NCBI GenBank assembly: GCA_965637545.1
Contig: OZ281500.1
Location: 23,684,001 to 23,748,000, forward strand
DNA: 64,000 nt
Direction of reading: 5' to 3'
DNA from: Phallusia mammillata
Lineage: Eukaryota
Shown: piece by piece, positions 1-64,000 of the stretch
How positions within the stretch are numbered: the first letter of the stretch is position 1
Layout of the letters: each line of letters begins with the position of its first letter
Translations under genes and position numbers: made by a program
The notes under the pieces: generated by a model
Databases searched by the model: none
The model's input: only the letters and a program-made list of their open reading frames with translations
Told to the model about the DNA's origin: nothing

Positions 1-3000
1 TATAGAATACATCATGCAGACGTTTTAACAATCGCTGTTGTCATCATCACTATATTGTTGCTGTTTATACTCTTTACCTATTTGTAAGCTCTTGTAGTCT
101 TTATTCTTTTACTACTCGAACACTTTTATTGTTATAAGATACGGAAGGTTTTGGATTCTTTTTAATGGAGTGTGGGAGTTTTCATCAGATAATTTTTTTT
201 TCAAATATCTTTTTTCTAAGCAATCTGTCTTACCCTTCAACTAGCCAGCCATCCTCCATAGTTAGATGAACATCCTCGATTCTGTCGTTGTAAGCATAGT
301 GGAAGCGCTTTGGGAGGTATTCGTACTTTAGTGCAGACTGAAACAAAAGGCCGATTGAGTTAAAACGCAGTAAAATAAAGCTTATTTAAAACCAGAAGTG
401 GTTGTTAACCTGTATGAACCCTATGGCAAACTGAACGAATGCACACAGATTAACAGTGCAAAGTAAAAAACTTGCCAAAGTATAAAGATTATGTAAAGTA
501 ACATGAGTAACTCACAAGCCAATGAGATTGGTCGTAGGTGCATCTGAGTTTATTTTGGACTTCCTCGGGGTCAAAAAGATGCCAGTTTGCGGGGTCTTTG
601 TCTTTTCCCACTCTCCCAAACGCCCCTCCTCTCACATATACGTCATCAGGATTCACCCCGTAGTCTTCAATGCTTGATTTACGATCGCACGAAAGTTGTG
701 CCATGCCTGAGTGAGTGCATTGGTAAGTTTACATATAGCGGAATTATTTCTTCAATGTGAAGTATTTCTTCAATGTTATAAAATAATTGATAAGAGTGTG
801 TAATATAGGTGTGTGATGTCATAAAAGGCTAAAGGCTGAGCACCGAGTATAAAGATAAACAAGCTAAGCATATGCACCTTGGGGCAATAAACCTGTGTAA
901 GTGCATTGGTAAGTTTAAATGAAAGAAAAATTAAAACTTTGCTAAAAAAACGAACAAGGAAGTTAAAACAATTTGTGCTGGGATTGATTAGTCGTATTCT
1001 TACAATGTAAAGACTTTCTAAATCATTCCAGTAAACAACAAACACATCACAAGTGCAACAAACCGAAAAATAAAAGTATTTTTTTTTTCAATGTTATAAA
1101 ATGTGATGAATAAGTCACCACAAATCAATATGTTTGTGTGCGATGTTATAAAAGGTTGAGCACCGAGTACGAAAGTGATATGCTAGGTCAAACATAACAT
1201 CTGCAGTTTATGGGCATCACTGAACAAGTCTATACATTTGCCAGAAACACTCTAGATGCCTTAATTTCAACAATTTAAACATATACATACCGTGATCTGC
1301 GAGGATGATAATATTAACGCAGTTATCAAGACCCCGGAATTTTAGGCCGTTCATGAGTATAGCAATCATATCATCTGCTTGCTTTAAAACTTGGTTGGTA
1401 TCGGGTGAATCTGGGCCATAATCATGACCGGCGTGGTCCACTATGTCCATGTACAAGGTGATGAACGACGGTCTAAAATTTAACAAGTTTGAATGAAAGG
1501 TTTTAAAGATTTTTTTTTGCATTTTCAGTATACAGCAGACAGTAGATAGATGGTTGATAATTGCAACTCATACTTGTGCTTGTAGGCCTACTATAACCTA
1601 CATGCAGTGGTGGGATTCAGCCAGTTCGCAACGGTTCTATAAAACCGTCTCACAAAATTATATTAGATCAACAAACCGGTTAGCATTAATGGTTACAGTC
1701 AATAGACTTTTTGTAACAGAACTGACTGAAAAACATGACTATTGTGATAGAACCGGTTGACAAAAAATTGGAATCCCACAACTGGATACATGGTTGTTAT
1801 TGAAAAATTGAAACTTTTCAATAACATTGTGCTTGTATGCGTACTAAAATACAAGAGGAAGTTTTAACTGTGTATCCAACATCCAACAAACAAAAAACTT
1901 TTGTCACCTGTCTTCTTTCGGCATATCCAGCCAATCAAAAGCCTGATACATTCTCTCCTCGTTGTCCACAGTGTCATCGAACTTATACCAATAATCGGGA
2001 TATCTTGTAATATTGACGTCAGAGCCAGGCCAGAAATAGGTGGCGCTCTTGAGGCCCTGGTTACTGGCGGTCACCCAAAACTAAAAAAAACATAGACATC
2101 GTATGAATCAGATATTTAAAACAGTTAAGATATCTATGTATAGGTTCTCTGGCAATTATGTTTTTGATCAAGTCATTTTTTAGGATTTAGCGAGCTCGTT
2201 CGAAGTTTCCCCTTGCGCAATTAATACGTCGATTCGACAAGTCATAGTTTACGAAAGGTGGAATTAGCAAACTGTGCATAAAACCACACAATGCAATCTT
2301 TCCCTGTGTTACGTCACAATGCCGTATTGTACTTACCGGTTCCCCTCCCCACCAGGCCGAGTTAAAACTTTCTGCACTCCCCAAACGAAATTCAGCCCCA
2401 AGTTCATGGTCGTACATCGTGTTGTCAATTATACCGTGGCTTTCTGGGTACAAACCCTGTAAAAAATATTGTTGTTGTAACTTTCCTAAATGTTTCACAA
2501 TATACATGTCAAGTATTTCTTTTGATACTTTGAAGTCCAAACTGGCGACTGTTTTAACCTTACAAGCAGTTCTACAAAATTAAATAGAACCATCTAGTAA
2601 TATATTGCGACCATAGATGCGATTATAACCAACGAGAAAGGTTTCAAGCACAAAAACTGAACTTAAGCAGTTATGTGATATTTGCTGTGACCATAAAATA
2701 AACACTAAACGACGAAAATATAAAACAGTTGTTTTTAAGTTTGTGCAGGACCCTAGCCATTTAAAACCAGCTAAAACAAACAAAGCGTTCGCAATCCAAT
2801 AATGGCCTATGATGAGTTAACAATCGGATTGTGCGTCACAAACGAACTGCAGGGGCAGGATGTTTGCATGCTCTTGTGCAAGCAACGTGTGGTCGAAATG
2901 GCAAAAGTCAAGCATTTAAGCAAACACTTACTGTAATGATGCTGTAATGATTTGGAAAGGTTTTCGTCGGATAAACTGATCTCATGTACGGGGCATGTAC

Positions 3001-6000
3001 ACCGCATGAAGCTGTTATAAATACAGATTACTAGTTATATGTACTGCATCAATGACAAAATAGTGGAAAATGTTTTAATTTTGGCAAGTAGCTTTAAATA
3101 CTTCGACATATAATTATGCCAAGAAAAATTGAAACCGACCTGCTAAATAGGTTACTGTAGCTGGGGCAAAAAATAAAAAAACAAGTAATAAAATATGGGG
3201 ATTTGTTAATTAGGACAAATATAGTTTCTAATTTGTTGAGTATTCAACTGTAGACAAATTATAGAAATAACGACAGTATGCGTGCTTCTTTTGAATCATG
3301 CAAACAGTTGGGTTATTATACGCAATCGCATTGTTCAAGTGTTTGCGACGAAACAATAAGCGATATTGCGTAACAGAAACTATTGTGCAATAGTTAATAT
3401 TTTTTCCGCAAGCAAACACTTTTATATTGTCCATAAGAAAAATCAAACAAATTTGTTTTAACTACTTGGCTGATGGTTTGATCTTTGATGTTAACAAAAG
3501 TGGTTTTAGTATAAACCTTATAGCTGAAAAATCTTCATATTGTTAACAATTTACCTAGTTTGTGGATATTCGGGGTAAATTCCCTGTATAGATACTCTGC
3601 TTTGAAGCCGTCTATTGAGAATAGAATAACAGGAGGGACATCAAAACTGTAAAACAAAATTATTTAAACCATTTCAGACTATTCTGGATAATTGCATGGC
3701 TACAAAACGCATATTCCGTTTAATTGCATGGAACTGTGCATTCCCAGACTATTATTTTATAAGAAAATAAAACGTGTTATTGTATATTCCGTTTTGTAAG
3801 CTTGAAATTGCAAATCATTACATTTATTTAAAGAAAGTTTAACCGAACGTCCCGGTTAAATGCCTATAAAAGCTTGGCAAATGGCTTTCTTATGCGAATA
3901 ACTCAATTTTTCAATACAATTTTTGTACCGAGAAAAAAACTATTTAAATTTCATACCCTGCCGGGCATTTCATTTCACTGGCTTGAGCACAATCTAGATC
4001 CAACCACGGAGGCATATCTACAAAAAAATTAATGTGCAGTAAAAATTTGTGATGTATGGTGAACATATTCTCTCGAATAAGACGTTTAAACATTAGTGTA
4101 TTGGCAGAAAAGCAATTGATTGCTGGTACAACTGGGGATTTACATTTCAAATTAATTTACCAGAACTACCTCACCCATTGGACCTAATAAAGGTATTTAA
4201 AAAATGCCATTATTTAAATTAATTCTGCCAAATATCCTGCTTTTTTGGAGTAACAGTTGGTTATAAAAAGAGTCATTTCCAAGTTAGCGTTTATACTTAG
4301 GCAAGTTTCCTCATAATCCGAACAACAGTTCCCAGCTTGAACACACGCATCCGTGCAGTCGCATCTTGTCCTTGTGACGTTGCATTGTCCCTTGCACAAA
4401 TATTTCTCCTCTAAAAACATTCAAATTGTTTGATAAACAGACACGACAGAATTTTCCAGAATTTAGACTAGGTTTTCTGGTCAAAGGGGCTAACAGCACC
4501 GCCATTTTTTCATAACACATCTTTTTTTGTAATTGCTACATAGACGTTAATTTGCGACAAAAAAAATTCTGTTGGGGTACTGTAGTATAATGGCTTGCAA
4601 GTTTTCCTACTATATATACCTTTTTATGTTAACAACGCTTATCAACACCTAAAGTCCAGTGCTCCGTTATATACACTTGAGTATTTTACTGATGTTTTAA
4701 TTGCATAACTTACCATTTATTTGACACAATTCTAATTACTTTGCAAATACCGTAGGCCTACCCCATATATTGCTTTCATAAATATAACGTTTTCATCAAC
4801 TAATATCTAAACTGATTAAGTTACGGAGTTTGTTATGTGTCAAAACTAGGCTAATAATTTCACACAAACAAACCCAGATCACACAAGTCGGCGTAATCGT
4901 CACAGCAGTTGTTGAACTTGGTGCATCCTGAATCACAATAACATGAAGCTTCTTCAGGTTTGCTGGTTTCATCACATCTGTTCTCACATGTTGCTGCATA
5001 ATAGCGAAATATTATTGAATTTAAATCAATAATAAATTAAGCACTAAAAATGAAGATAGAATTGACAAGAAAAATACATTAGATCTTAAACCAATACACC
5101 ACTTACTATTGTAAGTTCTGTATTGTTTGTTAGTTTTTGGAGAGACCCTTATCTAAAGCAGCGGTTCTCAAACTGGGGTCCGCGGTCCTTTGGGGGTCCG
5201 TGAGGCAATTTTGGGGACCGCGAATAGGTTGAAGTACTTCTATAATCTTATTTGGCGTCAGTTTGTGCCACTAAATAAGTTTATTAAAACAAAGTAGAAT
5301 TGAGAAACGACTGTCTCCATTGCTGAAGAATAGCCTTTATTGCATGACAACTTAGAAAAATGCAATTGTTCGCGCACAATAGCAATGTTTTTTTGTCGTG
5401 TCTGTGATGTCACAGCTGTCTTTGGATCATTGTTATGCGCAATTTGGCATGACTAGCTAAAATTGTGCTAATCAACTTTCGTTTTTCTAAAATATACATT
5501 CAGGTTGAAGGAACACGAGCCCTCGAAATAATGGCAAAGGGACCGTTTTAAAAAAATTATGAAAAGTTTGAGAACCAAGGTTTTATCCAAAACTGTATTA
5601 ATACACACGACCTAAAATGATACAATTTAATCTGATTTAAAAATAACTGCATGTACTTACATATAACAACGCACATTTGGGAGAAATCAGCGCAGCAGTT
5701 GTTGAAATCAGAACATTGCGAGTCGCAGTAACAGTTTCCGAAACCATCATGTTGTTCATTGCATCTTGCTAAACACGAATCTGTTGAAAAAACAATCGGA
5801 AATTCCACTGTTATTATTTGCCCCGGTGGCGTCACTATGTATTCTATGACGTCATATAGAGACCTGGTGTCAGACAGTTGGCATTGTAGTCGTCACAACA
5901 GTTGCCGTATTGCCTGCATTGGTCGTTGCACTGACAGTCGTCATTCGGGTTGTATGAAGCGTCGCATCTTCCTACGCAGGATAAGCCGGTTCCTGGGTCT

Positions 6001-8556
6001 GTTTCTGATGAGCACAAAGAATTTGGAATTTTGTGGAAAACATTGCATTAGTAGAATAAAAGAAAAGAAACAATTTTAGCAATAAACAACTAATAAAAGA
6101 AACATATTAGCACGTTTTCTAGCCTGGACCAAAATAGATGGTTTTTCATAGTTATTCGGCTCTTTATTTCGACAAATCATAGTTAAGAAATGATGAAGCG
6201 TACAATACATCTGTAAAAGACAATAAAATTTTAATCTTCTTTGTGCAAAAATTTTTTTGACAAAACACAGTATTAGAAATTTTTGAAACATTTTAGTCAA
6301 TGGCTGAAAGACATTTTCAGTTCACATTGAATAAGACTTCTTTTAGTTTTTAGGTTTTACCGTTGCCACATTGTTCGGTGTGATCGTCACAACAGTTATT
6401 TGATGACGAACAAGTTCCGCCACAGTAGCAACTTGCTCCAGGCGGGAGTGACGTTTCGTTGCAGCGATTCAGACACGTTTCTAGAAAAAGGTATTTAACA
6501 CGATGTTGTAAAACGGTATTTAGATATGATTTTAGTACTTTTTAATACTTAAACCAGGGGTGTGCAACCTTTGTTACTGTGGGGCCAAATACAGTTGCCA
6601 AAATTAGCTCGTGGGCCGCACATGTGTACAACACAAGGTGATTTTACTTCGTTGCTTACCAAATATGCTTAACTACAAGTAAAATTCGCATGTGATTCTA
6701 GTGCGCATTTATCTATTCAAAAATATATAATAGTTGGACGCGTTTGCCAGTACATTTGAATCCTAGCCTCTCTGTGGGCCGGACATCTTTAAACCAAGGG
6801 TCGCATTTGGCCCGCTAGCTGCAGGTTGCACACCCCTGGTTTAAACAGTTGAAAGTCTGAGTACAGCCTTTTATGACGGTGGTGCTTAAAAAATTCGTAA
6901 ATGTTTTGACTTCCCTGTAATATTTTCAAAATTTCAAATCGAAACAGGTAGCTCCCCACTGTTACGTATAACAATCGATTGGTTCTATAGACGCGATTAT
7001 AAACGAAGCAAAAGAATTAAACTTTAAAACCAAAAAAGGAAGTTCCATGACGTGGCCTAAACTAGTAAAGACCTAGCGAAACCATTTCATCAGACAAACT
7101 TAGGCCCTCCTCGGGATTTGAACCCGTGGCGTTTCGATGTTGGCACCACTAATAAACTTACGCGAGTCAATGCAGACTTGTTGATGATCTGTGCAACAGG
7201 TCGCGTTGTTACGGCAAGTGTCGTCACAATGACAAGGATTCGATTCGTTCCGTTTCGCCCAGCACCGGTTTAAACAGGAATCTAAATTTATGAGCAAGAG
7301 ACGCAACGTGATTGGACGAAAAAGTGGGCGTGTCTGAATTTTTCGCAAACACTTGTGTTTGAGAACATACAGTGCTGAAAGGCAATTAGCAACAATTGTT
7401 TCAATATTTTGTAAACGCCATTCCGACCATAATGACTTTTTAGGTGTCCTTGTTGTTTGAAAACTGAACATGTCGCTTCAGTTATATACATAAAAACTGT
7501 CAATCTCCTTTGCTAGTTAACTATTTGTGAAACTTCAACAAAATGAGTATCTTTTTGGATTTTCAAGGACTTTATTGTAAAATTAACCTCAATGATTTTT
7601 TTAAATACCAGTAGTACTTTAAAGATGTGTGTCCTTGTAGACAAAAACGGTTTGCTGCCTAAAGAACACTACTGTAAAGATTTTTATAAGCTGCAATCCT
7701 TACCAAAACTCGCACAAAGTGGAATATAATCATCACAGCAGTTTTCATAAATCCCACATTGAGCATTGCACTGGCAGAAATTGTTAGAGTCGTAACTTTC
7801 ATAACATCGATCTTGGCAGGACGGAGAGTCTGTAGCTTTTGTATCTAAATAAATACAGGCAGTTTTAGTTAATGTTGCTTTGAGTTAAATTAAAGGTTTT
7901 TGTTGACTTACCAAAGTTTAAAATCCGAACACCATTTGCAACAGCAAAGGAAGCAAGTAATACAAAAGCAATCTGTAAAATATATAGAAGTTTACCAATC
8001 GAAATAATATTTCTCATTAATGGATAAAAATGTATAAAAATGTAATCAGAAAAAAAACATTGAAAGTTGAAAAAAAGCTACCAGTCAATTCTAAGTGATA
8101 AAAAGTATTTTGCTTTTCGACATTTTGGTTTCCTATAGAATATATGAGTACTTAAAGCAAGTACTCACAACAAACGAGCACCGAAAATACCAAGAGTTTG
8201 AACGCCCGAACGATTTACTACTTTGGAATTTAGCGAATTTCGTGTGCAAACAACAACCGCATTCCAAATGAACAATAGGCTTGTTTGTGATTTAACACTA
8301 GTTACAACAATAGGTGAATGATAACAATTTAATTGTCAGTACTATAACAATGAAATACAAACAAAACAATCAAAATGGTCGCCAAACTTTACACAAAAAC
8401 TTTAAATTTTGTTTTAAGTTTGAAGATATCCTGTAACATGATATTTGGTGCCAAACGCAGTTTATTTACGTTCAAATAATAAACTAAACAAACGACCACA
8501 CGCATATCAAAAATCCAGTAAAACATAAAATTGGGACTTACCTTAGTGAGCAACAT
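1..8556 (-). CDS. ENPP-A: ectonucleotide pyrophosphatase/phosphodiesterase (ENPP1/3-like) with signal peptide and 7 SMB domains; 3' part lies beyond the window start
   Basis: Hand-spliced GT-AG exons: 8542-8556 (MLLTK); 7912-7972 ([20 protein letters not shown]); SMB exons 7704-7844, 7162-7281, 6361-6480, 5864-6004, 5661-5780, 4874-4993, 4297-4410; then 3957-4017, ~3556-3647 ([14 protein letters not shown]), ~2931-3010 ([15 protein letters not shown], catalytic Thr), ~2336-2455 ([16 protein letters not shown]), ~1908-2080 (FWPGSDV), ~1290-1473 (VDHAGH...LADHG), ~510-706, ~236-339 ([14 protein letters not shown]). These motifs are diagnostic of the NPP family. Confidence 0.93.
6555..6838. mobile_element. 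hAT-type MITE
   Basis: TIR CAGGGGTGTGCAACCT, TSD ACTTAAAC/GTTTAAAC (6/8). Confidence 0.75.
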
Positions 8557-10070
8557 AGCAGAACCTTTAGCAAACCAATTCCAAAACCTCCTTATTACAG
8601 CAGCAACTGACCTGTTTGTCTGGTAATGCAACCCAGTTAACGGGCGTTTTACGCTAATCATTAACTAGTGACGCAAACTAAGCAGTGTGTTTGTTGCAGG
8701 AACAAAAAGAAAAATGGCGATTTTTTGATTAAACAGTTGTGTCTTTTTGCGATTATTTAAAACAACGGTTCTTGAACGTCTTTTAAAACAAACTAGCCTA
8801 TACTTGAATGTACTCGTAAAGCTGGCTTGCTGACGCCAAAACAACATTAACATGAAACCCACCATACAAAAAATCTACAACACAAAAAGTTGAACTAAAA
8901 CTTTCAAGGTCTAGATCAGAAGTCTAACTGTGGAGTTGTTTTTGTTTTTAGTACGTAAATTCATGTCACTTTTGTAACTCCTGTTAACATATTAAATTTA
9001 ATTCGTGAAAAGAAACAAAGCTATAATTCTAAAGTCTCAATACGGGAGTAAATGGGGTTAATTTCTCGTCTATTTGGGTAATAAGTTTAAAATGGGGGTT
9101 GGTAACTTTTAAAGAATCGGACAATGTTGAAACAATAATGAATCTCTAAATAAAGTGACAACTTTTTATACCAATGGTGGCCCTGCACAAATTTAAAAAA
9201 CCGTTACAATACTTTTAAGGATGTAATCAATGTGTCAAAGCTTGAGATTGTAAGCTTGTAAATCGCAATGTAATTTGTACACAATGTAATTCAATCAACA
9301 GTCACAAATATCGCAAACACTTCAACAATAATACGTCGTTAGTGCCCGGGTATTTCCGTATCCAGCCTTCAATGGTAAATATTAACGCAAGCATTTCGAA
9401 CGAGAAAAAAGGTTTGTGGTTTTTCACAAACAATGCATTAAGACATGAATCAATGGTTATCGAACACTGTTGTTGTGACAAAACAATCGCGAGAAATTAT
9501 CGAAAGCGTGTAACAATGAACACTCGTGTAATGAACTTGCATAATGTAACAATTAACAAAACAAAACATGCTTTTCCTCTAATTTCGTCAACTTAGCTAG
9601 TTTTTAGTTGAAAAGTTTGAGATGTAAGATACGACAAGATATATAGTTGATTAAAAAATACCTGTGTAAATAAATGACATAATTGTTGTGTCACATAGTG
9701 GTAACAATGATCAACTAAATTGCACGAGCTGAGCGAGGACGTTTTTGGTGGGTCATTAAAGCAATAGTAATGACATAAAGGCAGTGGTGGGATTCAGTCG
9801 GTTCGCATCGGTTCTAAACCGTCTCACGAAATTTTATAAACCGGTTAGCATTACTGGTTACTGTCAATGGATTATTTGTAACAAAACCGGCTGAAAAACA
9901 TGGCTTTTGTGATAGAACCGGTTGACAAAAAAATTGAATTCCACCACTGCACAAAAGGGTTTTAAACAAACCAGTAGAATCTAAATTTCGGCAAACAATT
10001 TTAAACAAAGTAACCCAATTCTGGAAACAATCAAACTTTACAGGAACATAATTGTTAAGTGTAAAAGGCT

Positions 10071-13000
10071 TTACATCAAACTGACGATGCTGGCAAAAAC
10101 TGAAACGACAAATGCAAATAAAGTAGATTTCAACTGTGTGGACATATTTTTTGATATTTTAACAAAATCGACGAGTAACTTATCAGTAAACTGGGGAAGT
10201 CGATTCTTAAGCCGGACCGAAGCAGTAGCTGTGTTTTGGTCAGCCAAAGGTCCGGTTGTCCAGTCTTCGAAAAAATTTATGTCGGTTATGAGTTCTACGT
10301 CACGAACGCGCGCGACGTGTTCGATAACTGTTTGTGAAATCCAAACTTCGTCGGGTTCGTCGCCCTGAAAAAGTAACAACAAAAATTTTTACATCTGATT
10401 ACGAATTATCAAGGAAAATAGCAAACAAATTTTATTACTTTATTAAATATATTTAAATTTGTTTTTGATTTTGGCCCAAAAAAATGGCAGTGGTTGTGTA
10501 ATAATTAATGCTTTTGCACTGCTGAAGACAGCAGCGGCTGTAAGACATTTTGCCAAGTATGTATTCATTATATATAAGCTCTATGGCACTTCTGACTTTG
10601 TCTTGTGTCTCTGTTTATTTTATCAATAATGAAATTCATGATTAAAAATTTACAGTTGAATAAAAAAAAAACGGGCATATAACCCCCTAAGTTAGTCCTC
10701 AGTATTAAAAATACTAAGTGTGTTAAAATTGAACATTTAATCACGATTAAACTTCAGCAAGGACCTTATTACAACAAAAAAGCACAGAACAACAACAACA
10801 ACAAAAGTTACATTGAAACATTTCAACTGCAATATGACTACGTATCAATACTGTACTGCTCTGTTAAATTTTAATTTCAGCGATCATTATTTTGGCTTAA
10901 AAAATTTTGGCTAAAAAATTCTTACCGCATAACAAGGTTTGTCTTTGAAATTTGGAATAATGAAACTCAAAACTTCCACGTCATCGGGTGATGACGTACA
11001 ATTCGCAATACTCATCCCTGAATGCGAACAATATGCAACTATGATGTAATAATGGGTCGGCATAGGGATCCCAGGTGCAGCATCAATTACATCACTGAAA
11101 GTAAAAATGTAAATCAAGACATTAAAATTTAGTCCGATAATTCATTTTAACTAACCATGGTAACCGAAAACAGGCCAACAAGTCGTAATCGTCCGAAATT
11201 CCGTTGTGGTCGTAGTCAAATGCAGGTCCAAGCATTACTAGCGTTTCCCCGTGAAAATACGACCAATTTCCCACCGTTTCCATCATATAGTTCCAAACTA
11301 AAGTAAAACACAAGCTGCATACAGTGCACACTGTTTCGACCTAAGGATGAGACCTTATAGGTCGAAACAGTGTGCACAGTCTGCAGCTTATTATTTATTG
11401 GCTCTGTACTTTTACAAAGTAAAACACATTTTTTTTAATACTCTAAATATGGAAACATGTTCCCATGGAAACAGAATCAGTCGATAATGCTTAAGAATAT
11501 AAATACTTCGCCGATTGTCATCGTCAGTTTCTTATTCAAATAGAATCAGTGATCGTCGATAAGTATGCTGCCTGTCAGAGGGTTATATACCGCTCAATCG
11601 ACCGACTCGAACATTTTTTAAATATTTTATCTTTTAATTTTTTTTCTGATCATTTTTTTTCTGTATATAACTTAGTAAGAGGACCATTCGGTCTGATTTA
11701 AAAACTGATTTAATAAAGGTTAAAGAAAAAAATCTTTTAATTTTGAAAGTGTTTGTTAGGTTTAGAATCGTAAGCGCACCCGAAATTCGAGCCCGAACCC
11801 GAATCGTTTCGGATAAACCCGTTTAGGCCCGAAAGTTTGATTGACAAGTCTATAACAAAAAAGACATGCACAACAATCGCACGCAATGGCTCAAGCAAGA
11901 CGTTTTAGGGCTGTGCGGCAGCATCAGGTTAAGTTCAGCAACTTAGCTCGGTAATTTAAATTTAAAAAAATTACGAACACAGAACGTGAAGTCATTCCCG
12001 CCTTAAGCCCATTTGTTACAAAAATCAAAACCTGAACCTGCCCCGAAAAGGCTGGCCCGACTTACAACTATGGTGCGGCTTTATGCAACACGGCTAACGG
12101 AATATCTAAACATTTGCTCGATTGCCGTTCACAATTGGACGGCCTTCTGTCACCTTGGGAAGAACGCCGAGCCTAATAAACTTACTTTTTACGGAATTCT
12201 TATAAATCGGAACTCGGTTGGTAGAAATGGACGCGTCGTTTTGTTCGGTCCCGGAAGTGAATCCTGTTACGGAATAAATTTGAGGAAAAGATATCATTAC
12301 TTTATAATAAATGGGTGTGTAGACCCCAAGGGCTCCGCGAGGTTGGCTATGGGGGGAGGCAGAAAAAAGGTACAGGATTACAGGATTACAAAACAAGCCT
12401 GAGTTGGATCACTAAAATATCATCTTTTCTGTTGTCAATTACTAAACAAATAATTAAATTTACCTAGAGTTTTCGGTTAAGCAAAAACACATTTGATTTA
12501 CTTGTTTTAACTTGTTATTGCACACCCATATGCACTGCATAACCTCTTTTTCATTTTAAAAATATTATTATTAGGATTTTACCGAAAACGCTTCGGGCAA
12601 AATTTAAGCATAGCGCAGTTATGCAATTTAAAAGAGGTCCATTACATAACGGTTGGAATTGGAAATCACTACAGTATACATATATGTCAGATGATACTGC
12701 TTCATTGCAAGGTCACTGTGAAGATTAAACTTACCAGGTTGGTACAAATACGTGGTAGTTGCAACGTTTTGGAAGTTTTTCGAAATTACAAACTCATCGT
12801 GATATCTCGGGTCGCAGCGGTCACAGACTTCGGATACCTCAAGGCCAGGCTAAAGCAAAACAAGCAAAATTGGAAGGTTTTGATTCTAAGGGCAGTGTCA
12901 CGTATATAGTATAGTTTTTGTGTACCTTCGACCTATTTAATACGAAGCTGGTAAAAAGCGGCATTTGTGGTGGAGTTTCCAACATAGTGACGTAGTTTTG

Positions 13001-16000
13001 CTGATAGAAAAAGCAATCGGAGGTATACGGCTGTTTTGTCACACCTAGTGGTAGATGCTTTGCCAGTGTTGAAGAGACTGGAAAAAATGAATGGTTTAAA
13101 AACATACAAGTCAGGCAACGGTGCTTGTGATTCGACTTTCGACAGGCTCACAACTGAGCCTTGCTGGAGCACAAGTCCCGGACAGACTCCAGTAGTTGGT
13201 TCGAATCCCACCGCAGGCTAGATTTTTTCTAGCATGTGCCTTGCCATATGTGAATGCTTGAGACCAACTTGATTTGGTATGACGCCTTTAATAGGCCTGG
13301 CGTATCATATGATTTATCAACGAGTATGCCGTGATCGCATAGACGCTTCAAGGCTGATCGTACTTATCTTGTACTTACCTTGGTTTAAAAGCCATCGAAA
13401 AAAATTAGTTAAAAAGTCCAGTGCTTCAATCATTTTTTTCTTTCCAGTCGGTTACGATGAATATGAATATATTCATACTGGGATCAGCCCTGAAGCGTAG
13501 ATTTTTCTAGCTTAGGCCTGGCGTACTTTGATTTAGTTTAAACGGTTCAATTTTCCCAATAAACAGCATTATGATATTATAAGTGTTTCGAAATGATTAG
13601 AAGTTTAACAGATTTTATAAAAGTTACGTCTTAGGTGGGCAACGAAGCATGCACTGTAGAATATTAGAAAATCTTACTTTGTTGATCGGACAAGTAAAGC
13701 CTTTGGTTGACTTTTGTTGAGTTAGTCTGAAAAAAAAATGTATTAGCTGCATAATTTACGAAAACATGTATAAGCGAAAATACATAGTTTAAGTCTTGAT
13801 CAGCACAACGCATATTGACATTAAAATTAAATGCAACCTGCTTTCGCGGACAATCCTAGTTTATAGAGTAAGACAAATAAGCTATGTTCAGTTTCTGGTT
13901 AGTTAAAAATCAGCAACACAGAAAATGTATTTTAGGCTTCGTATTTTGGCACAAATTAGTATCTAGACCAGTGGTTCTCAAACTTTTTTATTGTCGGGGC
14001 CAAATGGTAGACTTTTAAGTGTGTAAGGAGTCGCAAAAAAACAAAACCTCAGAACATCACTATAGATTATTTCCTTGAAAGCTAAAATAGCAATCTTTGG
14101 AGTTTTTTTGAGGTCTGGTGCGACCCGCAAAATGCGTAGTTGGGAGCCGCATGCGGCCCTGAGAGCCGCGTTTGAGAATCACTGATCTAGGTTTATTATT
14201 AAAAAACGAGCACGCTTTCCGACAGGAAGAGTTAACCAGTTCCATTTATACCTTGCTGCAATTGGCGCAATCTGATTCCCATGGAACTACCCAGCACGGC
14301 CCAGTAGCGCCATCTACCGGAAAGGTGAGATTAAGTGAAGGCGGAGACCTCATCACGTGATACATCGAACCCTTTGTTCCATTGTTCGGGGCAGCCGTAA
14401 TGTTCAGCAAATCTGAGCGTAAAAGATATGCTGGTTAGTTTAGTTGGAAAGTGTTACCGTACCAAAATCTACAAAATGGTTCTAAAATTGTGGCCCATTG
14501 CCCAGCATTATGCCTTTTCAATGTCTCAAAAAAAGTTGGGCTTGTATATCTAGTGATATTGTAAGATAAAATAAGCTGGAAGGGATGGAGGGTTATGTTT
14601 CTTCTAGAAGTACACAATCAAATACATAAACTAATTTGTGTATGCGTGCAAGATAAAGGCCTACCGGTTAGTTCGCAAATAAACATTACATAAATGAATT
14701 ATATAATTGTGTCGATATTTAGGTTTAAAATTCGAATAAAATATTTAATTATCCACAAATGATTGTGTTATGTAGGGCAAGAAATAAAACAGATTGATTA
14801 AAACAAACAAAACAACAATATAAGATATGTTTCGTTCAATAGAGATTTCGTATAAAGTCTACCTGCCATAAGATTGTACACCTCGATGTTTTCAAACGGT
14901 TCCGTGGAATTGTAATTCTGTTTGAAACCGGGTCCGTGTGCTGCAAATAATGCCTGAAACAGAATAATTTAAACTCGTATAAATTCAGTACAAATACAAT
15001 GTCAGGTTTTGGCAACATGATTTATTAAATTTGTGGCAGCAAACAGAAGCAGCAAAATTACAAAAGCGAGTATTTTGTCTAGCACAAAACCGATTGAACG
15101 TTAAGATTGTTCAATAAGCAAACAAAAAACACAGACGTTAAAAGTAGCTACTAAGAATGTTTTTTTTTGCTGATGTATAGCATGTAACAAATACATTTTA
15201 GGTTATTGTATAAATTAGAAACAAGCACATGTTGTTTTAACGATGATATTAACGTTTTTGTTCAAACTTTTGAGTAAAATGTATTTGTTACATGCTATAC
15301 ATCAGCAAAAAAAACATTCTTAGTAGCTACTTTTAACGTCTGTGTTTTTTGTTTGCTTATTGAACAATCTTAACGTTCAATCGGTTTTGTGCTAGACAAA
15401 ATACTCGCTTTTGTAATTTTGCTGCTTCTGTTTGCTGCCACAAATTTAATAAATCATGTTGCCAAAAATTCAACAAGTGACCTCACATGTATTATTTTAA
15501 AACCTATAAACTTTTGTTACTAGTTTACAAACAAACAACCCACTCACATGCATACTGGCGAATTCGGGATCAAACCCATGACTCCCTCCGTCGCATTTCG
15601 TGTAAGAACCTTTTTTGCTGAAAAAGAAACGCATCAAAAATAGTTTTGCTGTTTTACAATTTTACAATTATTTATCTTGCAGCCACCAAGGTTAAAAAGG
15701 AATAACAATACGTTCCCATAGTTTAACAATATTGAAATAGATGGCAATACAAATTAATAATTTAGATTTTCTCTAATTATGGAAACAGGTTTCCAGAGAA
15801 ACAGAATCAGTCGTTAAAGGTTTAAGAATATATATTTCGCCTATTGGCATCGTCAGTTCTGTAAAAGCGAGAAAAAAGCAACAATAAAATGAAGATAAAA
15901 CATCAACAGGCTAAAAACCAACACCCAAACCACTTCACAGGTGGAAAGGCGCTAACTGTACGCGTATGGGTCTGGCAAGCAATGACGCCCAAACCCGCGC

Positions 16001-19000
16001 ACCAATCAAGTCTTATCAGAGACGCGGATGAAACGCGCCTAGCATTCGAACGGGCACAATAGGAGATAAGAGGCAAAGGAGGGCGCAACGATAACGAAAG
16101 CAGATGAAACAACATAAACAAAATACAAAAATGCGACATACGAGGCAACCAATAAATTGACTATCTGATTTTAGACAGTATCATACGCTGAATGTAATTT
16201 AGATTTTGTTTTACTTTGATTTATAACGCGTTGTATGGTAAATTATAACTAGATTGTAGCAAATACAGATGAAAGACAAAAATTTGTATTTATACAGACT
16301 TTAATTTGTCTACAAAAAACTTTTCTCACCCTTCAACGAGATAGGTGTCGTCCATTAAAAGAATGACGTCATCGATCCTTTGGTTGTTCGCGTAATGGAA
16401 ACGTTTCGGAAGATATTCGTCTTTCAGGAAGGCCTAGAAATACCAAAAATACCAAACTTAACCGAAAGTAGAATTCTGAATTTTTAAATTCCAGAACCAG
16501 ACGATAATTCATCAAATTCATCAATTTTTGATTTTCTGAAAATTACAAAGACTTTGTTTAACATATCATTATTATTATTTAATATTATTTTGTATTATTT
16601 GTTCAATATATTTTTTTTTATTTTTTTGTTTACATATAAACTAATATGGATAAAAACAATAACAAAAATCAGCATTCCGGGGAATTAAAACTGTAGCATT
16701 TTCGTTTCGCCGTCATTGTTTGGTAACAATCTGATCATTTGCCCACTTGATTGATAAAAATAAACATTGTGACATCACAAACACAATTATGACACTGACC
16801 TGCCAATGCGCCTCCTTCCGTTTGCATTTTAATTTCTCATAAACTTGAGTTACATTGTAGCTCGCTTCAGCCACCGGATCAAGGTTGCTCCCAACACGAC
16901 CAGCTGACCCACTTTTAACGAAATACTTGGAGGCGTCGACCCCAAATTTTTCGATGCTCGTCAACCGACTGCATTTGACAGGCGACATTCCTACAGCAAA
17001 ATAAAATACATAAATAAAAATTTAATCTGTAAAGACAGAGAAGAACAGTTGAGATTAGCCCTGAAGCGTCGATGCAAACCAGTGATCACAGCAAATTTCA
17101 AAGCAGGCAACGGTGCTTGTGATTCAACTTGCGACGGGTTCTCCACTGAGCCTGCGTAGCATCGTGGGTCGAATCCCACCACAGGCTAGATTTTTTTAGC
17201 CTACGCCTTGCCGTATGGTGAATGCTTGGTGACTGGCTGATTCGGCACAATGCTTTCGATTGGCCTGGCGTACAGTGATTTGTTAATAAGGTTAAAAATT
17301 GTAGAGAACGACAGACCTGCTAAAAACATTATTAGTTCAACTAAAAAATAGCGTACAATAATATCACTGTTACCCTGCCTAGCAGAACAAAAAATAAAAA
17401 AAGACCTGCAAGAAATATTACTAATTACAAAAGATAAGGGCCTGGCAAAAAGGGTTTTATTACCAGATAAGGGTATTATTACCAAATAAGGGTTTTATTA
17501 CTAAACAAAACGTACAAAGAACTGCAAGAGGTATTACCTAAAAATGTTTATTAGATAATCTTTTTAACGTTTACCGTGATCTGCGAGCATTATAATGTTG
17601 ACGCAATTCAGGAGCCCTCGGTCTCTCAGTCCGTTCATTAATATTCCAACCATGGTATCTGCTGTCTTGAGGGTTTTATCAAAACCCGACCGTACTGGTC
17701 CGTATTTGTGCCCGGCAGAATCGAGAATGGAAATGTACAAAGTAATGAATGATGGTCTGCAAGGGGTAAAGATATTGCATATATTAAAAAAAATTCTCCA
17801 GCGGTTTCCCAAAATTTGGACTTGCAACTACAACTACAGTTTTTGGTATTTAAATGAAACACTTGCGTTCTCTTAAAACTACTTAGCGGTCACCCAAACC
17901 AAACCTTAAAAAAACCCTGACTGGGTATGTTATGGTTGTTAAGACTTTCAAAGGTTATTTTATCCAAAAAATCTACAATATCCAGCAGTTGGTATGGAGT
18001 TTTGGACACGAAAATAACAAACTTGCACGTGAAAGCAGATGTATAAGCTATTGCTGCCAGGCATAATATCAAATTTATAGAGCTCTTCTGGCAGGTAACC
18101 CATTGGGAATACTTATCTTTTTACTTAACCCAAAACATTGTTATGTCGTTAATAAATGTTGATGAAAAGTTGAATTAAATTTTTAATTACCGCTGTCCCG
18201 TGGGCAAATCCAACCAATCAAGTGCTTGATACATTCTCTCTTCGTTCGGTACGCTTCCGTCATATTTAAAATAATAATCGGGATATCTTGTTATGTTGAC
18301 GTCAGAGCCTGGCCAGAAATAGGTGGCGCTCTTGAGGCCCTGGTTACTGGCAGTCACCCAAATCTGGAATTGTCAAAACAAAATAATGCAAAATGAAACA
18401 GAAAAATTGGTTTGCATAAAAATCATAGATGAAAAAGGGAAACTAAGTAAAATGAAATTGTAAATCAGATTAAATTACGCTTTATGAATAGGTTTCATAT
18501 AGTTTACGCCAAGCATATATTAAAGGCGTTATACCGAATAAAGCCGGTCACCAAGCTTTTCCACAAGGCAAGGCATATGGGCTAGAAACACGGTTTTAAA
18601 GCTTTGATACATTTTACACTGACAATAACAACAAACATTGTTAAAACATTAAAATGTTTAAAAGGCCAATTAAAATATTTAATCAAGCTTCTTCTAAAGA
18701 TAATGTCTAGTGCAGCTATAATAAAGTATGGCTATGATAAAAAAAACTCAAAAAATCACGACATTTTCCAAGTAACAATATTGCTGCTCTTATATTTCCA
18801 ACGCATAACAACTCACCGGTTCACCTTTCCACCAGTAAGGCTGAAACGACTCTTGGTTGCCAAGTCGAAATTTCTTCCTCAAAACACGATCAATCATTAC
18901 GTTGCCCACAATCCCACTGCTTTCAGGATATAGACCCTGGAATTGAAAAAAGTTACTGAGTCCAGAAAATCGTATGACATAAAATTGTACAATTGTATCA

Positions 19001-22000
19001 ATCCAACAGTGATGAAAAATTCTCAAAAAATAATGATCTTCAAAACAAAATTAAAATTCTGAAATAATCAACTAAATCGCGTTTTAATTTAATTTTCAAT
19101 GACCGTTTCAGTTCTTAAATTTTGACACATTTTTAAGTAACAACTATGCACATTTAATAATCCCAGTGGTGAGATTCAATTTTTTGTCAGTCTGGTTCTG
19201 TTACAAAAAATCCATTGACAGTAACCAGTAATGCTAACCAGTTCGCTGACCTCCTCTAATTTCGTGAGACGCTTTTATAGAACGGGTGCGAACCGGCTGA
19301 ATCCCACCACTGCTAATAACTGACATCAACCTTGAAGGGTTGATGCAGACCATCACGGCACAATCATATAAAATTCATAGTACTCTTGTTTTAGCGCAAT
19401 TGTGCTACCAGTTTTTTTAAGGGCTTGGTTAGTGTGTGCCAACTATACTTCCGAAAGATAGCAACAACACTTACCGTAGCAATTGTGTAGTGATTGGGAA
19501 ACGTCTTGGTTGGATAAACCGATCTCATATACGGGACGTGCACTCCACATGATGCTAAGAAACAAACGAAGATTGAATTTTAAAAGATTGTGGCGGAAAA
19601 ATTTATTAAAATTTCCCGTTTCAGAGCCTTTTAATTGACTGATGGTTTAAAGCAGTGGTTCCCAACCTGGGCCCATGCCCCCCTAGGGGGGCCCACGAGC
19701 TGTGTTCCGGGGGGCCACGGGTGTAGATTCACTAGAAACACCCACTAAAAGCGATTTTCTTTCTAACTTTTTTTCCTAATTCAATCGACTATTTCACATA
19801 CTATTTGTCTATATTGAGGTTTTTCACGATTGCGGATTCTTGATTACACTATTAGACCTGTTTAAAGCCGAAATTAGTACCGAATTCCAACACGAGATTG
19901 CCTTTTACAAGGGGGCCACAGGTCCTTCAGGGTTACTTAAAGGGGGCCACGAGGCCAAAAAGTGACTTTTAGGGGGCCACGGTCCACCAAAGGTTGGGAA
20001 CCACTGGTTTAAAGTATAACTCAAGAAAGTTCTAAGTTTAAAATATTTGTCGAAAATCTGAGAAAAAGAACGTGCACTCCTTTTGAAAGGTGGCTATTGA
20101 AAAAATGCTTTCTCAAGCTTCGATAAAACACAACAAAATTGCCGTGTTGGGCGCACCAAAGCAAACCTCCACAAATGGGGCTTCGTACAAGATGCATATT
20201 GTAAATGTGGCCTAGAAACTCAAACGATGGACCATATATTATCCCGCTGCCCTCTTGGCCCAGCATGCGCTGACCAATCTTTGAGGGACATCACGGAAGA
20301 GGCCCTCACCTGGCTCCAGCACTGGCGTGACAAGCTATGATGAACAAAATTGTAGATCCTACAATAACTGTTACGTTTAGTAAAACATAATCATTAAGTT
20401 AATGGTGTTTATTTTAGCATTTTTTTATTCACCAAGTTTGTGAATGTTAGGAGTCAATTCCCTGTACAGATATTCGGCTTTAAAACCGTCGATTGAAAAT
20501 AATATCACGGGAGGAATTTCGAATCTAGAAATAATCAATTGTTCAGTGTTATTGTGCGGTCACAATGAAAACAAACAAAGATTTATAGCTGCTTTATTCA
20601 GCCCTTTGCCGTTTTAAATGTTGTTTGACTTTGAAGTTTGAAGCAAGATTTAAGAACACGTTTACATAAATAAATATATATATGTACCATTCTAACAGTT
20701 TTGCTTAACGAACCCAAGTTATTCGCTGTTGTGGTGATTTGTTTTTCAATTAACTATAACTTGTAGATTTAACCGCGGATCATTTGCACTTTGACCTAAT
20801 TCACTTACCCTGCAGGGCATTTTTGTTCAATTCCTTTGTTGCAAGCTTCTTTCGACCATGGTAGTTTGTCTACAATACATAACAAGTTAATTGTTTAATG
20901 CAAAATTACAAACGTGCAGTAAAAACTAAAACACTTATTTCAACGATAATAGTACCAGTAATACATAAGCGTTTGGACAATTATATCATATATGTTTCAC
21001 GATCTAAAGTTCTAACCCAGGGTCGGCAACCCTTGACACGCGTGCCATGGTTGGCAGACGAGGTGGTTTTTCATGGCACGCCCACCGATTTGCGTGTTAA
21101 TATTGAAGTAACAAATTAACCTGTTACACTGCTTGTTTATAGTTTTTATCATGCCATTGTCTTAATTCAGCCTTACATGTACAAAACACTCTGCTTTCTC
21201 TTTATTATTGATATCTGCTGGCACCAACCACTATTATTTAGAAAAACTTTGGCACGTTTTTTTTAACACATGGAAACAACAAGTAAATTAGCACGCGTCG
21301 CCCAAAACGTTGTCGACCCCCTGTTCTAAACCCTATTGGCAGAAACAGGGCAAATGAATTGATTTATTATCAAAATTTCCCTTTCCCCAAGCTAAAAGTC
21401 AGTCTCATTACTTTTAGCCTTTGTTAATCTTTTTTGAACTGTCCATAAAGTTAACATTTCCTAAGTCTTTTAACGCTTCCACATGGGGCCACGTTTTTAT
21501 ATTAACCGGCCAGTACGTACAGTTTCGTGACAGGATAAAATGCTGTAAAATTTTCCGGCCATATGCGCAATTTCCAGTATAATTGCCAAAATAAAGATTA
21601 TCTTACTTAAGCAAGTTTCTTGATAGTCTGCGCAGCAGTTTTTGGCGGCAAGACAAGTATTTCTACAATCACATCGTTCTCTTGTAACGTTACATTGTCC
21701 TTTGCAGAAATATCTCTCAGTTTCTGCATAAAAACACATAAATTAAGGTGTTTTCATCAGCATTTACAGTTAAAACTTTAGACACAATAGGCAGTTTTGT
21801 CGTCACAATGCATATTGACGTCACACAGGTCATCGCAAAAAACAATTATCACATTTAGTGCTAAGATATAATAACTGCCTAATTGTAAATATTACATTTT
21901 CCCTACAATGTATTGATGCTACACTATAAGGCTCTTTGTGACTAACCATTCACTTTACAAAGAGTGTTAAAATCATCACAGCAATTGTTGTATCTTGAAC

Positions 22001-23912
22001 AGGCAGTATTGCATTGACATTTATTTTGTGGATTGTATTTCGATTTGCATCTTCCTTGACATGACAAAGATGTTGAAGGTGTCTGTGCACCTGAAAAAAA
22101 GTAGTATACCAGATCAAAATACAGCAGCAACAATGAAAAATCATAAAATACTTGACTAACGTAAGAATATTATTTGTATCAGTTCTTTTGTATGAAAATG
22201 TTCATTAAAAAAGCAGATCGGTTGAGTGTTTAAGCCAGGAAGACGGTTAAGAGTTGTAAAAAAACAGTAAAATATACCTGTTCCAGCTGTACAAAGTGAG
22301 TTAAAATCTCCACAGCAATTGTTATATCTTGGACAAGCTGTATTGCACTGACATTTATTATTCTTGTTATATTTCGAATTGCATCTTCCTTGGCATGACA
22401 GAGAAGTAGAAGGTGTCTGTGCCGCTGTGAAAAAGTAAATTACTAAATCTAAATACAGCAATAACTATGAAAAAACAATCGAATACGTTACTGATTGTTG
22501 GCATATTATTTGTACCATCTTTTGCACAAAAAAATTGATTTAAAAAAGCAGACGGTTATGGGGTTTATGGAAATGCAACAGAACATGCCTGTTCTAGCTT
22601 TGCAAAGAGAGTTAAAGTCTCCACAGCAATCTTTAAATTTTGAACAAGCTGTATTGCACTGGCATTTGTTATTCTTGTTAAATCTCGAATTGCATCTTCC
22701 TTGGCAGGTTAGTGAAGTTTCTGGCGAATTGTCTAAAAAATAACGAACTGTCGACATACATATATTACTAGGTTCCCCTTAAACGCCCTGAAGACCAGCG
22801 ATCACGGTACATTCAGTGGTGGGATTCAGCCGGTTCGCACCAGTTCTATAGAGCCGCCTCAAGGAATTTTATAAGATCAGCGAACCGGTTAGCATTACTG
22901 GTTACTGTCAATGGCATTTTTGTAACAGAACCGGCTGAAAAATATCACTTTTGTGATAGATCCGGCTGAGAAAAAAATTGAATCCCACCACTGGGTATAT
23001 TCATATATAAATCAAAGGAATACTTAAAGTCCATCATGATTAAAAACAAGAACTTGACAAAAAGAATTTTATTGTATTGAAACAAATTTAACAGGGGGTA
23101 AAGTTGTTGTTGTTTTTTTGTTTTTAGTACCCGGTTAATATTTTGTGTTTATTTACATTTTACAGCATGTTTAAATTTGCTACACGAAAGCGGTACTGCA
23201 TTCGTGATTTAATGACCGCTTTACGGGCCAGCATGACGCCAACAGTTCCGCAACACGAAGAAAAGTGGATCACTATATATTGGTGACTTCAAACATGAAG
23301 CCGTCGCGAAACTGGTTTAAAGAAAATGATTGATGTTCATGTTTACATGGTTTGTACCCTGGACACGAGTTGTAAGTGGGGGCCGGATTTAAGCTTGATC
23401 AAAACGGGTTTGATTCGGGGCTGACTTCACACTATATAGGGCATATTTGTGTCGTAAATCCACATTAATATAAACAAACTTTCGGGTCGTATGTTAAAAA
23501 CCCATCGGGCTCGCACACGCTTACAGGTCCACCAGGCGGTATTTCAAACATTTGTAGCTGGCTATAATCTGTTTAATTGTAATTGCATTTATAGCAAAAA
23601 CAAGAAAATAAACTTTTTTCGCTAACAAGTGAGTTTATTTGATTTTCATTTCTACTGAAATCTCAACAAGCGTTACTGAAACACCTCACTTCAATAAATG
23701 ACCAATACACCAACGCCAAAATCCGGAACAATAAAAATTCTCAATACTTAACTGTTTGATTGGCTTTCCGCTGACTGAATTACCAGCACGGTAAAGACCA
23801 ATGTTCCGAACATTAGAGCTCGCAGGGTTCCCTGAAAACGAAAACACAGTAGTTAAACTAATGCACAACAAACATTGCAAACGAAACACACTCTTACCTG
23901 AAAACTCAACAT
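10071..23912 (-). CDS. ENPP-B: complete ENPP1/3-like gene with signal peptide, 4 SMB domains, PDE, nuclease-like domain and C-terminal GPI-like tail
   Basis: Exons: 23898-23912 (MLSFQ); 23753-23831 ([26 protein letters not shown]); SMB 22589-22732, 22278-22424, 21947-22090, 21607-21723; ~20809-20870; ~20433-20523 (SIDGF); ~19476-19555 (PTKTFPNH); ~18820-18939; ~18192-18364; ~17575-17758 (LDSAGH, ADHG); ~16797-16992; ~16329-16432; ~15547-15617 (GSHGFD); ~14864-14954 ([16 protein letters not shown]); ~14252-14412 (APNNGT); ~13678-13726; ~12925-13079 (HLPLG); ~12735-12849; ~12188-12265; ~11165-11297 (EF-hand DYDHNGISD); ~10925-11097 (PTHYY); 10071-10366 ([12 protein letters not shown]...stop). 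Most junctions were checked and keep frame. Confidence 0.93.
11312..11389. repeat. 78-bp hairpin (32-bp arms, 2 mismatches)
   Basis: AAGCTGCATACAGTGCACACTGTTTCGACCTA ... TAGGTCGAAACAGTGTGCACAGTCTGCAGCTT. Confidence 0.85.
13110..13352 (+). mobile_element. tRNA-derived SINE-like repeat; other pieces at 17057-17275, 19326-19375, 22783-22813, ~35060-35095, ~37690-37725, ~45945-46010 and ~61365-61445
   Basis: B-box-like GGTTCGAATCCC followed by a shared body (..AGGCCTGGCGTAC..) and tail (..GCCGTGATCGC..GACGCTTCAGGG). It is dispersed in both orientations and has no complete cloverleaf. Confidence 0.65.
13969..14184. mobile_element. hAT-type MITE; an inverted partial copy lies at ~53543-53640
   Basis: TIR CAGTGGTTCTCAAAC, TSD ATCTAGAC/ATCTAGGT, shared GCCGCATGCGGC core. 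Confidence 0.75.
15007..15467. repeat. ~193-bp near-perfect inverted repeat with a 74-bp spacer, inside an ENPP-B intron
   Basis: 15007-15200 is the reverse complement of 15275-15467, apart from a 1-nt difference in a poly-T/A run. Confidence 0.92.
19653..20006. mobile_element. hAT (Buster/Charlie-like) MITE
   Basis: TIR CAGTGGTTCCCAACCT, perfect TSD GTTTAAAG, internal GGGGGCCAC repeats. Confidence 0.85.
20142..20343 (+). mobile_element. 5'-truncated non-LTR retrotransposon 3' end (C-terminal CCHC module; RTE-X/I-group-like)
   Basis: Open frame ..[50 protein letters not shown] followed by a TGATGA tail. It is flanked by a perfect 9-bp direct repeat ACAAAATTG (20133-20141, 20344-20352). The clade assignment is from motif recall. 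Confidence 0.8.
21018..21323. mobile_element. hAT-type MITE
   Basis: Termini CAGGGTCGGCAACC / GTTGTCGACCCCCTG, TSD TTCTAACC/TTCTAAAC (7/8). A similar left end occurs at 33117. Confidence 0.72.
21940..22760 (-). repeat. Tandem triplication of an SMB exon plus flanking intron (~320-bp period)
   Basis: Three exons encode [36 protein letters not shown], and the adjacent intron sequence is also recognisably similar. Confidence 0.9.
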
Positions 23913-25005
23913 CGCAATTTTCTGCCTTTACCTTACACTATAGAAGTTTTCGATAACTTTGTTGCAAGAAAACGGCTGCATTTGCCGGATGTCACGACTT
24001 GTAGCCCGTTTACACCAAACTGGTCCTCAGCAAAGAGCGTCGTTGCATGTGAAATCTTAAGGCTGCCTTTTTTCTTTTTGTTACGCGCCAAAACATGATT
24101 TCATGCAATAAGCTTCCAAATTGCCCGAGAATACGCTAATTGCACCACTTCCATTTTGGATGTTTGGTGCTCGACACGCGAATTTGTTAAAATGTGTAAT
24201 GACGAAGCGAAAATTGCCAAAATCAACGACCCGAGTAGGTTTTTAAAGAAACATTCCAAACTAATTGTTAAAAACAACTTATAAAAGTAAAAACTTAAAA
24301 ATAAGCAAGACTGATACCTAAAATGCAAATAGCCTTTACCACCCAGGCAAAAACTTAGCATTTTAACCAGTTTTGTAAACAAAACTTTCTAAAAGCTAAA
24401 CTATACATTGTCGTAAATATAAGAAGAACCCACTTTTTTAGTTTCCGTGTTTATACACCGCCAGCATCCATTACAATTTGGTCGAAAAACAACGCAACAA
24501 AGAAAATTGCACCGTACGCAGCCGTTCGCACAAACACAAAAAACATTTCACCGCATGAAAAGAACGACCACAAAATAACAGCGGCTTTTTGCAAATTTCC
24601 TACAAATTCTGAGACGTGGAAAAAATTGTTCATATAACTTATCGAGTTTTCAGTGGACTTCTCCCGCTAGGAGTCGTAGTGGCAACGGGAGTTCTCACTT
24701 AAATGGAGTTTGAGTTTAAGACCCAATCTAGTCGTTTGTTTTTTGTAACAAAAGGGACATTTGCAACTTTTTAGTTCACTAGCTGTCCAGACGTTTCGTT
24801 GTTGCATTTCCTAATTGCAATATAATACTTAAAATCACAAACTGCGTTATCGGGGACATTTTCCGTTTTTCCAATAAAAAAAACTAAACCCTGCAACCAA
24901 ACGCTGTGTTAAAACCGATTCCCGAAATAAAACGATAAAATGCCATCACGAGATCGCAAACTGACCAATCACAGAGCGCAGAGCTCGACCAATAGGAGCA
25001 GTGGA

Positions 25006-28000
25006 TTATTTCTTGCCTCCCCAGCCCCACCAAGTGCTGAGCATGCTGGTGAGACCGGCCTTTTGCTGTTTCTGACCGAGTTTCGACTCCAGAGACGGGA
25101 AACTGGCGTGGTTCAGAGCTAGATCAAAGAACAGGGGCTTGCACGGAACCGGTTCGAACGGCGGCGGAAACGATGACGTCATAGAAGGCGTTTTGGCGTT
25201 CGGTTTCTTATTGTTAAGACTTGATATTGCTGGATCGTCGACGAAGTCTTCCAAACGGTCACATAGCGGTAGTTTGGTGTCAACTGGATTCTTTGGTTTA
25301 TCTTTGACTCCGTCTAGTACAGCTGAGGCGTGGACACGGTATCGGTTGAACGCGATTGCTTCAATCAACAATTCCAACTTCGCAGGCTGAAGGAAGTCAA
25401 ATTCGCCGCTCGCTTCTGTATCCATCGATTGAAAGGCTTTTATCGCGTAATTCGCGTGTTCTAGAACCCTATCATACAACGCCATCGCTTCTGTCCACTT
25501 CTTGTCTGCAACAAAGGCCTGCGCCACGTAGAAGCATCTGTAGGCTTGGAACGCTCGCTTCTGTACATCAATCTCAGTTTGAAGATCCGCGTCTCCACTG
25601 AGTCCAGGCAGGGAGAGAACTTCACTGAGATTTTGCAAGACGACGTCGTATAAACGAATAAAGTCGGTCGGCTTGGGACCCTTGCGACCTGCGTCACCGC
25701 TAGCTCCTTCGTCTGGTGATAAATATATAAAAATACATTACATGGAGATCTTAGCTGTGGTACTAGGTCTGGTATGTAATGTTTTGATTATAACCGCCTT
25801 GTGTGGTAACATTTGTCAGAATTTAGATAGCTGTCACATAAAGATCTTACATGTTACGGTTTATTTTTACCTAAATTTAGGCTGATATATTGTTCAACAA
25901 ATGAAAAAGATTTGTATTTTTGTTGAGTGTATTGTGCTTCAAAATTAATATCTTTGTAATAACAAAGTAATCAAATAGAACACAAAAATGCTCACTTTAA
26001 TGGTTTTAAAATAACATTTTATAAGATAAGTTTTGTTTCTCAGTTAGTTCCCTCAGTTAAGTAATTTTGTTTATTTATTTATCAGATAAAAAATTATCAT
26101 ACAGCTTTTTATTTTCACAGTTTAGTACTGTTTAACATTTGAAAGTTATTTACCACATTATTCTTTGAGCCCCGTTTGATTCAGAACATTTAAAAACAAC
26201 AAAATCATTATTTTACCTCCAGCTCCAGTGACAAGTAGTGGAGGAGCTTTGGCTTGAAGTTGATCGACCATCAGAAGATTTCTCTTAATCATCTTCGTCA
26301 GTCTCAAATAACTCAAGTAAGAGCTCAAAAACTGCAAGTCTGACACCTAAAGTGGAAAAGCAAGTTAGAACATCTATCTTTATGAGACACAAGATATACA
26401 TGGCAACAAAAAGTAACACTCAAAAATGTAACTGGCATAAAAACCACCCAAAATTTGTTTTTCTCACACTTTAATAGCTAAGATGACTGTACATTCATTA
26501 CTGGGATCAGCCATGAAGTATTTTGAAGACCAACGATCATGGTACACTCATATAGAAATCATAGTACGATGGCTAACTTGCCTTAACGCCCCGTTCATTC
26601 GCTTTCGAGTGTGGATCAGTTCGTATATCTTCTCTTGTGTACTGCAATGCATCTTTGCATTCTGTCAGAACTTGATCGTACATTTCAATCCGAGATTCAT
26701 GATCCTTTTCATCGATCTCTGACAAATCTTTGTCAAAATCTTTAACTCCGATTAAGAACAAACGAACCTACAAACAATGCAATTGGGTACATTAAAAAAA
26801 GTTACATAATCGAAAATATTTTAATGCATATGATAAACCTAACACAACCATTTTAGTACAAGCATCTTGCAACTAAAGAAAAAATCCCAATCAGTGGACC
26901 ACACACAAACACATGTGATTTGCCACAATGAAGGCAACTTGATTAGAAAGTAAAATACTTTACAATGCACCAATCAATAAAGCATAAAACTTCTGTACAA
27001 TGTACTTAAGTAAGTATAGCTGTTTTATGTTTTAGGGGCCTCTGGGTGAACCACTTGGTCATCTTGATCAAACGCTTAACAATATGTGTCAGGAAAGACA
27101 CAGTTGTACCACTATGCCTGCCAACAACAGTATGTGCGATATCCTATATAAACCACATGGCAGTTTGTTTGAAAAACAATAGAACACTTGCCCGAAGTAT
27201 GCAGATTCTTTAAAAGCAATAATGTACCTTGTTGTTTTTTATTCTTATTGTTCTGTTCCTCCAAGTGACTTCGCTCATAGAAGCGGCTTTTCTTTCCCGA
27301 GAAGCTGCAATAAGTGAGTCAAGTTTTCCAGCTAGCAATGGATCTTGTCGCCCAGTTCCATGGATGTGCATTAAATCATCCATGGCCGATTGATCACCAA
27401 TTGTGTATGCACAATACCTGTAAAAGTGGATTGTAATGTAATTGGGTACATCAAAACGGTAGTTTCTGCAATTGATGGGTATTAATAAAGCCTATTTGAA
27501 TACAAAGCCATGCACCAACAAAGTGCAAAATTTTGCAGGCAAATAACAGTTATTGAAATAATAGTAAAAACATTAGGTTCCTAACCAGGGTTGTACAGAC
27601 CCTAAACGGGTGTAAAACTTGCTCCTAGGGGATGCAGGGCTGTTTAATCATAATAGTTACTCTCCAAAAAAAATAGAAAACAGAGCCTGAAATGTCGGCT
27701 AACAAGGATAATGGTTAAGAAACACTGACTTAAAAAGCATTTTGCTTGCTTACTTCTGTTTTGACACAAAACAAAAATGTTCAAAGCTTAATGTACCTTA
27801 TGTTGGGATCAATTTCGTCCACCATGTTCTTGTACACAGGTTGTTCCTCTTTCGACATTGCATCGCTTAACTTTCCATAAATAGTTTGTGTTTTGCGGAA
27901 TAAATCTCTCGCCGACACCCAGTTTTTCAATTCAAATTGCAAGATTCCGCTCATGTAGCAACTATAAGCCTGTTCGAAGAAAAAGTTTACATTAAATACA

Positions 28001-29251
28001 AATATACTACACTGGATATTTTCTATTCTAAACCAGTCAGTATTTTATAAATTCAAACTTACATTTAAAATTTATCCAATTCTTGAACTAAGTTATATAA
28101 TTCTTTAATATATAGGTAAAACTATAAAACCTATTTATAGTGTGAATGTAAAAGAGTATTACCGCTTTAATGGTATGCTCTTTAGCCATTGCATGTATTT
28201 TTGTTGTTTGAAAACTTGGAGACGAATGCATCACCATGTTTACCAAGATATTGAGTATACTTTGCACAATATTTTTCGATTCAATTATAAACCCACCTGG
28301 GCTTCAAGTTTTGTTCGAGCGTCAACTTTTTCACTTTCCTCGCACAGCTTGTTCAGCTCGGAGGCATGGACAACAGCCTTTCTCATTTTTTCAACCATGT
28401 GATGGCGTTTCCTCGGTTCTTGCGTCGCCTCCTGTTTGAGGTACATCGCCATGCTCCAGGCGCGCTCTGAAGTCATCAGTAACATCAACATATATCTGTG
28501 GAAATAAAAAGCATAAATTTTGTATTGCACTTGTTTTACTGTCGCAGCGTAAAGTTTAAGTCAGGCAAGGAAACTTTACATTAGATTCAAATGCTATTTA
28601 TTTTACATTGACAATTGCTAAATAAACTTGCGGCAAAAAAATTAGCAACAGAAAAGGCCACAATGCTTTACAGTAACCCTTGTTAAATCAAGACCCATTC
28701 GGAATAAAATATTTGTCCGGTTTAGGCAAAGATCTGGATTAAACGATGTCGATTAGTTCAAGTCTTACCACATGACAAATAATTTGTACCTCAAGTTTTG
28801 AGCAAATTTTACAAAGATCCGGATTAACCCAAACCGATTTAACAAAGGTTTACTGTATAACCAATTAGTTGTTGGATTACTAAAAATGAAGTATATATAT
28901 ATTTGTTTTCTTTGAGACTCAAAGTAATATGTTTTGGTGAAGTACAAACCTTGGGTCAGAAAAGAGTGACTCAGTAATTTTCTTCGGAGTGACTCTGCGC
29001 TTTTCACCCATCCTAAACTTGAGGACTTTCCGGATTCTCTTCAGCTTTCTGTTGCAGTAACCGTGGTAACGTTGATAGTCACCATGGCGCAATCCATGCT
29101 GAGCCTGAGCATCTTTGATGACATGCAACATATCGAGGCTGAAGAGAGAAGCCTCAGTTTTGATGACTTCGTTGTCATCAGTTTTTTCGGGGTCAACTGC
29201 ATCGTACATAGTTTCAGTTTCTTCACTCTGTCCTTCCAATACTCCAGTCAT
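25006..29251 (-). CDS. SRP68: Signal recognition particle subunit SRP68
   Basis: Exons 28950-29251 (DMLHVIKDAQAQHGLRHGDYQRYHGYCNRKLKRIRK), ~28289-28497 (ERAWSMAMYLKQEA...EPRKRHH...RTKLEAQ), ~27798-27971, ~27228-27417, ~26582-26770, ~26217-26347 and ~25006-25717 (PVPCKPLFFDLALNH...WWGWGGKK*). These match hallmark SRP68 motifs. Confidence 0.95.
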
Positions 29252-30440
29252 TTTTTGTTTAGGTTGGTTAGTTTGAAGGGGATTTTTGTATTCTAACAAA
29301 ACTGTTACAAAAATATTCAAGTTAATAATTGGAAAAAGAACAAATTTAAAAAGCATAGTATTTTAAAAGTAATTGTGAATAAAGCATTTAAATCTTATTT
29401 CAAAATATATATCTTATCACCAAAAATATCACATTAGGTTAACTTATGTTTGTTATTGCTGTTTGAATTAATTATTACTGATTAAAAATTATCATTTTGA
29501 AACATTTTTTTTTCCAATTTTCTTGACTCGTATCTACCTATTTTAACGTAGGGAAATCTTATGTATTGCTATTAAAGAGACCAAACCAAAATTTAACACT
29601 TAAGCCAAATTTATAAACCAGAAACATAAAAGTAGAAACTGTACAACGTGTTAAGAAATTCAACACCTCACCAGCTGTTTGCAAAAAGCCGTGTTCACAA
29701 AATCGCAAGATTTACGAACAATCGACAACCATTTGCGACCAAAAAAGCAATTTTGTAAACTGCTTATTTCGGTTTTGATTAAAGAATTGATTTTGAACAT
29801 TAAAATGTTCTTCAAATTAAATATTATTATTTTTTGCTATATATTGTAGAAACCTATTGGTTAGAAGAAGAAAAAATTACATAGGCAATTTTGTTTTGTT
29901 AAAATAATTTAAATTGTGAAGATGTGTGGCTATGCGTTCCACTTGACTGCGTACAGTTTAAAGAGTAATTTTAGAACAAAAACTGAAATTTATGTAGTTT
30001 TTTAATGACAATTACAAGTTTTGAAACAGAAAACTTAAATGCCTATGGATAAGCTTCATAAACGTTTGTGATAAATGTTAAAAATGTGCAAAACGTAACG
30101 CGAAGTTTTGAAACGAACAACTCAAACCAGTAAGTATAGAAAAAAATATGGCCTAAATATTTCGTGCGTAATGTCATGCACTACTTTATTGGTTTTAGGT
30201 TAATGAAAGTATATTTTTGTCTTCCAAAAACCCTAATTAGTGCTCAACCGAAAATGAGGGCGAATAAACTAAAGATGCGTGCGTTTGTAATGCTTCATGT
30301 GGTTTTATAGGCCTCCCCCAAAAGTGCAAACGTGACAACGAAGTGTCGAGTTGATAAAGCCAATTGCCTGTCATAGCGCTCGCCCGGCTGACGACGAGAT
30401 GTGAGAAAAAGGGAAAACGTCAGAGGCAAAACAAACGTGT

Positions 30441-30457
30441 CCTTATATGGCAGGAAG
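30441..30457 (+). promoter_or_regulatory. CArG box (CCTTATATGG) with adjacent ETS core (CAGGAAG), ~1 kb upstream of the testin ATG
   Basis: Exact CC(A/T)6GG match in a locally GC-richer stretch between the divergent SRP68 and TES starts. Function is inferred. Confidence 0.45.
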
Positions 30458-31427
30458 CAAGTCGGCCATTGTGTTGCGCAAAATACTGCTCGATCGCCCA
30501 AGAATGTACCGGCTGAGTTTCTTCAAATAGGAAAAATGAAATTTGAAGCATCATAAGCCTGGATACTTGGATATTACCCAACGCAGAAAGTTTTGTCGCA
30601 AGGAGAAAGGAAGGCAGTATTCCAGGCAGCTAGCCAAAGTTCAGCTATGAATTGTTTGCTTGTCTGCTGCTGGTATGGGGTTTAATATCCTACAATGGCG
30701 GCTAAACAAATAACAACTTAGAAAGAAGTACTGTTGATTATTAAAATTTCGGCTCATATTGTTGACGCAAAATAGACTCAGTAACGTTTCTTTTAAATGT
30801 AAACAACCGTTTGACTGACTTGTAACATTAACTGACTACGACAAGCCTGTTTGCTACGAAAGGCAGGTTGAGTTACAGGAAAACGCCAACCGTGTTTTCT
30901 AGTTGCTGTTAAATGTAACTAGAGTTGAAAGGTTAAGTGAATCACCGTTATGTCTGCCTTGTGGTCTCACATGAGAAACGTGTAGGCGACTCTACAAACA
31001 CTTCACTGGGAATTTGTCATTGTGTAAACTTGTTTGGGAGAATTGGCTACGTTTCATTGCTGTTATGATGTGACGTTAAACAGTTAAGTGTATTCAGTAG
31101 TCTCCTTGCGCAACATTTTTGATAAGGCGTTACTGTCGTTTTAAGGAACTAGTTTTGTAGGAATTGTATGTTAGCACGAGCTTACAGAACTAGTACAATA
31201 AATGACTTGACTTTGATAAGTAACTGTTCATGAGGCCAGTAATTAACTTACAAGAAGCAGCAGCTTTATACGAGTTCCGGCTTTTCTTTTCCCCTCAGGC
31301 TAATCTAGGCTGAACAGAAGTCTACAATAGGCGAGTCAAGCCTGTGTGTTGCTAAAATAGTTAATTTGGTAAAGGGTTATCATCGAAAATCTAACTTTCT
31401 GCTGACAGAAATTGTGTGCAAGTCGCG

Positions 31428-34400
31428 ATGGCTGCCGATCCGCAAATTGTATCAGGAATCACGGAGGTACTTGGATTTATTAGTTTTATTTCAAGCCCTG
31501 TGCGTTAAAGGGTTTATTCTCAAACAAAACTGTGATTGTTAAAATCTATTGTCACATTGATCATAAGAGACCGAAAATGGTTTGTAAGTTGATTGATTTT
31601 AAAAACAATTTTGGAACAAATTTAACTTGGTTTAAGAGAAATTTGTGGCAATAGACAACTTTTTTTAAATTCAATTACACTTTGCTTGGGTCCTTTAAAC
31701 GTTAGTGTTTGTTATTTGCAGAAAGTTTTAACACACGAAGTTGGAGCCGGTGCGCCATGTTTAAAATGTGGAGACAAGTGTCCTGGCCTCGACCTACATT
31801 TTTGGAGGTAGGAGCGTTTTTAACCATAAAAGGCAACTCTTAGTTTAACCCTCAACGCGTATCATAGTGCGCACGGCGCACCCGTATTATTTTCCTACTT
31901 GCCTTAAATCATACGGTTTTGGCTTTTTGGTCTATTGCACTAATAATATCTACTAAATACGATCTTTTTGATAGTTTTTGTTTTCAAAGTCACTTTTTAA
32001 GTCCTTTCCAGTGTTTCCAATAAAATTAACATTGTAGTTTTTCCGTATAAGGTAAAATGCCTATTTTGTGTTATTGGTGACTTCAATGTTTGGTTTGCAG
32101 AAAAATTTGCCGCAACTGCAAATGCAAACAAGAAGACCACGACGTTTTATCGAGTATTTCCACTCGCGGTATAAATAACATCGGGAAACTACTAATGCAA
32201 GATAGAGAAATAGCCCAACAGAAGCCCCCGAAATCAAACGAATCTTCACCCCCACCGAAAGCCCCTAAGGCTGCAGCACCCCCACCTGCCCCCAAACCTG
32301 TAAAACAAACGATTGTCAACGATACGAATTCGAACGTAAACGGAACAGCCAAGTCAGGTGACCTCAACGTTACTATTGACATCGGGGGCAAAAAACATTC
32401 CTTGGACTTTGGTGGTCACGCAGAGCAAAATGATATGCCCCCACCCCCAAACTTTGGCGATCAAGGGAGTTTTCCAGCCCCTCCGCCCCCCATTGAGAAC
32501 GACCAGTTACCGGAAGTACCCCCACTTCCGCAGGAATTTAATGAAAAAGTTGAAATTAAGGAAGAAAAGCCGGCAGTGATTGAAGAATATCAACAGACTG
32601 AACTAAAGCCTGAGGAGTCATTAAAGGTGGGACAAAATATTTTGTCAGTAAATAATATGAAAGTTCAGATATTTTTTGCACGCCTTTGTGGTTTTCTGTT
32701 GCTCAAGAAGGTCATTCACTGGTTGAACTCTCGCATGTTGACCTAAAACACAACGACATATTTAATGGTTTTCGCGCTAATTTTTCTTGATCTAATTTTA
32801 ATAACCCTGAATCCTCGCAGTTGCTTTACTTCAAAGGAGATTTCATTAATAAGAAATGGTTTACTGTGTTCACCTTAACGCCCAAAATATCTTTCTGTTT
32901 CAGAGCCAAGAAAGCCGGCTTACCCCAACCATGCCTCCATCGTCTAGTGATGACGAAGAAAAGGAATATGAATGGACACCCCCCGTTGCTGATCAGAAGT
33001 TGGTATGTTAACAAAATCTTGCAGTTAATTAGACCTTTTCTGGATAAAACGACAGTGAAATTGGGTTGCTAGCATTTGCTTTTGCGTGTGAAAAAGCGAC
33101 ATTATGTGAGCTAGAGCAGGGGTCGGCAACCTTTTTTGCATTGCGGACCGGTTTAAAACTGATTTTTTTATCACGGACCGGCCTATAAAAACCACAAATG
33201 TTTAGCACTGAAAACTATTAACAGTTATTACAACTTTGATGCAATGTGAACCTTGAGCAAGTTTTATGCGGCCCTGTAACAAACCCCTCACGGACCGGCA
33301 CCGACCACAATGCTATAGGGACGCTTAGAACTAAATTAGAATTCTAAGAATATAATTGCCACCGGCGTAGTTTCACACAGTTTAGCGCAGTTTGAGCTTG
33401 CCATTCATTTTTACACTCATGGCAACACTATTGCCAAAACCTTGTTTTATCCTACATTACACCAATAGCAGTTCGGTTCTTTAAACAAACACACAATGAT
33501 GGATAGTTCGGATAGTCGCTTGTTTCTGAACGTCATAAAACTCTGAAATTCGGGCAACCTAGAATGGGAAGGTTTCCTATGACTTTACGGTTCAGTTGGC
33601 AAATCAGTCATCTGAGACGTTGCTAGAGTGTTGTTGCAACAGGACACGTCACTTTGTTCCAAAAAACTTTTTTTCGTTGTTCTCTTTCGAACGATAAGGT
33701 TTTGCCGATCTTGAAATTCGTATAAGAAGTACTGTATTTGTTTTTATACCCTTCAGTGCATTTGTGTGAAAAAAGTGTTGGGTGATGAATGGTTGAAAAT
33801 TGAAAATTATGCATGTTTTGTGTGTTATTAATTTAGTATTTTGACGATATCAACAAATTCTTAAGTCGGCTACAGTGTTTAGTACAGAATCGCTACGTAC
33901 GGATTGACAATAGTTTGTTCCATTACAGTGCATAACATTTAATGGTCACAACAACAACAACAAAGGATTATAAGCCATTTTTGCACCGAAATGCATTCAC
34001 TATGTACAAGCACTCTGGCATTAATTTTGCCGACAATGCTATGGATTAGGTGTTTTACAAAACATGCAATTGTTTCAATTCACGTACAGACCCGGGGTAT
34101 CAACTGTAGCTTATCTTGTTTACAACACGAACGACCGCGCATTGAGCCGATAGCTGCCAAACACCGGAAGCACCGTAATATGTGTGCTACGTAGCTTATG
34201 CATGACGGGGTTTGCCCGCTAGAATGCAAACACGCTGGCTGTGTTTTGGTATTGTGATGTGTTGCAGCACCAAAAAGTGCTCAAAATATGTAAAAAGTCC
34301 CTTTGCTTGCAAAGTTATCGGTACCAAACTAGAGTTATTCCCAAAAACCACCAAATTTCCTGTTATTAGGCAGCAACACAGGTTTACTGTACAGATTAAC

Positions 34401-37400
34401 TGTAATATGATTTACTTGTTGAACGCGAATTACATCGAAAAAAGCTGCCCACAGTTACTTTTTACCTAACGCGAGTTATTTCTAAAAATTGGGACTCGCC
34501 GAATAATACATTACTCGTTTCAAGTTACTCCAAGATTTTTTGCAGTAAACCAGTCAATTTCGCGAGTAAGAAACCCAAAGTACTCGCTACTCTGCGCAAA
34601 ACTCAGCCATGAGTACTGTTACTCTGCAATTCCCGAATAGAGTACTCGCTACTGTACTCATTGTATTGGGTTTACTTCGTTTTTGTTTTCTTAAAAGCTA
34701 TACATTTTTTACATTTTTCGAACTTAGACATTCAACAAAAAATGATCTTTTTTAGGTCACCGAATATATTGAGGCTTTGCCGAAAGACAAACAACCCGTC
34801 GTTGGAACAGCGGGTGCCAAGTACAGGAAGAAACAGCTGATGAGACAATTGCCACCTCACGATCAAGAACCAGGAGAATGCCACGATCTTACAGACCAGG
34901 AGACCCAAGAAATGAATCTCTTTGTGAAACAGTACAGGAAGAAAGCATTGGGAGGTGGAAAAGTAGAAGAGAACTCAAAAGTTAAGGTGTGTGAAATTGA
35001 AACTTTGAGTTTCTCGGTCTATGAATTTTGCCCAAAAACAATGTTCAGAGGGCTGGCTTGAATGTAACGCCTTCTTTAGGCCTGGCGTCGATATATTTAT
35101 GAGACATATATAGGTGAGAAATTAAATCATCTGCAGTTTCAACTGGATTTTTTTGAATACAATTAAGTGGTAGGGTTTAAGATATCTAGTAATATGGCTA
35201 AAATATTAAAATGTCTTAGATTAGATTATGGTTTAAACCAGGTTTTTGGCATGGCAAAAAATCCTTAGTGCATAAATGTTTAATTCCATCATTGCCCCAT
35301 CGTTACGTTGTTTATAAAAATGTCCAAGGTCATAAACGCCTATGACTGAGCAAGACAAATTCGAGCCATATCTCACTTATTACATGCCAAACTTATATCA
35401 TGCTGTCGTGACGTAGTGCATTTCCCGTGCATAACTATTCGCGTTGGTTTTCATTGGGCGGACGCAGCTATGCATTATATATAGGCTGGTGCTGTAAAAG
35501 TACTTGAGGTTTAAGTCCCACTTTTAAGTGCAAAGTTTCCTGTTCAAAGATATCGGTTTTGTTGCCTAAGCATTGTTTGACAATAAAGGTCATTGTCATT
35601 GCAGTAAACAAACGTTTTCGAACCAGAAATTGCAATTTTAACAAAACGTTACATTGGTACCATGGCCTTCAAAATTGTATTAACATTGACTTGCTATATT
35701 TAAATGATTACGGCTTAATAACACTTGGGTCTTCTGTTAGCAGCACGAATTGTTGGTTAAACTCACAAAAAGTTGTTTACAAAATTTAATTTGTATTTTT
35801 ATTGTGACGATGCATTTGTGAAAAAATGAAATAACAACGAAGATCAATAGGGTTGTAATGTACAACCACAATTTTGTCTAAAACCCTAAAAAATAACTCT
35901 ATATTTTATTTGGCACACTTGCCTATCTTTCAAAGCACAGTGGTTGGGATTGAAAATACTGTTGTAAAGTGTACCATCTTACCACATGTACCATAAATAC
36001 TTTAAATTTTTGATACAGTCTTGCGCCGAATGCATACAGCCTCTGAAAGTGGGAGACGTTATAGTTTGGGCCGAACGAGCTGGTAGTGAAAAATATTGGC
36101 ACCCTGGATGTTTCGTATGCGCTGAATGCAAGGAACTGCTGGTCGATCTCATTTATTTCTACCACGAAGATAAGATTTATTGTGGACGACATTATTGCGA
36201 ACTCCACAAACCAAGATGTGCCGCATGTGATGAGGTAAGCTTGCGTGTTGTGCTATTTTTAAACCCTTTGTGATTTGTATTGGGTTTGACCCGTCTACTT
36301 TGTGTGTAAAGTAAGCGATGCTGCTAGCATTAAACTTTTTCCCCGGTTAAATTGTGGCTGTAATTCTTTTAATTCTGACTGATTCGGTTCTTGTGGCAAT
36401 TTGGTCGTCTATTTGCTGTTTAATTATCATATGTTGTGATTCTATTTGAATAAGGCAGTAATATAAGTTTTCAGATGCAGATAATATATATTCACATATG
36501 CTTGTTTAGTCTTTTCATCAAGTTTTACAAATACTGTGAATGTTGTAACATGCCACATCGAAACATAGTGTAATAAAAAAAACGTATTTTTGGGTTTGAC
36601 CATGTATATGTTTGTTATATAGTGCGTTTCGCATTCCACATTTTAATAGCGCTTAAAAGCCTAAAAATTGGCCCGTGTTTTTCCAAATATTTTTTTTTGA
36701 CAAGAATAGTAGATTGTTAAAAGTTTTTTCGGTCATCAAAGCCAGAGCAAGGCCTCCACAATATTTTAATTCGTTTCTCGAAGGCTAAAGTCAAACGTTG
36801 CAATTAGATGTAACATCTTTTTGACACGCGCTCATAAAAACACGTTTCTTTATTCTCCTGAATAGTCATGCTGTAAAGGTTAGAGCAATTAAAATACCTA
36901 GTGGCATTGCAGTCTTCATCATGTTATATACTACTGGTGAAGAAAGCAGCGAATTCTCCTTAACGCTTTCTTGTGGTTCACGTTATAACAAGGAAGCAAA
37001 ACCACGATACATTGCCGCAAGCATCATTTTATCGAGTCAGGTTGAGATGCTGCGTATCACTGACGGTTTTTATTTATTTTGTCACTACATAAGAAGGCTT
37101 CGGACTTTGTTTTGCTGGGATATTGTGTATTTGTCAAGCCATCTTGAAATTTAATTCGAAAATTACTCAAAAACATGTAAGACAGAATGAAAGTTTCAGC
37201 TTTTATGGGTTATTTGACCGTCGCGGTCTAGTAAACAAAGCGGGTTTTCAAACCTACTTCTGCACAACGTTTGCGTCTTTAAAAGTCGCTTTTTAATTGC
37301 ATAGCTAAGTCGACTGGGTTGTTATCTTTTCAGCACAAGGACATATTTGCATAGCTGCTGTGTGGCGTTTTATGTGACGTTATAATGTTTCTAGCCACAG

Positions 37401-40400
37401 GCGCCGACAGTTTATCAGTTTTACAACCAACGAACCCGCTGTTTTTACTGTGAACTTGTTTTTCCTCCCAGAACAAGTTTAATCTGTCAGCTACACATTA
37501 TTCCCACCGTTACTACAAGATATAGGCTTTGTTTAAGCGGTTTTGACCCTTTGGACCGCGTTTAGTGAAAGTAGGTCTGTTGTTTGAAATTTGAATCTAA
37601 AGTCAATAGGTCACACCTATATCATATGATCGTTGCCAAACAATCCTGTGTGAATTTTATTATTTGAGGTGGACATAAATTCATAACTGGGATCAACCCT
37701 GAAGCGTCTATGCAGCGACCGGCTTTCGGTCTGTGAATTTTATTATACTTAAAAAATACGTCATTTGTGACACGTTCTTTTATTATAATCTATTCCTCCA
37801 AAATCTATGGTTTTTGCCAGCTTTCCACATTCCAATTTAATATGTTGGATTAAGTTCATGTAATTCGCCTATATATCGATGGTTAAACGTATTGGATAAT
37901 CGAAAATGGATTACAATTTTGCAAATAACACCTAGCAATGCATTTTGCGTACATTTTAGGCAGTCAAAAAGTTTTATGTTTTTTTGTCAAGTCAATATTA
38001 CAGTAAAGCGTTGTTGTGAAATATCACGCGTCCATGCGTTTGCGAATTATGGCGAACACCCTAGAAGGGGAAACGTGAGGTTCGTCACTTCCCGCTTTAA
38101 CCAAATGCAGAGAAACCGTTTCTAGGCCGCGCCTATATTACCAAGGCTTCATCATACATATACAGCACCCAGTCAAGTTGGACAATCCATTCACCACTAA
38201 AGACTGACTTGGTTGAGTTTGTAGCAGTAATGCTCGTCCCTTGTGGCTGTTGGAAAACGTTTTTGTGCCCATTTTGACTTTGAAATTAGATTTGAAAACA
38301 TACAGGTTGGATTGTCAAAAACATCCCTTGGGTATTGGGCTCAAGTAGTTCGTTACAGCAGACTTCCGCGGCCTTCGTTTTCTGGCAAATTAATGTAACT
38401 CGCAAAGCGTAAATGCTATTTTTTCGCTTGTTGCAATTAAACAAGGTTGATTGACATACAACAGTAACAGAAAACTTCAAAAAAAGTAAAATAAATGATA
38501 TGAAATGTGACATTTTGAGTATTTTCGGCCATGGCTCTGCACTAAGAGACAAAACACTCGTTTTACAAATCCCTGTAAAATTGTGAAACATTTTGGGTGG
38601 AGCGCGGTTTTTTCATTTGTTGTTGTACGCAGCTGCCTACTGCATAAAAGCTTCGGGCTAAAGTCTAATTTGTCTTGTACGCTCTGTGTAAACATAATAA
38701 GGTCGGGCAATGACTTACACGACTTTTTGACATGTACAGTTTCAAATGTGAATCGTATGTCTGCCGATCTACATAATATTATGACAAATCATTTTGAAGA
38801 AAGCTATTGGAATAAATGTCATTTGGTTATATGACTAATTGGAATTTTATAGTTAGTAAAAAACTAATATTATATTTCGACCTCAATTTGCAACAGTGCG
38901 TCCCTGTTTAATGACTAAAAATGGCAAGTGACCCGGATGTCCTAGTTAGATGATGATGCCCATCATCTCTGGTGACCTTAATATCGTATCACTTTGACAT
39001 TTAAAATACTTACCCGAAAAAGCTCTGGATAATGTCATTGACATCCGTTCACACTTAGTCTTATGCGCTGAAAGCATTCCAGTTTTGCCAAATAGGCCTC
39101 CCATATAGTTGCATTAATGGTTAAAGGGAGACTTATTACAAGCACTATGTTTTATTGGGAAAAGGACTTTATTAAACGTATTGTTTATTAAACTATATAA
39201 ACGTGTTATAAAATTAGACTTGTCGTATCCTACACTTAAGTTCTATTCCCTATTGTAAGACATATCTAGGTAACAAACTCGTCAACCTTACCCAAAAGGT
39301 GCTAGTAGTGTCATCATTTTTAACCCTTCTATTTTTTGCACAGTTAATTTTCGCTCCGGAATACACCCAGGCTGAAGACTGTTACTGGCATCTCAAGCAT
39401 TTCTGCTGCTGGCACTGCGACCAACCGCTGGGTGGAAAGAACTACGTCCCACATGATAATCAACCTGTGTGTATACCATGCTATGAAAAATCATTTGCCC
39501 ATTCATGTTCTACATGCAAAGAGGTAAGCATGTTTTTAAAAATTAGGTGACCTTGGGTACACAAAGGGTAGCTTAATTAAAATGTAGAATAAAACCTAGA
39601 AATATACACAGTCGTTTCGACGAAAATAATTGTCAACGTATGTAAAATGGTGACCTTTTTAACAAGCGATTAGACTTAAAAAAATGCTTCAGTGTTTAAT
39701 AAATCTTTCTGATACGTCTTGTATTTGTTGAAATAATGTTCAAATTTGATGTAATGTATTCATTATCGCATTAAGCATAAGGAGTTGCATAAAAAAAATA
39801 GGTCCCATTGTCTTTGTTATTTGACAATCACAACATTCGAGCTTAAGAATCACCCAGTAATCTAAATCATGATAAACAATCAAGTATTGTTATGTATTTG
39901 TTTTGATTGTGACTGGCCTGTATGTGCGAGTTATGCGTGGGTTGTATGTTGTATATAGTTCATGATGCGACGTATTGGGACCGAGTTTGTAGTTATGTGT
40001 TACATTGTTATGGTTGTACTACTTAAATATGCTGTACTTGTGAAGCCTAAAGCTGCCATTTTTTTGTAGATTACCCAAATAATAAAGTTCAACAAAATTG
40101 CCTATAGCGAAACTCAAGATTGCTTTCTGCAATCCAAGCATTTTTGCACAATGCGTTTAGTAAATAAACACTAAAACATTCCCAAGGCCACCTCTATGAA
40201 ATCTTTAGCGAGTAATGTATATTTCATGAGCAAGAATTTCTCAAGTTGCTAGTTTCTGTCGTTTTAAAGTGATACCTGAGGTTCGGGTTTTCAATTTTAT
40301 TCTTAAACCGTATCTGGTAAATAGATAAGCGTCAAGTATCCAAACATTGTAAGTTTGTAACCACCTGAAGTGTCAAAAACTCGACATGCTTCACCTTTAC

Positions 40401-41864
40401 ATTAATTATGCAGAACGGTGGCTGAGCGTTTAAAGTTTTTGAGCCTATAGTGCCGTGCCTTTACAATTTACATACACAACTGTACAAACAAATGGAATAT
40501 TTGTGCGAAAACCGTTAATACAGGACAACTTGGTCAACAGACTTGTAATTTTGAAGCTAAAAAAGCTTATCATTTAAAATACCCTCGCTTTAAATGCGCC
40601 TTGTTATCATATTGTGACCCATTGTACAACTAGTACAAGTGCACTTAACCGACATTTAACTGCAAATAAATTGTCATCTTAGCATTATACTGCATTACAA
40701 GTTTTATGCGTTGCAAATCGCCTTAAGAATGTGTCAATGAAGTTATAGGCTGCCGGTCTCCCAGTCAGTCAGTTAAAACTTGGCTTGGTGCTCCCGGAAG
40801 CTACGCAATGTGCCGCCTATACGTTGTTGATGCCTTAAACTTCCTGACATAGTCATTACGCAGCACCCTGGCTTAGGGCTATTACTTATAAGGCTTTGAA
40901 CCCTTCAGGTTGATTAAAAACTTGATGTCTGGCCAAAAATAGCGTTGGTGCGAAAATAAAACTCGATTTTAAATAGATTTAAGTAATTTTTTAAGTCCAG
41001 AAAACCTGTTATAATTGCAATCTTTTGCAACTAGTATTTAAGAAGTAGACAAATCGGTATTGTGACGAAATAATAATCAGCTATTGTGAAGTCACAAACA
41101 ACAAGATTGCGTTAAAACGTTCAATGGTCTTGTTTAATTAACCCAGGGTTGAAACGAGTTCACCGGTGATTACGAGTTATTTTATGTCATTGCGTTTGTT
41201 GTGGTCTAATTACAGGTATTTACAACCGCTTGCATGGTAATAGGTCTGTGGGAATGGGCGATTTTCTATGCTTAAGCTAAGGTTGTACCTGACATGCATA
41301 GTAGTATTTATATACTATACTCGATATTAGCACAAGCTTATTACATGTCTTTGACACTATTGTTTTAATATAATTCTTAAGGAAAAAAATAATAATTTGT
41401 AACGAAAAATATAATTCTTAAGGTATAACATAATACAAAATCATTTTTTTAATCATAGAAATATAATAAAAACCAACTATACCCTGGTATTTGGTTATAG
41501 TTTCTAATAAAATACTTAAATTATAAAAAAATGGAAAGTCATGTTTTACCATTAATGATGCTTTTTTGTCAAAAATGTACAAATTATGACAAACTAGGTA
41601 TGTTTTGGTTGTGAGGCTATTTTTAACTGGGACTGTCGACAACAATTGAGTGTACTTATTCCACCGTGACTGTTTTCGTTCCAGATCATTGCGCCCAACA
41701 CGGAATGGGTAACTTTCGAGGAGTTTCACTGGCACGCTCAACCGGAGTGCTTCAAATGTACAGAATGCTCCAAATCACTTGTAGGAAAACCCTGCATTCC
41801 AAAGGGCGAGATGGTATTCTGCTGTTCACAATGCAAGCGAGCGAAAATACCACCTGGACAGTGA
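31428..41864 (+). CDS. TES: Testin-like protein (Cys-rich domain + Pro-rich linker + PET + 3 LIM domains)
   Basis: Exons 31428-31466 ([13 protein letters not shown]), 31722-31807 ([25 protein letters not shown]), 32101-32626 (KICRNCKC...), 32904-33002 (EYEWTPP), 34756-34986 (PET: QLPPHDQ), 36019-36234 (LIM1), 39344-39523 (LIM2) and 41685-41864 (LIM3, stop). All junctions are GT-AG and in frame. Three LIM domains with no long C-terminal tail favour TES over LMCD1 or Prickle. Confidence 0.9.
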
Positions 41865-43730
41865 TGATAGAGTCGTATTATTGAGAATTCGTTCTTGCAT
41901 TTTGCAAACGCGGCTGCTTGTGTTAAAGTGTAACCGCAGTCGCCGCGTATTATATCTTTAAAGGAAAGTGTGGCGAATATTTTTGCGCGTTTCGGTTTTC
42001 CCCTGCAAGCTTGACCTAAAAGTGATACCACTTGCCTTTAATCGCTTTCGCGTCGTAAATATTAACCCATGTCGTTGCAATTTCATGTTTGACATTCCTG
42101 TCTATAGCGGGCGCGAGAATGGCGCCTTACTTTGACCGCTAGGTGGTGAACTTCGCCACTGGGGACTTCCCCAATATTACGAGCCTTTTCTGCAGCATAA
42201 TAAACGGCGTGTGCCATAAACATGTTTCACGTTTAGTTTTTGTCCCACATGCATTTGATGTTGTTTAACCTGTTTTGCATTTGTTTTAAATCCAACACTT
42301 TTTTTCGAATCTGATTATAGCCGATAGTTTTTCTGAGATCAAAACTTTATGTACATTTTGCAACATACTGGGAAAAAAACGTGATTGTAGCCATATTGGT
42401 TTTGACGAAATCAAGTTATCTTTCTCCGGACCTACAGAGTTTAGCTTGTGTTAATGCAAAAAAAAGCAAGAACATGTTTCTACATTTCAGCAACTTATTT
42501 AACGTTCATGTTTCATCGTGTCATTTCACTACAAGTATATCATTTCATCGTCACTTTACGTTTCTAGCTTATCACACCGCTTTACAACGGTTTTAAATCC
42601 ATCTTTTGGGGTTACAGTTTTAATAAAACAGACTTGATTCAGGCTAGACTTCACACTGGGCCACATTAGTGCCGCAATTTCATAGAAATAATTTAAGAGT
42701 TTCGGGCGTTTTTTGCAAAACATCTTTTCATGAAAAAACTAATTCGTATTTTATGAAATGAAACAGCATTATTTTTGTTGCAACATTTGGATACGAATAC
42801 TAGTTGATTCTTATTTTTCATCATTCTATTCTTGTTAATATTCCCAGTTCTCGCGGAACAACATTTTTTTGCATCACATCATTATTTCTATTTTTAATCA
42901 CATTCCTTATTATGACCAAACAATTGTGTTCTGTTTTTTGTGCAAAACTAATTTCAAGTGCTCCGTACAACTTTCACGTAGCACGCAGAGGCACATGTAC
43001 TTTGGCGCCGCATGTGGAAGGCCGTCCAAACGTTCTCGTATTATTCCGTCGCCTAATTTATAACCTGAGCCGATTTCTTTTGTTTGTTTATTGTATTATC
43101 TCCTTGTACTCTTGTCGTGTACGATATTCTAACCCGTGTAACTGCCGTTCCGCTGATGGGATGTAACGGAACACTAACGCGCGCTTCTACGACTATTTTT
43201 CCGTCCGCTATGTGTTAGTACATTCGCGTGATGTATAAACGAATGACGAAGTGGATGACGTCATAATTGAACTGTCGAGGCGAGAATGAGATTCCGGAAA
43301 ATGACGAGAAAGTTAGAAAAGCAGTTTGCGAGGAAATTAAAGTTGTGTAAATTATAACACATCAGTATGGATGGACACGTGTTTACCAATTTTGTAAAGC
43401 GACACGACTGAAGAATAATGTTAGAACTGAAGAATAAATGTTAGTGGTTACTATCCACCCATAATGCCAGCAAAATGGTGCTTGCGGGCAGGGGTTTGAC
43501 CGCATGGTCCGGCGCCTACAGACCTTGATTGGGATTGGTCCTAGGTTCTAACCCCGTGAAAAACAATAACAACATAAAACGGTTTTGGAGAATACCTCAT
43601 TTTCACCAAAACCTATCAAAATTTCGTCCAAAATTAGTGTGAACCAATTATATATTTCTCTGCAGAATAAACCATCTGTACATTTTAAACGGACTCATTT
43701 ATCGCCTTAAATCTAATGTTTTTTCTAAAT

Positions 43731-46700
43731 CTAAAACCGATAAAACGTTGCCAGTAGGCATGCTAAGCTCATCAACACATTTTGTGGACTTGTTCTTGTG
43801 GCGGGGGAAGCACCTAAATCTTGCAGCCAATCGCTAGTGAATTGTGGGAGGAAAACTTTCCTCCGGATGGCGGCTCTTCTGGTGGTTTGAGATTCGCTCC
43901 GGGTCCAGAGTGGGAAGAAGTTGAGTCCGGCAACAAGCTCCACATCACGGATCCGAGCAACATGTTGAGTCAACGTCGTCGCGCCCCAACTTCGCACAGG
44001 TTCGTCAGTCTGTGTTGGAAACAAAATGTGCCAATAACGTTTCGTTAGGAATGTTTATGGTTTTAGTGTTTATGAGCATGCACACAAGCTCACTGAGGAC
44101 CACTGTGAGCAAAATTAAATATAAAAATTGATCTTTTCCCCCTCACCTTACGACACGGATATTCCTCAAAGTTTGGAATAATGAAACTCAAGACTTCCAC
44201 GTCATCGGGCGATGACGTACACTGCATAATTGGAGTTCCTACCTCAGCGCATCGCGTCATTACCAAGAAAAAGTGGGTGGGGATGGGCGTGGCTGTGATG
44301 TCACTCCCCAGAAATTGTCCTTGGCTGTCGAAAAAGTCGTTCTTTCAAAATATACGATAGAAAACTAAAGGAAAATTACCAAAAGCAATTCTTGTAAAAT
44401 ATGAAAAAGTAACGACAGTAAATGTAAAAAATACTTTTTCAAGTGTGAAGAAGTACAATTAATACGCAGAAGTGAAATAACATAGATAGCTGTTACCAAC
44501 GAGTAAATAAAACAAAGAACTTTTATCAAAGCAACAATCAATTGATTCTTGTTTATAAGTACATACGTCACAATGGTGTCGTTTGTGTCTGGAAGTCCGT
44601 CATAATCATAATCGAACACAGGTCCAGCGGTGACAGCCAAACCCCCAAAATCGTTCGCCCATCTTCCCATCTCACCAGCCATGAAACTCCACACTGCATT
44701 TAAGGTAACACGAAATTTACAAATCAGGCGTCGTTTGTGGGTTGCGAAAGTTTCGCAGTTACTTCCACTTTTATTACCAAGATCTTTGGACTTGGAAATA
44801 AAACGGAATAAAAATGTGCTCAGCTGTTTTCAATGTAACATCTCGTTGTGATGGTAACTAATTTACCGCATTGAATACCGAAATAAATAAAGTATATTTT
44901 GTGCAAAATTTAGTGCATTTGCAACGTTAAAATTTATGCATAGCAGCAGGGTTTTTTTTAAGGTTTGGTTTGGGTGACCGCTAAGTAGTTTTAAGAGACC
45001 GCAAGTGTTTCATTTAAATACCAAAAAATAGCCATATTTGCTTTTTGGGAAACCGCTGGAGAAATTCTTAACCGGTGGGAAATTTCCCACTAGTGGGAAA
45101 TTTAATGTTTTTAGAGGGAAATTATCTAAGTCAGGTAACTAAACTCGGGCCCGAGGGTCAAACCCGGCTTTGAATTATTCGTTGAAAGTTACTTAACTAA
45201 CATTTTTCCGCAAAAACATGTAAGATTAATTTCAGCAAGGCTTGCAAGACACATATAAATCCAAAGGCCGTTTGTTACATTACAGACAAGACTAAAAGTA
45301 TCAATGACTTTACTATTGTGCGCGAATAAAAGCCTTTCCTTTATTGATTGTGATGCAATAAATGACCAATGCAAGCAGAGCAGACTCTTCAGTATTCCAA
45401 AAAGTTTAATCTCTCACAGAAGCACTATTTACTAAATAAGATTGCAGTATACCTTTGGAGTTCCAGACCAAATCGCTTCACAAAATTATTTCATTAAAAG
45501 AATAATTTTTTGTCAACGTAGGGCACAAAACATCATTATAAAAATAACAGAGGGGGAAATTCGAAGTCGAAGTTGACTTTAGTGGGAAACCACACCAAAA
45601 AGGTTAAGAACCACTGGGTTAAACGAAAATAATCGCTCGTGAGAATAAATTCAACAGGTTCTCGAAACTTAATGATAAAACAAGCCAGCATTTCCACTTA
45701 CTCTCTGCGGTGGCAGGATACATTGGCACTGTGTTGGTTCGGATCAAAGCATCGTGCACCGCGTCTCCGTTCGATAATTCTGCGGTTTACAAAACATCTA
45801 TCTTTAAACATGCATTGTGATTTCACGGAGACAGGTATATAACGCAAGTGTCAGCATAATATCTGCACTAATTGAAATTTGAAACTACATAAGTGCAAGA
45901 AAAAATGCAAAAAGCAAAAGTATTGGTTTCAAACGTTAAAAGTCGTACACCAGGCCCACTGAAGGCGCCATACCGAATCAGCCTGTCGCCAAGTATTCAC
46001 CACCAAATGGCAAGGCGAAGGCTAGAAAAAGTTTTTTTCTGAATTTAGTTTTTACTTCAATGCAAGCCCAATAACGGAACATCTAGAGGTACACCTATTT
46101 TTACAAACACAATGCATCTCTGCTCCCACCTGGTGGATATAAGAAAGCTGATTTCACGGTGTCCTGGTCAGTGTAGGATGAACAGCCAGTTTGAAACGCC
46201 AACATACGATAATCCGAGCGGCTGCAACCAACAGGAGCTTCCATGTCCCGTTTCTGCAATAAACACACACAGAAAAAGTAAGCCGAGTGTTGAATTTTGT
46301 AATAACGAAACGAAACCACAAGGTTGCGTGTTCTAATCCCGCATCTTGAAAGGATTTCGAAACAAAACACACCCAAATGAGCGAATTTTTTTGATACATA
46401 ACAGCACGTTTTTCTATGTTATATTTCAAGCAAGTTCATACATCACAAAAATTTAATAAATAAACGACATTGTTTAAATGTATTTCAGCAGAGCTTTTTT
46501 CCCATAGTTTAGTCTTTAGTGCATCTATAGGTTTCATACAAGTCGGAAAGCACTGACTTAGACATAGAGAATTTCTTCTTACCACATCTTGTAGGGTGAA
46601 AGTGACGTAGACAGGTTGTTTCTTGTCTATGTTGTGTTCGTTTGTGAAATCTTTCTGACCCAGCAAGCAGTGGTGCTGCATAGGTTCAACATAAATTGTT

Positions 46701-49700
46701 GGACGACCGTATAATGAGTTTGCAGCATCGACAGCAGCCACTGTACACAGCAAAATATTCTGAGAGATTTTAAATGGATTTAAAGCAAGCTTTGTGCGGT
46801 CAACCACCACATGCATAGATGACGATTAAAAAACGACATTCCTGCAGTCAAAAAGGGGATTTTAAAGAGCTTTATACAGGTTAGGTTACCACAGCGTTTT
46901 CTATGTATGGCTTTGAAAACTTTTAGCCTGTATCCCCTACATCAGTGGTTCCCAACCTTTTTTTAACGCGATCCAAATACTCATCAAAATTTTGTTTAGT
47001 GGTTTCTCGCGACCCATGGACATGCTATTTTAGTTGTATCTTTGTCTGTAAATTTGGAAAGCTTGTTGAAAATTTCTAGGCAGGTTTAGCAAATCAATAG
47101 TCTTATAACGAACGAATAGTGTTGTTTTTTCGACCAAACATTTCCATTTAGCCCGAACTTGGAGCTAAATCGAATTATTATTGGCCAGACAACGCCCAAC
47201 TGTGAGCTAACACATCACTTTATGACGTCACAAACAGTTTTAACCATTATCACTACAAGTTGTGATAAAATTATTGTTGGGCAACAATTTAAAGCCTTGG
47301 GAAATATATACATGTAAAAAACACGCTACAAGGCGAAATCAAGCAGATGCTCTTATTCGCACTAAAACAGGCGGCCCAACAGAATGTTCAGGCGACCCAA
47401 CTTTGGGTCGCGACCCATAGGTTGGGAAACACTGCCCTACATAACAGCCTATTTCTTTGTACGACTTTGCACGCTTTAAACGGGTTAAAAAGTATCATAA
47501 GATATTCAGTGTTCTAGTATTGAAATTAAAAAATCAGAAAATCAAACCCACCTTCCTCCACAGTGACGGGCAACCGTTGGTTTGCTTCTAATTCGCTCAA
47601 ACCCTGAACAAAATAATTTGAAACATCACATAGCAAGTTTACAACGACGCACATTTAAAGGGGACAGATTTTTTCTAGTCGGTACTTCGTGAAATTCCTA
47701 ATCAGTTTTGGCACCCTAATCTGTATCTTGCGGATATTATTTGTTAAACCAATGATTCAAATTCCTTGCACCTATAGTTAAAATCTCCTGTTATTCAACA
47801 TCTTGCCAGACTTCACCAATAATTTAAGCTTTTTCCCAACCTGACAATAAGTGCATCCGAGTTTGTCAGTCGATGCGGGTGGTTCACTGTTCACTTCACA
47901 GACCGCGGCGTTCTGTCCATTAGGTGGCGCTGGTACGTCGCTCGGTTGCGCCATCACGTGATGAAGAGCACCTGGTGTCCCATTGTTTGGAGCCGGATCA
48001 AGAGAAAGAAGATCTTAAAAAGAGAAATGTCCTCAAAACCTGACACCACTAGCCGATACGGCCAATGTCTTGTCACCAACTGCATTAATGAGACCTTGCG
48101 GGTTGATTATGACAGTGTTTTTCAACCTTTTTTGAGCCACGGAACACTTTATACATTAAAATATGTTTGCGGAGCACCAAACGAAATTTTGATGCAATGA
48201 AACAACTATAGGGTCAGGGTCACTAAAACGCTAAATCGCACATCACGTAATCACTAAAACGGATGAAAACGCTCATATAGCGCTATTAAAGTCGGGGGAA
48301 GTTTTACGAAAAACGTATCATTGAAACTAGTATTGTACCTAAATACAATATTCGCCTAGCACTGACTGTTCCGTGATTCATCGTTTTCCGAGCAAGCAAT
48401 TATGCTGAACGTCAGAAAATTTGTTGAATCTCGTGTCGACTGAAACAGCGTTTAAATGTTATATTATTTTTAAAGATTACCCAAAGCTAAATTGCACCAA
48501 CGGTCAGCAATTTACCCGCGATTCAGCTATTTCATTATTAGACAACGAGTCTTAATATTACTCAACAATAAATGAAGCCAATCACTACAGAACATTCCAA
48601 TCGGGGATGGCGGATAATTATTTTCATAAAAGAAAACCTATTTCTGCCTATTGTATTAAACCAGTGATTTTCGACCGGTGTTTGATATAAAACACTATTT
48701 AAACCGTAGAAGTCTAAAACATTAGAATCTTATATTCAAACCAGCAAATTTCTCGCGGAACACCTGATGATCTTTCACGGAACACCGGTGTTCCGCGGAA
48801 CACCGGTTGAAAATCACTGGATTAAGGTGTACTGTCTGCAGCTTAGAAATAAATTTAATTGGATTTCCAAAAATTAACTGTATGCCACTGTATTTTTTAA
48901 CCTTTTTAGGTTACAGACTACTTCTGTTTTATCAATATCTGCATGGGAATAAAGATGTAAATTACTTAACAGTAATGGACCTCTCACCCCGGAGTATAGG
49001 CTATGTTATGATAATTGTGCTTTTAAATTTATCATTATTTTGTAATAAATATTTCATCAGTTTGATGTTTGGCAATTGTTTATACAACACCAATTGCTTG
49101 TCTTCACCACTATGTCACCGTAAATTACTTCAACAACTTGGAATTCGGTAACAAACATAGACCGATGAATTACCTGTGAGCAAATTGTAAACTTCGACGC
49201 TTTCGAAAGGTTCAGTTGTGTTGTATTCAGTCTTAAATCCGGGTCCGTGTGCAACGAACAGCGACTGAAACATTATTGAAAACAAAGATCTTTGTTGTAA
49301 ATAATAAACAATTCAAACCATATTTGTCGATACCATCAATGTGATTGCCCCAAAATCAAGTAGATACAATTGCGGTTTTAATTTAATACCAACCTTTATT
49401 AGGAAACTGTTATGCCATGTAAATAAAATCGGCATTTTGAGGCTGCAACCAGTTCCATTAAAATTGTCTTTTAAACAAATATGACGTAACAATGTCCGAT
49501 ATAAAGTGGCACGTGATAGGTTAAGCGAACAATTTAAGTTTGACAAACGAACAATACATTAAAAATTTAAATGCGCATTGGAAAAATTATGAAAAAAAAC
49601 ACGGAGAGGATTCAAAAAATGAAAAAAATTACATGGACAAAATAAACATTAAAAAGTACATAAAAGCAAAGTATATAAATTTTACAATAAAATACATTTA

Positions 49701-52700
49701 CGGCCAGATGCAAGCTTTCCACAAGTTGGATGTTTATTCACAAGTAAACTTGTTTAAACAGGCACGAAAACAAGGTTATAAATCGAACTGTGCAAGTTTA
49801 CTTTTAGACAATTATTATTTGAACTTGGTTTAATAATTAAACTTTTTGCTACACCTAAAAGTAATACAACTTATATTTGATCAACAATAAACTCACATGC
49901 ATACTTCTGAACTCATTGTCATAGCCATGCATTCCACCGTCACAAAAGTCCATTGTTCCTGTCTCTCTGGAAAGCAATTTAAGGTTTAACTTAGTGCTTA
50001 GATTTCTGTAACCTAACTTATAATTAAATTATATCCACAACGGCGGCGCTTGGTTGGGATAATGTTGTAAAAATACAGGGAAATTATTTCTTTTCAATCT
50101 TTTTATATTTAACAGGAATGTCAGCACTTTTAAATAACACCTTTACTAATCTTTGTAAGTTGCACAGTGTTATATACAGCTGTAGGCCTACAACTGTTAA
50201 AGACATACAGAAGCAATTTTGCTGCCAATGTTGTACAAGTTGTTGTCGATGCCTATTTCTAAAAACGTTTTGGGGTAAAGCATACAAGTCTTATTATGGA
50301 ACAAAATAAAAGTTTAGTTTTTATGATTATTGTCAGTGTTTACGGAACGTATTTGGGTACTATAGAATTAATAAATTTCGGGTCTGGTGTTAAACAGTGT
50401 TTCCAAAAATATTTCTCACCCGCCCACGAGCCAAGTGTCGTCCATCACAAGTTGAACTTGCTCAATTCGATCGTGATTCGCGTAGTGATAACGTTTTGGG
50501 AAATACTGACTCTTCTGGTAAGCCTGGAAATAACAAGATAATAAAATACAAACAAAATGCCCAAACTCACATAAAAACATCATTTACATATTTTGGTTGT
50601 AAAATTTAACCAGTTTAAACCTTTTAACAGCTAAAAGTTGAAAACAAAAAGCTAAGTAACTTGACAATTTTACGTAGTAGTATAAACTATCATCATTGGT
50701 GCAAAATGTCGGTAAAAATCTTCATTATATGCCATGCTTCGATTTAGTTTGCTGAGTCCCTGTCTCTAGTGTTTCCAGTGCAAAAACTGCTAAAACTATG
50801 GTTTACGAGTAGTTTTGCGAGCTTAACGAAATTCCACAGAGCATGCAATGCAAACAAATTCACATTGAACTAACAAAGTAATCAAACAGGTAAATAAAAC
50901 ACGCAGAAGGAAATAAAATGCTGATTAAACAAAAAGAAGTATGTTGGCCCACTCACCAGCCAGCGACTGTTTTCGTGGGTGCATTTCAGTTGGTCGACGA
51001 TCTTAGCTGGTTTGAATTCGTTCCACAAAGTTTCGTCGCGACTCTTCCCAACACGACCCAGAGCGCCTCCGTAAAAGTTCACCAGACTCATGTCGACTCC
51101 GTATTTGTCAATGTAGTTAAGGCGGTCGCAACTTTGAGGGGACATTCCTGGGTACGTTTAAACAAGCAAGGGTTTAATGTTAAAACTGGATTTCGTCACT
51201 TTATAATGCAAATCCAGAAAGTTAACAGGGTAGAACAATACATCTAAGTTTTCACTTAAAATTAAAACATATTACAAACCCTTGAAAACGCAGAATAGCT
51301 TAAAACAAAGCCTTGAAATTCAGTGCTTAGAACAATGGTTTCCAACCGGGTAGGGATTAAAAACCTAATGGGGTGGAATTTACTTTAATTTTTACATGTG
51401 GTTTGTAAACAGACACTTTAGCTCTGGGAATACAACCTGTGAAGTTGATAAAATACACAATTTTAAATGATCTTTGTATGGTTTGGCATCTACTATATGT
51501 AGTGTATTGGGGAGGAATATAAATGTTTTAAAGTGTTAAGGAAGGGATTCGTTATAAAAGGTTGGGAACCACTGGTTTTAAAATTTGCAAAGCTGAATTA
51601 CAACAAAAGCCAAGAGCAGTGGTTCTTAACCTTTTTGGTGAAGTTTCCCACTAAAGTCAACCACCAACTTCGAATTTCCCCCTTTGTTATTTTTATAATG
51701 ATGTTTTGTGCCCTACGTTAACAAAAAAAAATATTCTTTAATGAAATAATTTTGTGAAGCGATTTGGTCTGGAACTCCAAAGGTATATACTGCAATCTTA
51801 TTTAGTTTAAATTGTGCTTCTGTGAGAGATTAAGTTTTTGGAATTTTGAAGAGTCTCCTCTACTTGCAATAGTAATTTATTGCATCATAATCAACAAAGG
51901 AAAGGCTTTTATTCGCGCACAATAGCAAAGTCATTGATACTTTTAGTCTTGTCTGTGATGTAACAAACGACCTTTGGATTCATATGTGTCTTGTAAGCTA
52001 TGCTGAAATCTTACATCTTTTTGCGGAAAAATATTAGTAAAGTAACTTTCAACGATTAATTCAAAGCCAAGTTCGACCCTCGGGCCCGAGTTTGGTTACC
52101 TGACTTAGATAATTTCCCCCTGAAAACATTAAATTTCCCACTAGTGGGAAATTTCCCACCGGTTAAGAACCACTGGCCAAGAGGAACATGACTACAAATG
52201 CAAAAATATTGAAATCAACAGCTAGGTTGCGGACTCCAGGTTGAAGCTATAACTGAGGATAAAATTGAAACAAACTTACCATGGTCAGCAAGCAACACGA
52301 AATTGACGCAATTTTCAAGACCGCGCACTTTGAGTCCGTTCATCAACAAGCTGATGATGTCATCAACGGCTTGTAATTCGTTTGTGACGTCATCGGAGTC
52401 CGGTCCACCCACGTGACCTGCGTGGTCGAGATCGCTGACGTAGAGAGTGATCAAACTCGGTCTGTGGAGACGAAGTGTTTCGTGAAATATATAAAAGGGC
52501 GAAAGTCATTGGTTCGAATCCCATCTGGTAACATTGTATTTTTCGTATTTTAATAAACCGGTGGTTCTCAACCAGGAGTCATTTTCTTTATGTATGACAG
52601 AGTGTTGCGCATGACTGATTGTGGACTTGGTCACATGTCACAGTTTGGAGAATACAATGTCAACTCCATATTTGCAATGTCAAAATGCCGGTGGGACTAT

Positions 52701-55700
52701 ACAACTTATGCAAGAAACAAATATGTTTGACTTGATTTTTTTTTGCTGGATTAAACATCTAACCCAGGGGTTCTTAAGCCGGGGCGCACCCGCATTGTTC
52801 CCAGGGGGTGCGGGGATGCTTGTATAAAAATTTAATTACAATGGTTTTGTTATTTAAGCAATTACAGAAGGGGGTGCGAAAATTAGTTGGTGATTTGAAA
52901 GGGGTGGAAAAAGGTTAAGAACCACTGTCCATTGACAGGCAACGCAAGTGCAGCAGTGTTAAATTTAAACAATTAAAAGAACACGAAACAATAAAACAAG
53001 TGACGCAATAAACCTCAAGGAGAGTTTTTCCATAATTCGAAGCAAAAAAAGACAGATTCGCCCAATTTTTTTTAAATTATATCTCCCACCTTTCATCACT
53101 TGGCATGTCGAGCCATTCCAGGGCAGTGTAAATTCTCTCCTCATTAGGAACACTCCCATCGTATGTGTAATAATAATCCGGATATCGCGTAATGTTAACG
53201 TCACTTCCGGGCCAGAAATAAGTAGCTGATTTCTTGTTCTGGTTACTGACTGTCACCCAAATCTGAAAATAATACAATAAAAGCAAGGTTAGCAGTTCTG
53301 TTGACCTACAGTAGCCAAAAGTTGAGTTCCAAATCGTAGTACGTTGGACGTAGGAGGCTTTGCAAGGATCATGAAGTAAATGTCCCAAGCACTGGCATTG
53401 AATAACTATGCACAAAACTTCATGGTACGGAAGGAGTTGAACACAAGCCTAAAATTTGCGGACACATACTGAAAAAAAAATCAGATTTTCATTGATGTTT
53501 CAAGAGGCTGTCAGCAATGCGCTCCAATACAACACTATAAACCAATGGTTCTCAAACTCGGGTTTCGGGGCCGCATGCGGCTCCCAACTACTTATTTTGC
53601 GGCTCGCACCAGACCTCAGAAAACCACCAAATATTGCTATTTTAGCTTTCAAAGTAATCTTCTTTAGTGATTTTCTAAAGGTTTCGTTTTTTCTGCGGCT
53701 AGGGAGCCTTACTTAAAACACACTTAAAAAATACCATTTGACTTTGATTTCAACTTAAACTCTCACCGGTTCGCCTTCCCACCAGAAAGGATGAAAAGTG
53801 TTCGGAGACCCGAGATAGAATTCCTCCTTGTGTTGGTGGTCGAACATCGAATTCTCGATCACTCCATGGCTTTCAGCGTAAAGACCCTGAACAGCGACAC
53901 CAAGTGATATTGTGTTTGTAAAAATGTATTATTTATTATTATCTTCAAACTGGGAGGTACAGAAATCTATCTTTTTGAAAGTCGTCTGGATTCCCGTTTA
54001 AACCCTATAAAGTCGTGCAGTTAACAAGCTCTATGGTTGAATGCACAAAGCTCGCTAGGAAACCCGCTTTAGGCGTGCCAAATCGTGCATGTAACAAGCG
54101 CTGTCGTTGACTGCACGAAACTCGTTAGGAAAATCGCTTCAAGAGTGCAATATTGTGCAAGCAACACGCGCTAACATTGACAGCTCAAAGCTCGTTAAAA
54201 AAATCCGATTTCAGTGTACTAATCAACAGCAATTATTGCAGCGCAATCGCATTATCACAAAGTTAGAATGTTTTTGTGGTGTTTTTACAAGTCTTATACA
54301 AAAATATGTTCCCAAGCATGAAAACGTACCGTAGCGATTGTGTAATGGCTGGGAAAGGTGATGGTCGGATAAACCGCTCTCATATACGAAGCGTGGACGC
54401 CACATGAAGCTGTGGAAAGGTTTGACAAACATTAGTTGACAACCAAATGCAAAATACAACATGAATATGTATTGTGTCAAGTACTAATTGGGTGATTATA
54501 ACTAGGTGGTTCAAAATATTACATGGGGTAGTTTCCTATACAATATAAGTTTCAAAGTTTAAACTTGACGTGATAAAATGATGTAAGCAAGCAAGTTCAT
54601 TTAGTTGCATCACAAGCAACAAAACAGACAAAAAGTAGGAAAAAAACAAATGAAATAGTTGTAAATTGACGTCATATAAGGCTAGATCCACACACACGCT
54701 CGCGCGCCAGCGCATAGTTGGTTTGTTTCTTTATAGCCAGCGTAAAACGCCGGCGCGCGAGCTTAAGAAACAAACCAACTATGCGCTGGCGCGCGAGCGT
54801 GTGTGTGGATCTAGCCTAAAATTTTCAGTGCTTTTTTAACAAATGTTTAGAAGTACCTAGTTTAAAAACATTCGGTGTTTTTTCTCTGTATAAATATTCT
54901 GCCTGAAATCCGTCGATGGAAAACAGAATTACTGGTGGTTCTGGAAATCTGAAACAAAAATGAAAATGCTGGGTTGGCGCAAGATAATTTAATTAAACCA
55001 TTGAAAAATGCAGGTCAAATCTTATTTACCCGTTCACACCAGGTGTATATAAAGGTTCTCAATCGGGCTTTTAGATACCTATTTTGGAAGTAGTATGGTA
55101 TAAAACACCATCTCTCGAATTAGGCAAAACGCTTGTGCAAAAATATTAAGACGAATATGGAATTCTGGTTTTAATTAATTCACCAATTAATTCGAAACAT
55201 ACCCGCTTGGGCAGCCTAGTTGCTGTTGAGTTGGACATTCATCATCAATCCAAGCTGTCCCTCCTTTAATGTAAAAATTACGAGGTTGGTAAGTGAAATT
55301 TATGAGCGCAGTATAATGGTTAAATAGTAGAACACATCAATTGTCATTAAGAGCCGCTTTACATTGTTGCATGAGTACGAATGGGTTTTGGCATTTGGTT
55401 TTGGAAACGTTAGGTATTTTTAGTCAAATAAGCTGACTTGCTGACTTACATATTGCTGTTAAGTCTGAAAATCGAACTGAACCCATCAAATGCCTAAATT
55501 AGGCCATAAACTGAAAATTATCAGTGGGTTCAATATAGATATGTTGGGGTTGTACGCAGTGGTGGGGTTCAGCCGGTTCGCACCGGTTTTATAGAACCGT
55601 CTCACGAAATTTTATGAGATCAGCAAACCGTTAGCATTACTGGTTACTGTTAATGGACTTTTGGTAACAGAACCGGCTGAAAAATATGACTTTTGTGATA

Positions 55701-56524
55701 GAACTGGCTGACAAAAAAATTGAATACCACCACTGGTTGTACGGCTAAACGCAACAAATCAATACAAACCCTGTATGTATGCAAATTCCTGCAAAGAAAA
55801 TGAAATTACAACGAAAATATATCGAAGAGAAAATCTGTGCCCAAGTCCAGTCTTGACTTACACCCGATTTCCTGACAAAATTACAAGGCTGTTTCAGGGC
55901 AGATCCTTGATTTTCATAAGCTGTTAATTCGGTCGCTAATTTGTTCAGTTACCTTGGCATGAAGTCAGATAATCGGAGCAGCAGTTTTTGGCGGCAACGC
56001 ACACGTTTGTGCAATCACACCTGGCCCTTGTTACGTCACACTGTCCATTGCACAAATAATCTGAAATCGATAACAACAGAAATAATACGCGTTATTATGT
56101 TGGTTTTGACAAGTCGCATATTAAGGCTAAGATGTGTTAATTGCCCGAAAACGAAAAACATTTGCTAAAAGGTTTGATGCCATTTCTTACTGTGAGTACA
56201 GAAATCTTAACGAAAATTGTCGCATATTTTCAAACGTCTAATCTTGACCGGTTGCTAAAAACCTTGTGCCAAAATTTTTACCAACTACGAATTATATTTT
56301 AATCAAAAACATATCTATCAGAGTACTTGTGTATATAGAATACATTATGCAGACGTTTCAACAATCACTGTTGCCATCATCAGTGCAGACTGCAGGTGAT
56401 AATATAGCTTTTACAAGTATTGTTAAAAACACCTTTATCAGAAAATACCTGAATTCTGGGCCAAACCACAGTAAAACAGACTAAGCAAAGTCAAACAAAG
56501 CAGTGAATAGGTTCCACTTAACAT
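43731..56524 (-). CDS. ENPP-C: complete ENPP1/3-like gene with signal peptide, a single SMB domain, PDE, nuclease-like domain and C-terminal GPI-like tail
   Basis: Exons 56449-56524 ([25 protein letters not shown]); SMB 55953-56060; ~55202-55263; ~54856-54947 (SIDGF); ~54331-54410 (PTITFPSH); ~53768-53887; ~53090-53263; ~52280-52463 (LDHAGH, ADHG); ~50955-51150; ~50420-50522; ~49899-49968 (GMHGYDN); ~49175-49265; ~47841-48013 (APNNGT); ~47553-47604; ~46581-46742 (YGRP); ~46129-46255; ~45701-45778; ~44569-44695 (DYDYDGLPD); ~44146-44340 (PTHFF); 43731-~44015 ([10 protein letters not shown]...stop). Intron positions mirror ENPP-A and ENPP-B. The 44569/44340 junction phase is not fully resolved. 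Confidence 0.92.
46943..47434. mobile_element. hAT (Buster/Charlie-like) MITE
   Basis: TIR CAGTGGTTCCCAACCT / AGGTTGGGAAACACTG, perfect TSD CCCTACAT. Confidence 0.85.
48662..48819. mobile_element. Short hAT-like MITE
   Basis: ~20-bp inverted ends CAGTGATTTTC(G)ACCGGTGTT; TSD degenerate. Confidence 0.6.
51617..52175. mobile_element. Non-autonomous hAT element; a second, inverted and truncated copy lies at ~45064-45616
   Basis: TIR CAGTGGTTCTTAACC, perfect TSD GCCAAGAG. The interior is shared with 45064-45616 and partly with 5159-5580. It contains a decayed frame (..QTRLKVS..IDCDAI..) resembling the hAT C-terminal dimerisation region; that resemblance is an inference. Confidence 0.8.
54680..54816. 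mobile_element. PIF/Harbinger-type MITE
   Basis: Perfect 52-bp TIRs starting GGCTAGATCC, flanked by a TAA/TAA 3-bp TSD. Confidence 0.8.
55557..55735. mobile_element. hAT-type MITE family 1 (CAGTGGTGGGATTCA termini); further copies at 1605-1784, 9782-9950, 19164-19312 (inverted) and 22814-22993
   Basis: Related ~150-180 bp copies with ~15-bp TIRs. The TSD is perfect here (GTTGTACG) and 7/8 at 22814 (GGTACATT/GGTATATT). Confidence 0.85.
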
Positions 56525-57339
56525 GGCAAATTCTCTCAAAAACTGCAACCGTGTACCTAACTAAACAATTCGCTTCAACTAACGACGACCACATTGGTAC
56601 AGACTTGCTTGGTCAATAATTTCCTAATGCAGTTCACAAACAGAGGAAGGCAGTGGCAAAATTGATGGCCACATGGTGTCGACAAAGGGCGGGTGGTGGT
56701 ATGCATCAAGTTTTGACTAACGAGTGGCAAATGTAAACCGCACTGTCATAAACTCCAAAATTTACACCAGGGATTTTTACCCAAGGCCAAGGGGCACAAT
56801 TACCCCCAATAGGGTACAAAGTAGTAATACACCGACTACGCCCTGAAAAGTTCGGGCCGAAACCGAAAAAAATCTCGACCGAATCTGAAATATTCATCAA
56901 AACGGGTTAAACAAATTGGTTTGTTGGTAGTGCAAGTAAACAATATATCTTTTACGGTGTATGAGTAGTACGAACCCCCAAAAATCGTGTTTAATTTTGT
57001 ATTTTCTTTTGTAAAAAAAACAAAAATAGTTTTTTGTTACAATTTAAGATACGTTCGGAAATTAAAAGCAATTAATAAAAACGTATCATGTAAAATGTTA
57101 CTCGAATAATATGTACACAACTATGGTGTTGTATACAGGGGGTACAACGAATATTCATTAAATTTATTTTTGTCTCTATTCTAACACATATAAACTTCGT
57201 TTGGCTTTGAGGAAATGCAAAATTCATGTAAAATAAAAAAGAATAGCATTAACAAAAAACAGGTCTGTAATTGTCAAGTTGAAATTTGTATACAGTAGCA
57301 TTAAATTCCGAAAACAGTATTCTCTTAATTACCAAAAAG

Positions 57340-57809
57340 CAGGGAGTCGAACCGGAACTGAACCCGAACCCGCGAACCGGTTTGAGCGGTTAATTTCATT
57401 AAACCCGAACCGAACCCGAACCTCTAACTACGATTTTCCAAAAACCCGAACCGGAACTGAACCAGTAAAAAATGCAGTCTGTTTCATTTTTTGCGTTTTT
57501 TTTTCAAAACAGCGCACGCGAGATAACACTTATAGGGGGTGTCAAAAATAACAGTGCACTATCAAAATTCTTCTGGAGTTTTATAAGGCCAGGTAGATGA
57601 TTGGTAGATTAAATTGAAACAAATAAAAATTTGGACTGGTTTAAAAACCGCAAACCGATTCGGGCCAGATAATTTGCCCAAACCGAAACAAAACCCGAAC
57701 CCGAAATTATACATTTTTGAAAACCTGAACCGAACCCGAACCCTTAAAAACAAAACGAAGTGAACCCGAACCGAACCTGAACCCATATGACAAGCGGTTC
57801 AACTCCCTG
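57340..57809. mobile_element. Non-autonomous hAT element with AACCCGAAC/AACCGAAC subterminal repeats
   Basis: Termini CAGGGAGTCGAACCG / CGGTTCAACTCCCTG, perfect TSD CCAAAAAG. Confidence 0.85.
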
Positions 57810-58749
57810 CCAAAAAGTTTATTTGCATGCATTTTAATTTGTATGTCACTTTTTTAACTTCTGTATGTAATTTCAAGGTTTGTTAAAACTGCTGGTTTGT
57901 CCAGAATAACAAAAAAGTCAAAAACACCAGCCATGTGAACAGCAAAATGTCAATATAAACAACAAAAGTTTAATGCTGTTGGCTTTAGGGCAAAAAAGAG
58001 AAAAAGGTTCGAGAACCACTGCTGCACAAAAAAGGTTTACTGAAACCGGCAATGGTGATATCATAGAGGTTTTTGTGTCCCTATTGTTTCGCATGTGTTT
58101 GTAAACAATAGATCAACGATAACAAACGCAGTAAAGGCAGAAGAAAGCAGTTTGTTTATTTTTCTTACAGTCGGTTTGGCTTTTTTAGATTGGTTACTGC
58201 TGTTTTTAGTCTTAGACATGTAAAATAGGGAAAAAAATGTATTTTAAGTACAGACCTAGGAAAAAGATATGAAACGTGTTGTGAATTTGCATATTGGTGG
58301 TGTAAATAGGATATTCAAATACCTTTTTGGTACTTATTAACATTTGACTGCACTGAAACTCTTGAAATATATATATTTATATGCGTTGCTAATAGCTTTT
58401 TCGTGTTTTTTGTTGTTAGCCAGAAAATTGGACCGTATTTGGTTACTAAATGGTGTGATCTCAAATTTCAGTCAAATAATAATAATAACATGGTTGCAAT
58501 TGTGAGCTAGTACCTTTATTAAAGCAACAGAGCACTTACCTTTTTAGTCCTTTGAGGCCTTGACATTGGGCAAGACCACATTCTGCAACACTGTTTGTTG
58601 TGTAACAGCTAATCTCTCGAGACCTGTAGTAACGCATGGTGCAAAATATATCCGCAGGGCTAGAAATGAGCAGCTACTCATACAGCTAAGGCAGATGAAA
58701 ATCAAAAAAAAAACTACAGTATGGTGTGCTTGCTGGTTTAACTTTGTAT

Positions 58750-59120
58750 TAGTGAAGATTTGAATGTAGCATCTTGCTGCTGGACAGGCTGACCGCGTTT
58801 GACCCCAAACTGGCCATGTGTTTTTTGCGCGCGCGAGCCGCCGCCGGTTGTAATTGTGACGTTTCAAGATACGCTTGAGTAAACATCGCTCTGGGGCGAA
58901 AATTTTCCATTCGCGTCATAAGCCTGATTTGGAAGAAGAGAGAGAAAGGCGAACGTCGCGCGCACCGAAAGCGCAGCAGTTTGGGGAAGGAGAGGCCAGA
59001 CATGGTAGGTGCCTGTTCGTAGGAGGCAGAAATGTTTTTTTTGTTGTGTTGAGAGCGAGACGGCAGCGTGGTGGGAGATAAAAAAACTGTCGGTTGGCTG
59101 CTTGATGTCCGGTCTCACGA
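58750..59120 (+). promoter_or_regulatory. GC/CpG-rich putative promoter or first-exon region of ANKRD10
   Basis: Local CG-rich island (GCGCGCGAGCCGCCGCC) 0.6-1 kb upstream of the ATG, with a candidate donor (ATG|GTAGGT) near 59004. Confidence 0.4.
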
Positions 59121-59716
59121 CACTAAGGATTAAATTTTACAACAACCATAAAGTTTGATGCAATTTAGATATAGCAACTTTAAAAAGAGACGTAAGGTGC
59201 TTTTTGTAAGTTAGAAAAAAGTAAACTGCTAGAAAGTAAGAATAGCAGGCTTAGCAGCGTTATATTGCAAGGTAGACACTATACAACTGCTGGTCAGGTC
59301 TGGTTGGTGCGTTTTATAGATCATTGCTTTATTTATCTGTACTGTAAACATCTATGAAAAAGTGCCATTGTAAACTGTGCATATTCACATAGGCATGAGT
59401 GACAGACAAATTTGATTTTAGTTATCAGGTACAGATAATAAGTCTAAATCTCTTTTTGCTGCAGAGCTGTTTTTCCATGTAAAAGCGTCTTAGTTTATGA
59501 GTTAAAGTGATTTTGACATTATTGTTTTTTAACCAACAGATTCAGTCGTTTTGCTGCTTTGTCTTTTATGGTGTCAAGCAGTTATAGGGAAATTTCAAAC
59601 TCTGTCTGCTTGAGACAGCGTTCCAGTTTCGGTTCTTGCTTTCGGCCACAGTGGAGCGAAAGACATTAATAACAAAGTTCCTGCATCGAATACGAGAAGA
59701 AAAGCGTCGTGTAATC

Positions 59717-61631
59717 ATGGATAGTAACAACGATACACCTCTGGGTTTCTGGGGAACAGAAAGTGAAGAAGTAATCTCAAAACAGTTCCCGCTACACAAA
59801 GCTTGCCGCGACGGGGATGCGGTCGCCCTTTCCCGGCTGGTTGCGATCGCGACGCCCGATCAAATGGTCGCTGAAGATCAGTTTTACGGTTGGACGCCTA
59901 TACATTGGGCAGCGTACTTCGGAAAGGTTAGTCGTTTCCCTAAACTAAGCATGTCGCGCTTCGTTCGCTCGTTAGCATCAAAGCAAAGCACACCGCGGTG
60001 TGTTTATTTTTCAGAATCTGTGTTTGTTGGGTTAGAATTAGATAATTGGCTGTTTCATTCTCAGTACCTTCAATTTAAGTTTTCTGCTAGCACTATAGGT
60101 GACAATGGTAAATTGGGATGCCACTTTTTAATATCGGCTCCGGAAATAAAAAATATGCAAACAGTTTTAAACTTTTAACTTATTTATACAACGTGCTTTC
60201 TGTAGTTCATACTGTCATCAAGTCTAGACAATACAATGGTAGAGCATTGTTCAAACTTGCATTTTAACTTCAGCACTATCACCAAGACATTCATACTATT
60301 TACAAACTGACGCGAATTTGTATGTTTACCTGCTGTTTGCGTTCAGTTGCCACCCGAAAGCCTACCGAGATATTGCAGTGCTCTTCGTTTCTCTGTCAAC
60401 ACTGCAGGCGTAGTAATATGCTCTGCTCCTTCTATACACAATATAGCGACTAGCTTTGCTCTTTTACTACTTAACAAATTTTTTTTCGCACTACTTTGGA
60501 ATTTTAACAGCAAAGCAACTATCTGTTGTGAATATTAAAACTGAAAATAATTATTTTTTCGACAATTTTTTTGCGTTGGTTTTTAAGGCAAACTACAGGC
60601 TAAGGCGTTAATTAATCTTGCCTTAAACATGTTTGCAAAAGCCGGTAGTTAAGTTAATTGCACCGATCACTTATTATTTCCAAACCGCCGCAATTCAAAC
60701 GACTGTATTGGACACATAGGGGGAAGCTTTTATTCGTGAACACACGTTTCAATTTGGCAAGTGACACAAGCTCAGTACTAAAACTGTACAATATATTCGT
60801 GTTTACTGAATATACTTGAATCTAAATATAAGTCCCTGTCTATATGAGTCATGCAAGTGTAAGGAAGTTATTAATCTTCACACGTTTTCAACCAGATCGA
60901 CTGCCTGAACGGCCTCCTACGCACAGGGGTCAGTGTGAACATACGGACATCCCGATTTAAGCAGACACCAGCGCACATTTCAGCTTTCGGAGGCCACCCC
61001 ACCGCTCTACTTGAACTCATGAAGGCCGGCGCGGATTTTCATGCACGGGTGAGCACGTACCACGTGACTTTTGTTAGCAATCCTGGCGTTCCCACGAGTT
61101 GATCGCAGTTGTAACGAAACTTGTGTAGTGTAGTATTTCAAACGCTATGTGTTGTGTTGATTGGTACTTAACCTCGGTGGCAGACAAAATATAAAGATAA
61201 CACTTAACTGGAAAGATTGTTGAAACCTAAATTCGGTATATTAACACGACTGTATGTCTGAAGTTGTGGTCACTAGGTAGCAACTGATTTAGCAAGTTAT
61301 TATTCAAAGAAACTAATTCACTACGATAATGATTTTCAAAACATAAATTCATAAACCGGATTAACCCTAAAGCGTTCATGCAGACCAGCGATCACGGCAC
61401 ACTCATGTAAATCATGGTACGCTAGGCCCATTGAAGGCGTAATAACCAATGGTTGCATGTATATATGTATTTACCAAGTAGTAAACCTTAGAAGTTGTAT
61501 ATATATTTGCTAGGAAATGACATACAACATATTTTGCAGGACTACCTCGGCGAGTCACCAATGCACAAAGCTGCCAGAGTGGGGAATGTTGAATGCATTA
61601 AAGTACTTGTAACGAGCGGTGCACACGCAAA
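59717..61631 (+). CDS. ANKRD10: Ankyrin repeat domain protein 10-like (first three coding exons; the gene continues downstream)
   Basis: Exons 59717-59926 (SEEVISKQFPLHKACRDGD...EDQFYGWTPIHWAAYFGK), 60896-61048 (RTSRFKQTPAHISAFGGHP) and 61540-61631 (DYLGESPMHKAARVGNVECI). This matches the characteristic ANKRD10 N-terminus. The next exon was not identified in the window. Confidence 0.88.
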
Positions 61632-62306
61632 GTAAGTTTACATTGCTAATGTCTTCAAGAAAAACAAGAGATGTATAACCGTGCTAATGATAGTACAGAC
61701 ACTTTCAATGCATTACACGGTGCGCTAGAGTAACCCATAATGGCGTTTGTTGATTGCTTCCATACGGCCTAAGGGCATTTGAAAACCGTACACACCGATT
61801 CAAATGCAACACCTTGATGCACGGTTGTAAGCTGTTATTGGGCTGTGTAGTTCCGTTGCTGCCAAATTAATCCCATGGGCCTGTGATTAAAACCTCCGTG
61901 ATCGTCTGGTGTTTGTTGCTTTGTAATTTGCACTTGTCTCAAGTAGTAGTAAAATGCCTGCATGGGACAGGATGTAGAACGTTTTGACGACCGTGCATTG
62001 TTTATACGCCAGAAGATGCGTTTCTGCTGTACACAGGATGCATCGCCTGGCCCTCGTGTGCGCGTGTGTGTACATGTGTGTGCGAGCAACGTCTGCACGC
62101 GCCCGTTTTTGAGTTTGATTTGTTCGCTTGTTGCGTGTTTCTCACGAGCAGTGTTTCAAACAATATATTTTTAACAAATGATTTGTTGGTCGTACGTCAC
62201 TGTCATTTAATGCCAACGGATAAAGATAATGCAATGCACATGCACTACACGGACCGGTATGAATATAACATGACGTAGTACTAAGCCAAAAAATGCGTAT
62301 CTAGCA

Positions 62307-62483
62307 CAGGTTTGTTTTTAAGGTTTGGTTTGGGTGACCACTAAGTAGTTTTAAGAGACCGCAAGTGTTTCATTTAAATACCAAAAAATAGCCATCTTTG
62401 CTTAAACGAATTATTTGTTAGGCTACTGGCAAATTTTGGGAAACCGCTGGAGAAATTTGAAAAACACCTTAAAAAAAACACTG
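62307..62483. mobile_element. hAT-type MITE family 2; related copies at ~17790-17938 (inverted) and 44947-45063
   Basis: Shared core AAGGTTTGGTTTGGGTGACC(A/G)CTAAGTAGTTTTAAGAGA, perfect TSD ATCTAGCA. Confidence 0.82.
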
Positions 62484-64000
62484 ATCTAGCAGTTAAAATA
62501 TAAAATTTTCCGAAAAACGCGTGAACACTTGTGAAAATCGGTCCAATTTGACAGACAGGTGTAAACGATCGCTTTACCCGTGGTTAAGGCTTGATACGGT
62601 GGCAGGGTGTTGTACAACCACAAATAGGATAAACGTCGATATGCGCCGAGATTGAGGTCAAGTCGTTGACACAAGCGTCTTTAATGTGGAAAATCTCTGT
62701 CCGATTGAACAAAAAATATTTTCAGTACATCTTGCAAATAAACACAATGCACATGATGTTTTACATTAAAAAACTTAAAGCGTTTTTGTTACCAAAGAAA
62801 GTTTTACGGCAGAGTTAAATGTATTTTAAGTCTGTTATTTTCACGTTTTATTGAGTTTCGTCAATCGGTAAATGGCGTTTACTTTCACTTAAAGAATGAT
62901 AAAAACACATAGGCAGAAGTGAATAAAACACCAAAACTAACTCTAAAATTGTAATCCTTGTCTGCTGTACAGAAGTAAATGTGATTAAGCTTTTCAACTA
63001 AGCTTATTTCTAATGCGATGTTTTTTAATTTACTCTAAAATCCGTTTAACTTGCGTTCCCAACACTTTATACCTAACATGTGAGGAATTTTTTTTGCTGT
63101 TCGCTGTAGCACAAGTGTTTGGGTAATTCGTCTAACAACATAGATTAGATAGTTGATTGTGTAAAAATGCATTGTTTGTTGTCTCCTTATTCGAACAATT
63201 TTAATTTGTGTGGTAACATTGAATAAATGAAGATAATTAGCGAAGGGCATGCGAGGTTGGAATTATGACCTTAATCTCTGTTGGCCGTCAGTTTCTGCTT
63301 TTGTGTTTTTGGGATGCACTAATTATAATGAGCTCTTAGATTTGGACTGCTGCACTAATTACATCTTATAGGTCTACTAAGTGTGCTGCTGCTGCTATCA
63401 CCAATATTGAGATTTGTTTGAAGGCTTTGCTTTTGCCTCAGTTTCACAAAAAGTGTGTTACTGTTTAGACCAGTGGTTTTTATTTGTAACCGCTAACACA
63501 AAATAAAATTAAAGGCTTGATAACAACTTTGGCTTAAAAAATGCTTATAAAAGGCCTGTTTGACATTTTGGCTGTACATTAATTAATGCATTCACGATTA
63601 AAACGAGTGTGTTTGCAGCTAATAAATGAAATTTACTAGGTCAAACAATAAGATTTAATATTGGCAAAGCACAAATTAACAGGATTAGTCTTAGTGGGTG
63701 ACAGAAAAAGATTTGTGTTCCATCTACAATGCCTTATCAATTATTCAGCAAAAGACAAAACGGGCTGGTGACCACTGTTTGGAGTGAAAAGATAGTAGCG
63801 CACTTTATTTTAGGCACCATCTGTTTTGCGGCAAGCCTTTTGTCATCTTACTATACGCTGTAATATTCTCTAATATTATCGACCGGCAAATCGAAAGGCT
63901 TTATTTGTCTCTTTCGTAAATTTGTTTCGTTTTGAGATGTTTGCAAAATAGATACTCATTAACTAAGGTATATTAACCAAAAGACCGCTTTTTTCTTCGA

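Follow-up and report, generated by a model that had tools for sequence, protein, structure and literature searches.

The ecto-nucleotide pyrophosphatases/phosphodiesterases ENPP1-3 are medically important enzymes, with roles in mineralisation, in purinergic and cGAMP signalling and in the production of lysophosphatidic acid. ENPP1 and ENPP3 carry a type II N-terminal transmembrane anchor, and their two somatomedin-B (SMB) domains form a membrane-proximal stalk, which is followed, as in snake venom phosphodiesterase, by a linker, a phosphodiesterase (PDE) domain and a nuclease-like (NUC) domain. Autotaxin (ENPP2), which also has two SMB domains and the order SMB-PDE-NUC, owes its secretion to an N-terminal signal peptide and is without the insertion loop, so that the resulting gap opens a lipid pocket. 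The role of the two SMB domains of ENPP1-3 is only partly understood.

How does the locus described here compare with these systems? The window analysed is the whole stretch of 64,000 nucleotides, and its organism is Phallusia mammillata; the spliced model of gene B is identical to the deposited protein CAB3242642.1 at 713 of 714 positions. All three ENPP1/3-type genes, A, B and C, lie co-oriented on the minus strand with common intron positions, an arrangement that the first-pass annotation had proposed and that is borne out by the strand and by the lengths of the downstream exons. The SRP68 and TES genes said to sit between B and C are likewise recovered there by Pfam and PDB matches, and a search for tRNAs across the window with ARAGORN was negative. 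The locus comprises the following genes:

234..8613, minus strand: gene A, seven SMB domains (exon model; spliced RNA contig over 8613..2337)
10071..23813, minus strand: gene B, four SMB domains, 23 coding exons, 978 aa (exon model; 16 3′ exons compared with CAB3242642.1)
25009..29362, minus strand: SRP68, intervening gene (Pfam PF16969, E 6e-43 and 5e-13)
31626..41861, plus strand: testin (TES), intervening PET/LIM gene (three LIM hits; best solved match in PDB Testin 2xqn, E 3e-17)
43731..56524, minus strand: gene C, one SMB domain, 20 coding exons, 838 aa (exon models; 56524 is the ATG)

We consider it likely that the three ENPP1/3-type genes are paralogues in a tandem family and code for ecto-nucleotide pyrophosphatases/phosphodiesterases, whose SMB arrays of seven, four and one domains grew by exon duplication.

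Contigs of spliced RNA were examined for gene A, and the N-terminal exons of genes B and C are predicted from genomic DNA. The portion of gene A in the window consists of a 5′ exon, a signal-peptide exon, seven SMB exons, a linker exon and seven PDE exons; its 3′ part extends beyond the window start, the last exon seen being 234-337, and the last zinc ligand, the nuclease-like domain and the tail lie outside. The features of gene A are as follows:

8542..8556, minus strand: start codon ATG (8556-8554) and first five codons (MLLTK), at the end of the X1 contig, spliced to 7972
7912..7972, minus strand: exon 2, with the signal-peptide hydrophobic core, ending in phase 1 (gene model and RNA contig)
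7704..7844, minus strand: SMB1, type I, 141 nt, phase 1-1 (Pfam 39.1 bits; RNA joint)
7162..7281, minus strand: SMB2, type II position, 120 nt (Pfam 35.4 bits; RNA joint)
6361..6480, minus strand: SMB3, type III, 120 nt (Pfam 30.9 bits; RNA joint)
5864..6004, minus strand: SMB4, type I, 141 nt (Pfam 42.8 bits; RNA joints in X1 and X2)
5661..5780, minus strand: SMB5, type II, 120 nt (Pfam 35.3 bits; RNA joints in X1 and X2)
4874..4993, minus strand: SMB6, type III, 120 nt (Pfam 41.3 bits; RNA joints)
4297..4410, minus strand: SMB7, type IV, adjoining the PDE domain, 114 nt (Pfam 30.9 bits; RNA joints)
3957..4017, minus strand: linker exon, 61 nt, W..C..CP.G, phase 1 to 2 (gene model and RNA contig)
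3555-3646, 2932-3011, 2337-2456, 1908-2080, 1291-1472, 516-706 and 234-337, minus strand: PDE exons (Pfam PF01663; PDB ENPP3/ENPP1)

In run X1, one spliced contig of 1404 nt unites all seven SMB exons with the linker exon and with three of the PDE exons in a single transcript. All of its introns are GT..AG, and none of its joints was found in DNA run X3; in a second study (X2), three sub-chains of the same exon chain are supported. The label of RNA for the runs used is a guess, but it is hard to see what other than RNA would give spliced contigs. Because this single contig joins the SMB exons to the PDE exons, the main objection to the first-pass annotation, namely that the two sets belong to separate genes, is removed for gene A. 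The start codon of gene A does not lie within 7912-8017: an ATG at 8017, reading through the acceptor at 7973, was considered and rejected, because in the RNA contig 7972 is joined to an exon further upstream, which has its ATG at 8556. A stretch of 70 nt that hangs loose from the X1 contig was located at 8544-8573 and beyond, and a GTAAGT donor at 8541 closes this first coding exon.

SMB domains were recognised as segments of about 40 residues with eight cysteines that score above the Pfam gathering threshold. Motif scan and Pfam together gave 12 exons of this kind, in the distribution of seven, four and one that had been claimed for A, B and C; their open reading frames score 25.2-45.3 bits against a PF01033 gathering cut-off of 23.1, and the eight cysteines align in every domain. 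Two further motif matches, at 24473-24538 (upstream of B) and 7929-7970, are out of frame or context and were not counted as SMB. The SMB exons of the other two genes are these:

22589-22732, minus strand: gene B SMB1, 144 nt, GC donor (Pfam 45.3 bits)
22278-22424, minus strand: gene B SMB2, 147 nt (Pfam 45.2 bits)
21947-22090, minus strand: gene B SMB3, 144 nt (Pfam 44.7 bits)
21607-21723, minus strand: gene B SMB4, 117 nt (Pfam 26.9 bits)
55953..56060, minus strand: single SMB of gene C, type IV, 108 nt (Pfam 25.2 bits)

Each of the 12 exons is of phase 1-1 and has a length divisible by three, so that any of them could be skipped in frame. In each of the three genes, the last SMB exon ends in phase 1, matching the phase in which the linker exon begins, and from there the exon lengths of A, B and C are the same (61-92-80-120-173-182-191-104, continuing 70-91 in B and C). 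Apart from the GC donor of the first SMB exon of gene B, all splice sites in the three genes are AG/GT.

On comparison of their sequences, the arrays are enlarged through exon duplication. That of gene A looks like I-II-III-I-II-III-IV and that of gene B like I-I-I-IV. At the protein level, A1 and A4 are 58% identical, A3 and A6 59%, and A5 and the second SMB of Ciona 53%; the type II label of A2 follows its position and exon length, not its sequence, for which the best identities are 36-44%. The type IV domain is common to A, B and C: A7 is 70% identical to B4 and C1, and identities among A7, B4, C1 and the fourth SMB of Ciona are 67-73%. In gene A, a three-exon block I-II-III was probably doubled ahead of the conserved type IV domain. 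BLASTN detected no intron-level similarity between the two blocks, so that this duplication would be old, and the case for it is made by protein identities and exon lengths. In gene B, a type I exon and its intron were probably triplicated in tandem, and recently, given that protein identities among B1-B3 are 67-83% and that the exon-plus-intron units are 76-78% identical as DNA by BLASTN; Tandem Repeats Finder reported no tandem array across these exons, because the copies are too diverged for it. Gene C is probably a member of an older orthologue group with one SMB domain.

The enzyme parts are close to those of the vertebrate proteins. The best solved relatives are ENPP3, venom phosphodiesterase and ENPP1, with ENPP2 scoring lower, and the assignment to the ENPP1/3 type thus stands. 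PF01663 was matched by exon pieces of A and C and by the gene B protein (P0012, 275.7 bits). In B and C, the equivalents of the nucleophile T205, of the six zinc ligands D167, D325, H329, D372, H373 and H483, and of N226 of human ENPP3 are all kept; in gene A, all catalytic residues within the window are conserved, and the equivalent of H483 lies past the window start. The threonine nucleophile, the two-zinc site, the EF-hand-like calcium site and the insertion loop are thus shared with ENPP3 and ENPP1: the DxDxDGxxD-type calcium site (human ENPP3 752-760) is retained in B (D-D-N-D) and C, and the alignment shows no autotaxin-type deletion in the insertion-loop region. The Pfam checks suggested by the first-pass annotation matched Somatomedin_B and Phosphodiest; Endonuclease_NS (PF01223) had no match in the C-terminal exons or P0012, and the nuclease-like domain is instead evident from PDB matches, in which residues 380-714 of P0012 align with about 540-825 of venom phosphodiesterase and ENPP3 (E 4e-37 to 1e-28). 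These intact residues agree with the claim that the enzyme is conserved and that SMB number is the main difference between the genes, and all three enzymes would be expected to hydrolyse extracellular nucleotides as ENPP1 and ENPP3 do.

Attachment to the cell is a different matter. The N-termini, as read from the sequence, have a short signal-peptide-like hydrophobic stretch followed directly by the first SMB domain, with no type II anchor, and in B and C a Ser/Thr-rich stretch is followed by a C-terminal run of 15-17 hydrophobic residues. In B this pattern (NMSTQLKS and the 17 residues after it) resembles a cleavable GPI signal, with small omega-site residues, a spacer and a hydrophobic tail that closes the chain, and the pattern is also present in C and most of the homologues from ascidians; the proteins from Ciona, Clavelina, Styela and JGI likewise begin with a signal-peptide-like stretch and end with a hydrophobic one. 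The predicted order is thus a signal peptide, the SMB array (I-I-I-IV in B, a single type IV in C), a Cys-containing linker, the PDE domain, the nuclease-like domain, and a Ser/Thr-rich stretch with a hydrophobic tail, the parts from the nuclease-like domain onwards being observed in B and C and falling outside the window in A. The earlier description of these proteins as surface enzymes can be kept, with a changed topology: in contrast to ENPP1 and ENPP3, they would be secreted via a signal peptide, as autotaxin is, and stay attached to the cell surface through a C-terminal GPI anchor. In that arrangement the SMB array would project as a free distal arm, unlike the membrane-proximal stalk of ENPP1/3, and the number of SMB domains might set its reach or valency for a putative ligand. 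The roles put forward in the first-pass annotation, namely purinergic or cyclic-dinucleotide control, matrix targeting or recognition, are hypothetical.

How widespread is this architecture? Among the 339 ENPP relatives retrieved, more than two SMB domains were found only in proteins of the tunicate clade. Every vertebrate relative retrieved has two, as the first-pass annotation had assumed for ENPP1-3, and the ENPPs of the sampled non-chordates and of amphioxus have none; on this sampling, the SMB-PDE fusion is confined to tunicates and vertebrates. The suggested survey of SMB counts in orthologues gave predicted ENPPs with 1, 2, 4, 5 and 6 SMB domains in Ciona, Clavelina and Styela, including six in Styela clava (XP_039265727.1 and XP_077976206.1), four in Ciona intestinalis (XP_002123994.1) and four, two and one in Clavelina lepadiformis. 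Tandem ENPP genes with differing SMB counts occur in all three genera. These 'venom phosphodiesterase-like' predictions have the same architecture as the Phallusia proteins, with a signal peptide, a variable number of SMB domains ending in type IV, PDE and NUC domains and a hydrophobic tail, but their counts run from one to six, whereas the seven-SMB form, the highest encountered in a tunicate range of 1 to 7, and the I-I-I-IV array were retrieved only from Phallusia. In a tree computed without ENPP1 (dropped at the motif filter) and without ENPP2, the tunicate proteins fall into a clade apart (support 100), next to that of vertebrate ENPP3 (100), and are probably not one-to-one orthologues of ENPP3, the deeper branching order not being fixed; gene C groups with one-SMB proteins of Ciona and Clavelina (99). 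The notion of a lineage-specific family accordingly holds for the tunicate-specific clade (SH-aLRT 100) and fails for the locus, to which the multi-SMB form is not peculiar. As to whether such proteins were already described in the clade, automatic RefSeq and ENA predictions exist, and no paper dealing with the number of SMB domains in ENPPs of tunicates turned up in our literature search; the novelty is limited to this absence of a describing paper, the databases having only automatic predictions. One ascidian paper names ENPP2 and ENPP3, listing them as differentially expressed only.

Could the counts of seven, four and one be an artefact of joining a separate SMB-only gene to an SMB-poor ENPP downstream of it? 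The newer annotation GCA_018327825.2 of Ciona intestinalis does call two products, one of 173 aa with SMB domains only and, directly downstream of it, one of 802 aa with the PDE domain, and CAB3242642.1, the deposited protein of gene B, begins inside the PDE domain without SMB domains. However, the 993-aa RefSeq model of Ciona is collinear with both split models, neither a stop codon nor a polyadenylation-type break intervenes between the SMB and PDE parts, the last SMB exon and the linker exon agree in phase in all three genes, and the gene A contig passes from the signal-peptide exons through the SMB exons into the PDE exons; we regard such an artefact as highly improbable. It is also conceivable that the genomic count is a maximum, the symmetric SMB exons acting as cassettes among which alternative splicing varies the number of domains, since all 12 can be skipped in frame. 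Exon-shuffled extracellular modules, however, ordinarily show this symmetry, which is thereby explained without a role in splicing, and the transcript contigs from two studies include every exon that they span, a weak argument because contigs drop rare variants. We consider the cassette reading unlikely.

Gene B deserves separate consideration, as it might be a relaxed or decaying duplicate, its type I SMB exons recent and partly unused debris and its enzyme losing or changing function. Its terminal branch is the longest among the tunicate proteins (0.85-0.95), substitutions occur near the active site (ESHGIIDN to ESSGIVGN, and LDSAGH), and SMB1 is followed by the GC donor, given which the mature protein may have three SMB domains rather than four. 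Yet GC-AG introns are a known minor class, the full frame of 978 codons is open across 22 intact introns, and the nucleophile, all seven metal ligands and N226 are retained. The four SMB exons keep their eight cysteines and pass Pfam, and a transcript-derived protein is on record, to which the 16 3′ exons correspond. A decaying gene B is thus improbable. A search of a large protein collection with P0012 returned no other Phallusia ENPP of 393-1250 aa, and there is consequently no independent protein record for A, C or the N-terminus of B. A tandem family with arrays grown by exon duplication remains our preferred reading.

A further proposal goes well beyond this reading, and we put it forward as a speculation that is rather unlikely to hold as a whole. 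The SMB array of tunicate ENPPs might be a fast-evolving, free distal arm whose enzyme is GPI-anchored. Duplication and loss of exons, with cassette splicing as a possible addition, would adjust its length (1 to 7 or more modules) and so direct nucleotide hydrolysis to different partners outside the cell, for instance components of the tunic or matrix, receptors of the integrin-like kind or foreign surfaces; vertebrates might have frozen a two-module remnant of an array that was variable at the outset and made it into a membrane-proximal stalk.

Ascidian annotations truncate or split these genes, as the deposited gene B protein and the Ciona annotation that separates array from enzyme illustrate. 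The locus is a clean and RNA-supported example of the growth of a domain array, by block duplication and by tandem duplication of a single exon, with exons of phase 1-1. Because the closest invertebrate relatives of vertebrates carry the same enzyme with one to seven SMB domains and with a predicted attachment at the opposite end, they provide a natural experiment on the role of the SMB domain.

The whole window is AT-rich (~37% G+C) and contains no N runs. When its six reading frames were scanned for a cysteine pattern, somatomedin-B (SMB)-like motifs turned up on the minus strand only, in three clusters: seven motifs lie at 4.3-7.8 kb, four more at 21.6-22.7 kb and a single one at 56.0 kb. 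Comparing the open segments of that strand all against all by BLASTP placed one of three paralogous exon series behind each cluster. In Pfam, all 12 SMB segments exceeded the PF01033 gathering score, and the exons that follow them correspond to PF01663 (Phosphodiest), the catalytic phosphodiesterase (PDE) domain; the best solved matches of one gene A catalytic exon were ENPP3, venom phosphodiesterase and ENPP1, with ENPP2 weaker. Motif scan and Pfam thus agree with the first-pass annotation on three ENPP genes with seven, four and one SMB exons, and SRP68 and a testin-like gene do lie between the second and third, as it had claimed.

Spliced gene models and intervening genes (window coordinates)
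8556..234, minus: gene A, 17 exons visible before it leaves the window start; SMB exons of 141, 120, 120, 141, 120, 120 and 114 nt
23813..10071, minus: gene B, 23 coding exons, 978 aa; SMB exons of 144, 147, 144 and 117 nt
25.0-29.4 kb, minus: SRP68
31.6-41.9 kb, plus: PET/LIM gene, LIM domains best matching solved Testin
56524..43731, minus: gene C, 20 coding exons, 838 aa; SMB exon of 108 nt

Position 56524, previously given as the end coordinate of the locus, is the start codon of C. Each SMB domain occupies one exon of phase 1-1 and of a length divisible by three. The intron positions said to be shared by the three genes are reflected in identical post-SMB exon lengths (61-92-80-120-173-182-191-104), followed by 70-91 in B and C. 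All splice sites are AG/GT except for a GC donor after the first SMB exon of B (22587-22589, G|GCATGT), which is GT in both sister copies of that exon. An ankyrin-repeat gene (59588-61632, plus) lies downstream of the C promoter side. An element of ~185 bp, bounded by terminal inverted repeats (CAGTGGTGGGATTCA ... TGAATCCCACCACTG), occurs in four copies that are ~80% alike (minus strand: 22780-23010, 9755-9985, 1590-1820 and 55540-55770). The copies lie within introns of all three ENPP genes and in the spacer separating A from B, and the element resembles a MITE.

Are the SMB exons joined to the catalytic exons in transcripts? RNA reads were examined on gene A (2300-8200), and a 1404-nt minus-strand contig from the RNA-like run X1 was found to be spliced across all seven SMB exons into the PDE exons.

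Exons joined in the X1 contig (minus strand)
7704-7844, 7162-7281, 6361-6480, 5864-6004, 5661-5780, 4874-4993, 4297-4410: SMB exons
3957-4017, 3555-3646, 2931-3011, 2337-2455: exons after the SMBs, the contig running on into the following PDE exon

Every part skipped by the contig has GT..AG ends on the gene strand, none of its splice joints is present in the DNA run X3, and three sub-chains of the joints are backed by X2, an RNA-like run from a separate study. Because this single contig joins the seven SMB exons to PDE exons, the alternative that the extra SMB exons belong to another gene, or are never spliced to the enzyme, fails for A. At its 5′ end, position 7972 is spliced to exon 8542-8613, which carries the real start codon, and the protein begins MLLTK, followed by the residues of the signal-peptide exon. 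Two stretches of A introns (5058-5648 and 6437-6830) have a word depth of 10^5 in the DNA run, against ~280 for single-copy sequence; these very high-copy repeats break DNA contigs and are also present in the RNA-like runs. As to gene B, a catalytic exon of A used as query in an exhaustive HMMER search retrieved CAB3242642.1, a 714-aa protein whose cluster record reads 'venom phosphodiesterase 2-like [Phallusia mammillata]'. A 16-exon spliced model of B (19528..10074) is identical to it at 713/714 residues, which identifies the window as Phallusia mammillata, and the 3′ two thirds of B are therefore supported by deposited sequence. The deposited protein starts at an internal Met in the catalytic domain (19475-19528) and lacks the signal peptide, the four SMBs, the linker and the first PDE exon.

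When an HMM built from the 12 window SMBs was run over 339 fetched ENPP relatives, the vertebrate proteins among them had two SMBs, as previously stated, and only seven relatives had more: three Styela clava proteins (six each), Ciona intestinalis XP_002123994.1 (four), one Clavelina lepadiformis protein (four) and two JGI proteins (five and four) placed inside the tunicate clade. Pfam independently counted six SMB stretches for Styela and four for Ciona. Ascidians also have one-SMB forms, and Clavelina a two-SMB form. In a small sample, amphioxus, cnidarian, holothurian, nemertean, spider and priapulid ENPPs contained no SMB, and PF01033 was absent from the precomputed Pfam lists of mollusc and annelid ENPP matches. 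The proposal of a lineage-specific multi-SMB family was right in outline, more than two SMBs being confined, among the relatives fetched, to tunicate-clade proteins, but the architecture is not peculiar to this locus: it is a tunicate-wide variant already in automatic annotations, of which seven is the highest count seen. The observation itself is real, and transcript-backed for A. Full-text searches, in which coverage of subscription journals was thin, found no literature on this architecture; one ascidian paper names ENPP2 and ENPP3, merely as differentially expressed genes.

Three ENPP genes are likewise co-oriented in Ciona. The central gene, an orthologue (8317-16941 of the Ciona locus L002, GCA_018327825.2), is annotated as two, with a 173-aa SMB-only and an 802-aa PDE product; XP_002123994.1 (RefSeq, 993 aa) is collinear across both, and this is probably an annotation split. 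In Clavelina, a two-SMB gene lies directly upstream of a one-SMB gene; Styela clava (OZ123525.1) has a tandem pair of six-SMB ENPP genes (1064 and 1041 aa). In a tree that used the sequence starting at the DGF motif (ENPP1 was lost at the motif filter and ENPP2 not included), the tunicate proteins fall into a single clade (SH-aLRT 100) next to vertebrate ENPP3 (100). Within it, C clusters with the one-SMB Ciona and Clavelina proteins (99), and A is nearest to the four-SMB Clavelina protein (74% identity). Because the Styela one-SMB and six-SMB proteins cluster together (97), SMB number appears to have changed more than once; the grouping suggests its independent change or gene conversion.

How might the arrays have arisen? 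The terminal SMBs (A7, B4 and C1) are of a single type, 67-73% identical to one another and to Ciona SMB4, and align to vertebrate SMB2. Within A, A1 and A4 are 58% identical and resemble Ciona/Clavelina SMB1 (58-69%), A3 and A6 are 59% identical and resemble Ciona SMB3 (57%), and A5 resembles Ciona SMB2 (53%); the sequence of A2 is not diagnostic. Judged from these identities and the twofold 141-120-120 run of exon lengths, the array reads as I-II-III-I-II-III-IV, and the block duplication this implies is old, because no intron similarity remains. B1-B3 are all type I (67-83% protein identity), and their exon-plus-intron units, being 76-78% identical as DNA, indicate a recent tandem triplication.

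This duplication history, the annotation errors and the topology described here are additions to the first-pass annotation. An alignment of the A, B and C proteins with human ENPP3 and ascidian homologues revealed conservation of the zinc ligands, the Thr nucleophile, the adjoining Phe, N226 and the EF-hand-like calcium site, with no deletion in the insertion-loop region. The C-terminal 335 residues of B match the venom PDE/ENPP3 nuclease-like domain (E 4e-37 to 1e-28). Of the three proteins B has diverged furthest, having ESSGIVGN in place of ESHGIIDN and a long branch. Function past that of an active ENPP1/3-like ectoenzyme is a matter of inference. All three N-termini have a short hydrophobic signal-peptide-like segment followed immediately by an SMB, and at the C-termini of B and C a polar stretch precedes 15-17 terminal hydrophobic residues (10071-10200 and 43731-43830). 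Such starts and tails also occur in the Ciona, Clavelina, Styela and JGI homologues, the GPI-signal-like tail being present in most ascidian ENPP homologues. ENPP1/3, in contrast, have a type II anchor. From our reading of the sequence, this combination is predicted, rather than proven, to be a GPI-signal pattern; if this topology is true, the SMB array would form the molecule's distal, unattached end.

What the first reader, a model, noticed from the sequence alone, without database searches (positions are those of the whole stretch)
10071..10200. ENPP-B has an inverted membrane topology: signal peptide plus GPI-anchor-like C-terminus on an SMB-PDE-nuclease enzyme
Seen: the N-terminus [29 protein letters not shown] looks cleavable. 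The C-terminus ..[29 protein letters not shown] has small residues, a polar spacer, a hydrophobic end and no cytoplasmic tail. Established: ENPP1/3 are type II proteins anchored at the N-terminus, ENPP2 is secreted, and GPI-anchored ENPP6 lacks SMB and nuclease-like domains. Inference: this is a hybrid topology tethered through the nuclease-like domain, so the SMB array would point away from the membrane and the enzyme could be shed.
Basis: partly seen in the sequence, partly recalled or inferred. Interest (0 to 1): 0.75.

Follow-up and report, generated by a model that had tools for sequence, protein, structure and literature searches.

The report
Sea-squirt ENPP enzyme anchored by its tail
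A sea-squirt relative of the human cell-surface enzymes ENPP1 and ENPP3 starts with a removable signal peptide and ends in a short greasy tail that looks like a GPI-anchor signal, so it is probably tethered by the opposite end; all sampled sea squirts share this, and no other sampled animal does.

Summary
The window comes from the ascidian Phallusia mammillata. ENPP-B is a 24-exon minus-strand gene (23912-10071) encoding about 989 aa: signal peptide, four SMB domains, PDE domain, nuclease-like domain, then a 38-residue extension that no solved ENPP1-3 has.

- **The extension.** It ends in 16 hydrophobic residues with nothing after them. An N-M-S triplet lies 9 residues upstream.
- **The 3' end is real.** A spliced RNA contig runs unspliced through the last exon into the tail. 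The model reproduces a public cDNA-derived protein (CAB3242642.1) at 713/714 residues, with the same stop.
- **The design is conserved.** A second paralogue in the window (ENPP-C) has it, as do 13 of 18 long ENPP models from Ciona, Clavelina, Styela and metatranscriptomes. The 14 tunicate proteins placed in the tree form one clade, sister to vertebrate ENPP1/3.
- **It is absent elsewhere.** None of 169 non-tunicate relatives has such a tail, and the complete models inspected carry the N-terminal anchor.

So the membrane tether switched ends once, on the tunicate stem. GPI attachment is the best reading (about 0.6). A tail-less transmembrane anchor like that of ENPP7 is the main rival. No GPI predictor or experiment was available, and I found no paper describing this. 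I rate it a new variant of a known kind, of moderate interest.

The parts
10071..23912 (-). ENPP-B gene, start codon to stop codon: 24 coding exons, about 989 aa
   Evidence: Local exon chain is open from ATG to stop; all introns are GT-AG except one GC donor. Exons 9-24 reproduce the public protein P0001 at 713/714 residues. The last 8 exons are confirmed by a spliced RNA contig.
23898..23912 (-). Coding exon 1: MLSFQ (start of the signal peptide), GTAAGA donor
   Evidence: An in-frame stop lies 5 codons upstream. No RNA evidence was obtained for this exon.
23753..23831 (-). Coding exon 2: rest of the signal peptide ([23 protein letters not shown]) and the proposed cleavage site AES|Q; ends in phase 1
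   Evidence: It joins in frame to the SMB1 exon.
21607..22732 (-). Four SMB-domain exons, one domain per exon, phase 1-1: 22732-22589, 22424-22278, 22090-21947, 21723-21607
   Evidence: Pfam PF01033 hits, E 1e-11, 1.2e-11, 1.6e-11 and 6e-06; boundaries.
14252..20869 (-). Linker and phosphodiesterase (PDE) domain exons, carrying the catalytic Thr motif [10 protein letters not shown] and the metal-binding motifs
   Evidence: Pfam PF01663 on exon translations; invariant catalytic columns kept; exon chain.
10188..13726 (-). Lasso and nuclease-like (NUC) domain exons, up to the canonical ENPP1-3 end (...RLPQF)
   Evidence: The AF2 model of P0001 aligns to human ENPP1 at Z 38.1, model 1-678 to chain 248-921, the last residues resolved in those crystal structures, and to ENPP3 at Z 38.0, model 1-676 to chain 197-871; phmmer of the last exon against PDB.
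10074..10187 (-). 38-residue C-terminal extension [38 protein letters not shown], absent from all solved ENPP1-3 structures
   Evidence: It lies in the same exon as the end of the NUC domain, and the RNA contig runs unspliced from 10363 to 10092.
10140..10148 (-). Candidate omega site N-M-S, 9 residues before the hydrophobic core (also an N-glycosylation sequon)
   Evidence: My own rule-based scan; this is not the output of a trained predictor.
10074..10121 (-). Hydrophobic C-terminal core [16 protein letters not shown] (16 aa, mean Kyte-Doolittle 2.5), with no residue after it
   Evidence: The single difference from the public cDNA protein is L to F inside this core.
10071..10073 (-). Stop codon
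   Evidence: same stop as P0001.
9225..10070 (-). Probable 3'UTR, carrying a high-copy repeat at 9804-9950
   Evidence: Run X1 has RNA depth in 9191-9781 and 9979-10372 (the 9782-9978 bin is dominated by the repeat) and a 294-nt contig at 9225-9518. The first polyadenylation-signal-like hexamer downstream of the stop is ATTAAA at 9002. The extent is inferred.
43731..44006 (-). Last exon of the paralogue ENPP-C: ...[39 protein letters not shown], then a stop; same design

Best explanation
ENPP-B of the ascidian Phallusia mammillata is an expressed ENPP1/3-type ecto-phosphodiesterase that appears to keep its catalytic residues. It has four SMB domains, a PDE domain and a nuclease-like domain. 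It enters the secretory pathway through a cleavable N-terminal signal peptide instead of the type II signal anchor of its relatives. It is then attached to the outer face of the membrane through a C-terminal signal added after the nuclease-like domain. That signal consists of a conserved LPQF-x-x-x-(W/L)-x-x-DF motif, a polar spacer and a 12-16-residue hydrophobic end, with few or no residues after it. This is most likely a GPI-attachment signal: the transamidase would cut near N-M-S and add the lipid, leaving the SMB array free at the far end of the chain. Such an enzyme could be released by a phospholipase or protease. The design arose once on the tunicate stem, where it replaced the ancestral N-terminal anchor, and all sampled ascidian paralogues inherited it. 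Shown here: the sequence features, transcription and 3' end, conservation, absence in outgroups, and monophyly. Inferred: signal-peptide cleavage, GPI attachment itself, orientation and shedding.
For: Gene structure and expression:
- A spliced 1927-nt RNA contig covers the last 8 exons and reads through the tail-coding sequence to 10092.
- The window model equals the public cDNA-derived protein CAB3242642.1 at 713/714 residues and shares its stop.

Domains:
- Pfam SMB x4 and Phosphodiest hits.
- The AF2 model (pLDDT 82) aligns to ENPP1 at Z 38.1 and ENPP3 at Z 38.0 over model residues 1-678. Residues 679-714 match nothing.
- The catalytic Thr and metal-ligand columns are invariant.

Signal features:
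- N-terminal hydrophobic core of 14 residues, with A-x-S before the proposed cut.
- C-terminal core of 16 residues, none after it, and N-M-S 9 residues upstream.

Conservation of the property, not the sequence:
- ENPP-C in the same window has it.
- So do Ciona, Clavelina and Styela proteins, three full-length metatranscriptome proteins and seven last-exon ORF fragments, all with an unrelated hydrophobic end 0-7 residues from the terminus, mostly after a Ser/Thr-rich spacer.
- 10 of the 13 tailed long models also start with a signal-peptide-like segment; the other 3 are N-terminally incomplete.

Outgroups:
- 0 of 169 non-tunicate ENPP1/3-type proteins have a C-terminal hydrophobic end.
- The complete models from amphioxus, sea urchins, Saccoglossus, Lineus, molluscs, annelids, lamprey and hagfish carry an N-terminal transmembrane anchor, in most after a cytoplasmic stretch.

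Phylogeny:
- The 14 tunicate proteins form one clade (SH-aLRT 100), sister to vertebrate ENPP1/3 (97).

Hydrophobic cores of 12-16 residues are short for a membrane-spanning helix and typical of GPI signals (established knowledge).
Against: No trained predictor (NetGPI, PredGPI, big-PI, SignalP) could be run, and the omega site comes from my own simple rule. In ENPP-B the spacer is very short: the candidate omega site lies only 4 residues after the conserved DFV motif. AlphaFold draws residues 679-713 as one continuous helix at pLDDT 72-90, which would also fit a membrane helix. The uncharged stretch is 18 residues if the flanking S and T are counted. N-M-S is also a glycosylation sequon. ENPP7 has a signal peptide plus a C-terminal hydrophobic domain and is classed as a type I membrane protein, not GPI-anchored (PMC2360232, PMC8808174). 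Several relatives have one or two basic residues after the core, and one (Clavelina P0023) has 14 residues after it. The first coding exon has no RNA support here. Three complete tunicate models (two Styela, one Ciona) end without a tail.
Confidence: 0.6

Rival explanations
1. The C-terminal hydrophobic end is not exchanged for GPI. It stays in the protein as a type I transmembrane anchor with essentially no cytoplasmic tail, as described for ENPP7 (alkaline sphingomyelinase). The topology is still inverted relative to ENPP1/3, but release would need a protease rather than a phospholipase.
For: ENPP7 is described with an N-terminal signal peptide and a C-terminal hydrophobic domain that hooks it to the membrane, is classed as type I, and is released by trypsin (PMC2360232; PMC8808174). 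AlphaFold draws residues 679-713 of ENPP-B as one helix with fair confidence. The uncharged stretch [18 protein letters not shown] is 18 residues long. Some relatives have K or R just after the core, and P0023 has 14 more residues.
Against: Strictly hydrophobic cores are 12-16 residues in nearly all relatives, and 16 in ENPP-B, which is short for a bilayer span. ENPP-B, P0011 and P0026 have no residue at all after the core, so there is no positive stop-transfer flank. Small-residue triplets lie 6-13 residues upstream in almost every member, after Ser/Thr-rich stalks, which is the usual look of GPI proteins.
Confidence: 0.27
2. The tail does not serve as a stable anchor. The protein is mainly secreted, for example after juxtamembrane cleavage or inefficient GPI attachment, and the hydrophobic end acts only as a transient retention or sorting element.
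For: The anchoring mode is labile in this family: ENPP2 is secreted, and snake venom PDE became secreted by swapping its first exon (PMC8808174; PMC10121219). Three complete tunicate models end without a hydrophobic tail (Styela P0007 and P0015, Ciona P0025), so soluble forms may exist.
Against: The hydrophobic end is kept in two Phallusia paralogues and in most relatives across at least four ascidian genera although its sequence is not conserved. That argues for selection on a membrane-attachment function. In ENPP-B it lies in the same exon as the end of the folded domain, so it cannot be dropped by simple exon choice.
Confidence: 0.08
3. The C-terminus is a gene-model or assembly artefact: the true transcript ends or splices elsewhere.
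For: The RNA contig stops at 10092, 18 nt before the last codon, and a high-copy repeat lies just downstream at 9804-9950.
Against: The contig runs unspliced through most of the tail. An independently deposited cDNA-derived protein has the same C-terminus and stop. Orthologues and a paralogue share the design. No splice joint leaves the last exon; the only joints downstream of it lie at the 9804-9950 repeat, one of them (9881 to 13969) without splice-site ends.
Confidence: 0.03

Closest known systems
Vertebrate ENPP1 and ENPP3 (type II ecto-nucleotide pyrophosphatases/phosphodiesterases)
   Same: Same SMB-PDE-lasso-NUC architecture and fold: Z 38.1 and 38.0, 35-39% identity, about 655 aligned residues. 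The catalytic Thr and metal ligands are kept. The tunicate clade is their sister group.
   Different: ENPP1/3 have an N-terminal cytoplasmic tail plus an uncleaved transmembrane anchor and end at ...LPxF plus a few residues. ENPP-B has a short cleavable-looking signal peptide, four SMB domains instead of two, and a 38-residue C-terminal extension with a hydrophobic end.
ENPP6 (the only ENPP family member known to be GPI-anchored)
   Same: Signal peptide plus a C-terminal GPI-type signal on an ENPP catalytic domain (PMC8808174).
   Different: ENPP6 has the PDE domain only, with no SMB and no nuclease-like domain, and belongs to the ENPP4-7 subgroup. The anchor of ENPP-B follows the nuclease-like domain and arose independently within the ENPP1-3 subgroup.
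ENPP7 / alkaline sphingomyelinase (also ENPP4, ENPP5)
   Same: N-terminal signal peptide and a C-terminal hydrophobic anchoring domain; can be released from the membrane (PMC2360232).
   Different: PDE-only enzymes classed as type I transmembrane. This is the precedent for the rival reading.
ENPP2 (autotaxin) and snake venom phosphodiesterase
   Same: SMB-PDE-NUC enzymes in which the type II anchor was replaced by a signal peptide (PMC8808174; PMC10121219). Fold match to ENPP2 Z about 33.8 and to cobra PDE Z 38.0.
   Different: They are soluble, with no C-terminal membrane signal. None of the 169 non-tunicate sequences examined has one, the snake PDE P0040 among them; no ENPP2 sequence was in that set.
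Ciona intestinalis XP_002123994.1 (993 aa, named 'venom phosphodiesterase 1-like' by automatic annotation)
   Same: Same design from end to end: signal peptide, SMB array, PDE, NUC, LPQFDSQWMNDF motif, Ser/Thr-rich spacer and hydrophobic end. 44% identity to ENPP-B.
   Different: Its spacer is much longer: about 34 residues between the DF motif and the core, against about 13 in ENPP-B. No paper in the searched library comments on its topology.

Membership tests
ENPP1-3 subgroup (SMB-PDE-NUC ecto-phosphodiesterases) | [quoted passage not shown] | tested here: met
   Four exon translations hit Pfam PF01033, E 1e-11 to 6e-06, all above the gathering score.
ENPP1-3 subgroup (SMB-PDE-NUC ecto-phosphodiesterases) | Type I phosphodiesterase domain with the catalytic Thr and zinc ligands | tested here: met
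   PF01663 hits on exon translations. T9, D128, H132, D175, H176 and H288 of P0001 lie in columns invariant across 40 ENPP1/3 sequences. The first Asp (FSIDGF) lies in exon 8. Activity itself was not tested.
ENPP1-3 subgroup (SMB-PDE-NUC ecto-phosphodiesterases) | C-terminal nuclease-like domain packed on the PDE domain | tested here: met
   The AF2 model aligns over residues 1-678 to ENPP1 (Z 38.1, rmsd 2.3 A, 656 residues) and ENPP3 (Z 38.0).
ENPP1/ENPP3 proper (type II membrane proteins) | N-terminal cytoplasmic tail plus an uncleaved transmembrane signal anchor | tested here: not met
   The hydrophobic segment starts at residue 11 and is 14 residues long, followed by A-E-S|Q. All N-terminally complete tunicate homologues start the same way, whereas complete outgroup models have a strongly hydrophobic 18-residue segment starting at residue 11-80, in most after a cytoplasmic stretch.
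GPI-anchored proteins | Cleavable N-terminal signal peptide | tested here: inconclusive
   The sequence fits the (-3,-1) rule and the usual core length. No SignalP run and no RNA support for exon 1.
GPI-anchored proteins | Hydrophobic segment at the extreme C-terminus with no cytoplasmic tail | tested here: met
   16-residue core, mean Kyte-Doolittle 2.5, no residue after it. The 3' end is confirmed by RNA and by the public cDNA protein.
GPI-anchored proteins | Omega site: small residues at omega and omega+2, followed by a polar spacer of about 5-10 residues | tested here: inconclusive
   N-M-S lies 9 residues before the core and meets a simple rule of my own. No trained predictor was available offline.
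GPI-anchored proteins | Covalent GPI: release by PI-PLC, dependence on the transamidase | not testable with these tools
   Needs an experiment.
Type I single-pass ENPPs (ENPP4/5/7-like anchoring) | C-terminal membrane-spanning helix of about 20 residues, followed by cytoplasmic (usually basic) residues | tested here: inconclusive
   16 strictly hydrophobic or 18 uncharged residues, none after them. AlphaFold draws a continuous helix 679-713. The ENPP7 precedent shows that a near tail-less anchor can exist.

The most novel reading that the evidence does not exclude
Tunicate ENPP1/3-type enzymes are the first GPI-anchored SMB-PDE-nuclease ecto-phosphodiesterases. On the tunicate stem, the type II anchor kept from protostomes to lampreys was replaced in one step by a signal peptide plus a C-terminal GPI signal. 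That flipped which end of the enzyme faces the membrane and freed the N-terminus. The freed N-terminus then allowed expansion into tandem paralogues with variable SMB arrays (four in ENPP-B, about seven in ENPP-A) displayed outward as adhesive or ligand-binding modules.
Probability: 0.5. Interest if true: 0.55.

Novelty: new variant of a known kind. Interest (0 to 1): 0.45.

Why it matters
ENPP1-3 are studied intensively for roles in mineralisation, cGAMP/STING signalling, lysophosphatidic acid production and allergy. Textbook accounts give them only two membrane states: type II anchored (ENPP1/3) or secreted (ENPP2). The sister group of vertebrates shows a third state, tethering through the nuclease-like end.

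The outgroup survey also fixes the direction of change. The type II anchor is ancestral for bilaterians and was lost once in tunicates.

This offers a natural experiment on three questions: whether the orientation of the catalytic and SMB domains relative to the membrane matters for function, how easily the anchoring mode of an ectoenzyme can be swapped, and whether a free N-terminus permits SMB-array expansion.

It does not change the understanding of the catalytic mechanism, and it remains a sequence-level inference until GPI attachment is tested.

Tried and rejected
1. Pfam scans of the three last nuclease-like exons alone gave no hit. The domain was recognised only by phmmer against PDB and by fold comparison.
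2. A region-restricted homologue search with the C-terminal 194 residues of the Ciona protein returned only 9 proteins already known, so it added nothing.
3. Rfam found nothing in 8500-14500, and ORF listing of the transcribed intronic stretch 11441-12167 gave nothing convincing.
4. Literature searches for ascidian, Ciona or tunicate ENPP together with GPI or phylogeny found no relevant paper. This covers only the held library.
5. Look-ups for the source organism of anonymous homologues gave only sample codes.
6. Rejected, a downstream coding exon: no splice joint leaves the last exon, and ENPP-A's candidate start lies only about 2 kb downstream.
7. Rejected, a type II reading of the N-terminus: the hydrophobic core is too short, an in-frame stop lies just upstream, and all complete tunicate homologues begin with the same kind of short signal.
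8. My own automated exon chaining failed several times because the search windows were set too tight and one donor is GC. Explicit boundaries solved it.
9. Not done: my joined 989-aa model was used only locally, for frame and feature checks, and was not sent to any search or folding tool. Searches used exon references and the public protein P0001. The structure and the tree therefore lack the signal peptide and SMB part of ENPP-B.
Full report
**What is at the coordinates**

The finding lies at the 3' end of a minus-strand gene. Translation of 10074-10364 on the minus strand gives [28 protein letters not shown]...[47 protein letters not shown], with the stop at 10071-10073. The quoted N-terminus is real but split:
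- ATG at 23912-23910 encodes MLSFQ and is followed by a GTAAGA donor.
- A 66-nt intron follows, ending in a pyrimidine-rich AG acceptor.
- The next exon, 23831-23753, encodes [26 protein letters not shown] and ends in phase 1.
- An in-frame stop lies five codons upstream of the ATG.

**Organism and locus**

A HMMER search of the last exon against 1.84 billion representative proteins found one near-identical protein, P0001. It is CAB3242642.1 / A0A6F9DCN4, named 'venom phosphodiesterase 2-like', from Phallusia mammillata. The window is therefore ascidian DNA.

tblastn of P0001 and of its Ciona and Clavelina relatives shows three tandem minus-strand ENPP1/3-type genes:
- ENPP-C, about 56.5-43.7 kb.
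- ENPP-B, 23912-10071.
- ENPP-A, from about 8.0 kb to beyond the start of the window.

**Gene model**

Exon translations hit Pfam Somatomedin_B four times and Phosphodiest. A splice-aware walk along the window reproduces P0001 in 16 exons (19528-10074) at 713 of 714 residues. The one difference is L to F inside the hydrophobic tail.

Upstream, I chained the two signal-peptide exons, four one-domain SMB exons in phase 1-1, and two linker exons. The result is a 24-exon, 989-aa open frame. All introns are GT-AG except the donor of the SMB1 exon, which is GC.

This joined model was used only inside scripts.

**Transcription and the 3' end**

One sequencing-run search and one read-laying run were available, and I spent both on 8600-14500.
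- Run X1 holds a 1927-nt contig that joins 14252-14415, 13678-13726, 12926-13077, 12734-12849, 12186-12262, 11156-11297, 10925-11094 and 10092-10363. Every skipped piece has CT..AC ends, which is GT..AG on the minus strand. The contig is therefore spliced RNA.
- Its frame is open to the stop at 10071.
- It runs unspliced through the extension and most of the tail, and stops 18 nt before the last codon.
- No splice joint leaves the last exon towards a downstream exon. The only joints downstream of it lie at the 9804-9950 repeat; one (9881 to 13969) has no splice-site ends.
- X1 depth continues in 9191-9781 and 9979-10372 (the bin between is dominated by a repeat), and a 294-nt contig lies at 9225-9518.
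- The first polyadenylation-like hexamer downstream of the stop is ATTAAA at 9002.
- ENPP-A's candidate start ([27 protein letters not shown]..., ATG near 8017) follows about 2 kb downstream.

**How the end compares with known ENPPs**

phmmer of the last exon against PDB aligns its residues 11-68 to the last residues of ENPP1 (873-921 of 925), ENPP3 and cobra venom PDE.

I predicted the structure of P0001 from a 40-sequence alignment (mean pLDDT 82, pTM 0.86). Its best matches are:
- Human ENPP1: Z 38.1, rmsd 2.3 A, 656 residues, model 1-678 to chain 248-921.
- ENPP3: Z 38.0, model 1-676 to chain 197-871.
- Cobra venom PDE: Z 38.0.
- Autotaxin (ENPP2): Z about 33.8.

No match goes beyond model residue 682. 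Residues 677-714 of P0001, encoded by window 10074-10187, are therefore a 38-residue extension beyond the canonical ...LPQF end. AlphaFold draws 679-713 as one helix at pLDDT 72-90.

**Anatomy of the two signals**

N-terminus:
- One basic residue (R9).
- A 14-residue hydrophobic core, [14 protein letters not shown].
- Then Q-S-A-E-S|Q, with Ala at -3 and Ser at -1.

This is too short for a signal anchor and fits a cleavable signal peptide.

C-terminus:
- The motif [13 protein letters not shown].
- Then K-I-S-K.
- Then N-M-S, which is small at omega and omega+2 and is also a glycosylation sequon.
- Then the spacer T-Q-L-K-S-T.
- Then a 16-residue core, [16 protein letters not shown], with mean Kyte-Doolittle 2.5 and nothing after it.

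This is the canonical layout of a GPI-attachment signal. I could not run NetGPI, PredGPI or SignalP, so the omega call rests on a simple rule of my own.

**Conservation**

The property recurs while the sequence does not.
- ENPP-C in the same window ends ...[39 protein letters not shown]. It has a candidate signal peptide, [22 protein letters not shown], near 56524.
- Ciona intestinalis XP_002123994.1 (993 aa) starts MKLFTVAVLLVSVFGEPAFA and ends ...LPQFDSQWMNDF...TTSSTTKLTATN-LFYLVIISILWWL-N.
- Proteins from Clavelina and Styela show the same design: a conserved LPQF-x-S-x-W-x-x-DF motif, a polar and mostly Ser/Thr-rich spacer of 10-45 residues, a 9-16-residue core, and 0-7 residues after it. 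Small-residue triplets lie 6-13 residues upstream of the core.
- So do three full-length metatranscriptome proteins. One of them sits on a 3.6-kb intron-free transcript contig with a 3'UTR.
- So do seven anonymous last-exon ORF fragments.

By a fixed criterion (best 15-residue Kyte-Doolittle mean of at least 1.8 within the last 30 residues), 13 of 18 long tunicate models have the tail. Ten of those 13 also have a signal-peptide-like start, and the other three are N-terminally incomplete. Of the five without a tail, two are truncated at the LPQF motif. The other three (Styela P0007 and P0015, Ciona P0025) end after the DF motif and may be soluble paralogues or isoforms.

**Outgroups and direction of change**

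None of 169 non-tunicate ENPP1/3-type proteins of at least 600 aa meets the tail criterion. Complete models carry an N-terminal transmembrane segment, in most after a cytoplasmic stretch. It is often followed by a conserved GLGLGLG or GIGIGYAIG motif. These include:
- Branchiostoma (three genes).
- Strongylocentrotus and Diadema.
- Saccoglossus.
- Lineus.
- Bivalves and Octopus; among annelids, Dimorphilus.
- Lamprey and hagfish.

They end at ...LPxxLW, just where the tunicate extension begins.

A maximum-likelihood tree of 31 proteins puts the 14 tunicate sequences, including the metatranscriptome ones, in one clade (SH-aLRT 100). That clade is sister to vertebrate ENPP1/3 (97), with amphioxus and ambulacrarians outside. 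This was a quick search with SH-aLRT support only.

The simplest history is therefore that the type II anchor is ancestral. A single replacement by a signal peptide plus a C-terminal anchor happened on the tunicate (at least ascidian) stem, followed by tandem duplication. ENPP2 sequences were not in the tree.

**GPI or transmembrane?**

For GPI:
- The cores are 12-16 residues, which is short for a bilayer span.
- They sit at the very end of the chain.
- Small residues lie at the right distance upstream.
- Most relatives have Ser/Thr-rich stalks.

Against GPI:
- There is a family precedent. ENPP7 has a signal peptide and a C-terminal hydrophobic domain that hooks it to the membrane, and it is classed as type I (PMC2360232; PMC8808174).
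- The spacer of ENPP-B is unusually short.
- AlphaFold draws a continuous helix.
- Some relatives have basic residues after the core.

I put GPI at about 0.6, an ENPP7-like anchor at about 0.27, a mainly secreted form at 0.08 and an artefact at 0.03. In either of the first two cases the membrane tether is at the opposite end of the chain from ENPP1/3. That the SMB array points away from the membrane, and that the enzyme is shed, are inferences. I had no coordinates with which to measure where the termini emerge.

**Comparison with the literature**

[quoted passage not shown] Snake venom PDE became soluble by replacing the first exon of ENPP3 with one that encodes a signal peptide (PMC10121219). 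Four searches for ascidian, Ciona or tunicate ENPP with GPI or phylogeny terms found nothing on this topology. That covers only the held library.

The proteins themselves are public, under automatic names such as 'venom phosphodiesterase-like'. What is new is the recognition and the comparative pattern, not the sequences.

**Verdict**

The feature is best described as a lineage-wide inversion of membrane tethering in tunicate ENPP1/3-type enzymes, and a new variant of a known kind. Interest is moderate at 0.45. The finding is clean and conserved, is not described in the library I could search, and has evolutionary meaning. However, it awaits a simple biochemical test and does not by itself resolve an open question.

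Noticed in passing
window 43731-56524, minus strand: A third tandem ENPP1/3-type paralogue (ENPP-C) lies wholly inside the window. It has a candidate signal peptide ([22 protein letters not shown], near 56524) and the same [11 protein letters not shown] + spacer + hydrophobic C-terminus ending at 43731. Only one SMB-like hit was seen (56058-55951).
   Followed up: partly
window 22587-22588 (donor of SMB1 exon 22732-22589), minus strand: The first SMB exon of ENPP-B has a GC donor where its two sister exons have GT. The exon is phase 1-1, so skipping it would keep the frame; it may be an alternatively used cassette. No RNA evidence was obtained for this region.
   Followed up: no
window 9804-9950; also 11346-11391, 13139-13270, 13962-14009: A short high-copy repeat is present in very many RNA contigs (summed depth in the thousands in all four runs). 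One copy lies in the probable 3'UTR of ENPP-B, others in its introns. It causes spurious joints between copies, for example 9881 to 13969.
   Followed up: no
window 11441-12167 (inside the ENPP-B intron between exons 11297-11156 and 12263-12186): Unspliced RNA contigs cover this intronic stretch in runs X2, X3 and X5, which barely cover the ENPP-B exons. Run X1, which holds the spliced ENPP-B contig, has almost none. There is no Rfam hit and no convincing ORF. It may be an independent transcript or a transposon.
   Followed up: partly
window about 7940-8017, minus strand: Candidate start of ENPP-A: [29 protein letters not shown], signal-peptide-like, about 150 nt upstream of its first SMB hit and about 2 kb downstream of the ENPP-B stop. 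The C-terminus of ENPP-A lies outside the window.
   Followed up: no
proteins P0162, P0169, P0180, P0186, P0196, P0158, P0140, P0108 (outgroup ENPP1/3 homologues): A GLGLGLG or GIGIGYAIG motif directly after the N-terminal transmembrane segment is conserved from annelids and molluscs to amphioxus, sea urchins and lamprey. It is absent from all tunicate proteins.
   Followed up: no
proteins P0034, P0134-P0157 (mollusc homologues): Many mollusc ENPP-like proteins are 1,400-2,300 aa long. At least the Patella protein contains two consecutive PDE-NUC units and begins with a type II anchor.
   Followed up: no
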